Source: Hydrolagus colliei
Lineage: Eukaryota
Assembly: GCA_035084275.1 (NCBI GenBank)
Contig: CM068745.1
Location: 54,560,001 to 54,624,000, forward strand
Length of the DNA: 64,000 nucleotides
Direction of reading: 5' to 3'
Made by a program: the position numbers and the translations under genes. This document shows positions 1 to 64,000 of the stretch, piece by piece (position 1 is the stretch's first letter; each line of letters begins with the position of its first letter). Under the pieces are notes generated by a model. The model was given only the letters and a program-made list of their open reading frames with translations, was not told the DNA's origin and ran no database searches.

Positions 1-411
1 AGCAGTTTTATATACAACTATAAATCCAATTGCAGATTTATGCACATGGGAGAAGGGGTTTACCTATACACCGTATATAAAACTGCCAACATGTGGTCTA
101 ATTTAGTGTATTTAACTGAATTCCTTAAAAAAAATCCCATTATAGATTCTTGTCTACATCCTGGAATGTCACTCTGCAAATAGGTTGTTTTAGAGCAGAA
201 TTGCTGCGAGTTTCATTTTGCATTATTTAAATTTTGTCTTCAAAATTTCTGTTAAAAAAATTGTGAATTTGACTGCACAAGTGCTCATTACAGTCCATCA
301 AGTAAAAAAAAGGATAATCTAGGAATTGTATCTACCAGGGATATCATTTTTTGAAGATGTACATATATCTCAGTTCTGGCATTTTGTGATACAATTCAAT
401 GCAGTTGAAAT

Positions 412-736
412 TAGTTCTGCAGCTCACTGGTTAGAGCACTCCCCTTACAAGCATGAGACCTGTGTTTCCAATCCAGACAGGTGAAGGCGAAACCTTGGGC
501 AAGTTTCCTTACTCCACACACCTAATAATAATTAATCCCCCCCCAAAATCCTATAATAAGTTGGTCATTTCAATCCACGACTATTTGTGGGACACTGCTG
601 TGCGCAATTCGCTGTTGTGTTTCGCCCACAAATATACAATCAATTCACTTTATAGTATATTCTGAGAAATGCTTTGAGAAGTCTACAAGACATAAAAAGC
701 ACTATATCAAATGCAAGGATTATTATTTATTATTAT
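412..736 (+). mobile_element. tRNA-derived SINE, family A (Deu-domain-like core, L2-like tail)
   Basis: A-box-like head agctcactggttagagc, core tttgtgggacactgctgtgcgcaatt, tail ending aatgcaagga(tta)n; the same sequence recurs many times in the window. Confidence 0.85.
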
Positions 737-1162
737 GATTCAGTCTTAATCTGAAAATCTCAAACAATTATTTATCTTCTAATTATCCTGTTATGAGGTA
801 AATATTATGATTTTGCAAAAAGGAATGGCAGTACCAAACTCCTCTTTTAAATTAAAATACAATTTGAAACCTCGGGTTAGTAGACACCAAAGGCAGACTT
901 ATTGTTTAATTGGCCTCATGCCAGAGACGAGATACAGTAAGATATTAAGCAAAAATTCCACTGTGACATCAGATATATGAATATGTGTTGAAAAATGCAT
1001 GATATAAGGGCTCTCCAAATAATCATTTCAGTAATTTTATTTCAAAAAAATATTGTTGCTATAATATTCTCCTATTGTTCTCATGCTGGAGTATATCTGC
1101 CCTCCAGGAATTTTCCTGGTGGTCAATTTTTTTTAATGAGAGTCTCAATCGTGAATTAAAAT

Positions 1163-1350
1163 GAAAGACAGAATATGCTGAAATCGGAAGTACATCAATG
1201 AATCAAGATGGGAAAGTGAAAGATAGGTTAACATTTCTGCTCCAACCCATCTATCTATTTCAGAAGCTAATGACCTTCTTGAAAGAGTGTTGCATTCTAT
1301 TTTACCATGAGAGGCATTACTGTTAACCCCGATCCTTTCTGTTATTTTAT
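1163..1350. repeat. possible highly decayed Penelope pseudo-LTR remnant
   Basis: weak resemblance (acagaatatgctg...ggttaacatttc...tttctgttatttt) to the 3' region of the Penelope copy at 10700-10835, in both orientations. Confidence 0.25.
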
Positions 1351-2148
1351 TAACTTTTTTTCGGGACTTTCTTAAGTTGAGGTTGTCAATTTGCCAATTG
1401 TGTGACTCTCAGCTGATTTGTAAAACAGATGTTACAGTTAATGGAACAAATTTAGTTTGTGAAAATTAAATTTTTGTTCCTATTTTTGACAGTGGTGAGA
1501 ATGATAAATATTGCATGTTTTATAATTTTAGTGGCAAACAGTGCAAATCCATTGCAATACTGTACATCTGTGTTTTCAAGATAAGCTTTCATTTAACATA
1601 CATTTTTAACATACCTTTAAGAATATCAAGATGGAGACGCCAAAGAAAATCTAATGCTATTTTACCATCCCTTTCAGCATGTGTAATGTTTGCAAAGCTG
1701 GAAAGACATGAGGTAGAAGGTTGTTGCTGTACAAGTTTTTCAGCTACTGTATCTCTCTCCTACTGGTGAAATATAAAGCAGGGTTTAAATGGAATTGTTT
1801 AACCAGCAGCAAGGTGAAACTGCAAATACATGGTGTTGGATGCAGACCTGATATGACAGTGGAATCGGTCATTGCTCAATTCTGTGCTTTCGCATTGTGG
1901 AGGGCAATAGGAATGACTAAAAATCGCCACCCAGCTGTCCTTTACTGTATAAACTAGGGAACGGCGATATATCGGTATATCGCTAAAACCCGATATGATT
2001 TTCATATCGGTATGCCGATATAGACATTTTGAAAATACCGATATATCGAAAAACGATATATCGAGGTAAAAAATCGGCATGCGAGCACAATCAACTACAA
2101 GACCCAGAATGCTCATCTCTATACACAATGCACAGACCGAGGTGCAAA

Positions 2149-2160
2149 GCCGCCATCTTG
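2149..2160 (-). promoter_or_regulatory. YY1-consensus motif within the hAT element
   Basis: GCCGCCATCTTG (= CAAGATGGCGGC on minus); the other long copies have CAATATGGCGGC; motif match only, function untested. Confidence 0.35.
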
Positions 2161-2197
2161 TATTCATAGTCCTCGGATACAATATACAGGTATGCAA

Positions 2198-3200
2198 GGG
2201 GTGGGGGGAGAGAGACGGCTGTGGGTGGGGGGGGGGGGGGGTGAGGGGAAGAGAGACTGCTGGGGGGGGGGTGAGGGGGAGAGAGACGGCTGGGGGGAGG
2301 GGGAGATAGACGGCTGTGGGGGGAGGGGGGGAGAGGGGGAGAGAGACGGCTGGGGGGGGGAGAGGGGGAGAGAGACGGCTGGGGGGAGGGGGAGATAGAC
2401 GGCTGGGGGGGGGAGGGGGGGAGAGGGGGAGAGAGACGGCTGGGGGGGGGGAGAGGGGGAGAGAGACGGCTGGGGGGGGAGGAGAGGGGGAGAGACGGCT
2501 GGGGAGGGGGAGAGAGACGGCTAGGGGGGAGGGAGAGGGGGAGAGAGACGGCTGGGGGGAGGGAGAGGGGGAGAGAGACGGCTGTGGGGGAGAGGGGGAG
2601 AGAGATGGCTGGGGGGGAGAGGGGGAGAGAGATGGCTGGGGGGGAGAGGGGGAGAGAGATGGCTGGGGGGGAGAGGGGGAGAGAGACGGCTTGGTGGGAG
2701 AGAGGGGGAGAGAGACGGCTGGGGGGGGGAGGAGAGGGGGAGAGAGACGGCTGGGGGGAGGGGGAGAGAGACGGCTGGGGGGGGAGGGAGAGAGAGACGG
2801 TGAGTGGGGGAGGAGAGGGGGAGAGAGACGGCTGGTGGGGGGGAAGAGAGGGGGAGAGAGACGGCTAGGGGGAGGGGGAGAGAAATGGCTGTGGGGGGAG
2901 GGAGAGAGAGACGGCGGGGGGGGGGGGGGGAGGAGAGGGGGAGAGAGACGGCTGGGGGGATGGGGAGAGAGACGGCTGGGGGGGGAGGGAGAGAAAGACG
3001 GCGAGGGGGGAGGAGAGGGGGAGAGAGATGGCTGGGGGGAGGGGGAGAGAGACGGCTGGGGGGGGAGGGAGAGAGAGACGGCGGGGGGGTGGGGGGAGGG
3101 AGAAAGAGACGGCTGGGGGGGTGGTCGGGGAGAGAGACGACGGGGGTGGGGGGTGCGAGAGAGGGACGGCGGGGGGGTGGGGGGGGGGGAGAGACGGGGT
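2198..3200. repeat. G-rich minisatellite inside hAT copy 1 (unit approx GGGGGAGAGAGACGGCTG(n), 22-30 bp)
   Basis: dozens of tandem units with variable G-runs; equivalent arrays in copies 2, 3, 4 and 5. Confidence 0.95.
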
Positions 3201-3396
3201 GGATGTGATAATATACAGATAGATAGAGATGGGGGGATGTGAGAGAGGAGAGAGGGAGAGAGACATAGAGAGACACAGACTGAAAAACACAGAGATAGAG
3301 AGAGTGAGAGACACAGAGAGAGAAAGATATTTACCTCCTGAGAAGATAGGCCCCGAATGCGCGCGCACCCGGAATGCGCGCGCACTCCGATGCGCG

Positions 3397-3408
3397 TGCG
3401 CATGCGCA
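3397..3408. promoter_or_regulatory. NRF1-consensus palindrome within the hAT element
   Basis: TGCGCATGCGCA; TGCGCATGCG is retained in copies 2-5; motif match only. Confidence 0.35.
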
Positions 3409-4580
3409 GTACGAAAATATCGGTATTTCGGTATATCTCGATATGAGCCAACCGATATATCCATATCCGGAAAATTCCCATATCGCCGTTCCCTAGTATA
3501 AACCATTTTTGTTTTGGAGATTGCCCCTGTCAAGCTCAATTGAGTCATGAAACAGTTTAGCCCTACACAAGTCAACCAAAGTAGAATCACCCTACTTGAC
3601 TGTAGTGCTGTGGGTTCTATTTCTCCTTCACATTTATAACATGCTGCAAACGAACACAGCCAGTGCAGGCTTCTGAGCCGTGCCATTGCTCAGAAGTATG
3701 CAAACGTATTTGTTGGACTGTAGTGTAAGGTTAGCACCCATTAGTTTCAGTATCATGACATTTGTGATTTAGTTTGCAGTATTTCTTGATACAGAAATTA
3801 ATCGAGTAGAGACTTCTGATAACTGAATATATATTACGTTGGGCAACGTGAATTCTGCTTCAATAAAATCAACTACCAAAGCGGAAGTTATCATACACAA
3901 TGAACGACAACCTACATTTATATAGGTGGTGTTTAATGAAAATTTAATACAATGGAAACTTTCTTTCAAGGTTCATGCTTGTGAAGCAGTCTAGGATTCT
4001 CCATTGGTGTAAGAGAGTGAGTGAGTTGGCAGATAGTTTACTGTTCAGTAGAAGCCATGGTGTGATGGTTCTTCCTCTGCTTACTCACTCTTGCTCCTTT
4101 ATGCTTCATGATACAAGGCACATCTTGTAGTTCCACAAATCCTCTTTATAATTCAGTGCACTTGAAAGATTCCTGCTGTTTCCAAAATGTCTGTGGGGCA
4201 TTTGCAGTTTCAAATAGTGGCCTGATTTGCCCGAGTTGTTTTGGAAGAAGTTTGTATGTAGTATGTCTGCACCTCATTAGGTTGTAAAAAAACTGCCACA
4301 AATTCAAGTACTGAGACGAAGTAACAATTATGAAGTTCAAGAAATTAGTACAATAATGATTATAGAGGTCAAGCACTCCATTTTTCTGACTTCCCTGGAG
4401 AAGTAGCTTCTTTTGGTGTCTTTCCTGTTAGAGTTGTGCAATGAAGAGGAGATACGTGTTGACTCGCAATACACAATTCCCTTCAATTACACTATGTGTA
4501 CCTCAACAAAGCAATATGGTTTTCAAAAAGCAGTTCCCATAAATGTTATTTAAAATATAAACTAGACCTACATGTCTCTC

Positions 4581-4601
4581 AGCTGAATACAGTATTCAGC
4601 T
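4581..4601. repeat. short perfect palindrome
   Basis: agctgaatac-a-gtattcagct. Confidence 0.8.
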
Positions 4602-4699
4602 TGAAGAAACCATAAATCAAAGCAGCTATCACAAGACCTTTCCAAAATGATTTCAATAGTCTGAAAGCTGAGTGTGTGTCTGTGCTGGGAGGTGATCTA

Positions 4700-4745
4700 A
4701 TGGCTATCCATTTCTTTGTGGTTAAACAAAGAAATGGATAGCCAT
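4700..4745. repeat. perfect 20-bp inverted repeat with 6-nt loop
   Basis: atggctatccatttctttgt-ggttaa-acaaagaaatggatagccat. Confidence 0.95.
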
Positions 4746-5194
4746 GAGAGTGGTATTTGTGTCTCCAACCAGTGCCTAGTGTTATCTCTTGAGTTGTTCC
4801 GCATTACTGATGCCATTTGGAGAGGCTTCACTTGTGAAGGAGACAAAATGATCTGATCTCATTCTTGACATTACCCTCTTGTGAGATGTGAGTATTGGAT
4901 TATTTCCTATCTGTAACATTACCGAGTGCCTGGAAGCATATAAGCAGATTCTCAAAAACCATATGTGCCCTCTCAAAAGTGACTGTCCTACAATAGAAGC
5001 TTTTGCACTCTGTCTTAAAAATAAAAATAACCAATCAGGAGAGTACAGAGAGATTGACCAGGAGGTTTCAATGAAGTCCCTTCAATATCTTTGGTCTGTC
5101 CTTCCTGCAGCAACAATGTCTGTGGGTTTTAGGACTCCAGATCATGAAAAGTTTTGGAACGCTTGTTTTATTTATGTGAGAGAAAAAGATGTTG

Positions 5195-5480
5195 AGGGAT
5201 AATATGATCCACATGCTTAAAGTGCTGAGAAGAATAGATTGTGTAGATAAAAGCAGATTTCACTTAGATTTTGAGCTCAAACTCAAAGGACACAAGTAGA
5301 GAATTAAAGAAGCCTCAAGTGAAAGTTCTTTCCCAAAACCCATGAGTGGATATATGAAGTAGACTTCAATAGAGAAAAGAAGGTCAATTAGAAAAATTGA
5401 GAAGCATATATGTAGAGATTGTGAAATATTTGCTGGCTAGAGCAGTGATGCCTTGTATTGACCTATTAACACACTAGACT
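5195..5480 (+). mobile_element. degenerate CR1 LINE 3' fragment
   Basis: ttgagggataatatgat...actcaaaggacacaag...ttctttcccaa resembles the CR1 ORF2 C-terminal/3' region. Confidence 0.4.
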
Positions 5481-5861
5481 GTAGAAAGTAGGAATGTGAG
5501 TTAACTTATCTCACTTCAGCATAGTCACACTATCAGATCTTGACCTCAGATCCATCAATAGATCTGATTTTACTATCAAATGGGATGAATATTAATCATT
5601 CAGACTAGCTATAAAGTTGAAGATGTAATATGTGACACTGTGGGAGCAGTCTTAAGAAGCAAAATATTAAAATATTTAAAATATTCAAACACTTGCAAAC
5701 AGCATGCTATGTATCACACATTGCAACTTCCACATGAACCTGGAGCAGCAAATGACTTGTGTCTTCCAGACATACACTGTCATTATCACTCCTGTCAAGT
5801 GGCCCATTGGTTGAGGCAGGGAATTTCCGCAAAGTTGGGCTAAATTAGTTTGTGTGAAGTT

Positions 5862-5965
5862 AGAATCATAGAATCATAGAAGTTTTCTGCACAAAATGAG
5901 GCCATTCGGCCCATGGAATCTGTGCCGCTCTTTGAAATGAGCTATTCAAAGTCAATCCCATATCC
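5862..5965 (-). mobile_element. CR1 LINE 3' tail
   Basis: (agaatcat)2 octamer terminal repeat followed by gaggccattcggcccat, typical of CR1 3' ends read in reverse. Confidence 0.65.
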
Positions 5966-7324
5966 AGCTATAGAATCCCACTCCCCGGCTATAGTTAATG
6001 ATGTTGATATTTTGTTTTGCTAAGGATAATATTTTGTGAAAACATAGTCAGACCACAAAAACAAAATTACATTTGTATTCTGCCTTTCAAGTCAGAAGGA
6101 CAACCCAAGGTGCTGGGTGAAACAAATAGGTGAAAATTTGGTTTTGCATCACAGACTGTTGTGAAATGTTACATTTTTCATCCAAATGATATAAGGGAAT
6201 GATAACAGATAAATCATTAAACACACGTGCTATATTTGCAGTTTGATGAGACTGGGTTGACTTTAGTCCCAAGATACTGGCATAAACAACAAATAACATC
6301 AAAATGTGTGAGCACTGTTAAGTCCAGATACCAGAAGGTTTGTAGGCAAATTTTGAAGACAGTTATGAATACAATTTAAAAGAGGAAAGCATGACTTTTC
6401 TAGCATTAATTAACCACAATTTTGTGGAATTATACCTTGAACTGTGATATTAGATCTGCAGGCTTGGTATATCAATTGGTATGATAATGTGGTCAAATGC
6501 TGTCAGACAGGCAATTTTAACAGCAGTGAAAAGGGTACGTATGATACACCAGGCTGAGTATTGATCATGCACAGCAGTCCGACTGATGATAGTAAGACAC
6601 CAGTTTTGTCAGAATGAACAGCAGATATTATCAGAGGATTCAAACCTTGATTGTTTCATGTCTGCCCGCTATCGACTGAATCTCATCTGTCCTTCCAAAT
6701 CATACTCAATGACCTTAAGCTTGCTCGATTCTGACACTTCACTGAGTTCAACAAATACCTGTATAACGAATGGAAGATCAAGCTTGTAATTGTAACAAAA
6801 GACAAGTAGATTTTGTGCAATACAATTTATTTTTAAAAAGTAGAACTTTAGTGCTGTGTAAAGAAAGCAGCAACAAATGAATGCAGAGTTCAATACTTTC
6901 ATTAGTCTGCCATTGCAAAAATCACATCTTAGATTAAATAAAACAGTTCATTAAATTGTTCTGTGAGAAAATGTGTCTGTTATTAAATTATGCAACCATT
7001 CATATGGTTCAATTGAAAACATTGAGGCTCCCTTTACGACAAAAACCTAGTTTCATTCGTATAAAGTAGTTTTGATGATAGTCCATTCAAAACTGAATGC
7101 TTTTTACCTTCAGCTTGGAACCCTCTAAAACCCTTTAAAATCAATCTTGTTCTTGCATGCTTTTTGTTCTGTTTATATTTGTGGTGAAATTTTTCAATCA
7201 ACCTGCGATGGGTTATAATGCAGTGCTTCATTTGTTCACATTTTTCTCTGGAACAGAGACTGATGATGGTGTAATCTTTATTTAAATGAACACATAGGAA
7301 TAATCAATAACCTCTTAGAGGTTA

Positions 7325-7700
7325 TTTGCCAGTATTTTCCACCCCTCGCTTCACAGGCGAGAGACCTGCGTTTGATTCCCTGCAGGGTGAAATATTGGGC
7401 AAGTTTCCTTATTCCATATGCCTTTGTTTATCTAGCAGCAAGTAGAAACCTGGTTGTTAGTCGATTGGCGGATCACTTTTCCAGGTGTATTAATTCCTTA
7501 ATTCCAGCACCTTAGGACGTCCTCCTTACATAAAAGGCACTATACAAGCGTAATTTTGTTATTTGTTGTTGTTAAAAAAAATTGGTCACTTCAATCCACG
7601 ACTGTTCATGGGACACTGTTCTGCACTATTGGCTATCATGTTTTGCCCACAAAATATACAGTCAATTCACTTGTGAATGACACTATACAAATGTAATTTG
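7325..7700 (+). mobile_element. composite SINE (tRNA head + longer core + first tail, then Deu-like core + second tail)
   Basis: gagacctgcgtttgattccc head, gggcaagtttcctt core, tail with (tgt)n at about 7555-7573, then tggtcacttcaatccacgactg Deu-like block. Confidence 0.7.
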
Positions 7701-7724
7701 TATTGGGACAATTTAGGACAAGTC

Positions 7725-8045
7725 AGCATATTGGGACATCCTCCCAATGTGAAAGGCGCTGTATAAATGTACTTTTATTGTTGTTTGTTGCTATCACTTT
7801 GTTGTTGATGCTGTTTACAACAACAACATAAAAATAAATTTTTTAGACTACCTTTCATGTCGGGAGGACATCCCAAGTCAATGAAACAGTGGGATTTCCC
7901 ACTGACTTCTGTGTTTATACCTAACTTCCAGCTTTACAGATTTCTTCACTTTAGAGTACCGGTATATTCTGTGGAGTGGTTTGAGATATCTGAAGACATG
8001 ATAAGGTGCTACATGAAATGCAAGGATTATTATTTTTATTATTTC
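7725..8045. mobile_element. cluster of SINE/L2 3' tails in both orientations
   Basis: ttgggacatcctcc..gaaaggcgct (+), ctttcatgtcgggaggacatcccaag (-), aatgcaaggattattat (+). Confidence 0.6.
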
Positions 8046-8973
8046 AGTACTTCATGGATGAGCCTAGGCATCAAGTATCGGCAGATTCATTGACCATGAT
8101 ATCCACCATTGCTAGTTCTGTTCTATTTTCTCATGTGAAAACAATGGCTATTTCCTCACCTCCTTAACCCTGTTGTACCATCGCCAACTATTATACAACA
8201 AAAACAACAAAATTTGAATAGTGCCATTCACATCAGGAGGACATTCCAAGGCACTAGAGAGTCAATGTTTCAGACCCGTCCAAATGAGACTGACTTCTTC
8301 AGCACAGTGGAGGGACTGAACCTGGTTCAGTCAGAGAAAAATCACACCAGTGGGTCAATACTAATGAATTGTTTTTGGATCATGCAATGTCATATTAACG
8401 CACAATCAAACCAAGGTATCAACTCTCACTGAATTCAACAGAGGTTCTCAAGGTGACTCCGAATTTACACCATTCAGAACAAAGTGGAGGAGAGACCTGA
8501 AATGGCAGATCTCCATTGGCATGACAATAGATGGCAAAAAAAATACTTACATAACCTAAAATCTAAGAATTTTTGTTAATCATGAAAAATAATAAATGTG
8601 CATTATGTTGTAAATTACATGGCACAGATTAATAAGTGTTCATAAGAGAGGTAGTGATGAAGACCCTTCAGACCACTTGATGTTATCCTTTTAGACTATT
8701 TTCTCAATGCAGAATTAAACTGTTTCTTACATGAAATGATCTTCCCATTTCAGGAAGGCTACGTTATGATACACATTAGAGTACAGTGTATGCTCCTCTC
8801 TAAACATGGTGATTTCCTCAAACAGGAAGGACATCACAGCTGAGGAAGTGAGGACCTTCCACTTCAAGCATTTGAATTAAGTTTTAATGCAGGAACCCTG
8901 ACTGATATTTTTGAACCCAGCCCAGATATGTTGAAAGATCATAAAAGATTCTGCTTCTTATCTTTATTTATTT

Positions 8974-9285
8974 GGAATCCTATAGCTCAATGGTTAGAGC
9001 ACTCATTTTGCAACCGAGAGACCCAAATTTTATTAGAGGTAGGGAGAAACCATGGGCAAGTTTCCTTACTCCACACACCTAATAATAATCTCTCAAATTT
9101 GTTTTTGTCACACTCAGTCCATGATTGTTTGTGGGATACTACTGTGCGCAATTGGCTGCCACATTTGCCCACAAATATACAGTCAATTTACTTTGCAGAA
9201 TATTCTATAAAGAGCTTTGGGACATCTAGAAGATGTGAAAAGTGACATATCAAATGCAAGGATTATTATTATGATTATTATTATT
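8974..9285 (+). mobile_element. SINE family A, full length
   Basis: tagctcaatggttagagc head through aatgcaaggattattatt tail; collinear with 412-736. Confidence 0.85.
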
Positions 9286-9841
9286 TGTAGTCCATTCAGA
9301 AATGTGTTTTTCACGTTTTGATGGAACCATAAATAATAATGAATAATCATTCCATTTGATATAAGGCCTAATCACATCTTTGAGACATTTCAAAGAGCTT
9401 CATAGAATATATTGTAAAGTAAGTGTATGACTGTATATTTTGTTGACAGGCAATTAGTGTACAACAGTATCCCAAAACATACTCCAATGATAGGAAAAGG
9501 TGTCGATTTCACCTACAGGAAAGAAGAAAGGGAGGGAGAATATTGAAAGAAGAAAAAACACATTTTGTGCAGATTCGTATAATTTCACAGCATTTGATAA
9601 AAGTAATTTGTATATCATGAGCAGAACCTTGGGATTCCCTCATAATTTGATAGGCCTGCATGGCTACAGGCTGAGCATGTTAAGGTACTATTATAGTCTC
9701 AAAAGATACTATGGTCTCAAAAGAGCACTTTGTCATCAAACAATATAATTGTTTTTATAAATTGATATTATTGTTGAATAGTGAGGCTGGTAAGGTGGTA
9801 AGTGAGGACCAAGGGGACACTATCACGGACCCGTGAAAAGG

Positions 9842-10426
9842 TCTATTCAACACATCATCCATAGAAACTTCCATCACCTGCAATGTGACCCATCCACCAA
9901 GGATATATTTCTCTCCCCTCCCTTCTCCGCATTCCGAAGGGACCGTTCCCTCCGGGATTCTCTGGTCCACTCTGCTGTCAGCACCATCAGCTGCTCTCCT
10001 TCCTCTGGCACCTTCCCGTGCCAGTGCAGGAGATGTAATACCTGCCCTTTCACCTCCACCCAAACCACTCTCCAGTGGCCAAAACACAGCTTCCATGTGA
10101 GACAGTGGTTCACATGTACTACCACCAATGTAATATACTGCATCCGCTGCTCACGGTGTGGTCTCCTCTACATTGGGGAGACTAAGCGCAGATTGGGAGA
10201 CCGATTTGCAGAGCATCTTCGCTCTGTACGGTAGGTCAATCCTGATCTTCCAGTTTCCCTCCATTTCAACTTGCACTCACATTCAGAGGCTGATCTTTCG
10301 ATCCATGGTCGCCTGCGCTGTTCCAGTGACCCACAGCGAAAGCTTGACGAACAGCACCTCATCTATCTACTAGTGACACTATAGCCGTCTGGCCTCAACA
10401 TTGATTTCAGCCATTTCAGCCCATAG
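9842..10426 (+). pseudogene. Penelope ORF C-terminus: linker Zn-finger + GIY-YIG endonuclease, disrupted by in-frame stops
   Basis: FPCQCRRCNTCPF...VIYCIRCSRCGLLYIGETKRRLGDRFAEHLRSVR*, continuing in frame VNPDLPVSLHFN...RKLDEQHLIYLLVTL*PSGLNIDFSHFSP*. Confidence 0.9.
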
Positions 10427-10700
10427 GAGTTCTCCCCCCCACCCCCCCTCCGCCCCATCACAATCATAACTCCAGACACCTCTTGCCTCTCTGGTGCTTT
10501 GTTTATTGTATCACCACTAAACACCTCTTCTCCCCAGTTTTGTTTAAACCCACCCCCTTCTGTTTCTCCCCCTGAAGTAATTAACACATATTCAACCCAT
10601 CAGTTAACACATTATTTTTTTCCTTTGTCTTCTTTGTCTTCCATGTCCTGTCTCTCCCCCTTTAACATCCTTAAGAAACGTCTCCCTCCAAACAAGCCCC

Positions 10701-10737
10701 AGTTCTGATGAAGGGTTGTAGACCTGAAACATTGACT
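10701..10737 (+). ncRNA. degenerate minimal type I hammerhead ribozyme motif
   Basis: agtt-CTGATGA-a-gggtt-gta-gacct-GAAAC-att-gact: both catalytic boxes, short stem II, possible stem I agtt/gact; Penelope elements are known to carry minimal hammerheads. Confidence 0.55.
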
Positions 10738-12171
10738 CTTTTTCCTTTCTCCATGGATGCTGCCTGACCTGCTGAGTTTCCCCAGCAACTTTTGTTTTTG
10801 TTTCAGATTCCCAGCATCTGTAGTATCTTGTGTTTTGTCTTACTTCTAGCAGTTGTCTCAATGGTTTGAAATGCATGTCTAACAATGGCAGTCTTCCTCT
10901 GGTTCAAGGGGTGTGATTTCTAATTTAACACTACATTATGTTAACAATGGCACCTACAGTGCCGTACTATCCATAACATTACAGACAAAAGTGACAGAAC
11001 TCAAGACTGCTGTCAATCCAAATCTATTCTTTCTTAGCCTGTTGAAAGCAGTTGTTGGTGGTCTAATTTCTGTCAGTTTTTAAAAGCTGTCTAACACAGA
11101 TACATGCCAACATTCACTCAGCCTTCCTGTGTAATTAGCCGTATTATATAGCTGCTAATTACTTCATTTTTCATGTAAAACTCAGCTCATTTATTAGGCA
11201 CTCAGTTTGCATTGGCAGGGATAGGTCAACAACCATCCAAGGAGATTAGCAGGGATTCCTTTGTGTATTTTTCCCCGCTGAATTCAATTCCCTGTGAGAT
11301 CTCAGAAAGGAATGCCACTCAAATTTTGGCTGTGTATGTCATGCTATTCCAAAGACGCTTCATGGAATTATGATTTGTGACTGGAGGGAAGATTTAATCC
11401 CTTCTAGTTAGATGAAGCAGAGAATTGTGCAGATGATGTAACTGTCAGGAGAATGTCATTGATGTGAGAGTGAGAGCTGCTAAAACCTGAGAGCAGGGAC
11501 ATGATGGAAGCTGTATTCACTTAGAATGGGATCACTTTTCTCCACCAAATTGTTGCAGTAACTGCAGTAACCGTTTTTATGTGATCTAATAGAAAATGTA
11601 CTCTTTAATTGGTAACCAAAACACCCAGGGGCATAATTTAGTCAAATTATCTAATGGTCCAGTTACGATAATAAATGATAATAATACCACCATTCTGTCA
11701 ATCTGCCTTTTCCCAATCTAATAATTGAATTTCATGTCAAAATGAAGCTTGAGGCTATTTATGCTGAGGTGAAAAATTCTAAGTAAGTTATTATGATTGT
11801 AGTGCATGAAACAGCAGTTCTTATTCTGGAAGAGTGCAACGGAATAAAATTGATTAAACCAGACAGACATAACTTGCTGATCTCGCAATTTAGTCATTAG
11901 GCGATAGAATTTGTTTCATTTTATTCTTTAGTTGTAGTGATGTGCTTCTCCTCAAAGAGCCCGTGCGGTTTAATCAGCTTGAGGCTTTGCTATTGAACAC
12001 ACAACATGCTAGTTAAGCCCTGCAGCCAGCTACTGAAAGACAAGTTAAACTTCCTTCATTGGGCAGTTAGGGGAGCCTTCTCCCATTAAGGAGCCAAAGC
12101 TGAACTGGTTTTGAAATTCCAGTCACAATGCTGCAGTTGGAACAGAATCACACTGTTATGTTAGTTCATTG

Positions 12172-13002
12172 TAGGGTCCGTCGATATGGAAATTTTCTGA
12201 TTTAGATATATCGATGGGCTCATATGGAGATATACCGAAATATCGATATTTTGGGGGTTTTCGTACTGCGCATGCGTAGTGCATTCGGAGTGCGCGCGCA
12301 TTCGGGGTGCGCACGCGTTCCGGGTGCGCGCGCATTCGGGGCCTATCTCCTCAGGAGGTAAATATATTTCTCTCTGTGTCTCTGACTTTCTCCATCTCTG
12401 TGTTTTTGTCCCCCCCCCCCCCCGCCACCGTCCCTCTCTCCTCCCGCCGCCGTCCCTCTCTCGCACCCCCCACCCCAGTCGTCTCTCTCCCCCCACCATT
12501 CCCCCAGCCGTCTCTTTCCCCCTCCCCCCCCACCGTCTCTCTCTCCCTCCCACCCCCCCAGCCGTCTCTCTCCCCCCCACCAAGCCGTCTCTCTCCCAAC
12601 CCCCTAGCCGTCTCTCTCCCACCCCCCCCAGCCGTCTCTCTCCCCATCCCCCCAGCCGTCTCTCTCCCCCTCCCCCCAACCGTCTCTCTCCCCCTCCCCC
12701 CAGCCGATTCTCTCCCCCTCCCCCAGCTGTCTCTCTCCCCCTCACGCCCCCCCCCCGCCCCACCCCTTGCATACCTGTATATTGTATTCTAGGACTATGA
12801 ATACAATATGGCGGCTTTGCACCTCGGTCTGTGCATTGTGTATAGAGATGAGCATTCTGGGTCTTGTAGTTCAGTGTGAGCGCATTCTGATATTTTACCT
12901 CGATATATCGACTTTTCGATATATCGATATTTTTCAAATGCCTATATCGGCGTATCGATATGAAAATTATATCGGGTTTTAGTGATATATTGCCGGACCC
13001 TA
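12172..13002 (+). mobile_element. non-autonomous hAT, copy 2 (TIR subtype B), 831 bp
   Basis: TAGGGTCCGTCGATAT ... ATATTGCCGGACCCTA; perfect TSD GTTCATTG (12164-12171 and 13003-13010); shorter minisatellite. Confidence 0.95.
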
Positions 13003-13411
13003 GTTCATTGTAGTGAATAGTACTGTATTTTGATCATTGGCTTTGGTTTCCAAGCTCTTTTGTATTGGTATGACTATATGTTCTTTACAGATCCTTCCAA
13101 ATTATGCAGTATGACTTTCCATGCCATATACTCCATCATAATAATATTTAGTTTTTCCAATGAAAAATGTGTATTTCTCCTTGGAGCCATCACTGCATCA
13201 GTGTGGGATACTCCATCCCTCCAAAACTGTTACACAATTGCTCTGGTTCCTTTTCAGTCTGTGAACACCTGAAAGAATCCATGGTCTTCTCTACTTCCGT
13301 GTTCTTCCTCCAATATTCTTTTCATCCCTGAAAATGCTGATTCATGCTGGGGTGTTGTTCTGTAAGGGGCAACATCTTTCAGTACTTTTCCTATAAATTA
13401 GGTGTTTATGT

Positions 13412-13810
13412 GATAGCCTAATTCAGTTGGTAACACCTTCATCTCTTAGTCAGAAGGTTGTGGGTTCAGGTTCTACATTGAGACTATTGAACTCACTGTG
13501 CAGGCTGATACTCGATTGCATAGCTAAAGGTATGTCACATTGTCGCCGTTGATGTCCCTCAGGTGAAATGTTATGCCAACGTCTCGCCTGGCTGTCTCAC
13601 CAGGGTGGATGTTAAAGATCCTATGGCACTATTTGAAAAGAGAAGAGGGTTTCTTCTGGTATTCTGCCCAAGAACCTCTGGTTAAAATGCTCATTCACTT
13701 CAAAACTGTTTGTTGGACATTGCTGTGTGCAAATTGACTACCTTGTTCAACTACCAAATACAGTCAGAGTCATAAAGGTGCAGGATCAAATCTAAAGTTT
13801 ATTATTATTA
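13412..13810 (+). mobile_element. older tRNA-derived DeuSINE-like element (family B)
   Basis: gtcagaaggttgtgggttc head, ggatgttaaagatcctatggcactatttgaa, ctgtttgttggacattgctgtgtgcaaatt. Confidence 0.7.
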
Positions 13811-13814
13811 TTTC

Positions 13815-14365
13815 CCTGAGCACGCTTAATGTCAGAGCCTGGAAAGTGAGTGTTGGTACACGATTCAAATGCAGGAAAGATCAACATTGAACCCCAATTG
13901 TCTCCTCACCATTACGCTTTCCAGAAATTATAACTGAATGTGGAAGAGAACTTTGATTGAGTTTTCCCTTCCTTGCCATCGACGTCACTTGTAACATCCG
14001 CCCATTCCCCCCAAAATCTACAGTATCATTTCACAGTGAATCCCATGAAGCATCCTAATAATAATGTAATATAGTGCTGATCACATCTTCTAGATGTCTC
14101 AAAACACTTCACGGAATACAGTATTGTATACTGTAAAGTGAATTGACTGTATGTATGTGGGCGAAATGCGGCAGCGCACAGCAGTGTCCCACAAACAGTC
14201 GTGGTTTGAAAATGATGTATTTCTGAAAGTTGCTACATCAAATACAAGGATTATTTATTATTATCATGTATTAGTATGATAATTAACTGCGATCTGAGCT
14301 GAGATCAGCCAACTCAGCACAAATAAAACCTGCATCTGTGTGATTCGGTTCCATTAGCTCCTTCA
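13815..14365 (-). mobile_element. SINE family C remnant, split by a family A SINE
   Basis: gagcctggaaagtgagtgttgg ... gctgagatcagccaactcagcaca matches copies at 25165, 46235 and 57390. Confidence 0.55.
14056..14222 (-). mobile_element. SINE family A, 3' half
   Basis: cttctagatgtctcaaa...gcgcacagcagtgtcccacaaacagtcgtgg. Confidence 0.75.
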
Positions 14366-14876
14366 ATTCTATTCTGTAACATTTCTCATGGAACAACGGA
14401 GTCACATTGACAGATTGCTGCAAACACTGCAAGTGCTTAGAATAAAATCTTTGTCACGTTCTGTTCGCACCCAAAAAATAATAATAATTTAGCACTAATC
14501 CATTTTACAAGTTACATGCAATTGGAAATTGACACGTTTTAATCTCTGACAGCAACCTTTCGCTGCTTGAAGGGTCAATGCGAATTATGGTTTTTCGGTA
14601 GCCTAACTGTGTGTGAAATCATTGGTCTATCCAATAATATTGCTGTGTTTCAAGTTCTGTAATAGATTTAAGTTACATACTAGTAGCTCCAGATGGTGAG
14701 GTCCATGCTGTAGACGTAACAAAATCACAAATATTTCATGATCTCATTGAGCTAATTGAGAAGGCAGCTTTTCAAACACAGTATATTTCACCCCAAACAT
14801 AGTTAACTCGAAGGTTTGTAACTGAATTAGAAACCTGGTCTAAAATTCTTGATAACTTTAATCAGTAACCACAGTT

Positions 14877-14908
14877 ATATATACACTATATATATATATA
14901 TCTATATC

Positions 14909-14939
<31 letters not shown>
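14877..14939. repeat. (TA)n microsatellite, interrupted
   Basis: direct reading. Confidence 0.9.
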
Positions 14940-15109
14940 TAAAATTATCTGAGCCTCATGCTATTTTAAAATCACAAGATTACCAGATACAGCAATAGGA
15001 GAGAGGTTGAGATATATAGATCAAGAAAGCTGGTTAATTGCTCTTATGTTTGGATTTTGAATGTCTACAGTTTGTAAATAAGAGGAAGATCTAAAGGAAT
15101 TACAGAGTT

Positions 15110-15330
15110 CCACAATCTTGAGGTGTTTGAAAGCAAGGACTCCCTCCCTCAACTGCTTCACCTCACCCCCACATTTCCCATCTTCAGGTTGCACCTGTAG
15201 ACCTTTCCTTCCGACCTCGCTTACGGTCACCTTCCCCTTCCCCCTGGATCCGCCTCGGGCTCCACCATTGTGAAGCGTCCTGAGGCGCTACCAGGCATGG
15301 AGAGTGCTATGTAAATGTAAGTTATTGTTA
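15110..15330 (+). mobile_element. L2 LINE 3' tail fragment
   Basis: cccatcttcaggttgcacctg...ccgacctcgcttacggtcacc...gtgaagcgtcctgagg; the reverse complement matches 33455-33620. Confidence 0.7.
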
Positions 15331-15588
15331 TAAATTTTTAATTGTTCAACTTTGCTTACTTTCCAAGATATGAGATATTTAGAGTACTATGAAGACTGGA
15401 AACTTGTACTGTATTATTTAATGTCACTGGCACATGTGGTTTGGAAATGGAGATACAGAAATTAGACAATTTTTAAGCTTTTCAAAAATGAACTGATATA
15501 GTGTTCATAACCTTGTGCACTTGAAATGTTGCTAGTTAGGCAGTAAACTGGCTGTTAAAATCTGAAGATCATTTTTACAGCAAATGCA

Positions 15589-15813
15589 GAGTGTTGACAT
15601 TCACAGGGACTATGTATAATATAATTATCATGAATTAGTAGTAAATTATTATACACTGTCAAAATTTCCCCAGCTTCTGTTTTTTCCTAATAATTTCTTA
15701 ATTGTATCTATGGAAGATGAAACAGAAGCCGAGGAGATTTTGACAGTGTATAATAATTTACTACTAATCCGTGATAATTATATTTTATGTAACCCATGTG
15801 AATGCTGACACTC
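15589..15813. repeat. long imperfect inverted repeat (foldback element), arms about 95 bp
   Basis: left ...ataattatcatgaattagtagtaaattattatacactgtcaaaatttccccagcttctgttt; right aaacagaagccgaggagattttgacagtgtataataatttactactaatccgtgataattat... Confidence 0.9.
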
Positions 15814-17599
15814 AGACTGTATAGAGTAACGTTTTTAATTGCGTTAAATACTTTATGGATCATTTGTCATTCGTTTTGTTAATTATGCTTGCTACCTTCT
15901 CCTGAATTGTATTGCCCTGTCCTACATATTGTAAAATGTAATTATGTCCTGATGTTTTGGGGGCATTCCTTATAACTGAGACATACTTGTGATCCTCTGT
16001 GGTTGTCCTGACTGGTCAAAGGTCCAATAATCATTAATAATTCATAACATAGAGAATAATGGATACCCAGGAGGGATTGCAAGGCTGCAGCCTCACAAAG
16101 GGATTCAGACATCTCAAATTTCTTAAGTTTTACATGCCTGCTTTAAATCAATTATTGGAACCCGAATAAAACTTCTGCGATGTATTTACACTGTTGTATC
16201 CAAATAAAGATTTTTTTTATCATTGCATGAGAAAACCCATTCAGTTTGATATATACATGTGAATTAGTTCAATTTTACACTCAAGTAAAAATTCCTATTT
16301 GGCTTGAAGATTTAAGCAGCATAACTATCATTGCTTCTCTGGAGAAACATTACATCTCCATTCTGAAATGAAAGCTCTGAGTTCTACCTTATTACTGCAA
16401 TAAAACCTTTGTTAGCCTTTACAGGAAGCATAAAAGGAGACAAAATACACTGAATCATAAATACTAAAGACTTCCATTGATGCATTCGGCACAAATATGC
16501 TGCTTGACATTTATATGCCATAAGTCAAACAAACTAGTTCTGTTGAGCTCAAAAAGGTAGTTTTACTGTCTAGGCAAGAAACAAATACTTACAATCGATA
16601 ATAGTCATCTCTTGCAAATACAGTCATTTATGCTGTATCCATGGGGTGAAATTTGTGACATTTCATAAAACATTTGACGTGGTAATCATGTCTCTGTACA
16701 CTGAGATAGAAGGTTAGTTCAGACACATTTCCTTGGAGGAATTTGATTTCCATATTTGTTTGCTGCGACCTTCCATTTTGAGTTCTGAAATTCCTTCTTT
16801 TGTTAATGACTCGATTAAATCCAGTTGTTTTATGAAATAAAGGAAAGTGGACAATAGTCTTTTTATTTGTTGCCAGTTTTTCATGACCAGTTTGTGACAT
16901 CCAAAGATGTGACGATTTTCACAAATCCTGGAAATTCATGTAGCCATGAAATAAATCTTTTGGCGATTCTCTACCACATACATTGAATGAGTTCTGACAG
17001 CTGCCAATAAGTTGGAAAGACTCTTAATAATTGGATATCTTTAAATTAACAATTAAATAATCTTTCATTTGTGCATTAACTTTCAAATGCATTCCCAGGA
17101 AATCTGTCGCTAAATTAACAACTACATTGTCTTTGTGGAACAATGTATGAATGTGTGAGAGAGAAGAAATAAAAACTCAGAGCCAAATGATTTCTAACAT
17201 GGCATGAACATATTGACCTGTGATGTGCTATTTAATACTAATGAATTACCATTAATGTTAGTCATCGCATTTTTTAGCAATGAATCCAACATGGGTCAGC
17301 CTATAGCTAAAGACCATTGATGTGTGAGCACCCCTTCTACACCCCCACCCTCCCCCTCACTGAGTTGAGGGGTGGATTGCGCATTGATCCTTCCCACAGA
17401 TACCTTTAAGTATCTATTGACTGGGCATATTTTGAATATTATCACCAGTGGTAATTATTACACCTCATTTCACAATGATCACTCCATATCTATTTCTTAC
17501 TTTTGACCAAGTTTTATTGATGGTACATGTTTATGCTTAAATGAGTGAGAACATTAATGCAAGAAGTCTATTATGCCAACTTGGTGCATAAAGAATAGT

Positions 17600-17850
17600 G
17601 TGGTAGGAGATAAGTGCAGATATGGAAGTGTTAGGATTTACACGCGAGGAGAGGTCCTTGAAATAAATCCATTGGCAGCGAATAGATTTGGCAAGGCTAG
17701 GGTGAGAGGCCCATGAAGGATGGCATGGGTGAAGGTGCAGGTAAGCAGAGTTTTGAATGAGCTGGAGCCTCTAGATTCTGGAACCGGGGAGAATAGTGAG
17801 GACTGTGTTAAAAATCGAGTAGGGAGGTAACAAAGGAGTGAATGAAGGTT
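17600..17850 (-). mobile_element. degenerate L2 fragment
   Basis: gctagggtgagaggcccatgaagg...agagttttgaa resembles the L2 C-terminal region in reverse. Confidence 0.45.
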
Positions 17851-20800
17851 TTGCCAGTGTTTTGTGTGAGACACTCCTTCCATCTATTCTAATATATATA
17901 TAAATACATCAACCAGAGGTATTATTCAAAATACTTGAAAGCTTTCACCCTGACACCTAAATAGAGAAGAGAACTGTTCATTTGACTCTGTAATTGGAAG
18001 CCTGGGATCCTGTTGTGAAAAACTCAGCAGAAAGCTGAGTGTGTAATTGACATGTTTCCAGTTGCAACTGAACTCAGCTTGGTTGCATTGTTAGAAAAAA
18101 TTCCTGAATAATAATGCCTCTAAGTTTAACGGCCTGCAGACATGCTGCATGCTCAGATTGTTCTTTCTCTCAACTGTGATTAGAGAAAGATAGATAAATA
18201 AATCATTTTAGCCTTATATTTGCCGAGAAGGAGATGTGAAAATTTGATCAGGTCAAATATGAAAGTGCAAGTATTAATTATTATTTTGTGTTGCTCATCA
18301 CAGGTTTTTCATTGATAGGTTGCATCTGAAAATATGCAACCTATAGAATCTGAAAAGGTAAAAGCACACTTATCAAATAGCTCTAGGTATCCATTTTCAT
18401 AGAGTTGCGTGCTTACCTCTGTATCATGGAATCAAATATGACAGCAGCCACACTGAAACATCCATGCTTTTGCATTACAAAGACTTTGCTCAAGAGCACC
18501 AAAAAGTACCTCAGAGAAAGTGCCAAATATAACACGATGATCTAAGGCGTTTATTGACAGTCCTATAGTGATACCGGTTAGAGCTTCAAATCTCTTAAAA
18601 CATGCTTTATCTGAACATAAAATTACTCTATATAAATATATACATGTATAGTATATTAATATATAGCTATATGTTTTAATGTATCCATTTAGCACTTTCA
18701 CCTGAAAAATCATGCATAACTTCAAAGGCAGAGGGCAAAATGTGAATTGTCACTCAGAATTATTATATGGAGTCCTGGTGCATAGCCTGGGAATTTTCAA
18801 TGAACACACCACGAAGGCAGTGAATCATTGATAGAATTAATTAAGAGGTGGTGTATTTGTGAAGCAAATTGGAATACAAATCCATGATTTTGTATCTTGA
18901 AAGCGGACCGGTTAGCATAACATTTTCATTGGAGTTTAGAGGAATTAGAGCAATTGGCAAGGGAGTTAATAGTGAAGATAAATTGTGAAACAAGACACCT
19001 TTATGCTTTTAAGGAATTCTATAGGTTACTTATGAAGCAGAAAACAGAGTTTCTCAAAGGTGTAGTATAGTGTTATTACTTTTCAAAGCCATCTGGGAAT
19101 TTTAAAATATCAAATCTCCACCATGCATACAACAGATTGACTCATTAAAGTTATCTTCTTCCCTCACAATTTGCAATTTGGGTCCGTCTTTGACTGATAG
19201 AAAGGATTGTAAGTTTGTGAAAGAGGTGCCTTCAATCTTGGCTGGTAACATTTAGTTAATTTTGTGTTTGTATACATCTGCAACATTCAGAACACAGAAA
19301 AGGCATATCAGGCTAAATTTGCCCGAAGATTGTTTGAACAAGGTGAAGTGGTGGAGACTTATATCAAAAGTTTCAGATGCATTGAAACTGATCTGAGTGA
19401 AACATGTTACCTAACCAGCAAAAAAAACTACTCTCAATCTGTATTCACCTCAGTAGCCTTAACTTTTGCATTAGTCCTTGTATCCTTTTGCAGTCCTTTT
19501 GCATCCCTTGCAAATGAGGGATGGTCTTGTCCCTGGAGTTTCCAAAACCCCCAAAAAGCTGTTTTTCACCAATGCCTCTGAAAGTAATTTCAGCACCCTC
19601 ACAGGAGTAATACCAGGAAACAAAAGTTCACGTCTTTATGTTGGTATGTGTGAAGCTGGCAATAGTGCAAGCACTGGGATTATTCATTGATTTGTGCCAA
19701 CTACCTCCAAGCATTTGGGAATGCTTTTGTAATTATGTTGTGCCTGTGTAGGATCACAGGAAGAGAACAATCTATAGCAATAAAAACTTGAACTCTTAAG
19801 GATAGCCAAAGGAAAGAAGTATCACACAATAAGAATGTCAATAATTGGCAATAAATTGTGGGAGATACAAATATGGCGTGACATATGCCCAGTATATGAA
19901 AGCTCGTGAAAATCAGGCCTCAGATCTTCACAATGTTCCCAATAAATGGTAGAGGTTTCACAATAGAACATAATTTAGATAGTGCCTTTCTTATCAAGAG
20001 AATGTTTTAAGGGCCCGAGGAAAACTGTGGGCTCTAAGTTGCTTTATTTTCTAACCAGGTTCCTGAAAAGGGGCTCTTGAGTCACAAATAAGAACTTATT
20101 TTGTTTAACGGTTAGTGCTTTTGAGCAGAATTTTATAATGTCGATCTGGTGTACTTTTGAGTACCCGAAAAAGTTCTCCTGTGAGATTATGTGAGGTGAA
20201 AAATCACCACATTTTCTACTCTGTGTTATCTTTCTCTTTTTTTTTTAATGGTAGCCAAAAGCATTTTTAGAGTCTTGTATACTAACATTTCAATGGGAAT
20301 AACCTTTATACTAATTCAATATAAAAAAAATGAATAGAGGGATGATTGAATGTCTATTTTGTGATTTTTCAATATGTCCTGAAGTTGTACACTCAGCTCA
20401 TGGATACTTCCGTGATTTACAGCCTGATTTGGAAACCCCTCTATTACGAAGGTGAATGAGCACCTGTTACCTGGTGCGGTTTTTGGCTGTCTGAATGCCA
20501 TAAATTACTGGTTTGAATGCTGGCATCATATTGTCGACTTATTAAAGTTGGGCTTGTGTTTTTGTCACTATTATGTTTTTTTTAAGTCAGCCAGGTGTCA
20601 GTCACATATGTGGAAATCCATCACCATGTTATTATGTTGATAATAGGTATTCAAAACAGACCCAGAGCTCCACATAAGATCATTCTGTATTTTTATGATG
20701 AAGGGGTTTCCCCTTCCATGCACCTTTGGTCTTTTCATCTGTAGTTTAAATGTTTGTCTCTATAGAGCAGGCATCTGCCTATTTCAAATGCTCCATTTTC

Positions 20801-21025
20801 TGAGACATTTTCACGCAGAAACTACCAATGAAAATGGGACCAGGTTAAAAAAAAACTTGATGTAAATATCTTCTGAAAAATAACAATAATTGAACCTGGT
20901 ACCGGTAAGAATGTTTTTCACACACAAAAAGTTTGAAATGCTATATATATGTTATTCTATGAAATAACAAGCGTAAACCTGCAATTGGTAAAACATGCAG
21001 GCCTCTTAAGTCATCATGAGAAATA

Positions 21026-22012
21026 CAGGTATCCCGTCCCAACTGTGGCCTCGTCAACCATGAAACTCATGTATCCACGGTTTGCTAAATGTGACAACCC
21101 TTGCTCACCACAGCTTAACATTTTCCATGGGTTTTAATACTAACGCTAGCGTTTAGTGCTAGGACCCAGTTGCATCAACCGGCTTCGTGCCAGCGTCTGG
21201 CGCTAGGACCCAGTTGCGATGTCGCAATCGATCAGCGAGATGTTGCTTCTCTTTTAGGATTAAGGTAAATCTCTGTTGATTTCTCTCTCTCTCTCTCTCT
21301 CTTTCTGTGTCTGTGTCTCTCTGTGTCTGCAGATCCTGGCAGCCAATGCTCCCAAACTTACCTCCCCCTATCAGCATGTTACCCACTACACCAGCTTCTG
21401 CATCTCCCCGCCCACCCACACCCCCCACCCACCCTCCGTGTCACCCACCACACCACCTACTGCACACCACCCCCACCCTCCATGTCACCCCCCCACCCTC
21501 CATGACACCCACACCCCCACCCTCCGTGTCACCCCCCCCCATCGTCTGTGTCACCCAGCCCCCCCCACCCTCCGTATCACCCACCACACCATCTACTGCA
21601 CACACGCCCCACCACCCTCTATGTCACCACCCCCACCCTCCTTATCAGCCCTCTACACTACGTGTCACCCACCCCACACTCTCCATGTCACCCCTCCCCA
21701 CCCTCCATGTTACCTAACCCACCCACCCTCTGCGTCACCCACCATGATTTCTCTCTCTCTCTTTCTCTGTGTAGATTAGTCAGTCAGACAGCCTCGCGGA
21801 TTGCTGCAGATCCTGGCAGCCCATGCGCACAAACCTACTCCCCCTATCCCCATGTATGTTATAGCTGTACGTGTTTTTTTGTGTTTAGTTCCACGAAATG
21901 CAAACTCCCCTATCCCCATGTTTCCCATAGGGCCCTGCATTTTCCAACCGCGATTTTACCAACCACCGAGGTTTAGAGGAACGTATCCCCCGCGGTTGGG
22001 GAGGGATACCTG
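21026..22012. mobile_element. Tc1/mariner (Tigger/pogo-like) non-autonomous element with internal C-rich minisatellite, 987 bp
   Basis: TA-CAGGTATCCCGTCCCAACTGTGG ... CCGCGGTTGGGGAGGGATACCTG-TA: about 23-bp TIR, TA TSD; internal ccaccctccatgtcacc-type array at about 21400-21745. Confidence 0.9.
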
Positions 22013-22714
22013 TATAGGAATAAAGCTCATGTGGGTCTTTTGCAATATCATGTTAATTTAAAAGTCAGTCACTTTCTCACTCACGCACACCATGTGTTGA
22101 AGGTGTATGAAGTATTGATTTCTCGTCTTTTATAACAATTACGTTGGCACAACAGGAAACATTTGAAAAATCATCATCTCCATGGAAACAATTCCAATTG
22201 GCACTATCCTTCAAACATCATTGGGGTTAATGTGCAGGAACACATTAGCTATTGCAGACATTCAGAATTCTGCTTAGTGCTTCCATTTTGTAAACAGGGA
22301 TCATGCCATCAAATATTGCTGAGTTACCATTATCCATACTCATTAAAATGAACTAAATACATAAATACTAGACTTTTTCTAATGTACTAGAATGCTACCC
22401 ATGCTATTCAGTTTTATTGCAGAGTAGTCACCATTCAGAAGTTAAATTAATAATGCTGAGGTCTTCAGATTACATTAAAGAATCACGATTACATTGAAAA
22501 TTAACATACATTATTGTTGTAAAATGATTAACCATTATTTTGTTGCAGTGAGATAGCGCACATCAGATGCAAAAGAGCCATGGATTAAAAACAGTCTGAT
22601 TACCACAAATTGTTTTGGCTGATGTTGGATCACTTTATTATTGTATTCTTCTGACTGTGGAAATGGTAGTTTACAAAAAAACTTTTTGGATTAAACAGAT
22701 GCATCCATCTCATC

Positions 22715-23105
22715 TTCATAAGATTGAAAGAATGGGATAAAAAAGACAATTTGGCCACTTGAACCCACTCTGCCATATTTTTATTACAGCATTAAGACTT
22801 TTTTTTAAAGAAGTCCAGCATCCTAATCTCCCCACGCATTTTTTTAACCAGCTCCATCTTTTTAAGATGCTGCTGTAAGTGAGGATATCTATCTGTTGTT
22901 TGTCTTAAAATTGCCCTTTATACCTGAATCAAGGTTTTCTTGACCAGTTGCCATGACCTTGCTGAAAATATTTTAGGTTTAGTGGCTATTTAATATAGTT
23001 CCTTATATACCTCTATCAGGTCCTCTAATGTCTGTTTAAACCTCTTTCTCCAGCTCATTCCTCAAACTCGGATCATTATCGTTGCTCTGCTTTGTATTCC
23101 TGTAG
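22715..23105 (-). mobile_element. degenerate CR1 3' end
   Basis: cataagattgaaagaat...ttggccacttgaacccactctgcca...ttatatacctctatcaggtc. Confidence 0.45.
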
Positions 23106-23814
23106 ATTAGAAATCACAGAGAAGCCAAACGTATGGTCACATTGACAGAATTTCAGCCACATTCAGTAATTTAAGTAGAAATCATTTGCATTCACTCTTG
23201 CATTCACTGTTGTATTGCACAATACAGACTAACGTACTTCACATTGTAGGTTGCATGTAAACTTACTTAACAAACATTTACCACTATTCAGTGCAAAACT
23301 ATGCAAACATCTGTTTATTTTTTTTCGCAATACATGCAAGACCCACCCTTGCTTTCCATCCACAACATAGTTAGGTGCTGCTTGCTCTTTGCATGACGTG
23401 CACTGTTGGAGCTGCTTGTTATTGACTGGGCCTTGCTTTCTTCTGCTGGTCTGGAGTTGATATTACAATTGGTTGAGCTGGCAATGATTGACAGCTCTCC
23501 TTTCAACACAACATTAGTGGTGTTTCCATGGTACTGAAATCTGGTGTTGCGCACCATTTTAGCAGATAATCAATAAGCAGTACCCAAAGAAGTAAAGCTA
23601 ACACAATGATCAAAAAAACTTGCTTTTCATCTTACCATTTTAACACCAATTGCACAAAATTGTCAATGTACACATGCATACACTGAGCAAATTTGAATAT
23701 TGAGATCACTTCAATGGTGACTATCACTTACTTTTATGCACTAATCGAAATGCAATTTTGCCACATCTAGATTCTCACTTCATCACATCTGGCTGGTGGC
23801 TAATGAATTGGACA

Positions 23815-24890
23815 ATTTTGCTCTAGACTCGACCACGCCATTCTCCTCCACTACCTCTCCTCACTTAGCCCCTTAGTTGGACCACCTTTGCATGGTTCGA
23901 GTCTTACCTAAACAACTGCTTCTATTTCATCTTTGCAAATTGTTTTGCCTCCTGCCCCACCGGTCACCTGCAGGGCACCAACGGCTCCATCTTTGGCCTA
24001 GTTTTTGTTTGTCTATATAGTGCATTTGATATAGTGCTTTCCACATTTTCAAGATGTCTCAACATGCTTCATAGACTATATTATAAAGTGAATTGACTAT
24101 ATATTTGTGGGCGAAACGTGGCAGCCAATTGTGCATAGGAATGTCACACAAGCAGTTGTGGATTGAAATGTCCAATTTTTTTTTCTTGAGGGATTTTTAT
24201 CAGGCATGTGGAGTAAGGAAAATTGCCCAAGGTTTTGCCCAGTCTGGAATTCAATCCAGGTCTCTCTCTTGTAAGGTGAGTGCTCTAACCATTGAGCTCC
24301 TCTTCACTCTGGGCGATGTCATCCACAAACATGGGTAAAGTTCCACATGTTTGATGATGACACACAAATCTACTTTGCCTCCTCCACTAAGAACACCAGG
24401 TGTTCTATCAGCTTTCCTTCATGGCCTGGATCAGTGTAAACTTCCTGCAGCTGAATGTGGAAAAGACAGAAGCCATACTCCTTGGTTCCCGTCAACTCCT
24501 GTGGAACTCAGCTTCTCAACCTCCCTGGCCTCTTCTTTAGACTCAACGAATCAGTGCACATTCTAGGCATTTGGTTCAACCCCCCAGCTGTCTCTTCTCC
24601 CCAGATCCGGGACCTGACCAGGATCACTTTTTTCCACATACACCGCATTGGTCGACTCCGATCGTACCTTACCCCAAATGCAGCTCAAACTCTTGTGCAT
24701 GCGTTTGTCACCTCCTGCTTGGACTACCCAAGTACACCTTACTGCTCATTCAGAACACCAAAAGATTCAGCTCATTCAGAACACCAATGTCCACATACTT
24801 CACCTGCTAAGGGAGAGGCTCTGCCACATTTAAGCGCTCTGAAACTCTACCGTGTGTGGGGGGGCGCAATATAAGTAAAATATTTTGTTG
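23815..24890 (+). mobile_element. L2 LINE RT/3' fragment interrupted by a SINE
   Basis: gaccacgccattctcctcc (DHAILL), ...FFHIHRIGRLRSYLTPNAAQTLVHAFVTSCLDY, tail aagcgctct...ttttgttgt. Confidence 0.8.
24015..24299 (-). mobile_element. SINE family A nested in L2
   Basis: gcatttgatatagtgc ... gtgctctaaccattgagct. Confidence 0.85.
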
Positions 24891-24894
24891 TAGA

Positions 24895-25050
24895 GCATTT
24901 ATGCCACAGTAACTCAAATTGTGGGCAAGACTCCTGGTCTAGCATGATGAATGAGAGCACTGTATAGCTTGACTTTGCTTCTGGTGCTATTAACCCAAAT
25001 TTTGGTAAAGTAGCCTAAAATCTTATTTGCCTTGTTTATTGCTGCCTTAC
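24895..25050 (-). mobile_element. degenerate CR1 fragment
   Basis: translation SKQCKAAINKANKILGY...KLYSALI matches the CR1 ORF2 C-terminal region. Confidence 0.65.
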
Positions 25051-25164
25051 ATTGTTTTGACATAAAGAGGCATAAAAACCTTGGGTGTTCCAACTTCCTT
25101 TGCACACTCTGCAACATATCTGCCTTTTATTTTTATTTCCTAAACACATTGCCTTCCTTCTTTC

Positions 25165-25480
25165 TCGAGACAGTGGTTCATCCTGTTGTGCAGATCCATG
25201 TGTCAATAGCCCGCAGTGCGTCATCCAAGAGGTCATTTTTACATGTGAGCCCGAACAATAAGTGTTGACTGAGAGCATCACAGCTGAGCTCAGTTCTCTC
25301 CTCACCTGACATGTACAAATACAAGCTTTCCAGCACGGTTCAGCAGATAGTGAACAGGAGCGTGACCTCTGACGGATTTTTCTTCTCCCTACTGAGGCTT
25401 GCTGATTTATGACAGACCCAGGATCAAATCTTGGACTTACCTGTTGTATTTCGCTCAGTACCATAGCAGATGGTGCTTTC
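25165..25480 (-). mobile_element. SINE family C
   Basis: catgtgagccc..agtgttg..gcatcacagctgagc..cctcacctgac..ctttccagca..acagacccaggatcaaa; collinear with 46235-46622. Confidence 0.6.
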
Positions 25481-26559
25481 AAGTCACGACTGAACAATGT
25501 GTTTTAGCTGTAATTGGAATGCAGTTTTGTCATATTATACAAATTGTTAGTGACACGGAGCCTGTCTTTTTTTTCCTTCTAATGTTCATTCAACTTATTA
25601 GTTAAAACTAAAAGAGAATCTTCCATTCACACATCAAAAATAATTAATCCGGAAAACATATAGAATTCTGTGGAAAGTAGGGATTTAATACATCAAAACA
25701 CCTCAAAGCACTTTATAGTGAATTACTGTAAATTGTGGGCAAAATGGAGCAGTTATCTACACCAGGAAAGTCCAACAAATAGTCATGAATGTTAGTGTTG
25801 CTGTGGGAAACAGAAAACAGAAATTACAAGTCACCCTACACTAGAATGTTATGTGTAAAGTCAAATATGAAACTGAAGGAAAACATGTTTTAGATAGTTG
25901 AAGCAAAAGATATCAGAGTGCATTGCCACTTTTAAAATTCAGACTGCAGCATAATGGTAGCTAAACAGTATGCATTAAAAATCAAGCATAGAGTGACTTC
26001 AGTGTTACAACACAGTTTGGGACCATTAATGAGGCAATTGACTGAGTCATGACCTAAAAAAGAATCTTGCACTGTACCTGAGAGGGAAATAGAGCATGGA
26101 TGGCATAAAAAGTATACTCTGTTCCAATATAATCCAGGAAGTCTCTGACCGTTTTGGACCACGGAGGAGAAAGGAAGGTTCTAGCCACATTGCCAGGCTG
26201 GGGCTGTTGTGGAGAAGGCCCTATTAAGCGCAACACAGAGACTGTGAGTACCCGGGGGGAAAAGAAGAATGAGAGTGAGGCAGAGAAGTGGTGCAGAACA
26301 TTGACCATTTCAAACTCATGTAACTGCAACCTTGTATGTCTGGTGGAGCTACTGAGTCTTGTCTAAAGATGTTGTTGTACTAAACATGAAAAAGAAATAC
26401 ATTTCAGTTATAATCATTCTAGATGCACTCTGAAGTAAAAATTCTGAGAAAATTGATATGATTTAGGTGCATGTGTCTTTCCCAGCACTCCTTTCATTCT
26501 TTCAAACAGATTCTCCAACACCACCAACTTTAGTGTAATCATTTGGGATTGAAGATGAT

Positions 26560-26875
26560 AATAATAATTATTTCATTTGATGTTGCGCCTTATTATGTTG
26601 TTGAAATAAAATGATTCACGGGTACACTGTAGAGTGGATTGATTGTATGCCCCTCATGCAGAGCTTGACATAGTAGCTGAAAGTGCAGCTGCCAATAGTA
26701 GAACAGAGGGATACGCAGAAGGACGGACCCATTTGAGAGGAGGCAGCGGATTGTGGGATGGGGGTAAGCAGGTTGGAGAAGTAGGGAGGTGCCAAGGCAT
26801 GAAGGTATTTGAAAATGTGTGTGAAGATCTCGAAATTGATCTATTTGGTGACAGGGAGTCACTAGAGTCTGGCTA
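26560..26875 (-). mobile_element. degenerate L2 3' end
   Basis: (ata)n tail, gctgaaagtgcagctgccaat, ggagaagtagggaggtgccaaggcatgaagg. Confidence 0.55.
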
Positions 26876-26946
26876 GAACACATACTTTGTGTGGTAATTA
26901 TCAAAGGTTGCTTTTTTATAATGTCATAGGTATGCCCATATCATAC

Positions 26947-28415
26947 TAGGGAATGGCAATATGGGAATTTCCCGATATGGATATATCGGTTGGCTCATAT
27001 CGACATATACCGATCTATCGATATTTTTGTTTTTTTCGTACTGCGCATGCGCGCGCGCATCGGAGTGCGCGCGCATTCCGGGTGAGCGCGCACTCGGGGC
27101 CTATCTTCTCAGGAGGTAAATATCTTTCTCTCTCTGTGTCTCTCACTCTCTCCATCTCTGTGTTTTTCTGTCTGTGTGTCTGTGTGTCTCTCTCCCTCTC
27201 TCCTCTCTCACATCCCCCCCCATCTCTACCTATCTGTATATTATCACATCCACCCCGTCTCTCTCCCCCCCCCCCCTCTCTCGCACCCCCCACCCCCGTT
27301 GTCTCTCTCCCCACCCCCCCCCAGCCGTCTCTTTCTCCCTCCCCCCCCAGCCGTCTCTCTCACACCCCCAACCGTCTTTCTCCCCCCAGCTGTCTCTCTC
27401 CCCCTCCCCCCAGCCGTCTCTCTCCCCCTCGCCCCAGCCGTCTCTCTCCCCCTCCCTCCAGCCGTCTCTTTCCTCCTCTCCTCCCCCCCCCAGCCGTATC
27501 TCTCCCCCTCTCCTCCCCCCCCAAGCCGTCTCTCTCCCCCTCTCCCCCCCCCAGCCGTCTCTCTCCCCCTCTCCCCCCCCCCAGCCGTCTCTCTCCCCCT
27601 CAACCCCCCCCAGCCGTCTCTCTCCCCCTCTCCTCCCCCCCCCAGCCGTCTCTCTCCCCCTCACCCCCCCAGCTGTCACTCTCCCCCTCACCCCCCCCCC
27701 CCAGCTGTCTCTCTCCCCCTCACCCCCCCCAGCAGTCTCTCTCCCCCTCTCCTCCCCCCCCACAGCCGTCTCTCTCCCCCTCTCCCCTCCCCCCAGCGGT
27801 CTCTCTCCCCCTCACCCCCCCCAGCCGTCTCTCTCCCCCTCACCCCCCCCCAGTGGTCTCTCTCCCCCTCACCCCCCACCCCCCCCAGCTGTCTCTCTTC
27901 CCCTCAACCCCCCCCCCCAGCAGTCTCTCTCCCCCTCACCCCCCCCCCCCAGCCGTCTCTCTCCCCCTCACCCCCCCCAGCAGTCTCTCTCCCCCTCACC
28001 CCTCCCCCCCAGCCATCTCTCTCCCCCTCACCCCCAACCCCCCCCCCCCCCCCCCCAGCCGTATCTCTCCCCCTCTCCTCCCCCCAGCCGTCTATCTCCC
28101 CTCACCACCCCCCCAGCTGTCTCTCACCCCCTCACCCTCCCACCCCCAGCCGTCTCTCTCACCCCCCAGCCCTTGCATACCTGTATATTGTATTCGAGGA
28201 CTGTGAATACAATATGGCGGCTTTGCACCTCGGTCTGTGCATTGTGTATAGAGATGAGCATTCTGGGTCTTGTAGTTCAGTGTGCTCGCATCCCGATTTT
28301 TTACCTCGATATACCGTTTTTCGATATATCGATATTTTTTAAACGTCTATATCGGCATATCGATATGAAAATCATATCGGGTTTCAGCGATATATCGACA
28401 TATCGCCGTTCCCTA
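26947..28415 (+). mobile_element. non-autonomous hAT, copy 3 (TIR subtype A), 1469 bp
   Basis: TAGGGAATGGCAATAT (CpG-decayed) ... ATATCGCCGTTCCCTA; perfect TSD TATCATAC (26939-26946 and 28416-28423). Confidence 0.95.
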
Positions 28416-28852
28416 TATCATACATGGGAAATTATACCCTAATATTCCAAGTACATACAGGAGAGGCACAGAGGGTTCATTTTTGTTGTATTTCTGTCTG
28501 GAATTTTGTAATTAAGAATCCTTAGAAATCTGTGTGTCTCTGACTTGTGAGAATGTTCCAACTGTATTTTTAGAGCAGTGAATCCCTTAAATTTGTTGAC
28601 TCACTTTGGTTGCTGGAAAGAGTCCATTTTTTGATCTGTTTATTAAGAAATACTATCAAGTAGTACCACAATATGGAACTCATAGAATAAACTAAGCACA
28701 GTTCAACAGCCATTTACACATCAAATCGACAGCCAGAGAGCAAGGCCTCAATTTTCTGCCATATTAATATCTTGGAGTGGTGTGCTTTTTAAAAATATAT
28801 ATATTCTTTATGAACCATTCAGCAAAACTGCACTAATATTCAAATCGCCATT

Positions 28853-30352
28853 TTGAACTTGATTCTATTTGTTCACTGCGCTACTATGTGGACATTATAG
28901 AAGAAAAATAAATGTATGTCATGTGTTACGAATGGCTGTGAGCAATAAATCATAAATGTTATCTTCCCAGACATTAATACGAGTCAATGCCATTACTAAC
29001 TGTTTTGATTTACCACTGGTCTGCTTATAGTGTAGAATTGCTCTATCCTGGAAGTGTAGGACATTCAACTCCAGTGCTGAGTGGCCAGTAGGGTCCGTCG
29101 ATATGGAAATTTTTCGATTAAATATATTGAAGGGCTCATATCGAGATATACCGAAATATCGATATTTTGGGGTTTTCGAACTGCGCATGCGCGTTCCGGG
29201 TGCGCGCGCATTCCAGGTGCGCGCGCTTTCGGCGCCTACCTCCTCAGGAGGTAAATATCTTTCTCTCTCTGTGTCTCTCACTCTCTCCATCTCTGTGTTT
29301 TTCTGTCTGTGTGTCTCTGTGTCTCTCTCCCTCTCTCCTCTCTCACATCCCCCCCATCTCTATCTATCTGTATATTATCACATCCACCCCGTCTCTCCCA
29401 CCCACCCCCCCGCCGTCCCTCTCTCGCACCCCCCACCCCCGTCGTCTCTCTCCCCCACCACCCCGCCAGCCGTCTCTTTCTCCCTCCCCCACGCCGTCTC
29501 TCTCCCCCCCCCCCCCTCCCCCCCTCCCCCCCTCCCCCCAGCTGTCTCTCTCCCCCTCTCCTCCCCACCACCCAGCCATCTCTCTCCCCCCCCCCCCGCC
29601 GTCTCTCTCCCCCTCCCCCCAGCCGTCTCTCTCTCCCCCCCAGCCATCTCTCTCCCCCTCCCCCCAGCCGTCCCTCTCCCCCCAGCTGTCTCTCTCCCCC
29701 TCTCCTCCCCCCCCAGCCGTCTCTCTCCCCCTTCCCTCAGCCGTCCCTCTCCCCATCTCCTCCCCCCACAGCCATCCCTCTCCCCCTCCCCCCAGCCGTC
29801 TCTCTCCCCCTCCCCCCAGCCGCCTCTCTCCCCCTCCCCCCAGCCGCCTCTCTCCCCCTCTCCCCCTTTCCCCCCCCCCCAGCCATCTCTCTCCCCCTCC
29901 CCCCTGCCGTCTCTCTCCCCCTCACCACCCCACCCCCAGCCATCTCTTCCCCCCCCCCCCCCCCCCTCACCCCTTGCATACCTGTATATTGTATTCGGGG
30001 ACTATGAATACAATATGGCGGCTTTGCACCTCGGTCTGTGCATTGTGTATCGAGATGAGCATTCTGGGTCTTGCAGTTCGGTGTGCTCGCATCCCGATTT
30101 TTCCCCTCGATATATAGATTTTTCGATATATCGATATTTTTGAAATGTCTATATCGGCTTATCGATATGAAAATTATATCGGGTTTTAGCGATATATCGA
30201 TATATCGCCGGACCCTACTGGCCAGCTTTGCATGGTATAAAAGGTGTTGCTGATATCACTTCATGGAGGAAGTGGGGTCAGAGGTATTTCTTGAACTTGA
30301 TTCTATTTGTTCATTGCAATATTATGTGGACATCACAAAGGAAAAATAAATG
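28853..30352 (+). repeat. pair of diverged 62-bp direct repeats (28853-28914 and 30291-30352)
   Basis: ttgaacttgattctatttgttcaYtgc...tatgtggacat...gaaaaataaatg occurs twice. Confidence 0.85.
29089..30217 (+). mobile_element. non-autonomous hAT, copy 4 (TIR subtype B), 1129 bp
   Basis: TAGGGTCCGTCGATAT ... ATATCGCCGGACCCTA; TSD GTGGCCAG / CTGGCCAG (7 of 8). Confidence 0.95.
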
Positions 30353-30639
30353 GATGGTATGCTGAAAGATTTCATAGACAAATGGTCTTTGAAAATTGAT
30401 CAGCCATGTGTCAGGCATATTTGGTTTTCCTGGTTAAAACTGATTGCGCTCAGCTGCTGCTCAATACACCTTTTTATCCTCTTACATATCTTGATTTGGC
30501 AGGAGGCTTTGACGTTACATGACATTGACGTTCCATGACAAATGCAAGGATTATTAATATAATGCATGCACAGTATGCAGGGTGTGACATCAAATATGCT
30601 TCATGCATCAGGCGCTGGCATCATCAATCTCCAAGGTTG

Positions 30640-31400
30640 CTCACTTGACCTCACCAAGCCAGTCAGCAAGGTGTCTTGTTCGATCTTCAACTATCTTTCC
30701 TCCCCTACATCCAAGCAATGATTCACTCTGCCTTCCCTCATCTCCGCAATATTGCCCGACTCCACCATTACCTTACTGCCTAAGGCCGCTGATACCCTCA
30801 TAGATGCCTTCATTACATCCTGGCTAGACTATGAAAATGCCTTGCTTGTCGGCATTCCCAATTCCTCCCTCCGCAGATTGCGGATGATCCAGAACTCTGT
30901 GGCCCATGTCCTCTACTGCTCCAAGCTTCGTGACCCCATCTCCCCCATCCTTGCCCGACTCCATTGGCTCCCCATCATCCAGAGGATCCAATTCAAGATC
31001 CTAGTCCTTACATTTAAAGCCCTCCATGGCCTTGCTCCACCCTACATCCATGAGAGTCTAACCCCCTACCAACCTGCCCGCCCCCTCTGCTCAGCAAGCT
31101 CTGGCCTGCTCCATGTCCCCACCCACCTGCCCCAGCATTGGCAGGCGAGCCTTTAGCTACTCTGCCCCCAACCTTTGGAACTCCACCCAGGAGTCCCTCC
31201 GCCTTGCCCCCTCCCTGCTTCCTTCAAATCCCGATTCAAGACCTTCCTCTTCGATGGTCCATTCGGCTACAACAAATCCCCCCCTTCCCTCCATCCCCTT
31301 GTCCTCAGCTCGGGTCTGAAACATTGACTGTCCAGTGCCTTGGGACATCCTGCTGACTTGAAAGGTGCTTTACAAGCGCAATGTTGTTGTTGTTGTTGCT
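30640..31400 (+). mobile_element. L2 LINE 3' end
   Basis: AADTLIDAFITSWLDYENALLVGIP...ISPILARLHWLPIIQRIQFKILVLTFKALHGLAPPYI; tail ends in (tgt)n. Confidence 0.9.
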
Positions 31401-32814
31401 TCCTGCACATATTGTATATTAGCAGAAAGTGAGGCAAATGGCAATCTGTTGACCTCCACAGAAGGTGGACACATTTTACACTTTATTTGAATGCTGAGGT
31501 TTGAATTCATAGGCCTAAGACACTGTGTTATAATACGGTTGTGCTTTACTATAGTGCATTCCATTATATATTTTAAAAAATCAAGAGCCACAAATTAAGT
31601 TTGCTATTTCAACATCTGTTGTATTTGCATGGATGAAGTAAGTGCAGCACAAAGCTGCATTGAGTAAAATGCAGACACAATAGGCAAAACAAATTTTTTG
31701 CTTGGACATAGTTCATCAAATTTTACTCTTCATCAAAATATATCTGACATAGAAAATATTGCCTTATCTCCCAAGGTTTCCGATCTCAAGAGAGAGTCTG
31801 TGCATATTTAGCTCTTATTTAGTGTTGAATTAAATTGCTGAAGTTTCAGTTGCTTTTGTTGGAGTCTCTGCAAATATGATTTGATGCTGGTGCTGAATTC
31901 AATAGAAATATAATCCACACTGAATTCAATACAAATATAGTGGAGTTTGTATTAGCATCTTTCCCATTGGGAGGACATCTCATAGCGCTTTGCATTGCTG
32001 GCTGGGCACCCAGGCTGAGGGTAGGAGCCAAGGACAGTGGGGAGGGGAGAAATGATTGAAAGAATCTCACAAAGGTGACTTTACCAGTGATATGAAAGGG
32101 AATTGCAATCTACAACATGTCTATATTTTGTTCTGTTGAATGCCCCAGTACTATATTTGAATCTATCTAACCCACAAAGATGATGCAGTAATAACAGACT
32201 GAAATAATAATTTGTCTAGCTATTTGGGATGAACATGACATGCGGTAGATAAGAAATATAAAGAGCTTTGTTGTTCTGTCTTGAGCATGTATATCAGATA
32301 CCTCATCATTCATTTTAGAGTGTACCACAGGAACATAATCAAGGGAATTGCAGTGGAGATTGCCTCAATGTTGATGTGTGCATGCAAGGCTCATTCTGTT
32401 GTGCGTTTGGGCTTCAATTTAGTGACTTTTAGAAAGGTTGAAATAAACTGGGCAAGTGTTTGTTTTTTAATGCTTGCGGCATTTCCAAAGCTTTATTTTC
32501 CCTCTCGTAAACTATGAAGTTAACAATATAATAGTGATTTGTCCCTTTATGAATTAGAATTGTAGCAAATCCTAAATTGGAGCAGACTGTACAGTAACAT
32601 CTCCTGATCTATTTCCTAGAAGGCAAGTTATGTGTCATACTGACAAAAGTACATGGAAAATGTGTAACGCCAAATTTGCACTGCTGGAAGCAAAGTTATG
32701 TCAATTCCAGCAGTAAACTGATTAAAAGCCGTAAGTGTGATTTATATTTCACACTTCCACTTGTATTGGCTGAAAAGACATCTTCAGGTGCAGAATGACT
32801 CTTTAATAGGAGTC

Positions 32815-33000
32815 AGTCTGGTTCAATTGCCTCTGAGTCAGAAGTTTGTGGGTTCAAGCACTTGTCATCATTTGAGCTCTTAGTCTATGTTTGGAGAGCA
32901 CTGCATTCTCAGCGATCTTATTTTTTGTTCAAGATATTGAACAGAGATCTTGTCTCCCTGTTCAGGTATATATTAAGAATGTCCCAGAACTATTACAGAA
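32815..33000 (+). mobile_element. SINE family B 5' part
   Basis: gcctctgagtcagaagtttgtgggttcaag head. Confidence 0.55.
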
Positions 33001-33004
33001 GAAA

Positions 33005-33370
33005 AATAATAACTTATATAGCGCCCTCCACACAGGATAGTGTCTCAGAGCACGTAATGGTGCTGCAACCTGACTATGAGCCAGGTGGGGATGCGGAGGA
33101 AGTGACAGTAATCATTGTTGAAAAGTTGGGTTTTCAGGTGGGACTTGAAATAGAGGAGAGAGAGGGCAAGGTGGAGGGGATGAGCTTGAGTGTTCCAGAG
33201 TTTCACGACGTAATTGCTGAAAGCGCAACCTCCGACGTTGAAGGCATTTGAACACAAGTGGAAGGCTCGCCAAGTGGGAGCATATACATGAGAAAAGAAG
33301 TGGGTCATGAATGGAGCCCTGATATACTGCAGGTGATCAGAAGGGGCTGGGAGGAAATAGAAAAGATAGT
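33005..33370 (-). mobile_element. L2 3' end
   Basis: reverse frame GGCAFSNYVVKLWN...FKSHLKTQLF. Confidence 0.75.
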
Positions 33371-33454
33371 GTCTTGGCCAGTAAATCTACAAAAGATAGT
33401 ATTGGTCATTTCATAGCTATTTTAGCTGTTTTGTGCACAACGGCTCTGCATTCA

Positions 33455-33860
33455 ACAACAGCACCATGCATTTATATAGCGTCGTCCATGCCGGGCGGCA
33501 TCTCAGAGCGCTTCGCAATGGTAGAGCCCGAGGACAAGCCAGGGGGAGCGGGAAGGTAACCGTAAGCTCGGTCGAAGGGACCGGTCTTCAGGTGTGACCT
33601 GAAGATGGGAAAGGAGTGGGTGAGGTGAAGGGATTGAAGGAGGGATTTCCAAAGTTTCAGGGCTTGGTGGCTGAATGCACGGCCGCCAATGGTGGAGCAG
33701 AGGATTCGGGTACAAGGAAGAGGTTGGACCCAATAGCGTGGAGGCAGCAGGTTCTACTGTGTAGAGACAGGAGGTTGGAGAGGTAGGGGTATGCCAAGGA
33801 GTGAAGGGATTTAAACAGAAAAGTGAGAATCTTGAAGTCAATCCATTCTGTGGCAGTGGA
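33455..33860 (-). mobile_element. L2 3' end
   Basis: reverse frame WIDFKILTFLFKSLHSLAYPYLSNLL; tail gcatttatatagcg. Confidence 0.8.
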
Positions 33861-34099
33861 GTTTAGCAAAGACTTGAGTAGTCCGGGTACGAAGTTTGAT
33901 AATTTGGATTCATACATTCACATACAGTCTCTGCAGGTTTTGGTAAATTTGGTAAAGCACTTTGAGATGTTTTGACGATGAAATAAGATGCTATATCAAA
34001 AAGGAATTATATTTTTTAATGATTTACAAGTAATCACTGTTAACTTTACTGATTATTTTGTAGGCAAATGCAGTAGTCAGTTGACCAGCAAGGTCCGCT

Positions 34100-34865
34100 A
34101 AACAACAACAACAAAATTACATTTGTATCGGGTCTTTCACATCAGGAGGACATCCTAAGGTGCTGGACAGTCAGTGTTTCAGACCCAAACCAGGGTTGAG
34201 ATCAGGGAGATGGAAGGGAGGGGATAGGGGGTAACTGATAGTACTGTCAAAGAGGAGTGTCTTGAGGCAGGACTTAAAGGAGGCTAGGGAGGGGTGAGGC
34301 AGAGGGATTGTGAGATGGAATTCCAAAGGTTGGGAGCAGAGTGGCTCTGTTGGTTGGTCGGTGGAGAAGGAGCTGGCTGGAGCCCGCTGAATGGAGGGTG
34401 CAGACAGTTTGGTAGGGGCGTAGGAGGGGTGAGGTTGTGGCGGAGTCAGGCAATGTTGTGGAGGTGAGGGAAGGCAGAGCAGGTCATGGTGTGGATGTGG
34501 GGAAAGAAAGACAGTTGAGTATCGAACAAGACACCTTGGTTCCTGACTGGTTTAGTCAGGAGGGCTTCGGTCTTGTTGACATTCAACTGTAGAAAGTATG
34601 TCTCATCCAGGATTTGGTGTCCGAAAGGCAGTCTGTCAGGACAGCAGTGGTCCCGGAATCAAGGATCGAGGCAGAACAATAGACAAAATACTACAGATGC
34701 TGGAAACAATAGAGTTGGGTGTCATACGCACACGTGTAGAAGTTGACCCCATGTCTGTGGATGATGTCACCAGTGGGAGTACTTAGATATTGAAAAAGGC
34801 CAAGCACAGAGCCCTGGGGGATGCCACAGGTGACATTGCAGGGGTTGGAGGAGAAGCCACTAGCG
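34100..34865 (-). mobile_element. L2 3' fragment with internal deletion
   Basis: (aac)n tail; 3' UTR matches 31260-31400 in reverse; gtggcatcccccagggctctgtgcttgg (GIPQGSVLG) on minus. Confidence 0.8.
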
Positions 34866-35144
34866 GTGGGAAAAAGTTTTTAAACTGGATGATTAATTAA
34901 TCTGGAAATAATATCTTCTCTTTACAAATAGTCTCTCATGGAACTTTCGTTCTCCTACTCTGAAATTTCCCTTGTTTCATGGACAATACATTGAAGAACA
35001 ATTTGTCCCACCCAAACCATCCAGACAATGATAGTTGTAACTAAAGAAACATTCTACTGTAATCAATGATTCATAAAGTCAAGTAGTGATTTTTTAAAAC
35101 CAGGTAAAGTAAATTCTCAATATGATTGTCCAGGCAGAAATCAG

Positions 35145-35885
35145 AGAAAATCTCATCTGACCATTTTGATTGACTTTTGTGAGGAGACGACTGCTCAGTT
35201 TGACTGTAGGAGGCCATATGACATAATGCATCTAAATTTCCAACAGGCTTTTGACGAAGAACACATGAAAGATTCCTTCACAATGTATCAAGGGCAAGAC
35301 ATGGACATGGATTCAGAGTTGGCTGAAGGGGAAGAAGCAGAGATGTATTGGTAGGGGAACTAGGTCAAAATCGGCGAAGGTATTAAGCGATATGCCACAG
35401 AGTGTTATGTGAGGTCTCTTCCTTATTGCTTGTATACATTTGTTACCTGGACTGAGTGTAACATTGTTTAATTTGTAGATGACACCAAGTTGGAAGAGGG
35501 GAATTGCAGTAAAAATATAATAATAATAATTGTGGCATTTGATTATAGCTCCTTATCACTTCAAGCCGTCTCAAAGAGCTTCACAGAATATACTGTAAAG
35601 TGAACTAACTGTATATTTTGTGGACAAAACATGGAAACCTATTGCTTGCAGCAGTGTCCCACAAACAGTTGTGGATTGAGTTACCAAATTACAACAAAAA
35701 GTTAATTGACTATTAACCCCAGAAAAGTGATCAACCAATTGGCTAACAGATGAGTAATTGAGGCCAGGACACTAGACTAGTTTAAAACATCAGCTTGATC
35801 CTGGGGATGGAAAGTTAGTGCAATGGGTATTCTGAAAGGAAGAGATCAAATGGGTTGAAGGGCCTTCCTCATTCAAACCAATCTG
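35145..35885 (+). mobile_element. degenerate CR1 (RT pieces + 3' tail) split by a SINE
   Basis: LIDFCEETT...DIMHLNFQQAFD, tttgtagatgacaccaagtt (FVDDTKL), aaatgggttgaagggccttcctc tail. Confidence 0.7.
35517..35700 (-). mobile_element. SINE family A, 3' half
   Basis: (taa)n, cttcacagaatatactgtaaagtgaa, gcagtgtcccacaaacagttgtggattga. Confidence 0.8.
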
Positions 35886-37159
35886 TTCATCTTGTGAAGA
35901 GTACTTTAACCTTTACTAGTCTCAGTCAGCAGAGTGTTTGGCACCCTCAGAAACCCACCACAATGCTTAAGAGTATCCAAATCAAACTAAGAATTCCCCA
36001 TCTGTACTCCACCTAAACATGGAGATTTCCTGGTGTCTGGTTATAATCTTTATACTGTATAAAGAAGAAAGTAATGAGTAGCCTTTAATGTTCAGGAGAT
36101 GCTGACTATACATAATTGACATAACCCCACCCCTCCCCCACCAAACCACCCAATGTGTTACCCACCAGTAAATTGTTATTAGTTATGATAACCCTCTACT
36201 CCAGTGTCCATGCTGATTATTCAGTCCAAAGGTTGTTTTTAGCTGCTGTTGGCTGGTGTACAGCTGGTGGTAAGGAAGATAGCTCATTGCATTATTCATG
36301 ACAAGGTGCCAAAGTAAAAAAAACTAAACTTTTATCCTTCAGAGTGTGTCATTAAGGTCACCACTGAGTTCTGTAGCAGGTCGATGGCTGTCACACAAAA
36401 CGAATTTGGCAACGTCTCAGTGCAGTGCTTGATGGCAATTTATGACATTACCTGCAAGTACAATCTATCACGAGTGACAGGGAGCGCCCGATCATACCTG
36501 CACTGGGTAGTGTTCACTTTTTTAACCTTGGCTGCTGTCAGACTACAGATGGGTATGTCACCACATGTCAGGTGACTCCTCTGTTTGTTCTGCCATTGTG
36601 AGCACAGAAATATTCAGATCTGAAAATGGTTAATGGCACTCAGCTGCACCACAAACAAGAAGAAATGGGTTCTGTTAAAATATATCCTCATTTGAACAGC
36701 CATGTCAAAAACTGGTTCTCTGATGTTTTCAGAGGCGATTTGAATAATTATTAAGATGAACTGTCAGTCAAGATGTGTTAATTTTGTATTGACTCTTGCA
36801 TTTTGTAATTCCGTCTAATATCTGCTGGCGTGTTATTTTAATTAAAAGTGATAGCATTGGAACCGAGGGCTATGACAAGGGACTGACAACCAGTGTGAGC
36901 TTGTCACAGCCTTCAGTCAACATTTATTACTAATTATCTTTTAATAGATTGATACTGAGCAGGCAGTTTGCTTTGTTTTAAAATTGACAAACATAATGTT
37001 GGTAATAAATAGTCAAACCAGCATGTTTGGATACCAGTTCATTGCATTTTGCAAACTGGAAAGATGATGTAGCATTGCAGTTACATAGTTAGTTGACCTA
37101 GAGAAGCTTCATGAAATGTAGCCCTCATATCTCTGCAGCATGCAACGAGGCTCATACTA

Positions 37160-37512
37160 TAACAATAATAATAATTTCATATAATTTCATTATCACTTTT
37201 TGGAGACATCTCAAAGGTTATGTATATTTGACTGTATTTTGTGTGGGTGAAATGCAACAATCAGCTGCTCACGGCAGTTTCCCACAAGCAGTCATAAATT
37301 GAGTGACCAAATTATTATTTAAAACAAACATTTTTGAAGGGATTATTGCCCCAGAAAACGTTCTGCCTATAAACTAACAACTTAGTTCCTACTTAGTATT
37401 AGGTAAACAGAGGCATGTAGAGAAAGGAAACTTACCTAAGGTTTTGCCCTGCCAGGGAATTGAACCCAGGTCTCTCGCTTGCGAAGCAAATGATGTAACC
37501 AATACACTATTC
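37160..37512 (-). mobile_element. SINE, long variant of family A
   Basis: tail and Deu-like block, then aggtaaacagaggcatgtagagaaaggaaactt and gaacccaggtctctcgcttgcgaagc head. Confidence 0.75.
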
Positions 37513-37974
37513 CAGATACATTTCACACCTCGGTGGTTTTTGCCACCAATTGCAAATATTGCAAATTACACACCTATAGCACTGAATTGGAATTCTACAG
37601 TGCAATGAGTTGACCTGTTCCAGAGAGATTTAACAAGAAGTGGCAGCGGCAGCAGATACATTGGAAACATTGCTTCACTGAGAAAAAAAGATCTGCAACA
37701 CTTCAAATATATTTTGAGATTTTCCATAAAATGTGTTGCAACAGGATCCCAAAAGACTTTAGAAGATGCAGGCCTCAAATTCATATTCATTGTTTACATC
37801 TGCAATGGCATGATATTAGTAGCATCTACAGATTTGTTTAAATTCTGAGGTACTACTTTGAATAATGCATTATTTAAATGTTAAGTTTTTTTTCTGTACT
37901 TTCATCACATTGATGTATTGCCAACACCATTCCAAAATATAATTTTCTGGGATGAATGGTTGTAAAAGTTATAT

Positions 37975-38295
37975 AATAAATATAATAATCCTTGAATTTG
38001 ATATAGCGCTTTTTCACGTCTTCTAGACGTCTCAAAGCGCTTCACAGAATATACTGTAAAGTGAATTGACCATATATTTATGGGCAAAACACGGTAGCCA
38101 ATTGCAAACAGCAGTGTCCCACAAACAGTCATGGATTGAAATGACCAATTTTATTATTGTGGTTTTTTTGGAGGGATTATTATTATATCTGTGGAGTAAG
38201 AAAAGTTGCCCAATGTTTCGCCCTGACCTGCCTGGATTTGAACACAGGTCTCACACTTGTAAGGCAAGTGCTCTAACCACTGAACTACAGGACTC
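37975..38295 (-). mobile_element. SINE family A, full length, well preserved
   Basis: aataatccttgaatttgatatagcgc ... gtgctctaaccactgaactacaggactc. Confidence 0.9.
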
Positions 38296-41059
38296 TACAA
38301 GTTATACTAACTTCCATTGTGTATGTTATTGTAATCTAGGAAACTGTTTATTGTTATATACTGTACACGGGTTGAAAAAGCACTTCTCAGAAAAACTGCA
38401 GGTATACCTAGTGTATTGATCTGTAAAAATGCATGGGGTTCCCTAAGAAGGTCACTTATGTCCTAAGGCATTTTTTTGTGTGTCGAGATACCTTTTGTGT
38501 CTCAAAAATCTCAACAAGTACTGTTTTAGCCATGTAGATTTGTAATTATCTTAAGCAGCATGTTTGTGTGTGCTATAGTACAGTGGTTGCCTGTAGTTTG
38601 AACAGATTTGCAGATCGTACTTGCAACCTTGTACTGTTACTCTCCATGTTAAATCAACTTGTATATCATTTATACATTTATCACAACAAATGTGAAAAGT
38701 TTGCAAAAAATTTAAATGGTGCAAGTGTGCGATTTGGTTAAAAAACCTGAGAGTCATTAGGACGGTTAAGTGGAAACTATACACTGGAAGTGAAGGCCAC
38801 ATTCACAGATAAGAGCTTTTGGCTAGATTAAAAATATTATTTGATTTGAATATCAAAGGCAGAGTGACCTGAAGGTGTAGCATCTCAGTGGATTAATAAA
38901 CAGTGCAACATACCTGGAAGTTGTTCCCTACAGCATCCTAAGTGGTATGTTTACGGTAGTTTCTTAAATTTGATGTTTTTGTTCGAGCATCGGAAGGCCA
39001 ATAGGATTTTTGTAAACCCATTTTTACTTCTGGTCTTTAAGAGGAGAAAAAAACAATGGAAAAAATGTTTGTTACACACAGGTTTGTATCAACAGAGACA
39101 GAGATTGAAGAATTAAAGAGTTCTAATTTGTGATGGTTTTGCACTGTTGGTTACCATGTATCCCACAGTTCACCTTTAGTACAATTTGGTGCATGTTCAT
39201 TGGTCAGTATATCTGTATGACTTCCTTGCTGTTGTCTGTGGTTTAAGTAAAGTGCACATGATTTCAACTGGTTTTCTCCCTGATCCCATTACTTTACACA
39301 GGGAAAGGTTACAAAATTGTACTCTGACAGTTTGATGGAAAAAGAACATGTCAGTGAAACTCATCTGTCTGATTGTAAAATGAAGGTTAATGTATAGAAA
39401 GTGAGCACATCTGAGTCCCATACTTGTGGTTACAGATTTATGATGATGGATGTGTTCTGAATGACTGTAGTGCTTCCAGTGAATGTAGATGTTTTCCTTT
39501 CATAACATACATTGACTTTTCAAACCGAGTGACAAGTTCTCTCAATTATCAAATCTTGCCTCATGAAGAGTGAAAATAAAATTCTAAAACAATGTTGAAA
39601 TGTTTTAAAGGACAGTTTCCATGTTTCCAAACATCCATGGTACCTCTAGGTTATAAATAATTATGATCTTGTGCAACTAGAGTTGTGGGGACTCTCTACA
39701 CAAAGGTATGGTTGCACACTACGTGCATTCTTACTTTGGTACGGTACTTTGGTCTCCTGTGAAGAATGGTCAGTGAGCAGTCATACTTCAGAACAGCTTA
39801 ACCCGACATGTTACCATTCAAGCCTAACCTATCACGTTTTATTTTTGATCAAATGTTCTTGCCAAAGAAGCATAGATTAAACTGTTTGAATTCCCTACAC
39901 ATTATATTGACAAACATTTAACAAATAATAACTGTATACTGCAAAATTATTGCAATGCTCTATTAATTTATTATTATTAATATTTTTTGCATTCGGTATA
40001 GTGCCTTTCATAAAAAAAGTGCTTCATAGGATTTACCATAAAATGGAGTGGCTGTGTGAATTTGGGGGGAATGTGGCAGCCAAATTTGACACAGTTTGTA
40101 AGTTTGCTGCCCTATATTGATCTAATTCCTTTCAGGTATGTTGATTTATGAAATCCTTGTACTCCAATTCTTTAAATAATCCAAGTGTTCAAAATAAAAG
40201 GGAACAAATTCACTTTTGATCGTTTATAAAGATTGATATCATGTTCATGAAAGTTGATTGCACTAGATTAGAACACTGTCCTTTCACTGCACGGACCCAA
40301 TCGTCGAGGCTAGCTATATCAGAAAAATGGTGCTCTCACTCTGATGACTGTTAAGGGTGACAAGTGAAATGAATTCTGGCTGAGCCAGTCATCTTCCCAG
40401 TGGACATAAGTTCACTGAATAGAAACTGCAACTAAATGTGTCATAGAAAAGCTTGATGCTGTCACTAGGTGCAAATTGAAAACTGTTCCATTCTCAGGTC
40501 CTGTCATCCAACATCTTAATGAACACAAAGAAGACACTCACAAAAGGAGACTTCTAAGCTGCTCTAGCTCCACTCCAAATATATAAAGCTTAACACAAAT
40601 GTAGAACTTTGACTGTCTCGTCATTCTCTATGTGGTCAATGACTGTAATATTCAGTTTAGTTTTAAATGATGTCAGCACCTATAGTATTTGTATGTCTAT
40701 CCACGTGCGTTCATGTTTGTTTTTGGAAGGGAAGCAGCCCTTTGCACAGCAGATGTTCTCCATCAACGTGGATTGATTCAATTTGATTTTGTTGGTACAC
40801 CCTTTAGCAGCAAAGTGCCCTCTGTACAATATGTTAGCTGTGAATGTACAATACTTTGTTGGAGAGCAGTACCATTGAGTGTACCACTGAATGTTCCAAA
40901 CATTGCAAAAAGGTCCATTATATACACAATAGAATATACATTTAAATAGATTTATATACATTTATATCATTTCCAAAGAATGTCTCAAATAGCTTGACTC
41001 TGCCGACTGGGCATTCATGTTGGGGGTAGAGCAGAAATGGGTTGGGTGGGAGAAGGTAC

Positions 41060-41600
41060 AACAATTACAGCAAGTTGCATTTATATGTCACCCTTCATGC
41101 AGGGTAGAGTTTTGCAGTGCGTAAGGATGACCGAAAACCCAGTCAAAAAAGGTACAACTTGATATGAGTTGTCAATGTGGGGCAGGAGTTAGAGAGACTC
41201 CAGGATAGAGTTTCAGAGAGTTCCAATGATGGGTGGCACAAATAATGCTGGAGACATGAAATAGGCCAGTGTCTGCTGAGCAATGGAAATGATTAGGTTG
41301 GTATGGTTAAGGGAAGTTACAGAGGTAGGATAAGGTGAGGTCCTGGAGGAATTTGAGTGTGTGGACAAGGATCGTGAACTTGATCCATTGGAGGATGGGG
41401 AGCCTGCGGAGCTGAGTGAAAATGGGGTTAATACATTCATGGAGCCTAGTGTGGAAGAGGTCATGGGCCTCAGAGATCTGGATAATCTGCAGCTTGTATA
41501 GGGAAGATCTTGGCAGTCCGGTGAACAGGGTGTTGCTGTAGAGCATGGATGTGATAAAAGCATGAGTGAGTCTGAAGGGAGACGTACTATGTTCTCCAAC
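41060..41600 (-). mobile_element. L2 3' fragment
   Basis: YSNTLFTGLPRSSLYKLQIIQ...INPIFTQLRRLPILQWIKFTIL. Confidence 0.8.
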
Positions 41601-42758
41601 AAATAAATCAGTAAATCAATAAATCAATAGATCAATAAATGATGTTGACTTTCTACAAGACTATCAATGGCAGATTGCAATAAGGAGGTGGGGTCCCCCT
41701 AAATCCCAATTGAAATACTTTTGTGCACATCTGTTCAGAAGAACCAGTGAAGATTTCAAGCTACTTAAAATTCTTTTTTTAATTTACACAATAATTTTAG
41801 AAAGATTACCAAAAGCATGTCATAATCTTGTTGTGTAAGCATAATGATGTTTGGTAATAATTCTGAAGCATTCTGCAACATGTTACGTGTGACACAGGGC
41901 TTCTTCTTTATTATGTCTACCATGGAGTGTGCTTCACAGTTCCAGAAAACATAACGTGCCTTTTGTAGTTGTATTCATTTTCCATTGCACAATCACTCAG
42001 TGCTTGTAGTGCTCAGGGCTGCAATGACAAATTAGTGCAGATAAATGTGGAATTAGAGAGCAACTTGGCACTGTGAACACAAATTCATTGCTTTCAGCAT
42101 TCTTAGGAACTGTCAGAGAGAGGAGAGCATCATCTCCTTGTCTGCACGGCAAGGTGACAGGATGGAGTTTTAATTGTGTCACCCACTTGGCCCAAAGTTA
42201 ACTCATTTTCCAAATGGCAGCCCTGCATCTCAGGAGCTCCAGCCAAGGGCCACAACTAATGTAAAATGAGGATGATTAACGAATGAGCAACATTGATGGT
42301 GTAAAATAGATCAGCGGTCCATTATTGTCAAGTCAAGACCTAATCCATATGATGCATTAATGAAGTAACATATGAAGGAAACAATTCCACATAATCCAGT
42401 GCCTTTTTCAACCGAGCATTTGTTGCTGATAGAAAGCAGATAATATTGAACTGCATATTAAGAAAATAAAACTGAAAGCGGTAAAGATCACTGGGCTTAA
42501 CAAAATACATATTTTTAACAAGGTTTAATGTTTTATTTCATTTGTGTTGTCTATGATCTCTGGATATACATTTTTCATATTTTCAATACTTAGATCACAA
42601 AAAGATTTGAATCAAACGTTCGAAGGATGGAGCTCATCACTTCGCCAACACTGAAATGTGATAGATATATATTTTAGCATAGCCGTTATCTTAAATTTGA
42701 CTCATTAGCTACCATTATATCATCTGCGTAGAACCAAAGTAGAGGGTTAAAAAGAAGG

Positions 42759-45075
42759 TGTCCTGACACCTTCAAAGAGTCATTAACACAAATCCCCAGG
42801 TCTCTCTGTTCCCTCACACTCCTTAAAATTGTGCTATTTAACCTACATTGCCTCCCCTCATTTCTTCTCCCAAAATGTATCACCTCACACTTCTCTGCAT
42901 TAAACTTCATCTGCCGTGTGTCTGCCCACTTTACCATTTTATCTATATCTTGTTGCAGATGGTTACTATCCTCCTCACTATTTACTATTCTCCCTAACTT
43001 AGTATCATCTGCAAACTTGGAAACTGTGCTCCCTGCACTGAAGTCCAGATCATTAATATATATTAAAAAGAGCAGTGGCCCCAATACCGATCCCTGAGGG
43101 ACGCCACTGCACACTTCCCTCCAGTCTGAAAAACAGTCGCTCACCACAACTCGCTGCTTTCTGTCTCACAGCCAGTTGTGGATCCAGGCTGCCACTGTCA
43201 CTTTAATGCCGTGGGCCTCTACTTTCTTAAAAATCCTCTTATGCGGCACTTTGTCAATACCTTTTGAAAGTCCATATAAACTACATCAACTGCGCTAAAC
43301 TCGTCCACCCATTCCATTACCTCATTGAAAAATTCTATCAGATTTGTAAGGCAAGATTTGCCTATAACAAATCCATGCTGGCTGTCCTTTATTAGCCTAT
43401 ATCCTTCTAAGTGAAGATCTATCTTGTCCCTGATTGTAGACTCTAGAAGTTTGCCCACTACCAACGTTAGACTGACTGGCCTGCAGTTCCCAGGTTTGTC
43501 CTTCTCCCCTTTTTATACAGGGGCGTAACATTAGCAACCTTCCAGTCCTCTGGCACCACCCCTGTGTCCAAGGAAGATTGAAAGATCGTAGCCAGGGTCT
43601 CTGCTATTTGCTCCCGTACTTCCCTTAGTAACCTAGGATGCATCCCATCTGGACTGTGACCTATCTACCTTGAGCGCCATCAACCTTTTTAGTACTTCCT
43701 ATCTATTGATACTAATCCTATCCATTTCTTCTACCCTCTCCTCCAATACTGTAGCATTGGCTGCATCCTCTTCTCTTGTGAAGACAGAGGCAAAGTACAC
43801 ATTCAGCCATACTGTCCGCCTCCACAATAAGATTTCCTCCTTGACCCCTAATTGGCCCCACCGTACCCTTGACCACTATTTTTACTCTTAATATGTATGT
43901 AAAATACCTTAGGGTTCCCTTTAATGTTACCTGCTAATTGTTTCTCATGCAGTCTTTTTGCCCCTCTAATTTCCTTTTTCAGTTCTCTCCTGCATTTCCT
44001 ATATTCTGCTTGGTTGACCTCTGTATCTTGGGCCTGGCACTTGTCATAAGCCTCCTTTTTTTGCTTTATTTTAACCCAAATTGCCCTAGTCATTCAGGTA
44101 GGTTTGAATGCTCTACATTTTATCTTTGTTGGAATGTTTTTGACCTGTGCCCGAACTATCTTTGCCTTGAAGACTGCCCACTGCTTGTTAGCTGTTTTAC
44201 CTGCCAATCGTTCTTTCCAGTCCACCAGAACGGCTAGGTCCCGTTTTAACTCACTGAAATTAGCCTTCTTCAAGTTGAGTGTCTTCTCCTTTGAGTATTC
44301 CTTATCCCTTTCCATAATTACTCTGAATCTATTTATATTGTGATCACTATTTCCTAGGTGCTCACCTACAGAAACCTTGCCCACCCCATTCCCCAAAACT
44401 AGATCCAGCACTGCTTCCTTCCTTGCTGGACTGGAAACATACTTATCAAGAAAGTTGTCCTGTACACATTTCAGGAATTCTTCTCCTTCCTTGCCCTTTA
44501 CACTACTATTCTGCCAGTCGATGTTGGGAAAATTAAAGTCTCCCATTATCACTACTCATTGGCTTTGCATCTTTCCGAAATCCGCTTACAGATTTGCTCT
44601 TCTATCTCTTTCCCACTATTTGGTGGTCACTAGTATACCCCTAACAGTGTAACTGCTCATTTTTTATTCCTTATCTGTAACCAGATAGCTTCGGTTTTTT
44701 GGCCTTCTTTCACCTTGTTTCTTTCTAAGGCTGTAACTGAGTCTTTAACTAATATTGCCACTCCGCCTCCTTTTCTCCCCCTTCTCTATCCCACCCGAAT
44801 ACATTATAGCCAGGAATGTTGAGTTCCCATTCTTGCCCTTGTTTGAGCCAGGTCCCTGTTACTGCTACCACATCATATCCCCTTGCAGCAAGTAGAGCCT
44901 ACAGCTCACCAATTTTATTTGTCAAACTCCATGCATTTACATACATGCACTCCAAGACAGAATTCACCTGTTCTGTACTTTTCTCCTGTCCTACCCCTCT
45001 CCTCGTCCCCTGTCTTACCTCTCCCATAACTGAACTACTGTTTGCATTCCCATTCCCCCTCAAAATTAGTTTTAA
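42759..45075 (-). mobile_element. CR1 LINE, decayed ORF2 (APE endonuclease + RT), 3' end missing
   Basis: CMYVNAWSLTNK (APE start, about 44950), IMGDFNFPNIDW, LGNSDHN, QHGFVIGKSCLTNLIEFF, GVPQGSVLGPLLFLIYINDLD, SKFADDTKLG; multiple stops and frameshifts. Confidence 0.95.
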
Positions 45076-45084
45076 GTGCCCCCC

Positions 45085-45695
45085 CTACAGCATCAGACAA
45101 TTTCCCTGCAAGGAGGTGATGGACGGACATTTGTCCCCAAGATGACTTTGAAGTAAAAGTCAGATTGGGCCTGTGAAAGGGGCAGCTGGTAGGTGCAGAG
45201 GTGCTTGAGCCATAGTTAGCGGGTGATCATGAAAACAGATTACTGTACTGCCATCTGCACTTGAGCATCTGCATTTGTGATTTCAGTGAGTGGAGATGAC
45301 TGTTGTAGCACAGAAAATGAGTGGATTTGGAAACAACCCTTCAAGGAAGGGAATTGAAGGTTGTGCAGAGATGGTCATTCAGCAGTTTGGTGACTGCATC
45401 AGGATCGCTGCAGGTGGAGAGCCAGAGAGAATGGAGGTCCGAGGAGGAATGAGCATTTGTGATGGACTCAAAGGGGAAGCTTTTTCCAGGGCAGAAATAA
45501 AAGGTGGAGGGTTTGGAAGATAGAAGGGGGTTGTGGGAGGAGAAGGAGATGAGGAAGCTGTCCAATGTGGCCTTGTGTGTGATAGACAGGAGGGAAATGT
45601 CAAGACCACGTGTGATGATGAGGTCGAGGGAGTGGCCACTGATGTGGGTCGGCGAGTTGATGTGGAGAATGAGGTTTAGGGAGGAGGGCAATCAA
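45085..45695 (-). mobile_element. L2 APE-endonuclease region fragment
   Basis: LNLILHINSPTHISGHSLDLIITRGL. Confidence 0.75.
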
Positions 45696-46234
45696 ATCTT
45701 AAAAATTCTTCAGTGAGTACATAGGTCTTCCAACTTTAAATTGGCAAAAATGGAACGTCTGGAGTTTGGAGAGCTAACTTTGGCTTTTGGGAAATTATTT
45801 AATAGGAAACCTCATTCCTTTAATGGCAATTTCAGTAGTGAAACTTCATGACAATAAGTATTTGATTAGTGCACTGGACAGCATTTGATGTGATAGATAT
45901 TGAATGAATGCTTCATTGACCCTAATATTGTGGTTTTCCTTTGCTAGTCAGCCATAAGTAGAGTTTAAAAAAAGATTACTGACTAAACAGCCAGAAGTGT
46001 GGCTTCACGCTGTTTGCTTAGAATTGTTTTGATCAATGTACCGTGACTGTGTCAAATGATAATGATATTGCACTTGAGTTTGTGGTTGGGAAGCAATGTG
46101 AGGATTGAACAGTAGGCTATCTGCACACTTGACAACCTGCATAGGTTTGACAAACTCTATGTAAGCAGCATGTTAGTAACATAAATATTTTCTCTTGGCA
46201 ATTTACTTCTTTAATTTGCTCACTCCCCTGGAAG

Positions 46235-46622
46235 CATGTTTTCTTTTCTCCTTCTGTTTAAGTGTTGGGAGTACAGTTCCACAGGCACAGTATCTCTCTC
46301 GTACCTTGCCCAAGTGTTGACAGTGAGTGTGAACACACTACTCAATCATAGAGGGTTAGTGTCAGAACAGCTGAGCCTTAACCTATTCTTATCTGATAGT
46401 CATACAGGCACATCTTAAGCAGAGGTTGGTGGATAATGATCGGGACCAAAAACCCTGACTGATTTTCCATGTTCCAAACTCAGTGTGTTGCGGCTAGATG
46501 TACTGCCTTAATGTTACTTGAGATCAGGATATTCAGCACATACTGGGCATTGAACTTGGCACCTTTCTGATTTGCATGGCACAAGCCACGCACTGAATAA
46601 ATTTACTGGGCCATCAGGGAGA
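46235..46622 (-). mobile_element. SINE family C, near full length
   Basis: gtaccttgcccaagtg..cagtgagtgt..aaccctgactgatttt..gagatcag..cagcaca..gaacttggcacctttctg. Confidence 0.6.
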
Positions 46623-49600
46623 TTATTGAAGGATCATTTTGATCGAACATACTTGATCTCTGCTCTCAAAATAACTGAATAACTTCAAAAAAAAACATAT
46701 ATTTAATGTAGTTTACAGTAGAAAATGGTATTCGAAGGTCACTTGTAAATGGAATATTACATATACATCCAGTGAATTGTGGATGAGACATCTGTCTAGA
46801 TTGCATCTATTCATTTGGTCCTTTTTACACATAAATCTCCACAACCTTAGCTCCGTGGTTGATGTGATGTTTTCGAAAGCACAATCAGCACGTTTTTATT
46901 CAGGACAAAGATCAATCTAATGATGTCTTTACTGTTGACCACAATGGTCCAAATCGTCACTGCAAGCTGCACTCAATAGAAACTGTTCACAGGCAGAGAG
47001 CAATTCTGATCAAAAGGATTATTGTTAATCTTCCAAGTGCACGGCTGAAGGGATTTGGACAGCTTTGTTAAAGTTTATGTGTAGGCTGGAAAGTGCAGTG
47101 AGGGTAAGTATTAATTCTTAATGTGCTGGAGAACAAGAATGGTCTAGTCCCAGTGGACACAGCCTGTCTCTCAGAAAATCAGATATTAGCAGATTACAGG
47201 CTCATCCTTCCACTATCCAGGGAATAGAGATAAACACAGTCAGTTCGCAGATGAAAAGGCTACATGGAGAAAGGCTGATGTTACAAAATTAAATGTCTGT
47301 TCCAAGGACATACAAATGTCAGTTTGAATGAAAATACCACAACAAGAAAATGTGGGAGAAATAGCTTTTTAAAATTGCTTTAGTTTTGTTTCTAAAAGAA
47401 TATCCCAAATTCAGCAGCTTCCAAATGAGATTGTAAAAGGTAATGAAAAATCAGCAGTTTTTTGGTTGGGAGGGTATTAGGCAGGGACATGTGAGGTGCA
47501 CTGAACCTACCATAACAGCCAGTTAGGCATATATTTCTTTCTACTATAATTATTTTCTCTTAAACTAAAATAATCCAACAAATCTTTTTTACCTTTCATT
47601 TGGTTTCTATTCAACTGGAGCAATTATAGGTCTTTGGATATTGAAATAAAGCATGGGTAACAGTGTACAGAAAGGCTCTTATGTACCCCCAGTGCATTTG
47701 AGACCCCCGTCCAGATAATACATGATATATTTTAAGATATTTCCATGTAAACATATACCTGGAGATCATCAATTAAGACCTCTGCAAAAAAGAATCATCC
47801 AAATGAAAACCTTTTCTTTAAAAAACGTTTCTTTGAAAAAAATTGCTCAACAATCTGAAGCTGTTGAGGATTCTATTTAGCAGAGTAATAGGGGAGTAGA
47901 ATTTGAAGCTATTTCAGCCTGTTTATGAGAAAATGTCATTTTCCTTTACACAGTGAGTTGATAGAATCAATGCAGAAGATAGATTCATGCTGCTATGGAA
48001 CCTGTAACGTGACATTATGGAGCTCCAAGAGATATACAAAATACCAAACCAAATACTTTGTAATGAATCTTCTTGGGATTGCCGCAGGCCTAAAATTTCA
48101 CCTGCGCTTAGCATGTAAGACATAACATGTAATGTCTTTTTGATCAGCTGGGTATCTGACACTTGCGAAAATCCATTACCATGATTAAGAGTATCCAAAA
48201 TAAACTGAGAATTCCATGCATTCCACTTTTACATGGACATTCCAGACATATTTGTTAAAATTGAATGCATACTCTCCCTGGAATGATGCTGATCTAAATC
48301 TGGAAAGTACAACTGCAGATTGATATGATCCATTGATTTGGGATTGCAGAATATGTGTTGGGGTACTGCTGGAGTCTAACAAGCTAAAATTGCATAGCTT
48401 TTCATTGAGAGCACTGCCTGGCAAGCTCTCCAGCTGCTCGTCCAGCTAAAATTACAGTACCCGATTGACTTGCAGGGTTAATGTGAGCTGAGTATAGAGT
48501 CCCTGCCCCCAGTGAATGGTCTGTCCTTTCAAGTCGTGCTGATGAGCTGAACGTGCACAGAATTGTGGATCATTGTTAAATCCAGTCTTAATTTGGAAAT
48601 ACATTTTTCACATTCCTTAAAAAGCAACATTTCCTAAATTCAGAATTGATTAAAGAATGTTTCCACAATTATGTATTATTTAATACATTTTCTCTGTATT
48701 ATTTAAGACTAGGTACAATTTGAAACCCGGTAAACGATATTGGGGACTAATTAATAAACCTTTGGCTACAGCCTGAATATAGACTGAACTCACCATGTTT
48801 CATATAAAGATGTATGTGGAGTGAGTACTGTGGTATACATCAAAGGTATCACACTATATGGAGAGTTTTTGACTTCCATTGACATGAATTCCTTGCCCTC
48901 TTCCCAACCCAAATGGAAATCCTCTTGTCAATATTACTGGTCATTTGCTGCAAAATCCTGTTAGGGAATTTACAATCTATTACATGACTCTGTAATATTT
49001 TCTTTCAAAATGCCCTTCTGGTAGACTATAAATAAAGACAAAAATGTTACACTTAGAATTTGAACTCCCTGTGTATCATGGAGTGATTTTATTTAGTGGA
49101 CTATTTTCAAGATGAAGAATCCTTTTCTCTGAAGCTCACATCGATTAGGTCATAACAGGAGTAATAAAATGTGGTGCTAGAAGTGCTGTATGAGCTATAT
49201 GTGACTCCCACAACTGACTGAGTCTGAATAAAAATGCATGCAACCAGACCTGATTAAAAATGGACTGCTTAATATTTAACTAACAACTTGCAATTTGCAG
49301 TGGTTCATTGGGATCTCTAACATAACATAACTTACTGGTCTTGTCATTTAGGCACATGTACCCTTTACATGAACTTTATTCATGAAAAGCCTTTGACTGA
49401 TGCTCTGGTCAGATTTGATACTCCCCAGCCCTGGTTTTCCACCATCTATCACTCTTGACATGGTGCTTTGCACTCAGTACATTTCTAATGTACTGAAATT
49501 TGTAAATCTCCATCTTTCTTACACACGTCAAGCTGGCTTTCATCAGATGGTCTGGCATGTGTTACAATGATGTCGAACACCCAACAAGAATTCCTAACTG

Positions 49601-50071
49601 GAATCTATCTGGTGCGGAATACTAACAATGGAGGCCCATATTTTCACCATCTGAAGTCTTTAAAACAAAACAATTTTGCAGCCTAATACTAAATGGAATT
49701 TCAGGCCTCAGAGATCATTATGTAGAATGGGATGTATGTTTATAAACATGTGGCATAAAGATGCAATACTGTCGTTACATTTGATAATATGGCACTCTCT
49801 CACGTTGTTGAAATATTTCAAAGCATTTCAAAGGATTTGACTGGTTTTACTGCATTTGTAGGTAAATATCTGGAGTTGGAGATCAACATGATTTGTAAAT
49901 TTCATCCTAATTATTACGTACAACAATTTGCAATTACATATGCCTGACATAGGATAACCCACTCAGAGAACTTGTCGGTTATCAAAGTTATATTTGGTAT
50001 GGTGTATTTCAACAACTTGTATTTATTTAGTGCCTTTTATGTAGAGTCCTGGAGTGCTTAAATTTAACGTA

Positions 50072-50378
50072 CTGTAGAACATCGATAATCTGGCATTTTA
50101 AAAGCTGGCAACTCCCTAAAAACAGTAAGATTTCAAAGTATTACATTTAAATTTACAACTTATTTAAAATTCATTTATTTTTCAGTAATAACACTTATTT
50201 CTTTATATATTCATATGTAAATCATGTTAAATAATACATAAAAACTATATTGGTTATATAAAACAACATTGATAAAGTTACGCACTGTTAGGCTAGGATA
50301 GGATTCTAAATATCGGCAAACTCCGAAATCCTGGAGGTGCTTGTTCCCAATTGTGCCGGATTATCGAATTTCCACCTG
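50072..50378. mobile_element. Tigger/pogo-like MITE, AT-rich interior, 307 bp
   Basis: TA-CTGTAGAACATCGATAATCTGGCA ... TGCCGGATTATCGAATTTCCACCTG-TA; imperfect TIR. Confidence 0.7.
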
Positions 50379-50489
50379 TACATTGAAACTGGATCAGAAT
50401 CCGAAGTTCTATCTCACTCATCTCAGCCTTTGAGACCACTTTGTCTAAAATTTAAGATCATGCAGTGTGGTGAGAATGGATCAAATGGA

Positions 50490-50910
50490 TTAAATAGAAT
50501 GGGATGTCCTCCCGACGTGAAAAGCGCTATACAAGTGAAATTGTGTTGTTGTTGTTGTTGTTGTGGTAAATTCACTGTAGATTTGCAAGTCAGTTTTCTG
50601 CAGTTACTGAAAGTAACCAGTTTCCAAATTGAAATTGATACAGTGTAAGAATTGTCCACAATTCTACCCAATCTTAATTTTTCTGACAAAATGGTTTTAA
50701 AGGCTAAGTGGAATTTCAGGCCTTGGATCACCTTCCAGGAGAGGTCGATACAGACTATGTCCACTTCCTGTAGTCATCAACAGCTAATTTACATAAGGAC
50801 CTTAATAATATTCATTGCATTTGATATAGCGCTTTTCACATCTTCTATACATCTCAAAGCACTTCACTGAATATACTACAAAGTGAATTGATTGTATATT
50901 TGTGGGAAGA
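50490..50910. mobile_element. SINE/L2 tail fragments (50490-50565 plus with (TGT)n; 50800-50910 minus)
   Basis: gggatgtcctcccgacgtgaaaagcgctata; gcatttgatatagcgcttttcacatc. Confidence 0.65.
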
Positions 50911-51127
50911 CCAATTTACTATATACTTGGGGACACCCCTTTGATGGGAGGAATTTCTTTGAAAAAGATTGCTTCGATGCCAATATTATTGTGAGATAAT
51001 ATTTAATCTTTATCACATGACAGAAGAGTTAATCTCTCATTCCAAGGGTAGGTGTAACACATTCTTGGGTGTCACTGAGTTCTCAGTTAGATATGAAGCC
51101 AAATTTAAGATGACACACAATTATATA

Positions 51128-51724
51128 CAGGTAGACTCCGCTTAACGAAGGGGTTAGGGACGTTAAAACCCTTCGTTAAGCGAAAATTTTATTAAGCAAG
51201 AGTTTAACTGTATTACTTGTATTTGGCCACAGCCGAAACGCCACCCCGCATTCTGAAGTCAGGAAATACGCGAACCTGGGCTCGGCTATGGGCCTGAATT
51301 CAAGACGCTCAACCTGTACTAATGAAGGCCTAAGGTAGATATAACTGCTGTTGAAGGCTACACAACTTTAAATACAACAATAAAATATTAAAATGTTAGT
51401 AAATACAACAATAAACAATAAAATACAGACAGTCCTCAACTTACTATTATTGAAGCCACGAAGCATCCTGCCACTTAGCTCCTCCCATATGGGAGGGGCT
51501 GCACTGCACTGCTTAACTGAGGCACGCTAAGACTGTGTTGCAGGGGCAACCGGTGAGACGCCACCGATGAGAAGCTGCACACGAGAAGCCTGCAAAATTT
51601 CAAGTGTGTGTAAACATTTGTTATAGCGAATGCAGCCTTTGTTAAGCGGATAAGTGGTACAAATAGAAACCCTTGTTATAGTGAACTTTCGTTAACCGGG
51701 TATTCGGTAATTGGGGTCTACCTG
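51128..51724. mobile_element. Tigger/pogo-like MITE, 597 bp
   Basis: TA-CAGGTAGACTCCGCTTAACGAA ... TTCGGTAATTGGGGTCTACCTG-TA; subterminal GTTAAGCG-type repeats. Confidence 0.85.
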
Positions 51725-52064
51725 TACTACCAAAAGCCTGAAGGAAGCTTAACAGTTACTGTCAAAATCTTAAATATCTAAGATATTGAGATGACATATA
51801 CCTACTGGAAAAAAGTGAATAAGATGTTTTGATTCTTGAGCATGGATGCAGTCGTTGTTATACCATCTAAATAGTTAATCATATATTGTGGGAGTGAGAT
51901 GAAAGGAAAATGTGATAGTTCAGTACTTTTTCTAAGGAATTAAAAAATTATGTTTCTGACCAAATTTGATGTATGGATGGTGTTTTTTAATTAGTTCAGA
52001 AATTTCTATCCCATATTTAAAATTTTACCGAGATAGATTAAATGATTAACCTGAACTGAACTCT

Positions 52065-52440
52065 GTAGTCCCATCATCCCAGTCCTTGCCAGGCTCCACT
52101 GGCTCCCAATTACAGGTCAACAGATTGATCTCCAGATCCTCACACTTTGTGTACAAATCAGCTCATGCACTGGCATCTCTCTACTTCTCCAACTAGCTTA
52201 CTCCTCAACCTATTACCCAATGTCTTCACTCAGCTGGATCTGGCCTCTGGCATACTTCTTGTCCCCTCCACTCCACCTTTGACAGCCACTACATTCCGAA
52301 ACAATGGAACTCTCTTTCGCAATCCTTTCAGGTCACATCAGAAGAACTTCTTCTTTGAAATTGTTTATGGTCACCTCCTCTTCCTCTTCGGTCAGACAGC
52401 AAGCTCATCTTGAAATCATTGAAACAGATTGAAACACATG
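52065..52440 (+). mobile_element. degenerate L2 3' fragment
   Basis: cccatcatcccagtccttgccaggctccactggctccca (PIIPVLARLHWLP). Confidence 0.7.
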
Positions 52441-53499
52441 GTGAGCACGTAGAGAGGAATTACCTCTCTTGAAGTTCTGTGCCAGTGGCAACACGAATGG
52501 GGAAGAAAAGCATTCTCTGTTAACAATCTCATTACATTGAGTGGTCCACACACTGTCTGCTCACAGACCTGCTGCACAGTCTAATCATAAAACTCGAAAC
52601 ATGTACAAATTATAGGCTTTTCATATAACTTTTAGAAATTGAATGAGAATTTAGTCGAATATTCTTCCCCTGAGGTAAATTGGGAGATGATTGGTAAAGT
52701 AGCAGGCATTCATAGGGACTGTCAAAAGCCCTGCAGTGTAGATGTATATTTTTAAATCTTTCATCATACTTTTGGAATTGTTTCTTGACTAAGAAAGCAA
52801 AATGTCAGCTGTGATCATGAACTCTGATTTCTGATTTTAGATGACATTTTGTATTCGGAATTTTCTTGGCCATGAAAAGAACTGCAAATTAGTTCAAAAA
52901 CAAACTTCTGGATCAACTGCAGAACAAGTAGCTTCAAGATTTCCATCCAGTTCTTGTGAATTATTTTACATTCATTTGACAGCATATAATGCAATTTCTG
53001 GGGCAAAATAAAAAGTTCACAAGTAGAATTTTCCCCTCAACTAGACTTACTATTTTGTAGAATGCAGAATTTAGAGAAATGTTGAATTCAATTTTTTAAC
53101 TTTCAAGTTCACTTTCTGTAGTTCTTAAAATAACTTAGGGGAAACTGGCTTCAAAATGAAAGCTGCATTTTCAAGAATAAAGGAAATCTAGGTCCAGGTG
53201 GAAGTTTACTCCTACAGTAACTTCTGTTTGCGAATGCTGTATTTTCATTCCAATCTTTGGAGGAATAAGGCTTGACTAGAATTCCCCCCCCACCCTTTTT
53301 TAAATCTCCATTTGTGCATTTGTATTTTGCCACTACATTGTCTCAATGAGAAACCTGGTACAACAAAGTGGCTGACAAAAGTTACCTCTTATGTTTTTGG
53401 TCATTATATTTCATTAAATAAAGATACAACATGGCTTGATCCTGTTGCAGAGAAATGCAACAAAAATAATATTAAGTCCAAAGTTGTGACGCAATAAAA

Positions 53500-53830
53500 T
53501 TAAGATTTATCCTTTGATGGGAACCAATGGGATGGATGTAGAGACCTCTCAACATCGAACTAATGGATCAGAACTAGAGGACCGTGATTACTAGGTAAGC
53601 AACAGCAAGATAATGATAATTTAAAGAGTAACTACTGCTCTACTCACTTAGCATTGATACATTATGGAATAGACTGCTGCCCATTGCTGGGAATATAGAT
53701 TGAGCCTGAATCATTTATACAAAAAAACGGATTCACAATTCAATAGAAAGTGAGAAGGAAACAAAAGTAGTTCTACATGCATCCTGAACATGGGCATTAA
53801 AACTGGGTGAGCTAAATGTTCTGTGTAATC
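53500..53830 (+). mobile_element. degenerate CR1 3' fragment
   Basis: agaactagaggac...ttatggaatagactgc...gggtgagctaaatg. Confidence 0.4.
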
Positions 53831-53874
53831 TATTTTTAAACTTCATGAACTTTAAGACATTGGGCTTGTGATTG

Positions 53875-54006
53875 AGTAAGTGGCTATGTGGCGCATTTTG
53901 CCCAGAACTATATTCAATTCACTTCAAAGTATATTCCGTGAGGTGCTTTGAAATGACTAGAAGTCATGAAAAGTGCTATATCAAATGCAAGTATTATTAT
54001 TATTAT
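53875..54006 (+). mobile_element. SINE family A 3' fragment
   Basis: caattcacttcaaagtatattccgtgagg...aaatgcaagtattattattatta. Confidence 0.7.
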
Positions 54007-55184
54007 TGTGTTGTGAATTCATTAATTTTAAAAGAGAACAAGTGGATGGACAAAATCAGGCCAAAAGCCAAAAATAATTTGGACACATTATGCAATAGGC
54101 TTTCAAAACATTTTGTGGTGAAATGGCCCACGGAATATAATCTGAGGGGAGCCCAAAATAGATGAATTCAACTGTATCCACGAAGTGTTTAACGCGTGTT
54201 CATTTGTTTCTTGAAAGCCAGGTGCTTGTACAAAACCATATCCTGAAAAGGGCACTCAATCTCATCTTGCTGGCTACATTCTGAAAAGAAAGACATTTGT
54301 TCCTGTTGCAGTTCATTGTGATGTTTGAATGCCACTGTAGTAATCCTTTTAGGTTTTTTAACCTCAGGTTGTCCTATTTCAAAATCTGCCAGTGAGTGCT
54401 GTTCTTTCCAGTAGTATTGATCCGTATATTTGTATTTGCATCCATGGGATTTAATTTACAATTTAGGAAGAACCCAAGGAGGTATAATCATTATTGAAGT
54501 GTGTGGTTTATGTGTAGGATTTATCTTGGGGTATTTGCTACAGCAGTTTCTTTCATGTGCCATAACATTTACCGGTGATGGACATTTTATGGCTCCCTTA
54601 CTAATACTGAGCCATATAAAATAAAACATCCCACTTATAAGGCTGCCTAATCTATTACACTTGCTAGCATTTGAAAGAACAAATGTCAATGATTTGTCTT
54701 CTACAATAGTCTCACTGATGGGCAGAGAGAAGGAAGGGGATAGGGGACAATTCACAGACTGCAATTATCCAATCACATTAGTTCAATTTACAAATCAAGA
54801 GAGTTTGCAAAGTAAAGAGATTTCAGAATGAGCTCTTTGGACTGGCAGTGGATAATATTGACATTTATTTTTGTCCTTTATTTTTAATTGTTTTACCACT
54901 ATTGAAAGGGGTTGTGAAGCTGATGTCAATGACATTTCTTGCACAGATCATGCAGTTTCAGTGCATAGGAAATAATTACCATGGTGAACTAGAGACCAAG
55001 AAGACAGCCATTTTGTAGCTCAACCCATGACAAAAGATGATAAAAACTGATCAATGATTGATTTTGATAGATTTGGAGAAAAATTAAAAACTTAATGAGC
55101 CCCTTTTGCTGATTAAAACAGAAACTGTCAAAATTACTTATAGCAGTGTTCAGAACCTTAAGAGCACTGAGTTGGTTTAGGACA

Positions 55185-55400
55185 CTGTCTCGGTTGATTG
55201 CACTCTCGTCTCTGGGTCACAAGGTTGTGAGACCAAGTCCATTTAGCTCACGGTTGAGCACACGCTCCAGTGCCTTGATGTGAGGGAGCATTGCATTATC
55301 AGATGTGAGATCCCAATTTGAAAGCAAAATTTGCCAGCTTTAAAGGTGCACTTTAATGATCCCATATTACTATTCAAAAAGAGAAAATATTTTCTCCCAT
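55185..55400 (+). mobile_element. SINE family B, degenerate
   Basis: cactctcgtctctgggtcacaaggttgtg...tgagggagcattgcatt...gatcccatattactattcaa. Confidence 0.55.
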
Positions 55401-55782
55401 TTTCTTGAAACCACATGAACATTGAGTAGTAGAAGTTTATGAACACTATTTATTGGTGATTTGCTACTGCTAGTTGTGAGCACATTTATGTATGGCACTT
55501 GAAAGGCTAATGTTATTCCTAATATCTGCACAGACATTTTCATGACACGAGGTAATCAATGATATACATTTAAATGTTACTATGAATAGCAATGGCACAG
55601 GAAATAATTGAGACATTTGTACAACACGATGGAAAATTAAAAGAGGGGGAAGAGAAATATATTAATATTGTTTTTTCTCAGTTTATTGTATGGAGGGCAG
55701 GTATAAATACAAATATTATAGAAAGATAGTGTTAGAACTGCAAAATCAAGAGGCAAATTAGTCATCTATTTTCCATAAAATA

Positions 55783-56050
55783 ATAAATAATAATAATCCT
55801 TGCATTTGATATAGTGATTGATCACATTGTCAAAAGATCCCAAAATGCTTAACAGGATGTCCTGTAAAGTACTGTAACGGTGTGTTTTTTACAGATTAAT
55901 TAACCATGGGAAAGTTTCCTTGCTCCATACATCTAATAATAATCCCAAAACATTTTGATCCGCAACTGTTTGTGGGACACTGCTGTATGGACGTCACGTC
56001 CTCCTGAAGCCGTGAAAAGCTCTATAACAAATGCAAGGACTATTATTAAT
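55783..56050. mobile_element. two divergently oriented family A SINE fragments
   Basis: aataatccttgcatttgatatag (minus tail) then gggaaagtttccttgctcc...aatgcaaggactattatt (plus). Confidence 0.65.
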
Positions 56051-57631
56051 GCAGCCTTTAGCTATAATCTTAGCAAAACGGGAGTCAGTGTATTCATAGT
56101 TAATTGCATCTAGTTCCATTCCATTTTATTGATTCCAGGGCATGAGCTCTGTCCTGTGCTATCCAGCAGTTTTAATCTCACAAAAGGGTAATAATTCTGC
56201 AGTCGGGGCCAAGATGAGAGAGAAGAAGCATTTAGCCATTGAGTAATGTAGCTGAAAGCATTCTTGTGGTAATAAAGGACCACAAGAAGCCCTTAGAAAA
56301 CTATAGGAATAATTTCCTTGAGAAGTGCATGTTTATGCAACAAAACAAATTCCCTCAAAGCAGTTATTGCAGAAGTTTGGGATCCGATTTGACAAAATGT
56401 TGTAGGATGTTCAGTTAAGCTCTTACTGTGATGTACAGTTATCCCATGCATCAGAGGTATATGGGATCATTTTAATGAGTGATTTAACCCTTCAAAGCTC
56501 ATGCTGTGTCTAGCCTGTGTATACAAATGGTCTGAAGCTGCTATCATGCAGCAGATGTATCATGCATGCCACATGCTCAGGAATGCACAAAGCGATTGCA
56601 GTCCTTAGAGACGGTAGCTGAAACTGCTCAAAGGTACCAGCCACATTTATATTATAGCATTACCCCCAAAAGCAGCCTCTTTATTCTGCCACAGTACTGT
56701 AGTCTAAATGAGGTGGTGACACTGCCTCTAGAGCAACTGACTGTTCTTTTCCCATTGTAGGATTTCTCTTCTAATCATCTCTTTAATGCTGGTGTTACAG
56801 GTTTATATCACTGACCTGTATAATTTTCTCCACACAGTGGAAGTAAATCAAAATGACTATTCACAGTTTTTAAACTAATAAGCAGCTGCAAATGAACCTA
56901 GGCAGGTTATGTGTTGCTGCCAATTGTGGTGGATTTCACCGGTAGTTCAAATAGGTCATTTCCACAGAACACTTAGGGACCTGTGGCACCACTACTATTC
57001 AAAGGAGCTCTGCATTAGTTCACATGGTGCAATATATTCTGCAATAATTATATCAACATTACTTACCAAAATAACCGTTAAGATTTGTGGTAACCTGATT
57101 TCTCCTGACACTTGAAACACATCAGTGTTTTTCAGTGAATGTTTTTTGAGGGAGGTTTACTTTCTCTTGAGAATTGTTGTTAGCTATGTTTTGCTGAGCT
57201 GGGATGCAGAAGGGACTGCATTGCTTTCCAGCTGTTTTTCCGGGTGGGTACTGCAATTTCAAATAAACAGCGTAGCCTTCTGCCAAATGGGAAAAGCTAC
57301 AGTTGTACTGCTTAAATCATTATGTGGCAATGCATCATTTCAATACAAAGCACTGCGAATTTAAGTTGACATTTGAAATAGATTTGAGTGAGTTTATTTA
57401 GTGAGTAACTTACCCATATAAACTCAGAAAGTTCTACGCTTGATCCCTGGTCTGAACTCAATGAGCAAATCTCAACTCAGGCAAGTATAAAGTCAATGCA
57501 GTAACCTCAGGGCCTAGGTGTGAAGGGAGGAGAGATATCAACCAACATTCCTCTGATCACTACAGAGATCTCTAACGGTGGTACACATGTGTAGACATTA
57601 GCTGAGTGCAGAACTGAGCATTGCTGTCTGC

Positions 57632-57945
57632 TAGGATCCGGCGATATATCGATATAACGGTTATATCCGATATAATTTCATATCGATATGTCATTTCCGG
57701 CGATATATCAGTATATATCGGTATAATGCAGACTTTTCCAACTTACCTTGTCAATATCTGAATGTGCGTGCACCCCGGAATACGCGTGCATATGCGCAGG
57801 ACAAAAAAAAACCGCGATATCGATATATTGATATATTGAAAATGTTGATATATCGATATATGTCAATATATCGCGATCTCGATATATCGGTAAATATCGA
57901 TATGGGCAGACCGATATATCGATTTCGGAAAATTTCCAGACCCTA
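57632..57945 (-). mobile_element. hAT copy 6, 314-bp short derivative without minisatellite (B-like)
   Basis: TAGGATCCGGCGATAT ... CCAGACCCTA; TSD CTGTCTGC / CTATCTGC (7 of 8); dense CGATAT repeats. Confidence 0.85.
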
Positions 57946-58029
57946 CTATCTGCAGTCAAATAACTTCCTAACTCTCACTAGTAAGGCTCAGACATGAATA
58001 ATGACCATTCAGGTGAGGTATTGGAGATA

Positions 58030-58441
58030 CAGGTAGACTCCGCTTAACGTCATTTTTGGTTCTTGAAAAGTGCGACTTTAAGCAAAACGACATTAAGCAA
58101 ATACATTTTTCCCATAAGAATGAATGGAAAAACCTGAGTAAGGTTCTTTTGGACATTTTTCATCAAAATTGTCTTTTTTAAAAATATATAATACTCACTC
58201 CCTGCCTGGCTCATTCACTCGCTCCTTGACTGCCTGCCCGGCTCACTCACTCACCGCCGGTCTCACTCGCTGCCGGCTTGGCTCACTCCCAGGTCCTACC
58301 ACCATCGTGTCCACTTTCCACCCCCGCGAACGATGTAAAAGCGAACATCGCAATGTTAAATAGTTATATGTTTCCAATGTATCAACAACGTGATAACAAA
58401 ATATCACGTTAAGCGGGGCAACGTTAAGTGGGGTCTACCTA
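58030..58441. mobile_element. Tigger/pogo-like MITE, 412 bp
   Basis: TA-CAGGTAGACTCCGCTTAACGT ... ACGTTAAGTGGGGTCTACCTA-TA; same TIR as 51128-51724; internal ctcactc(a/g)c repeats. Confidence 0.85.
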
Positions 58442-59254
58442 TAATCCGGAATCCATCAAAACTTTGCCCAGAAATAGGGAAAAGAGTCACAAGGCAGGAG
58501 GGGAATAATACCACACTTGAAGTAGTAATGATGTATTTGGGAGTTTGGTTAAGAAAAAAAATGGTTAAATTGTTCAGGATGTTGCACGAAATATAAGCAA
58601 AAAATCAGCAGAAACTTCAGGAAAAAAACAACTGGGTATCTCTTTGCTTACATTTCTAGGATTTGTTTCTCCACACAGGAACCTTGTAAATGAAAACCGT
58701 GTTCAAAAATAATGTATGTTTTGAAACTGCAAGCACTCTGGTGATTTACTGATAAACACATGCCAATAACTCTACCTGTAGGCTATCTTTGTTTAAGTAA
58801 AGTGCCTCTTCTGAAGAAGGGACTATGTTTTTCATGCACATCAGTATTTGGTGTCAACACTTCTTAAGTGATTAGTGCTGTTTGACAGATGGATCATACC
58901 CTGTTGGAAACAACAGATGCATATGCTTGAATGACAAGTTTAATCTCAGTTTCAATATAAAAAGCACTGCAGGGAAGATAATCACAAGTACTGGTTCATC
59001 TTTAATGCATTAAACTACTTTATAACCCTTTCAGTATTTAGATATACAATCTATGCTCAAAGCACACAAGAGCATAACAACAGTAAATTTACACCATGAA
59101 ACATATTCTAAGTAATCAGGATTGTTTTCAGAGATCGCTTTTTGAAATACTTAATGAAAAAAGAAATATATCATTAATAGACTATATCAAGGGGAATTAT
59201 TTCTCAAATACATAGCATAAAGATTCTGGCCAATTGCCACAGTCCTGAGATGAA

Positions 59255-59672
59255 CAATAATCCTTCATAATGCTTGCATTTGGTATAGTGTCTTTCATGT
59301 TCGGAGGACATCCCAAAGCGCTTCACAGGATTTACTGTGAAGTGAAGTGACTATTTGTGAACAAACTTTGCATCCATTGCACACAGCAATGTCCCACAAA
59401 GATCAATGAAGTGAATGACCATTATAAATAATTGTTTGGAGGGATTGTTGGTCACAATCCTGGGAGAACCAGAATTCCCTTCACTTTTGAATAATGCCAT
59501 GGGATCTTGACATCTACTTGTAAAGACAAATGGACCTTGGTTTAACATCTCATCCGAAAGATTGCATTATCGACAATGCAACGACATTTGAATGTCATCA
59601 TAGACAATGTGGGTTCAAGTTGAACCCACGACCTTTTGGCTCAAAGGCAAGAGTGCTGCCACTGAGCCAGGT
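59255..59672 (-). mobile_element. SINE family B (DeuSINE-like), near full length
   Basis: tail ggacatcccaaagcgcttcacag, gcacacagcaatgtcccacaaa, gccatgggatctt, gaacccacgaccttttggctcaaaggcaagagtgct. Confidence 0.8.
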
Positions 59673-60707
59673 TGAAGCACAATTGCCTCAAGGGTGAAGG
59701 GAACTATTTATTGTTTCAATGACAGAAGGCACCGGGATGACATTGGATTCCAGGATTATAACCTGATGTTCATATGCTGTTGCCAGAAATAGCCAGTTAC
59801 CAATAAAGCAGAGAATCCCACAGAGAAAACAAACTGACTGTTCCAGGTTATTCAAATGGCGAGGGTTGAGAACTGCAGATTCAACTTGGTTCATGAAGCT
59901 GTTTGCTGTAGATAATTATTAATGAGTCATTTGGTGCTAATGAGACAACACTTTTGGTGTCAATATGTTGCAACTTCAACAAGTGCCAAATTCAAGACGA
60001 CTTGTTGATTAAAATCTTTACATGGATTAATTATTTTCTGAATTTACCAAAAGCTTGAATCATTCAAATATTTAAAGATGTTACAGATTACATTTCCCCA
60101 ATCCTTTTACAAGTGTAAAATTTGAATAGCATCAAAAAGTCCTATCTGCCGAAAAGCATCTGTGAATTTCTAATGGTACATTTTATAAAGTAAATTTAGA
60201 GATTGGGACCATGAAATACTTTCAATCCACAGATTTAAATTTGGTTATGCTGTATTTTTCTCATTGTTTCCAGTATGAGTTTATTGTTGCATCGGTTTGA
60301 TACAGCATACAACATAAATCTGGTACCAAGCCAAATATAGTAGTTCAGACTTTAAAAACGCAGTGAAGCTGCTTTTCCGTGAACTACAATTTCAATGCAG
60401 AGATCCATGGGGTAGTGCAGGTACTCATAGCTATTCTACTCAAGTTTGCAGGTCGTTCTGACAGCTTAATGGTTGCTGCAAAACAGATTCAAGTGCAACT
60501 ATTTGAAAAAAAGTTTGAGTTGAGTTGGGTTGAGTCATGACCAACATTGCTGGGGAAATTTCCAAGCGTGGAATGTTCCATGATTAATTAAAGATGTGAT
60601 AATTAATTATCATATACAATAAAACAAAAATAATCACCCTAATAATATAGTGTCTTTGGGATGTTCGGGAGTTCATCCCAAAGCACTTCAAAGTACTTGC
60701 TGGGCAC

Positions 60708-61849
60708 TAGGGAACGGCGATATGGGAATTTCCCGATATGTATATATCGGTTGGATCATATCGAGATATACCGAAATATCGATATTTTCCGTTTTTTTGT
60801 ACTGCGCATGCGCTCGCGCAGCGGAGTGCACGCGCATTTCGGGTGCACGCGCATTCGGGGCCTATCTTCTCAGGAGGTAAATATATTTCTCTCTCTGTGT
60901 CTCTCACTCTCTCCATCTCTGTGTTTTTCTGTCTGTGTCTCTCTATGTCTCTCTACCTCTCTCCTCTCTCACATTCCCCCCCATCTCTATCTATCTGTAT
61001 ATTATCACATCCACCCTGTCACTCCCCCCCCCCCCCCCCCCGCCGTCCCTCTCTCGCACCCCCCCCCCCGGCGTCTCTCTCTCCCTCCCCCCCCAGCCGT
61101 CACTCTCCCCCTCCCCCCAGCCGTCTCTCTCCCCCTCTCCTCCCTCCCCCTGCCAACTCTCTCCACCCCCCCCAGCCGTCTCTCTCCCCCTCTCCCCCCC
61201 CCCCAGCCGTCTCTCTCCCCCTCTCCCCCCCCTCGAGCCGTCTCTCTCCCCCTCTCCCCCCCAGCCATCTCTCTTCCCCTCTCCCCCCCCCAGCCGTCTC
61301 TCTCCCCCTCTCCCCCCCCCCAGCCGTCTCTCTCCCCCTCTCCCCCCAGCCGTCTCTCTCCCCCTCTCCCCCCCCCAGCCGTCTCTCTCCCCCTCCCCCC
61401 AGCCATCTCTCTCCCCCTCTCCTCCTCCCCCCAGCCGTCTCTCTCCCCCTCTCCTCCCCCCCCCAGCCATCTCTCTCCCCCTCTCCTCCTCCCCCCAGCC
61501 GTCTCTCTCCCCCTCACCCCCCCCCCCACAGCCGTCTCTCTCCCCTTCACCCCCCCCAGCAGTCTCTCTCCCCCTCACCCCCCACCCACAGCAGTCTGTC
61601 TTCCCCCACCCCTTGCATACCTGTATATTGTATTCTAGGACTATGAATACAATATGGCGGCTTTGCACCTCGGTCTGTGTATAGAGATGAGCATTCTGGG
61701 TCTTGTAGTTCAGTGTGTGCGCATTCCGATTTTTTCCCTCGATATATCGATTTTTCGATATCTCGATATTTGTTAAATGCCTATATCGGCATATCGCTAT
61801 GAAAATTATATTGGGATTTAGCGATATATCGATATATCGCCGGACCCTA
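60708..61849 (+). mobile_element. non-autonomous hAT, copy 5: chimeric A-left/B-right, 1142 bp, no TSD
   Basis: left TAGGGAACGGCGATAT, right ATATCGCCGGACCCTA; flanks CTGGGCAC and GTGAATAT do not match. Confidence 0.9.
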
Positions 61850-62312
61850 GTGAATATGATAGAAGCTACACAGCAGTGTCATTTGATCCATAACGTGCAA
61901 GAAAAAGCAGCAAAAACATGGTGACAAAATTGCAATTAAATAATTAGATCCCATTGTCAATATAGATAAAAGGTGTTTTAGGATTACCCTACATTAGGCA
62001 CTTAACTTGTCATTACCAAGGAATGAACAAAATTATGCCCACCTATTAAGAACTAAAAGACATGTTGATTATTTAAGGAAAGTTAAACAATGGATGATTT
62101 CTTCATATCAGGTGTATAAGGGTTGATTTTAGACTGAGGGAATTACTCAAGTATTCATCTGTCAAGGATAAATGAGCATTTTTCAAACGTGATTAGTAGA
62201 TCACACACATAACTGAATGCAGAGAATCAAATTAAACAAAATATTCTGAAATTGGATAAGAAGAAAGAGAAGAGGGATTTTGAGCAAAGAGGAAAATATA
62301 CAACATTTGTAA

Positions 62313-62606
62313 AATAATAACAATCTTTGAATTTGACATAGTGCTTTTCACATCTTCCAGATGTCTCAAAGTGCTTCACAGGATATACTCTTAAAGTGAT
62401 TGACTGTATATGTGTGGGTGAAAAGCAGCAGCCAATTGCGCACAGCAATGTCCTACAAACAGTCATGTATTGAAATGACTAATTTTGTTATTGTTTTGAG
62501 GGATTATTATCATACTGATGTGTGGAGTAAGGAAACTTGCCCACAGTTTCATCCTGACCTGCCAGGAATCAAACCCAGGTCTCTCGCTTGCGAAGCAAGT
62601 ACTCTA
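62313..62606 (-). mobile_element. SINE family A, full length
   Basis: aatctttgaatttgacatagtgc ... tactctaatcgctgagctacaggtctc. Confidence 0.85.
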
Positions 62607-64000
62607 ATCGCTGAGCTACAGGTCTCCATTATTATTAGTATTATCAAGGTGAAGGGAGAGGGCAACCATTGAGCTGAATCCTGGTCCTTACCTTTAAAAC
62701 CCTCCATGACCTTACTTCCACCTATCTCACAACCTCCTAACCATCTATCATCCACCAGAAGCATCTTAACAAGAATAATTTTTGGGACACCTAATGGAGG
62801 CATTATGTATTATTATATTCACTGAGCAATGATGGTTCCACCATTTGAAGATGCAGAGCTCATGTAGTAGCAACTTACCTCACTGCATACCAATCAAGAT
62901 ACATACCAATTCCTAAATATATGACCCATTTTTTCAGAAACCTGGTATCCAGGTAATACCTATACTAACTGTCATCTGAACCTCAGTTTCCTCATCAGCT
63001 ATTCAACTGACAATTGTCTTTTGCTTGGTGGAAGGACCAAGCAAAAGACAATATAAGCAAGGGAAATGATGGAAGGACATGATTGTCTGTGAGGTACCAG
63101 CCTCCTTAACATTATAAACACAAATGCAATTTTGTTGTTGCTCCTGCTGTTGTTGTTGTAGATAGAGCTTTAAAGTCAATGCTGCATATCAGGGTTGCTC
63201 AATACCAACTGTTTAATCCAGATCGTTGTGAAATGATTTAACCTCTGCTTCCAACTCTAGAGAGCTCAGAAGCAGGTCAGTGTAGGTTGTAGTCCATCTT
63301 TCCTGCAGCTGCATCCACTGTCTGATACAAATTCAACTCACAGCTTCATCCTGAATTTTGCCTAGCAAGGTTATGGATTTGTGGTAAAACTGATGTACAG
63401 ATGTAAATGCAAGTGCTTCACTTACTGCTGGTGGCAAACTGTTAGCTAAGTGAGGCAGTGTTAATCCTGTTGATACACTTTACAGCCACATCCTCTTGTG
63501 GGTTCAGTTATTTTCATTGGTGGCATGTGAACTTCTGCCAAGTGGCAGCAGGCATGCACTTTAATATGCTGGCAATATAGCACACATGACCTAATCTTGC
63601 AGACTACTCAAATACAGTCAGGCTACATTTTGCCTTCCAAGGGCAGGAATGGCGATTGCAAAGTAAGTTGCTACTCATTGGCCTATTCAATTGCTCTTTC
63701 TATCACTGGTGCATTTATTTTGGAGTTGTAACCATTCAGCGCCTCTTTCAGCAAGGAGTGTGTGCTCTTGTGCCCTTGAGAAGACATTGTTGACTGTATG
63801 ATGGTGTCATCTTTGCATTGTGCATTGGAGCCCAGCTATAAACAAAGTGGTGGCAATTAGAGCATCAGCCAGATGTCCCCGGAAGAATAAGCCAAGCATT
63901 GTGTTTGCTTCTATGTTATTCTGTTCATAAGTGATGAGTGTTACATCCTTTTAGGATATTTATTTTAGGATATTTAGACTCATCATCAACTTACAGTAGT

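Follow-up and report, generated by a model that had tools for sequence, protein, structure and literature searches.

The window, the whole 64,000-nucleotide stretch of Hydrolagus colliei DNA analysed here, contains six related transposable elements (Table 1). They were found at the lengths given in an earlier sequence-only reading and together make up 10% of the window, as it had counted. Five have 8-bp TSDs, matching at 8/8, 8/8, 8/8, 7/8 and 7/8 positions, and copy 6 has none, as that reading had also held. The long copies are laid out as a 245-bp arm, a G-rich array and a 290-bp arm. In copy 1, the plus strand is the G-rich strand and corresponds to the transposase sense of the parent element. 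Copy 2 carries an internal deletion that reaches from the array into the TC-rich part of an arm. The arms, once ascribed to all six copies, are common to the five long ones, while the 314-bp copy has the termini only. It matches the others over ~60 terminal bp alone (83–88%) and has no array, and its sequence therefore places it in a sister family; further array-less elements resembling it exist. This element has the short, uniform length of a MITE, which the array-bearing family lacks, its complete copies spanning 586–3,556 bp (median 983). Long open frames across the arrays were rejected as coding sequence and are artefacts, because stop-poor repeats stay open in several frames.

Table 1. 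Positions of the hAT copies and their minisatellite arrays within the window.
Feature	Position	Length	Strand	TSD
Copy 1, subfamily A (TIR TAGGGAACGGCG at both ends)	1955..3495	1541 bp	+	GTATAAAC
Copy 1 G-rich minisatellite, ~34 units of 24-32 bp, core GAGAGAGACGGCTG plus G runs	2199..3197		+	
Copy 2, subfamily B (TIR TAGGGTCCG)	12172..13002	831 bp	-	GTTCATTG
Copy 2 minisatellite, ~13 units	12410..12765		-	
Copy 3, subfamily A	26947..28415	1469 bp	-	TATCATAC
Copy 3 minisatellite, ~31 units	27255..28170		-	
Copy 4, subfamily B	29089..30217	1129 bp	-	GTGGCCAG/CTGGCCAG (7/8)
Short sister-family MITE, B-like ends, array-less	57632..57945	314 bp	+	7/8
Copy 4 minisatellite, ~19 units	29389..29970		-	
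Copy 6, A/B chimera	60708..61849	1142 bp	-	none (3/8)
Copy 6 minisatellite, ~19 units; putative exchange site	61018..61607		-	

The copies fall into two subfamilies that differ in their TIRs, TAGGGAACGGCG in A and TAGGGTCCG(G/T)CG in B. The TIRs are 16–17 bp long and are followed by CGATAT/ATATCG subterminal repeats, within the hAT pattern of 5–27-bp TIRs with subterminal repeats. TSDs agreeing at 6 or more of 8 positions flank 152 of 156 complete copies, consistent with the 8-bp duplications of hAT elements. The target consensus of the hAT Ac family is nTnnnnAn. Among 214 strand readings from 107 TSDs, 172 have T at position 2 and A at position 7, so that the family follows nTnnnnAn rather than nnnTAnnn, the consensus described for Buster elements (PMC3517528). 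Subfamily B is older and has shorter arrays (median 356 bp, n = 114); subfamily A is younger and has longer ones (647 bp, n = 55; p 1e-7). Family copies diverge by 2–3% at non-CpG positions, which upholds the idea of a recent burst only in part: a related species also has the B-type end of copy 6, so that the B burst is at least partly older than the species split.

A transposase-coding partner with the same TIRs exists in both A-type and B-type versions and, together with the target site, bears out the hAT-Ac identity proposed from the window. The partners are 4.8-kb, three-exon BED/DDE elements with 8-bp TSDs. One (L093:5155-9986) has A TIRs at both ends and the TSD TAATACAG, and another (L096:5090-9887) has B TIRs and a TSD matching at 7/8. 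Both combine a BED finger, a DDE core, CxxH and a C-terminal dimerisation domain with the common TIRs. The protein contains zf-BED (E 1e-7) and Dimer_Tnp_hAT (E 7e-20) domains and matches the Hermes transposase weakly; among 15 hits, the only named one of that kind is a ZBED1-like protein (42%), and ZBED1 is assigned to the hAT Ac family (PMC3606216). MDMWSS, TTDNG, CFGH, RWGS and SSPSERLFS motifs are present among partner copies, and an ATG together with all catalytic motifs was found in 0 of the 11 partner loci examined. Homology between partner and family is limited to ~100–150 terminal bp (73–86%). Since these termini are shared and co-vary between A and B, the partner transposase likely mobilised the family in trans. 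The partner also carries a purine repeat of another kind than the family array. Birth of the array from this repeat was considered and is unsupported, as the unit differs and the matches are only ~70% and low-complexity.

Arm 23-mers, allowing up to 2 mismatches, occur 9,603 and 8,891 times genome-wide (reversed controls, 0), corresponding to ~9,000–10,000 copies, or ~1% of the genome. The family is dense locally, as first described, but not genome-wide: ~9,600 copies in 1,003 Mb give a mean of 0.6 per 64 kb, so the window is a local dense patch. Local hopping was rejected as its source, because the nearest relatives of the window copies are elsewhere rather than among one another, and ~5–8 windows with at least 5 copies are expected genome-wide by chance. 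A literature search found no name for the array-bearing family. It is a standard non-autonomous hAT carrying a hitch-hiking tandem repeat, a kind already known, and the array is a passenger, nothing in these data indicating a benefit to transposition or host.

For closer comparison we used 169 of the ~9,600 copies, nearly all on one contig (C1). Length differences come mostly from the internal array, as had been proposed: unit number ranges from ~1 to >100, and the array accounts for 98–99.6% of length variance among 101 complete copies. The order of variant units is conserved at both array ends. Among 148 unit variants seen exactly twice, 42 had both occurrences within one copy compared to 1.6 expected, and 17 of the 169 copies repeat a variant absent from all other sampled copies. 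The longest arrays are internal block duplications, with exact repeats of 114–184 bp. Arm relatedness gave no signal for array length in A (p 0.23) and a weak one in B (p 0.013), and array length did not correlate with age within a subfamily (L130, with a mis-called end, was left out of this comparison). These patterns suggest that arrays expanded locally after copy-specific mutations, and we infer growth after insertion. The duplicated variants include CpG decay and other private changes, and therefore imply duplication after a period of residence. The private variants could also stem from duplications in an unsampled parent copy, 169 of ~9,600 copies having been sampled. The earlier suggestion of length-unstable loci thus gains support from local duplication of copy-private variants, seen in a comparison among assembled copies. 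In sequencing runs from related fish (X6 and X7), summed depth over the array was lower; this was set aside because depth is not copy number and G-rich drop-out is likely. Strand-skewed arrays also occur in other DNA transposons, at 21026–22012 of the window and in the 3′ region of the partner.

The arrays are predicted to be G4-prone, in line with the sequence-only reading. G4Hunter gave scores of at least 2 in silico for 169 of 169 arrays, and short-loop motifs (loops of 1–3 nt) were predicted in 150 of 169, resembling the tandem short-loop G4 motifs of CEB1-type minisatellites as described (PMC6614823, PMC2673046). The companion claims, a nearly all-purine G strand and H-DNA potential, fared poorly. 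The G strand is 84–88% purine with pure purine runs reaching only 21–43 nt, and homopurine mirror repeats of at least 10 nt per arm are present in 2 of the 5 window copies (longest, 14), which leaves the H-DNA claim weak.

Copies broken at the array more often lack the arm lying 5′ of the G strand than the other arm (16/179 versus 3/178, p 0.0035, two samples pooled; replicate alone, 5/79 versus 1/83, p 0.11, not significant). One copy with an insertion in the array and an intact TSD (L117) was taken out of both break counts. Six right-anchored copies (L081, L083, L088, L089, L116 and L149) were flagged as deleted at first and their borders judged intact by eye, two (L323 and L295) that extended beyond the fetched stretch were omitted from the replicate, and 69 paired A ends were scored by position alone. 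The genome-wide arm counts agree with this polarity, their ratio being 1.08, compared to 0.99 expected from equal detection rates (95/100 and 91/95). These two results argue against the reading that the array is an ordinary slippage-prone minisatellite subject to background deletions, with the polarity due to noise or to selection against an arm with promoter-like motifs. We nevertheless give that reading some credence, short of thinking it probable, in view of the replicate and of three further observations. Array borders number 8,373 (left) and 8,767 (right), opposite to the polarity prediction of ~1.09. One-sided breaks are no denser per base in the array (11/100 over ~450 bp) than in the adjacent arm (6/95 over 246 bp). 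Finally, the lost arm bears motifs that we take, from their consensus, to be YY1-like and ZNF143-like.

Internal deletions that keep both TIRs have no clear polarity (7/100 versus 5/95). Abortive gap repair is a textbook source of internally deleted DNA transposons, and it is conceivable, though less probable than not, that both length change and one-sided loss occur at transposition: after the transposase has cut, repair of the gap from the sister chromatid would slip or abort in the repeat, and where only the 5′ TIR is cleaved, subsequent end joining would remove the 5′ arm. The seven internal deletions with both TIRs fit this origin (the six whose left TIR is intact retain the TSD), as do two deleted partner derivatives with TSDs (L301 and L104) and the strand-skewed arrays of other transposons, which point to a general source in repair slippage. 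However, 11 of 18 breaks in the first sample continue past the TIR and into the flanks, an outcome not given by gap repair on an intact template. The breakpoints of the seven internal deletions are all different, and these deletions have therefore not spread as subfamilies in the sample. Duplication of private variants after residence likewise speaks against an origin at transposition. Several junctions permit 1–3 nt of microhomology.

Long-read assembly artefacts in G/GA-rich low-complexity DNA are a very improbable source of the array lengths, chimeras and truncations. Homopolymer runs do vary strongly, and no contig among the sequencing-run contigs examined spans the array, but the conserved unit order at both array ends, the diagnostic block duplications and the matching TSDs of nearly all complete copies are against it, and truncated copies continue into unique DNA rather than gaps.

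Considering these observations jointly, the family is probably a partner-mobilised, non-autonomous hAT element of the Ac type, with an array that varies at G4-stalled forks. A BED/DDE transposase element of the same genome would mobilise it in trans. Predicted G-quadruplexes in the array would stall replication forks, where slippage and unequal exchange may change unit number, and arrays would thus grow after insertion. From the predicted G4s, we infer that their folding could also cause loss of the arm lying 5′ on the G strand. In C. elegans dog-1, deletions induced by G4s are described as having one junction at the G tract and losing tens to hundreds of bases on its 5′ side (PMC4654259). Broken family copies would resemble these in having a junction at the G tract and loss toward its 5′ side, a polarity on which the counts above are mixed. 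Unlike the dog-1 and CEB1 work, done in helicase mutants and ligand-treated yeast, the events here are fixed or segregating in a wild vertebrate and the G4s are predicted. A stronger proposal, which we consider rather unlikely, is that the arrays log worm-type G4 deletions in a wild-type vertebrate germ line, with arm and flank lost at ~1/10 insertions, and that the family stayed mobile by capturing, time after time, the outer 45–60 bp of the ends of the evolving transposase element. If the G4-deletion reading is true, ~9,600 near-identical, randomly oriented copies serve as natural reporters.

Like hAT MITEs such as the Buster-type Drosophila Mar, as described (PMC3517528), the family has short TIRs, 8-bp TSDs, no coding capacity and a high copy number, an interior unrelated to its partner, and a partner with BED, DDE and hAT dimerisation domains. 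It differs from Mar in its target site, and from hAT MITEs in having a G/C-skewed minisatellite of 0.05–3 kb in place of AT-rich filler and a length of 0.6–3.6 kb, above the usual MITE size. Tandem-repeat MITEs are known from Xenopus Xmix/Xstir, miDNA4, lepidopteran (GTCY)n MITEs and bivalve pearl-like elements (PMC9659126). In these, as here, a non-autonomous class II element spreads a tandem repeat in its interior, and this repeat amplifies within the copies, but the examples tabulated in that source are not hAT-Ac elements and are not described there as G4-forming. No satellite-scale array block occurred in our sample, all arrays being shorter than ~3.5 kb. The hominid SVA element, a retroelement that depends on L1 and ends in a poly(A) tail, has a GC-rich, length-variable, G4-prone VNTR. 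It too brings such an array to thousands of loci, whereas the present family is a DNA transposon with TIRs. G4 bias of deletions and array growth has so far been studied mostly in mutant worms and yeast. The family offers a test bed for counting such bias in the germ line of a normal vertebrate: one G4-prone array is present thousands of times over, and TSDs, two arms, dated subfamilies and array-less sister families as controls provide built-in markers. It contributes ~9 Mb of predicted G4 DNA and many candidate polymorphic markers for this species.

Copy 6 joins the two subfamilies. Its arm at 60708 is of subfamily A (6 mismatches to A, 13 to B), while the arm ending at 61849 is of subfamily B (6 mismatches to B, 18 to A). 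No contig among the sequencing-run contigs examined spans it whole, which would allow an assembly join, but both junctions recur in contigs from two samples of the same organism. In X6 and X7, the left flank passes at 60707 into different DNA, a sequence that G000 lacks, and X6 has the B-type right junction. From these sequences, copy 6 is most likely a recombinational deletion between neighbouring A and B copies: an A copy would have inserted next to an older B copy, and recombination between the two would have removed the DNA separating them. This reading predicts, in the sister species, an allele with CTGGGCAC followed by an empty site, then 215 bp or more of other DNA, and finally a whole B copy with the TSD GTGAATAT. 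Copies with mismatched flanks are rare in the family.

All six elements delimited by the sequence-only reading were found in the window at the lengths claimed, and 8-bp target-site duplications (TSDs) flank five of them, matching at seven or eight positions; copy 6 has none. Conserved arms had been described for all six copies, which holds for the five long ones: these have two arms in common, ~80–93% identical, flanking a minisatellite of 24–32-bp units. The 314-bp element resembles them at its termini only and, because array-less elements sharing these ends are common, is assigned to a sister family. G4Hunter signal is concentrated in the elements, which contain 1,538 of the 1,656 stretches scoring at least 2 across the whole 64 kb. 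The 9-mer CTGTATATT lies near each array flank, for example at approximately 27235–27243 and 28181–28189; at both borders, it is possibly a capture scar, or there by chance.

Elements of the family and other repeats in the window
Feature	Position	TSD	Remark
Copy 1	1955–3495	8/8
Copy 2	12172–13002	8/8
Copy 3	26947–28415	8/8
Copy 4	29089–30217	7/8
314-bp element	57632–57945	7/8	No array
Copy 6	60708–61849	None (3/8)
Unrelated DNA transposon	21026–22012		TA-flanked, CAGGTA...TACCTG ends (Tc1/pogo-like); own C-rich 20–24-bp minisatellite
Tigger/pogo-like element	51128–51724		TA-flanked, CAGGTAGAC ends; no G-rich array
Tigger/pogo-like element	from 58031		TA-flanked, CAGGTAGAC ends
300-bp SINE-like repeat, many copies	413–736, 8975–9282, 24021–24298, 37973–38295, 62312–62628, others
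Penelope-like GIY-YIG fragment	9806–10234		Broken; below Pfam cut-off
LINE reverse-transcriptase fragment	42686–43165		Broken

Length differences do come mostly from the internal array, as had been proposed. Array length accounts for 99.6% of length variance in subfamily A (n = 28) and 98.4% in subfamily B (n = 73), the subfamilies corresponding to two types of terminal inverted repeat (TIR). Among 169 copies the array ranges from 46 to 3,033 bp (medians, 647 bp for A and 356 bp for B), and in one further copy it exceeds the 3.7 kb of sequence examined. The order of the first and last units is conserved, and the middle is variable. Unit variants seen twice fell within one copy in 42 of 148 cases, against 1.6 expected, and 17 of the 169 copies repeat a variant absent from the rest of the sample; duplication therefore followed copy-specific mutation. 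We infer that it took place at the present insertion site, an unsampled parent copy being also possible. All 169 arrays pass G4Hunter 2 in silico, and 150 have predicted loops of 1–3 nt, the class reported to make minisatellites unstable in yeast (PMC6614823). For the proposal that each insertion would deliver a G4/H-DNA-prone, length-unstable locus, predicted G4 and copy-private duplication give support; H-DNA features are weak. At two loci, L088 and L089, a short TCTA tract preceding the array has expanded into a long (CCAT)n microsatellite, and at another, L117, the SINE-like repeat has inserted in the array.

Allowing two mismatches at most, words from the two arms are present 9,603 and 8,891 times in the 1,003-Mb assembly, with reversed controls giving 0; these counts indicate ~9,000–10,000 family copies, ~1% of the genome at the median copy length of 983 bp. 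Five copies per 64 kb is an upper-tail event, ~5–8 such windows being expected, and the nearest relatives of the window copies are not one another. The family is ordinary as a transposon. Tandem repeats carried and amplified by non-autonomous class II elements are known, Xstir and miDNA4 among them (PMC9659126), and this family is another of that kind; G4 motifs in retroelements are likewise known (PMC6614823). Literature searches covering listings and abstract openings of non-subscription papers brought up no name for the family and no polar G4 deletions read from vertebrate transposon copies. What the family offers is a naturally occurring test system for G4 mutagenesis. An end similar to that of the unrelated DNA transposon was found just before the B-type transposase locus, L096, and several transposon families in this genome seem to breed strand-skewed arrays.

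Searching with the hAT dimerisation domain produced 136 matches, and 11 of the best loci were examined at 10 kb. The transposase-coding element with the same TIRs that had been suggested as worth seeking was found at L093 (5155–9986; A ends, TAGGGAACGGCG at both termini, perfect TSD) and L096 (5090–9887; B ends, TAGGGTCCG termini, TSD 7/8). Its product, ~640 aa from three exons with zf-BED and Dimer_Tnp_hAT domains, is encoded in the sense of the G strand. Exon 1 is 37–50% identical to 15 database proteins, one of them named ZBED1-like, and the match to Hermes is weak. ZBED1 has been placed in the Ac family (PMC3606216), and the TSD consensus of the non-autonomous family, nTnnnnAn, differs from the nnnTAnnn target site given for Buster (PMC3517528). 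At L096 the reading frame is open, with changes in the catalytic motifs; L092 has these motifs intact but reads ACG at the start codon position; none of the 11 loci combines an ATG start with the full set of catalytic motifs. Both L093 (9055–9986) and L096 (9018–9887) show a relic internal terminus ~900 bp before the present 3′ end, and the piece beyond it contains a purine minisatellite of another type (GGAGGGAGAGAAGGAGAG-like); its strand is the one that carries the G array in the family. This arrangement suggests that an older transposase element captured a new 3′ end. The hAT dimerisation-domain exon is retained in a sister family of 1.2 kb whose ends are TAGTGTCC/TAGGGTCC (L032, L033, L043, L049 and L050).

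Family and partner share only 100–150 terminal bp. The outer 45–60 bp carry the same variant series in both, among them TC to AA at each end and a 1-bp insertion in common, and further inward the two diverge; from these variants we infer that partner and passenger may have exchanged ends, in either direction. The sample contained 156 complete copies (92 B/B, 56 A/A and 4 B/A with TSDs; 4 without). Subfamily A is younger than B, since its divergence is lower at both non-CpG (2.4% versus 3.3%) and CpG sites (5% versus 12%; n = 29 and 82). Four copies (L322, L329, L333 and L337) pair one B-type with one A-type end within intact TSDs; they transposed as hybrids, and they look like intermediates in a change of TIR type. 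The arms also carry predicted ZNF143-like (ACTACAAGACCCAGAATGC), YY1-like (AAGATGGCGGC for A and AATATGGCGGC for B) and NRF1-like (TGCGCATGCGC) motifs, located in copy 1 at 2094–2111, 2149–2159 and 3397–3408 and at matching places in the other long copies.

In the local samples, truncated copies more often lack the arm lying 5′ of the array on the G strand. The first sample, from the contig supplying most copies, comprised the first 100 copies anchored at the left array border and 95 of the first 100 at the right. A break that begins within the array and extends 5′ along the G strand was seen in 18 of the 100 left-anchored copies: 7 are internal, with 64–226 bp of arm lost and all breakpoints different, and 11 have no right arm within the next 1.5–5.3 kb. 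The left border was lost in 7 of the 95 right-anchored copies (5 internally, 2 outright). In a second sample, drawn from A ends located beyond 24.7 Mb, the counts were 5/79 versus 1/83 (p = 0.11), and pooled truncations gave 16/179 versus 3/178 (p = 0.0035), a pool that includes the first sample, which prompted the hypothesis. Genome-wide, mid-arm words have a ratio of 1.08, where symmetry predicts 0.99 and local samples about 1.13–1.16. Border words show the opposite, 0.955, which a labile microsatellite at the left border may or may not explain. On balance we lean slightly towards the polarity being real. It matches the polarity seen in C. elegans, where deletions at G4 sites have their 3′ junction directly against the G4 and their 5′ junction 50–300 bp away (PMC4654259). 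Break density per base is no higher in the array than in the adjacent arm, and G4 as the cause is a tentative reading, held at somewhat less than even chances; one-ended transposase cleavage, or selection against the motif-bearing arm, could instead lie behind the one-sided loss.

Copy 6 is A-type throughout its left arm and B-type throughout its right. Both junctions are present in contigs from two same-organism samples, no contig spanning the copy. In sequencing run X6, from a related organism with flanks ~2.5–3% diverged, the B junction is present; in X6 and a second such run, X7, the left flank runs on at 60707 into other DNA, absent from the assembly at up to two mismatches. The simplest history is that an A element would have inserted beside an older B copy, and exchange via their shared sequence would then have removed the intervening DNA. 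Three more TSD-less copies, L308, L243 and L316, fit the same process; L316 is located in a local duplication.

Follow-up and report, generated by a model that had tools for sequence, protein, structure and literature searches.

The stretch of DNA we analyzed, called the window throughout, is 64,000 nucleotides long (G000:C6:54,560,001-54,624,000) and comes from an assembly of 1,003 Mb in 532 contigs. A single non-autonomous element, which has TAGGG termini and comes in two subtypes, A and B, is present in it five times. In four of the copies the two ends agree in subtype and the target-site duplication (TSD) is retained: a subtype-A copy at 1955-3495 on the minus strand, a subtype-B copy at 12172-13002 and a subtype-A copy at 26947-28415, all three with exact TSDs, and a subtype-B copy at 29089-30217 whose TSD has one mismatch (GTGGCCAG/CTGGCCAG). 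The fifth is the subject of this article. It spans 60708-61849 (1,142 bp), is itself non-autonomous, begins with TAGGGAACGGCGATATGGGAATTTCCCG and ends with CGCCGGACCCTA; its left end is subtype A and its right end is subtype B. The octamers that flank it, CTGGGCAC at 60700-60707 and GTGAATAT at 61850-61857, mismatch at five of eight positions, and by this comparison the copy has no TSD.

Read along the plus strand, the chimeric copy opens with a subtype-A left TIR, a left arm and a CT-rich block in the TTTCCCG variant that we call A2 (60708-61017), continues with a C-rich minisatellite (61018-61607), a tandem array that is A-type through its last unit, and closes with a subtype-B right arm and right TIR (61636-61849). 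Its left flank holds, also on the plus strand, the remnant of an interspersed repeat that we take to be SINE-like (60646-60703; 81% match to window 59284-59337). We tried the right flank as a continuation of this repeat and rejected it, the local alignment score being 23 against 65 for the left flank. Copies of a very abundant SINE-like repeat lie at 62320-62600 and 59270-59480 (summed depth runs to millions at 62321-62574). Other residents of the window are a short related element on the minus strand at 57632-57940, with TAGGATCCGG/TAGGGTC-type ends, flanks CTGTCTGC/CTATCTGC and no minisatellite; a broken LINE remnant at 42689-44555 (minus strand) with RVT_1 and endonuclease matches; and a weak GIY-YIG match at 9806-10231 (plus strand). 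On the same contig, at G000:C6:54,527,176-54,535,090 and 54,542,814-54,544,707, two elements in opposite orientation sit 5 kb apart and have the TSD GTGGAGTG in common. Near this pair, three element ends border on a single octamer, as would result from two copies inserting head to head at one target.

The family and its target sites

Exact ends of the family are plentiful: the A left 24-mer occurs at least 1,331 times genome-wide and the B right 27-mer at least 2,376 times, with none for the reversed controls. We paired the two ends of 198 copies, a sample made up of most of the first 100 listed places for each end (all on contig C1) together with flank-directed loci, and biased to exact ends. 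These counts leave out the ends that were partnerless in the stretch fetched, ten of the exact A left type and 11 of the exact B right type; one of them (L021) had a TSD, and some may belong to truncated copies or to copies with a scar. Of the 198 paired copies, 190 keep a TSD with no more than two mismatches, namely 88/89 with two A ends, 96/101 with two B ends, 6/6 with an ambiguous TIR and neither of the two A/B hybrids, which are our chimeric copy and L068. Among the other paired copies, none of the 85 with an exact A left end has a B right end and none of the 91 with an exact B right end has an A left end; hybrids make up less than about 3.5% of copies (rule of three, chimeric copy excluded).

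TSD mismatches among the 198 are distributed in two groups: none in 155 copies, one in 32, two in three, three in none and four to seven in eight. Because the counts are bimodal in this way, with 190 copies at 0-2 mismatches and eight at 4-7, decay of a TSD is not the cause of the mismatched flanks at the chimeric copy. We had considered decay as the reason for the differing octamers and discarded it on a second ground too, five mismatches being the mode for unrelated true TSDs.

Of the 155 perfect TSDs, 129 carry T at position 2 and 123 carry A at position 7, in agreement with nTnnnnAn, the TSD consensus given for Ac-type hAT elements in PMC8961557. The target consensus that we derived from them is [G/C]T-n4-A[C/G], and the two octamers of the chimeric copy fit it at 4/4 (CTGGGCAC) and 3/4 (GTGAATAT) positions. 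The 8-bp TSD of the hAT superfamily, Ac type, is found across the family (190/198, 0-2 mismatches) and not at the chimera. In its 8-bp TSD, its short TIRs and its related 2-kb elements with a BED finger, the family resembles the non-autonomous hAT elements of the Ac type.

The ~2-kb elements, which have an A-type TIR and a different interior (L083, L098, L099 and G000:C6:54,527,176-54,529,137), are a lead to the autonomous partner. All three frames tested from L083, L098 and L099 carry a BED finger (zf-BED, PF02892), and neither a catalytic nor a dimerization domain was reported in these three frames. No full transposase was recovered, and it is the TSD pattern that places the family, provisionally, with the Ac type.

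Six same-subtype copies on contig C1 have no TSD (L134, L175, L178, L195, L211 and L225). L225 possibly has a TSD with an indel; L134 is target-like on both flanks and is a candidate A/A scar; L178, L195 and L211 show a good target fit in the left flank only. Three apparent TSD-less B/B copies were set aside, being really pairings with an internal TIR-like repeat.

The subtype switch and the locus in relatives

Diagnostic sites were defined on copies of at least 600 bp, 66 A1 and 21 A2 (87 A) and 80 B. The left arm of the chimeric copy has the A allele at all nine strongly diagnostic sites, at 60713-60752, and differs by 5.5% from the A2 majority and by 12.6% from B. The right arm has B-majority alleles at 61653, 61711, 61713, 61719, 61807 and 61843-44, and lies 4.2% from the B majority, 7.6% from A2 and 8.9% from A1. 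Counting against a clean B reading of the right arm, some of its B-like alleles also occur in 4-6 of the 21 A2 copies, and so the cleanest right markers are the TIR dinucleotide (0/21 A2) and the G at 61719 (0/21 A2, 47/80 B).

Between the arms the A signal runs on a long way. A motif at 60939 is present in 59/88 A copies and 2/96 B copies, and CACCCACAG, at 61583 in the last array unit, in 66/88 A copies and 0/96 B copies. With C runs compressed, every discriminating 14-mer in 60930-61602 is A-enriched (within the array, those at 61022-61602), and from 61623 on every one is B-enriched. The last strong A marker ends at 61591; the first B markers are a T at 61636 (1/76 A, 16/64 B) and a T at 61653 (8/76 A, 62/64 B). 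Given CACCCACAG on one side and these two markers on the other, there is a single in-register switch at 61592-61635 on the plus strand (outer bound 61652), about 44 bp that take in the end of the array and a block common to both subtypes. As a recombination deletion would leave it, this is a single chimeric element joining two distinguishable copies in register.

A sequence-only reading of the window had described most of this: a chimera with A on the left and B on the right, borne out by the 9/9 left sites and the right-arm alleles; flanking octamers that differ and each fit the Ac-type target pattern; and TSDs at the other window copies, which are indeed there (three exact, the fourth with one mismatch). 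Where it went astray was in naming the inside of the minisatellite as the probable place of the switch, the array being A-type to its last unit.

The region is present in twelve runs from six studies, and of these we examined X1, X5, X6, X8, X10 and X12, omitting X2-X4, X7, X9 and X11. X1 and X12 are from organism A and from two studies; X1 may be the very sample that was assembled. In each, one contig crosses the left junction and reaches 60732 within the element, and another, starting inside the element at 61832, crosses the right junction; their depths (22 and 23.6; 36 and 37, respectively) are those of unique contigs nearby. The chimeric allele appears homozygous in both samples. No contig or read spans the whole copy.

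The relatives tell a different story. Their flanks are about 2% diverged (42 letters over ~1.9 kb in five X5 contigs), and the left site carries no insertion in X5 (organism B), X6 or X8: CTGGGCAC is present once, alignment runs to 60707, and then come the same 30 letters in all three, at the start of loose ends of 215 letters (X5), 88 (X6) and 49 (X8). X5 has a depth of 60; X6 and X8 belong to one study and have a depth below 6. Alignment also ends at 60707 in X10 (organism C), with four letters over. The continuation past 60707 differs from the present right flank, and the 30 letters have no match with up to three mismatches anywhere in the 1,003 Mb of the assembly (as distinct from the organism A reads). 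A search with the left-flank DNA matched only its own locus. On the right, an X5 contig corresponding to 61824-62202 carries the element end together with its flank; it has 10 differing letters, two of them unlocated, and its TIR subtype is thus not directly read.

The relatives also speak to the age of the subtypes. Measured roughly, from summed contig depth, the non-A allele at 60750 accounts for 282,112 of 283,427 in X5 (99.5%) and 29,677 of 29,696 in X10 (99.9%), as against 59% (X12) and 71% (X1) in organism A. Subtype A is nearly absent from the relatives, and the difference points to its having spread later than the split.

Origin of the chimeric copy

The chimera consists of the left 0.9 kb of a subtype-A insertion and the right 0.2 kb of a subtype-B insertion. 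It has no TSD, each flank is the target of a separate insertion, and a relative has, at the orthologous locus, additional DNA not present here. We therefore consider it highly likely that a young A copy and an older B copy in the same orientation underwent homology-directed recombination, which deleted everything between them. Three observations support such a deletion: the empty left site in the relatives, the absence from this assembly of what follows it there and the lack of hybrids with a TSD. The sequence-only reading had likewise proposed that an A and a B copy fused with loss of the intervening DNA, and what it looked to as evidence has turned out in its favor, with both hybrids among the 198 paired copies TSD-less, no transposing hybrid subfamily seen and, in relatives, at least 215 other letters after the left site instead of a contiguous right flank.

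The order of events would be as follows. The B copy would already have been in place at GTGAATAT when the lineage split from that of organism B, and the A copy would have come after the split, at CTGGGCAC, upstream and in the same orientation. A break between or within the two copies would then have led to repair in the shared block at the minisatellite end, through single-strand annealing or unequal crossover; template switching is a further possible route, and the data fit all three alike. We take SSA and NAHR to be the labels for such recombination. Removed in the process would have been the right arm and second TSD copy of A, the intervening DNA, and the left TSD copy, left arm and array of B. 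From shared flanks across separate contigs we infer that the relatives' left loose end is continuous with the right element; the DNA lost from between the copies would come to about 185 bp or more, a lower bound reached by taking off the 215 loose letters as many as 30 that may already belong to a repeat. The precursor arrangement that this predicts exists, unrecombined, in the window itself: an intact A copy and, 673 bp further on, an intact B copy that is oriented alike (26947-30217, plus strand). Since its formation the chimeric copy has probably not moved.

On C6, no partner end with either octamer lies within 2 Mb among the matches listed (100 of 538 and 100 of 564). Of five candidates followed up, the two nearest near-matches and three exact-octamer matches elsewhere, four have their own TSD, and the fifth, at C6:56.63 Mb with an octamer one mismatch off, showed no right end.

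Could the assembler have made the chimera, by merging an intact A copy, the DNA after it and an intact B copy? The sequence-only reading had offered collapse as its alternative, and the missing spanning contig is one part of the argument that still stands; a collapse would also be expected to leave the 30-mer out of the assembly, and about one-fifth of sampled words are missing from the organism A runs (shares 0.76-0.80). Yet the switch falls in some 44 bp at the end of the array and not in its interior, the arms differ by ~8-13% between subtypes, the window is without N, assembly contigs reach 90-156 Mb, the same assembly has matching TSDs on 190/198 copies, and both outer junctions stand in two organism A samples. 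On this evidence we judge collapse very improbable. Even less credence goes to a deletion driven by transposase, in which the left end of B would have attacked CTGGGCAC and the left 0.9 kb would later have been converted from a distant A copy. Such a history also yields two different target-like octamers and a loss of intervening DNA, and one-sided losses do occur in the family, given six same-subtype copies without a TSD, three of which fit the target on one flank. It demands two events, however, with a conversion tract over TIR, arm and the whole array, where one crossover suffices.

A single inversion or translocation breakpoint between two copies would have left a reciprocal hybrid elsewhere, and chimeric DNA transposons with exchanged TSDs are known from inversion breakpoints, as PMC2775673 describes. 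The assembly lacks the DNA that should follow the reciprocal end, though, and no reciprocal partner is among the matches listed (100 of 538 and 100 of 564), so this origin seems to us scarcely plausible. Least credible of all is a transposing subfamily with A on the left and B on the right, one member of which lost its TSD here through a local deletion. The B-like right-arm alleles in A2 copies do mean that the subtypes have exchanged sequence or share ancestry. But no other paired copy with an exact A left end (0/85) or exact B right end (0/91) is a hybrid, neither hybrid has a TSD, and the two ends differ in age, organism B having the right junction but an unoccupied left site. A hybrid subfamily is largely refuted.

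Recombination between the A and B insertions, the likely origin, makes the locus a well-supported new case of a known process, ordinary recombination-mediated deletion between transposable elements. PMC2041999 reports 663 Alu recombination-mediated deletion (ARMD) events in the chimpanzee, in which one chimeric element is left; crossovers fall in windows of 1-116 bp (mean 20 bp), and deletions measure 111-31,861 bp (median 615 bp). As there described, ARMD resembles our case in having one chimeric element in place of two in the sister species, in being recognized by cross-species comparison and TSD structure, and in its short shared crossover window (~44 bp here). The differences are that the recombining copies here belong to a non-autonomous hAT DNA transposon, with a minisatellite inside it, and not to a SINE, that the left copy arrived after the split, so that the relative shows an empty site and not two elements, and that our deletion size is bounded from below only. 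Galileo at the Drosophila buzzatii inversion 2z3 offers another likeness, in ectopic recombination, chimeric copies and non-matching TSDs; according to PMC2775673 its copies were inverted and gave an inversion with two reciprocal chimeras, whereas here the copies are direct, one chimera remains and DNA was lost. PMC4423477 reports on annealing-type repair at DNA-transposon sites and adds little here. The family is not described in the papers found by our literature search, which is no proof that the case is unpublished.

Consequences and the nanos pair

The locus is a clean, polarized example of how recombination between copies of a non-autonomous DNA transposon removes DNA: relatives give the order of insertion, and the crossover is mapped to ~44 bp. 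Scars of this kind can be counted, and the DNA removed by the family is therefore measurable (at least 1,331 A left ends and 2,376 B right ends; 8/198 paired copies TSD-less). Taken alone, the chimeric site leaves known biology as it was, and we found no gene that it affects. A Pfam scan of 597 stop-to-stop frames over 284 kb, in which short exons would escape and of which the outer 200 kb were covered by unmasked frames of at least 78 aa, turned up no host gene. Matches above or near the cut-off are of transposon type only (RVT_1, endonuclease, GIY-YIG, Myb/SANT); the few others are weak and sub-threshold.

The relatives' 30 letters resemble a 3' splice site, with a branch point, a pyrimidine run and CAG. 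Splice-acceptor-like strings are common in AT-rich DNA. We considered the loss of an exon with the deletion and rejected it, no host gene having appeared in the 284 kb (where, again, short exons would escape). A bolder idea is that subtype A, spreading in a lineage-specific burst through a genome that already contained B, made the family a rearrangement engine, reshaping genes within ~2% divergence through deletions and reciprocal-type events alike. The lost segment, with its splice-acceptor-like start, may on that idea have held an exon, and a hybrid beside a tandem nanos pair would be the reciprocal-type event. We regard this as speculative and rather unlikely.

The nanos pair itself merits more attention than the site of the chimeric copy. 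At G000:C1:36,412,500-36,419,750 (L092:4569 to L093:1730) lies a 2.5-kb tandem duplicate, 96% identical, with two intact nanos frames (zf-nanos). The first nanos copy is preceded by an A element with the TSD CTGGACAC and the second by a hybrid with B on the left and A on the right, the right flank of which is also CTGGACAC; the B copy expected downstream is missing. To judge from the sequence, the pair may have arisen by unequal crossover or conversion between older paralogs. The duplicates differ at 6 of 1,499 sites in the first 1.5 kb, and their 3' tails diverge; over 225 aligned codons there are 13 amino acid-changing differences and three silent ones.
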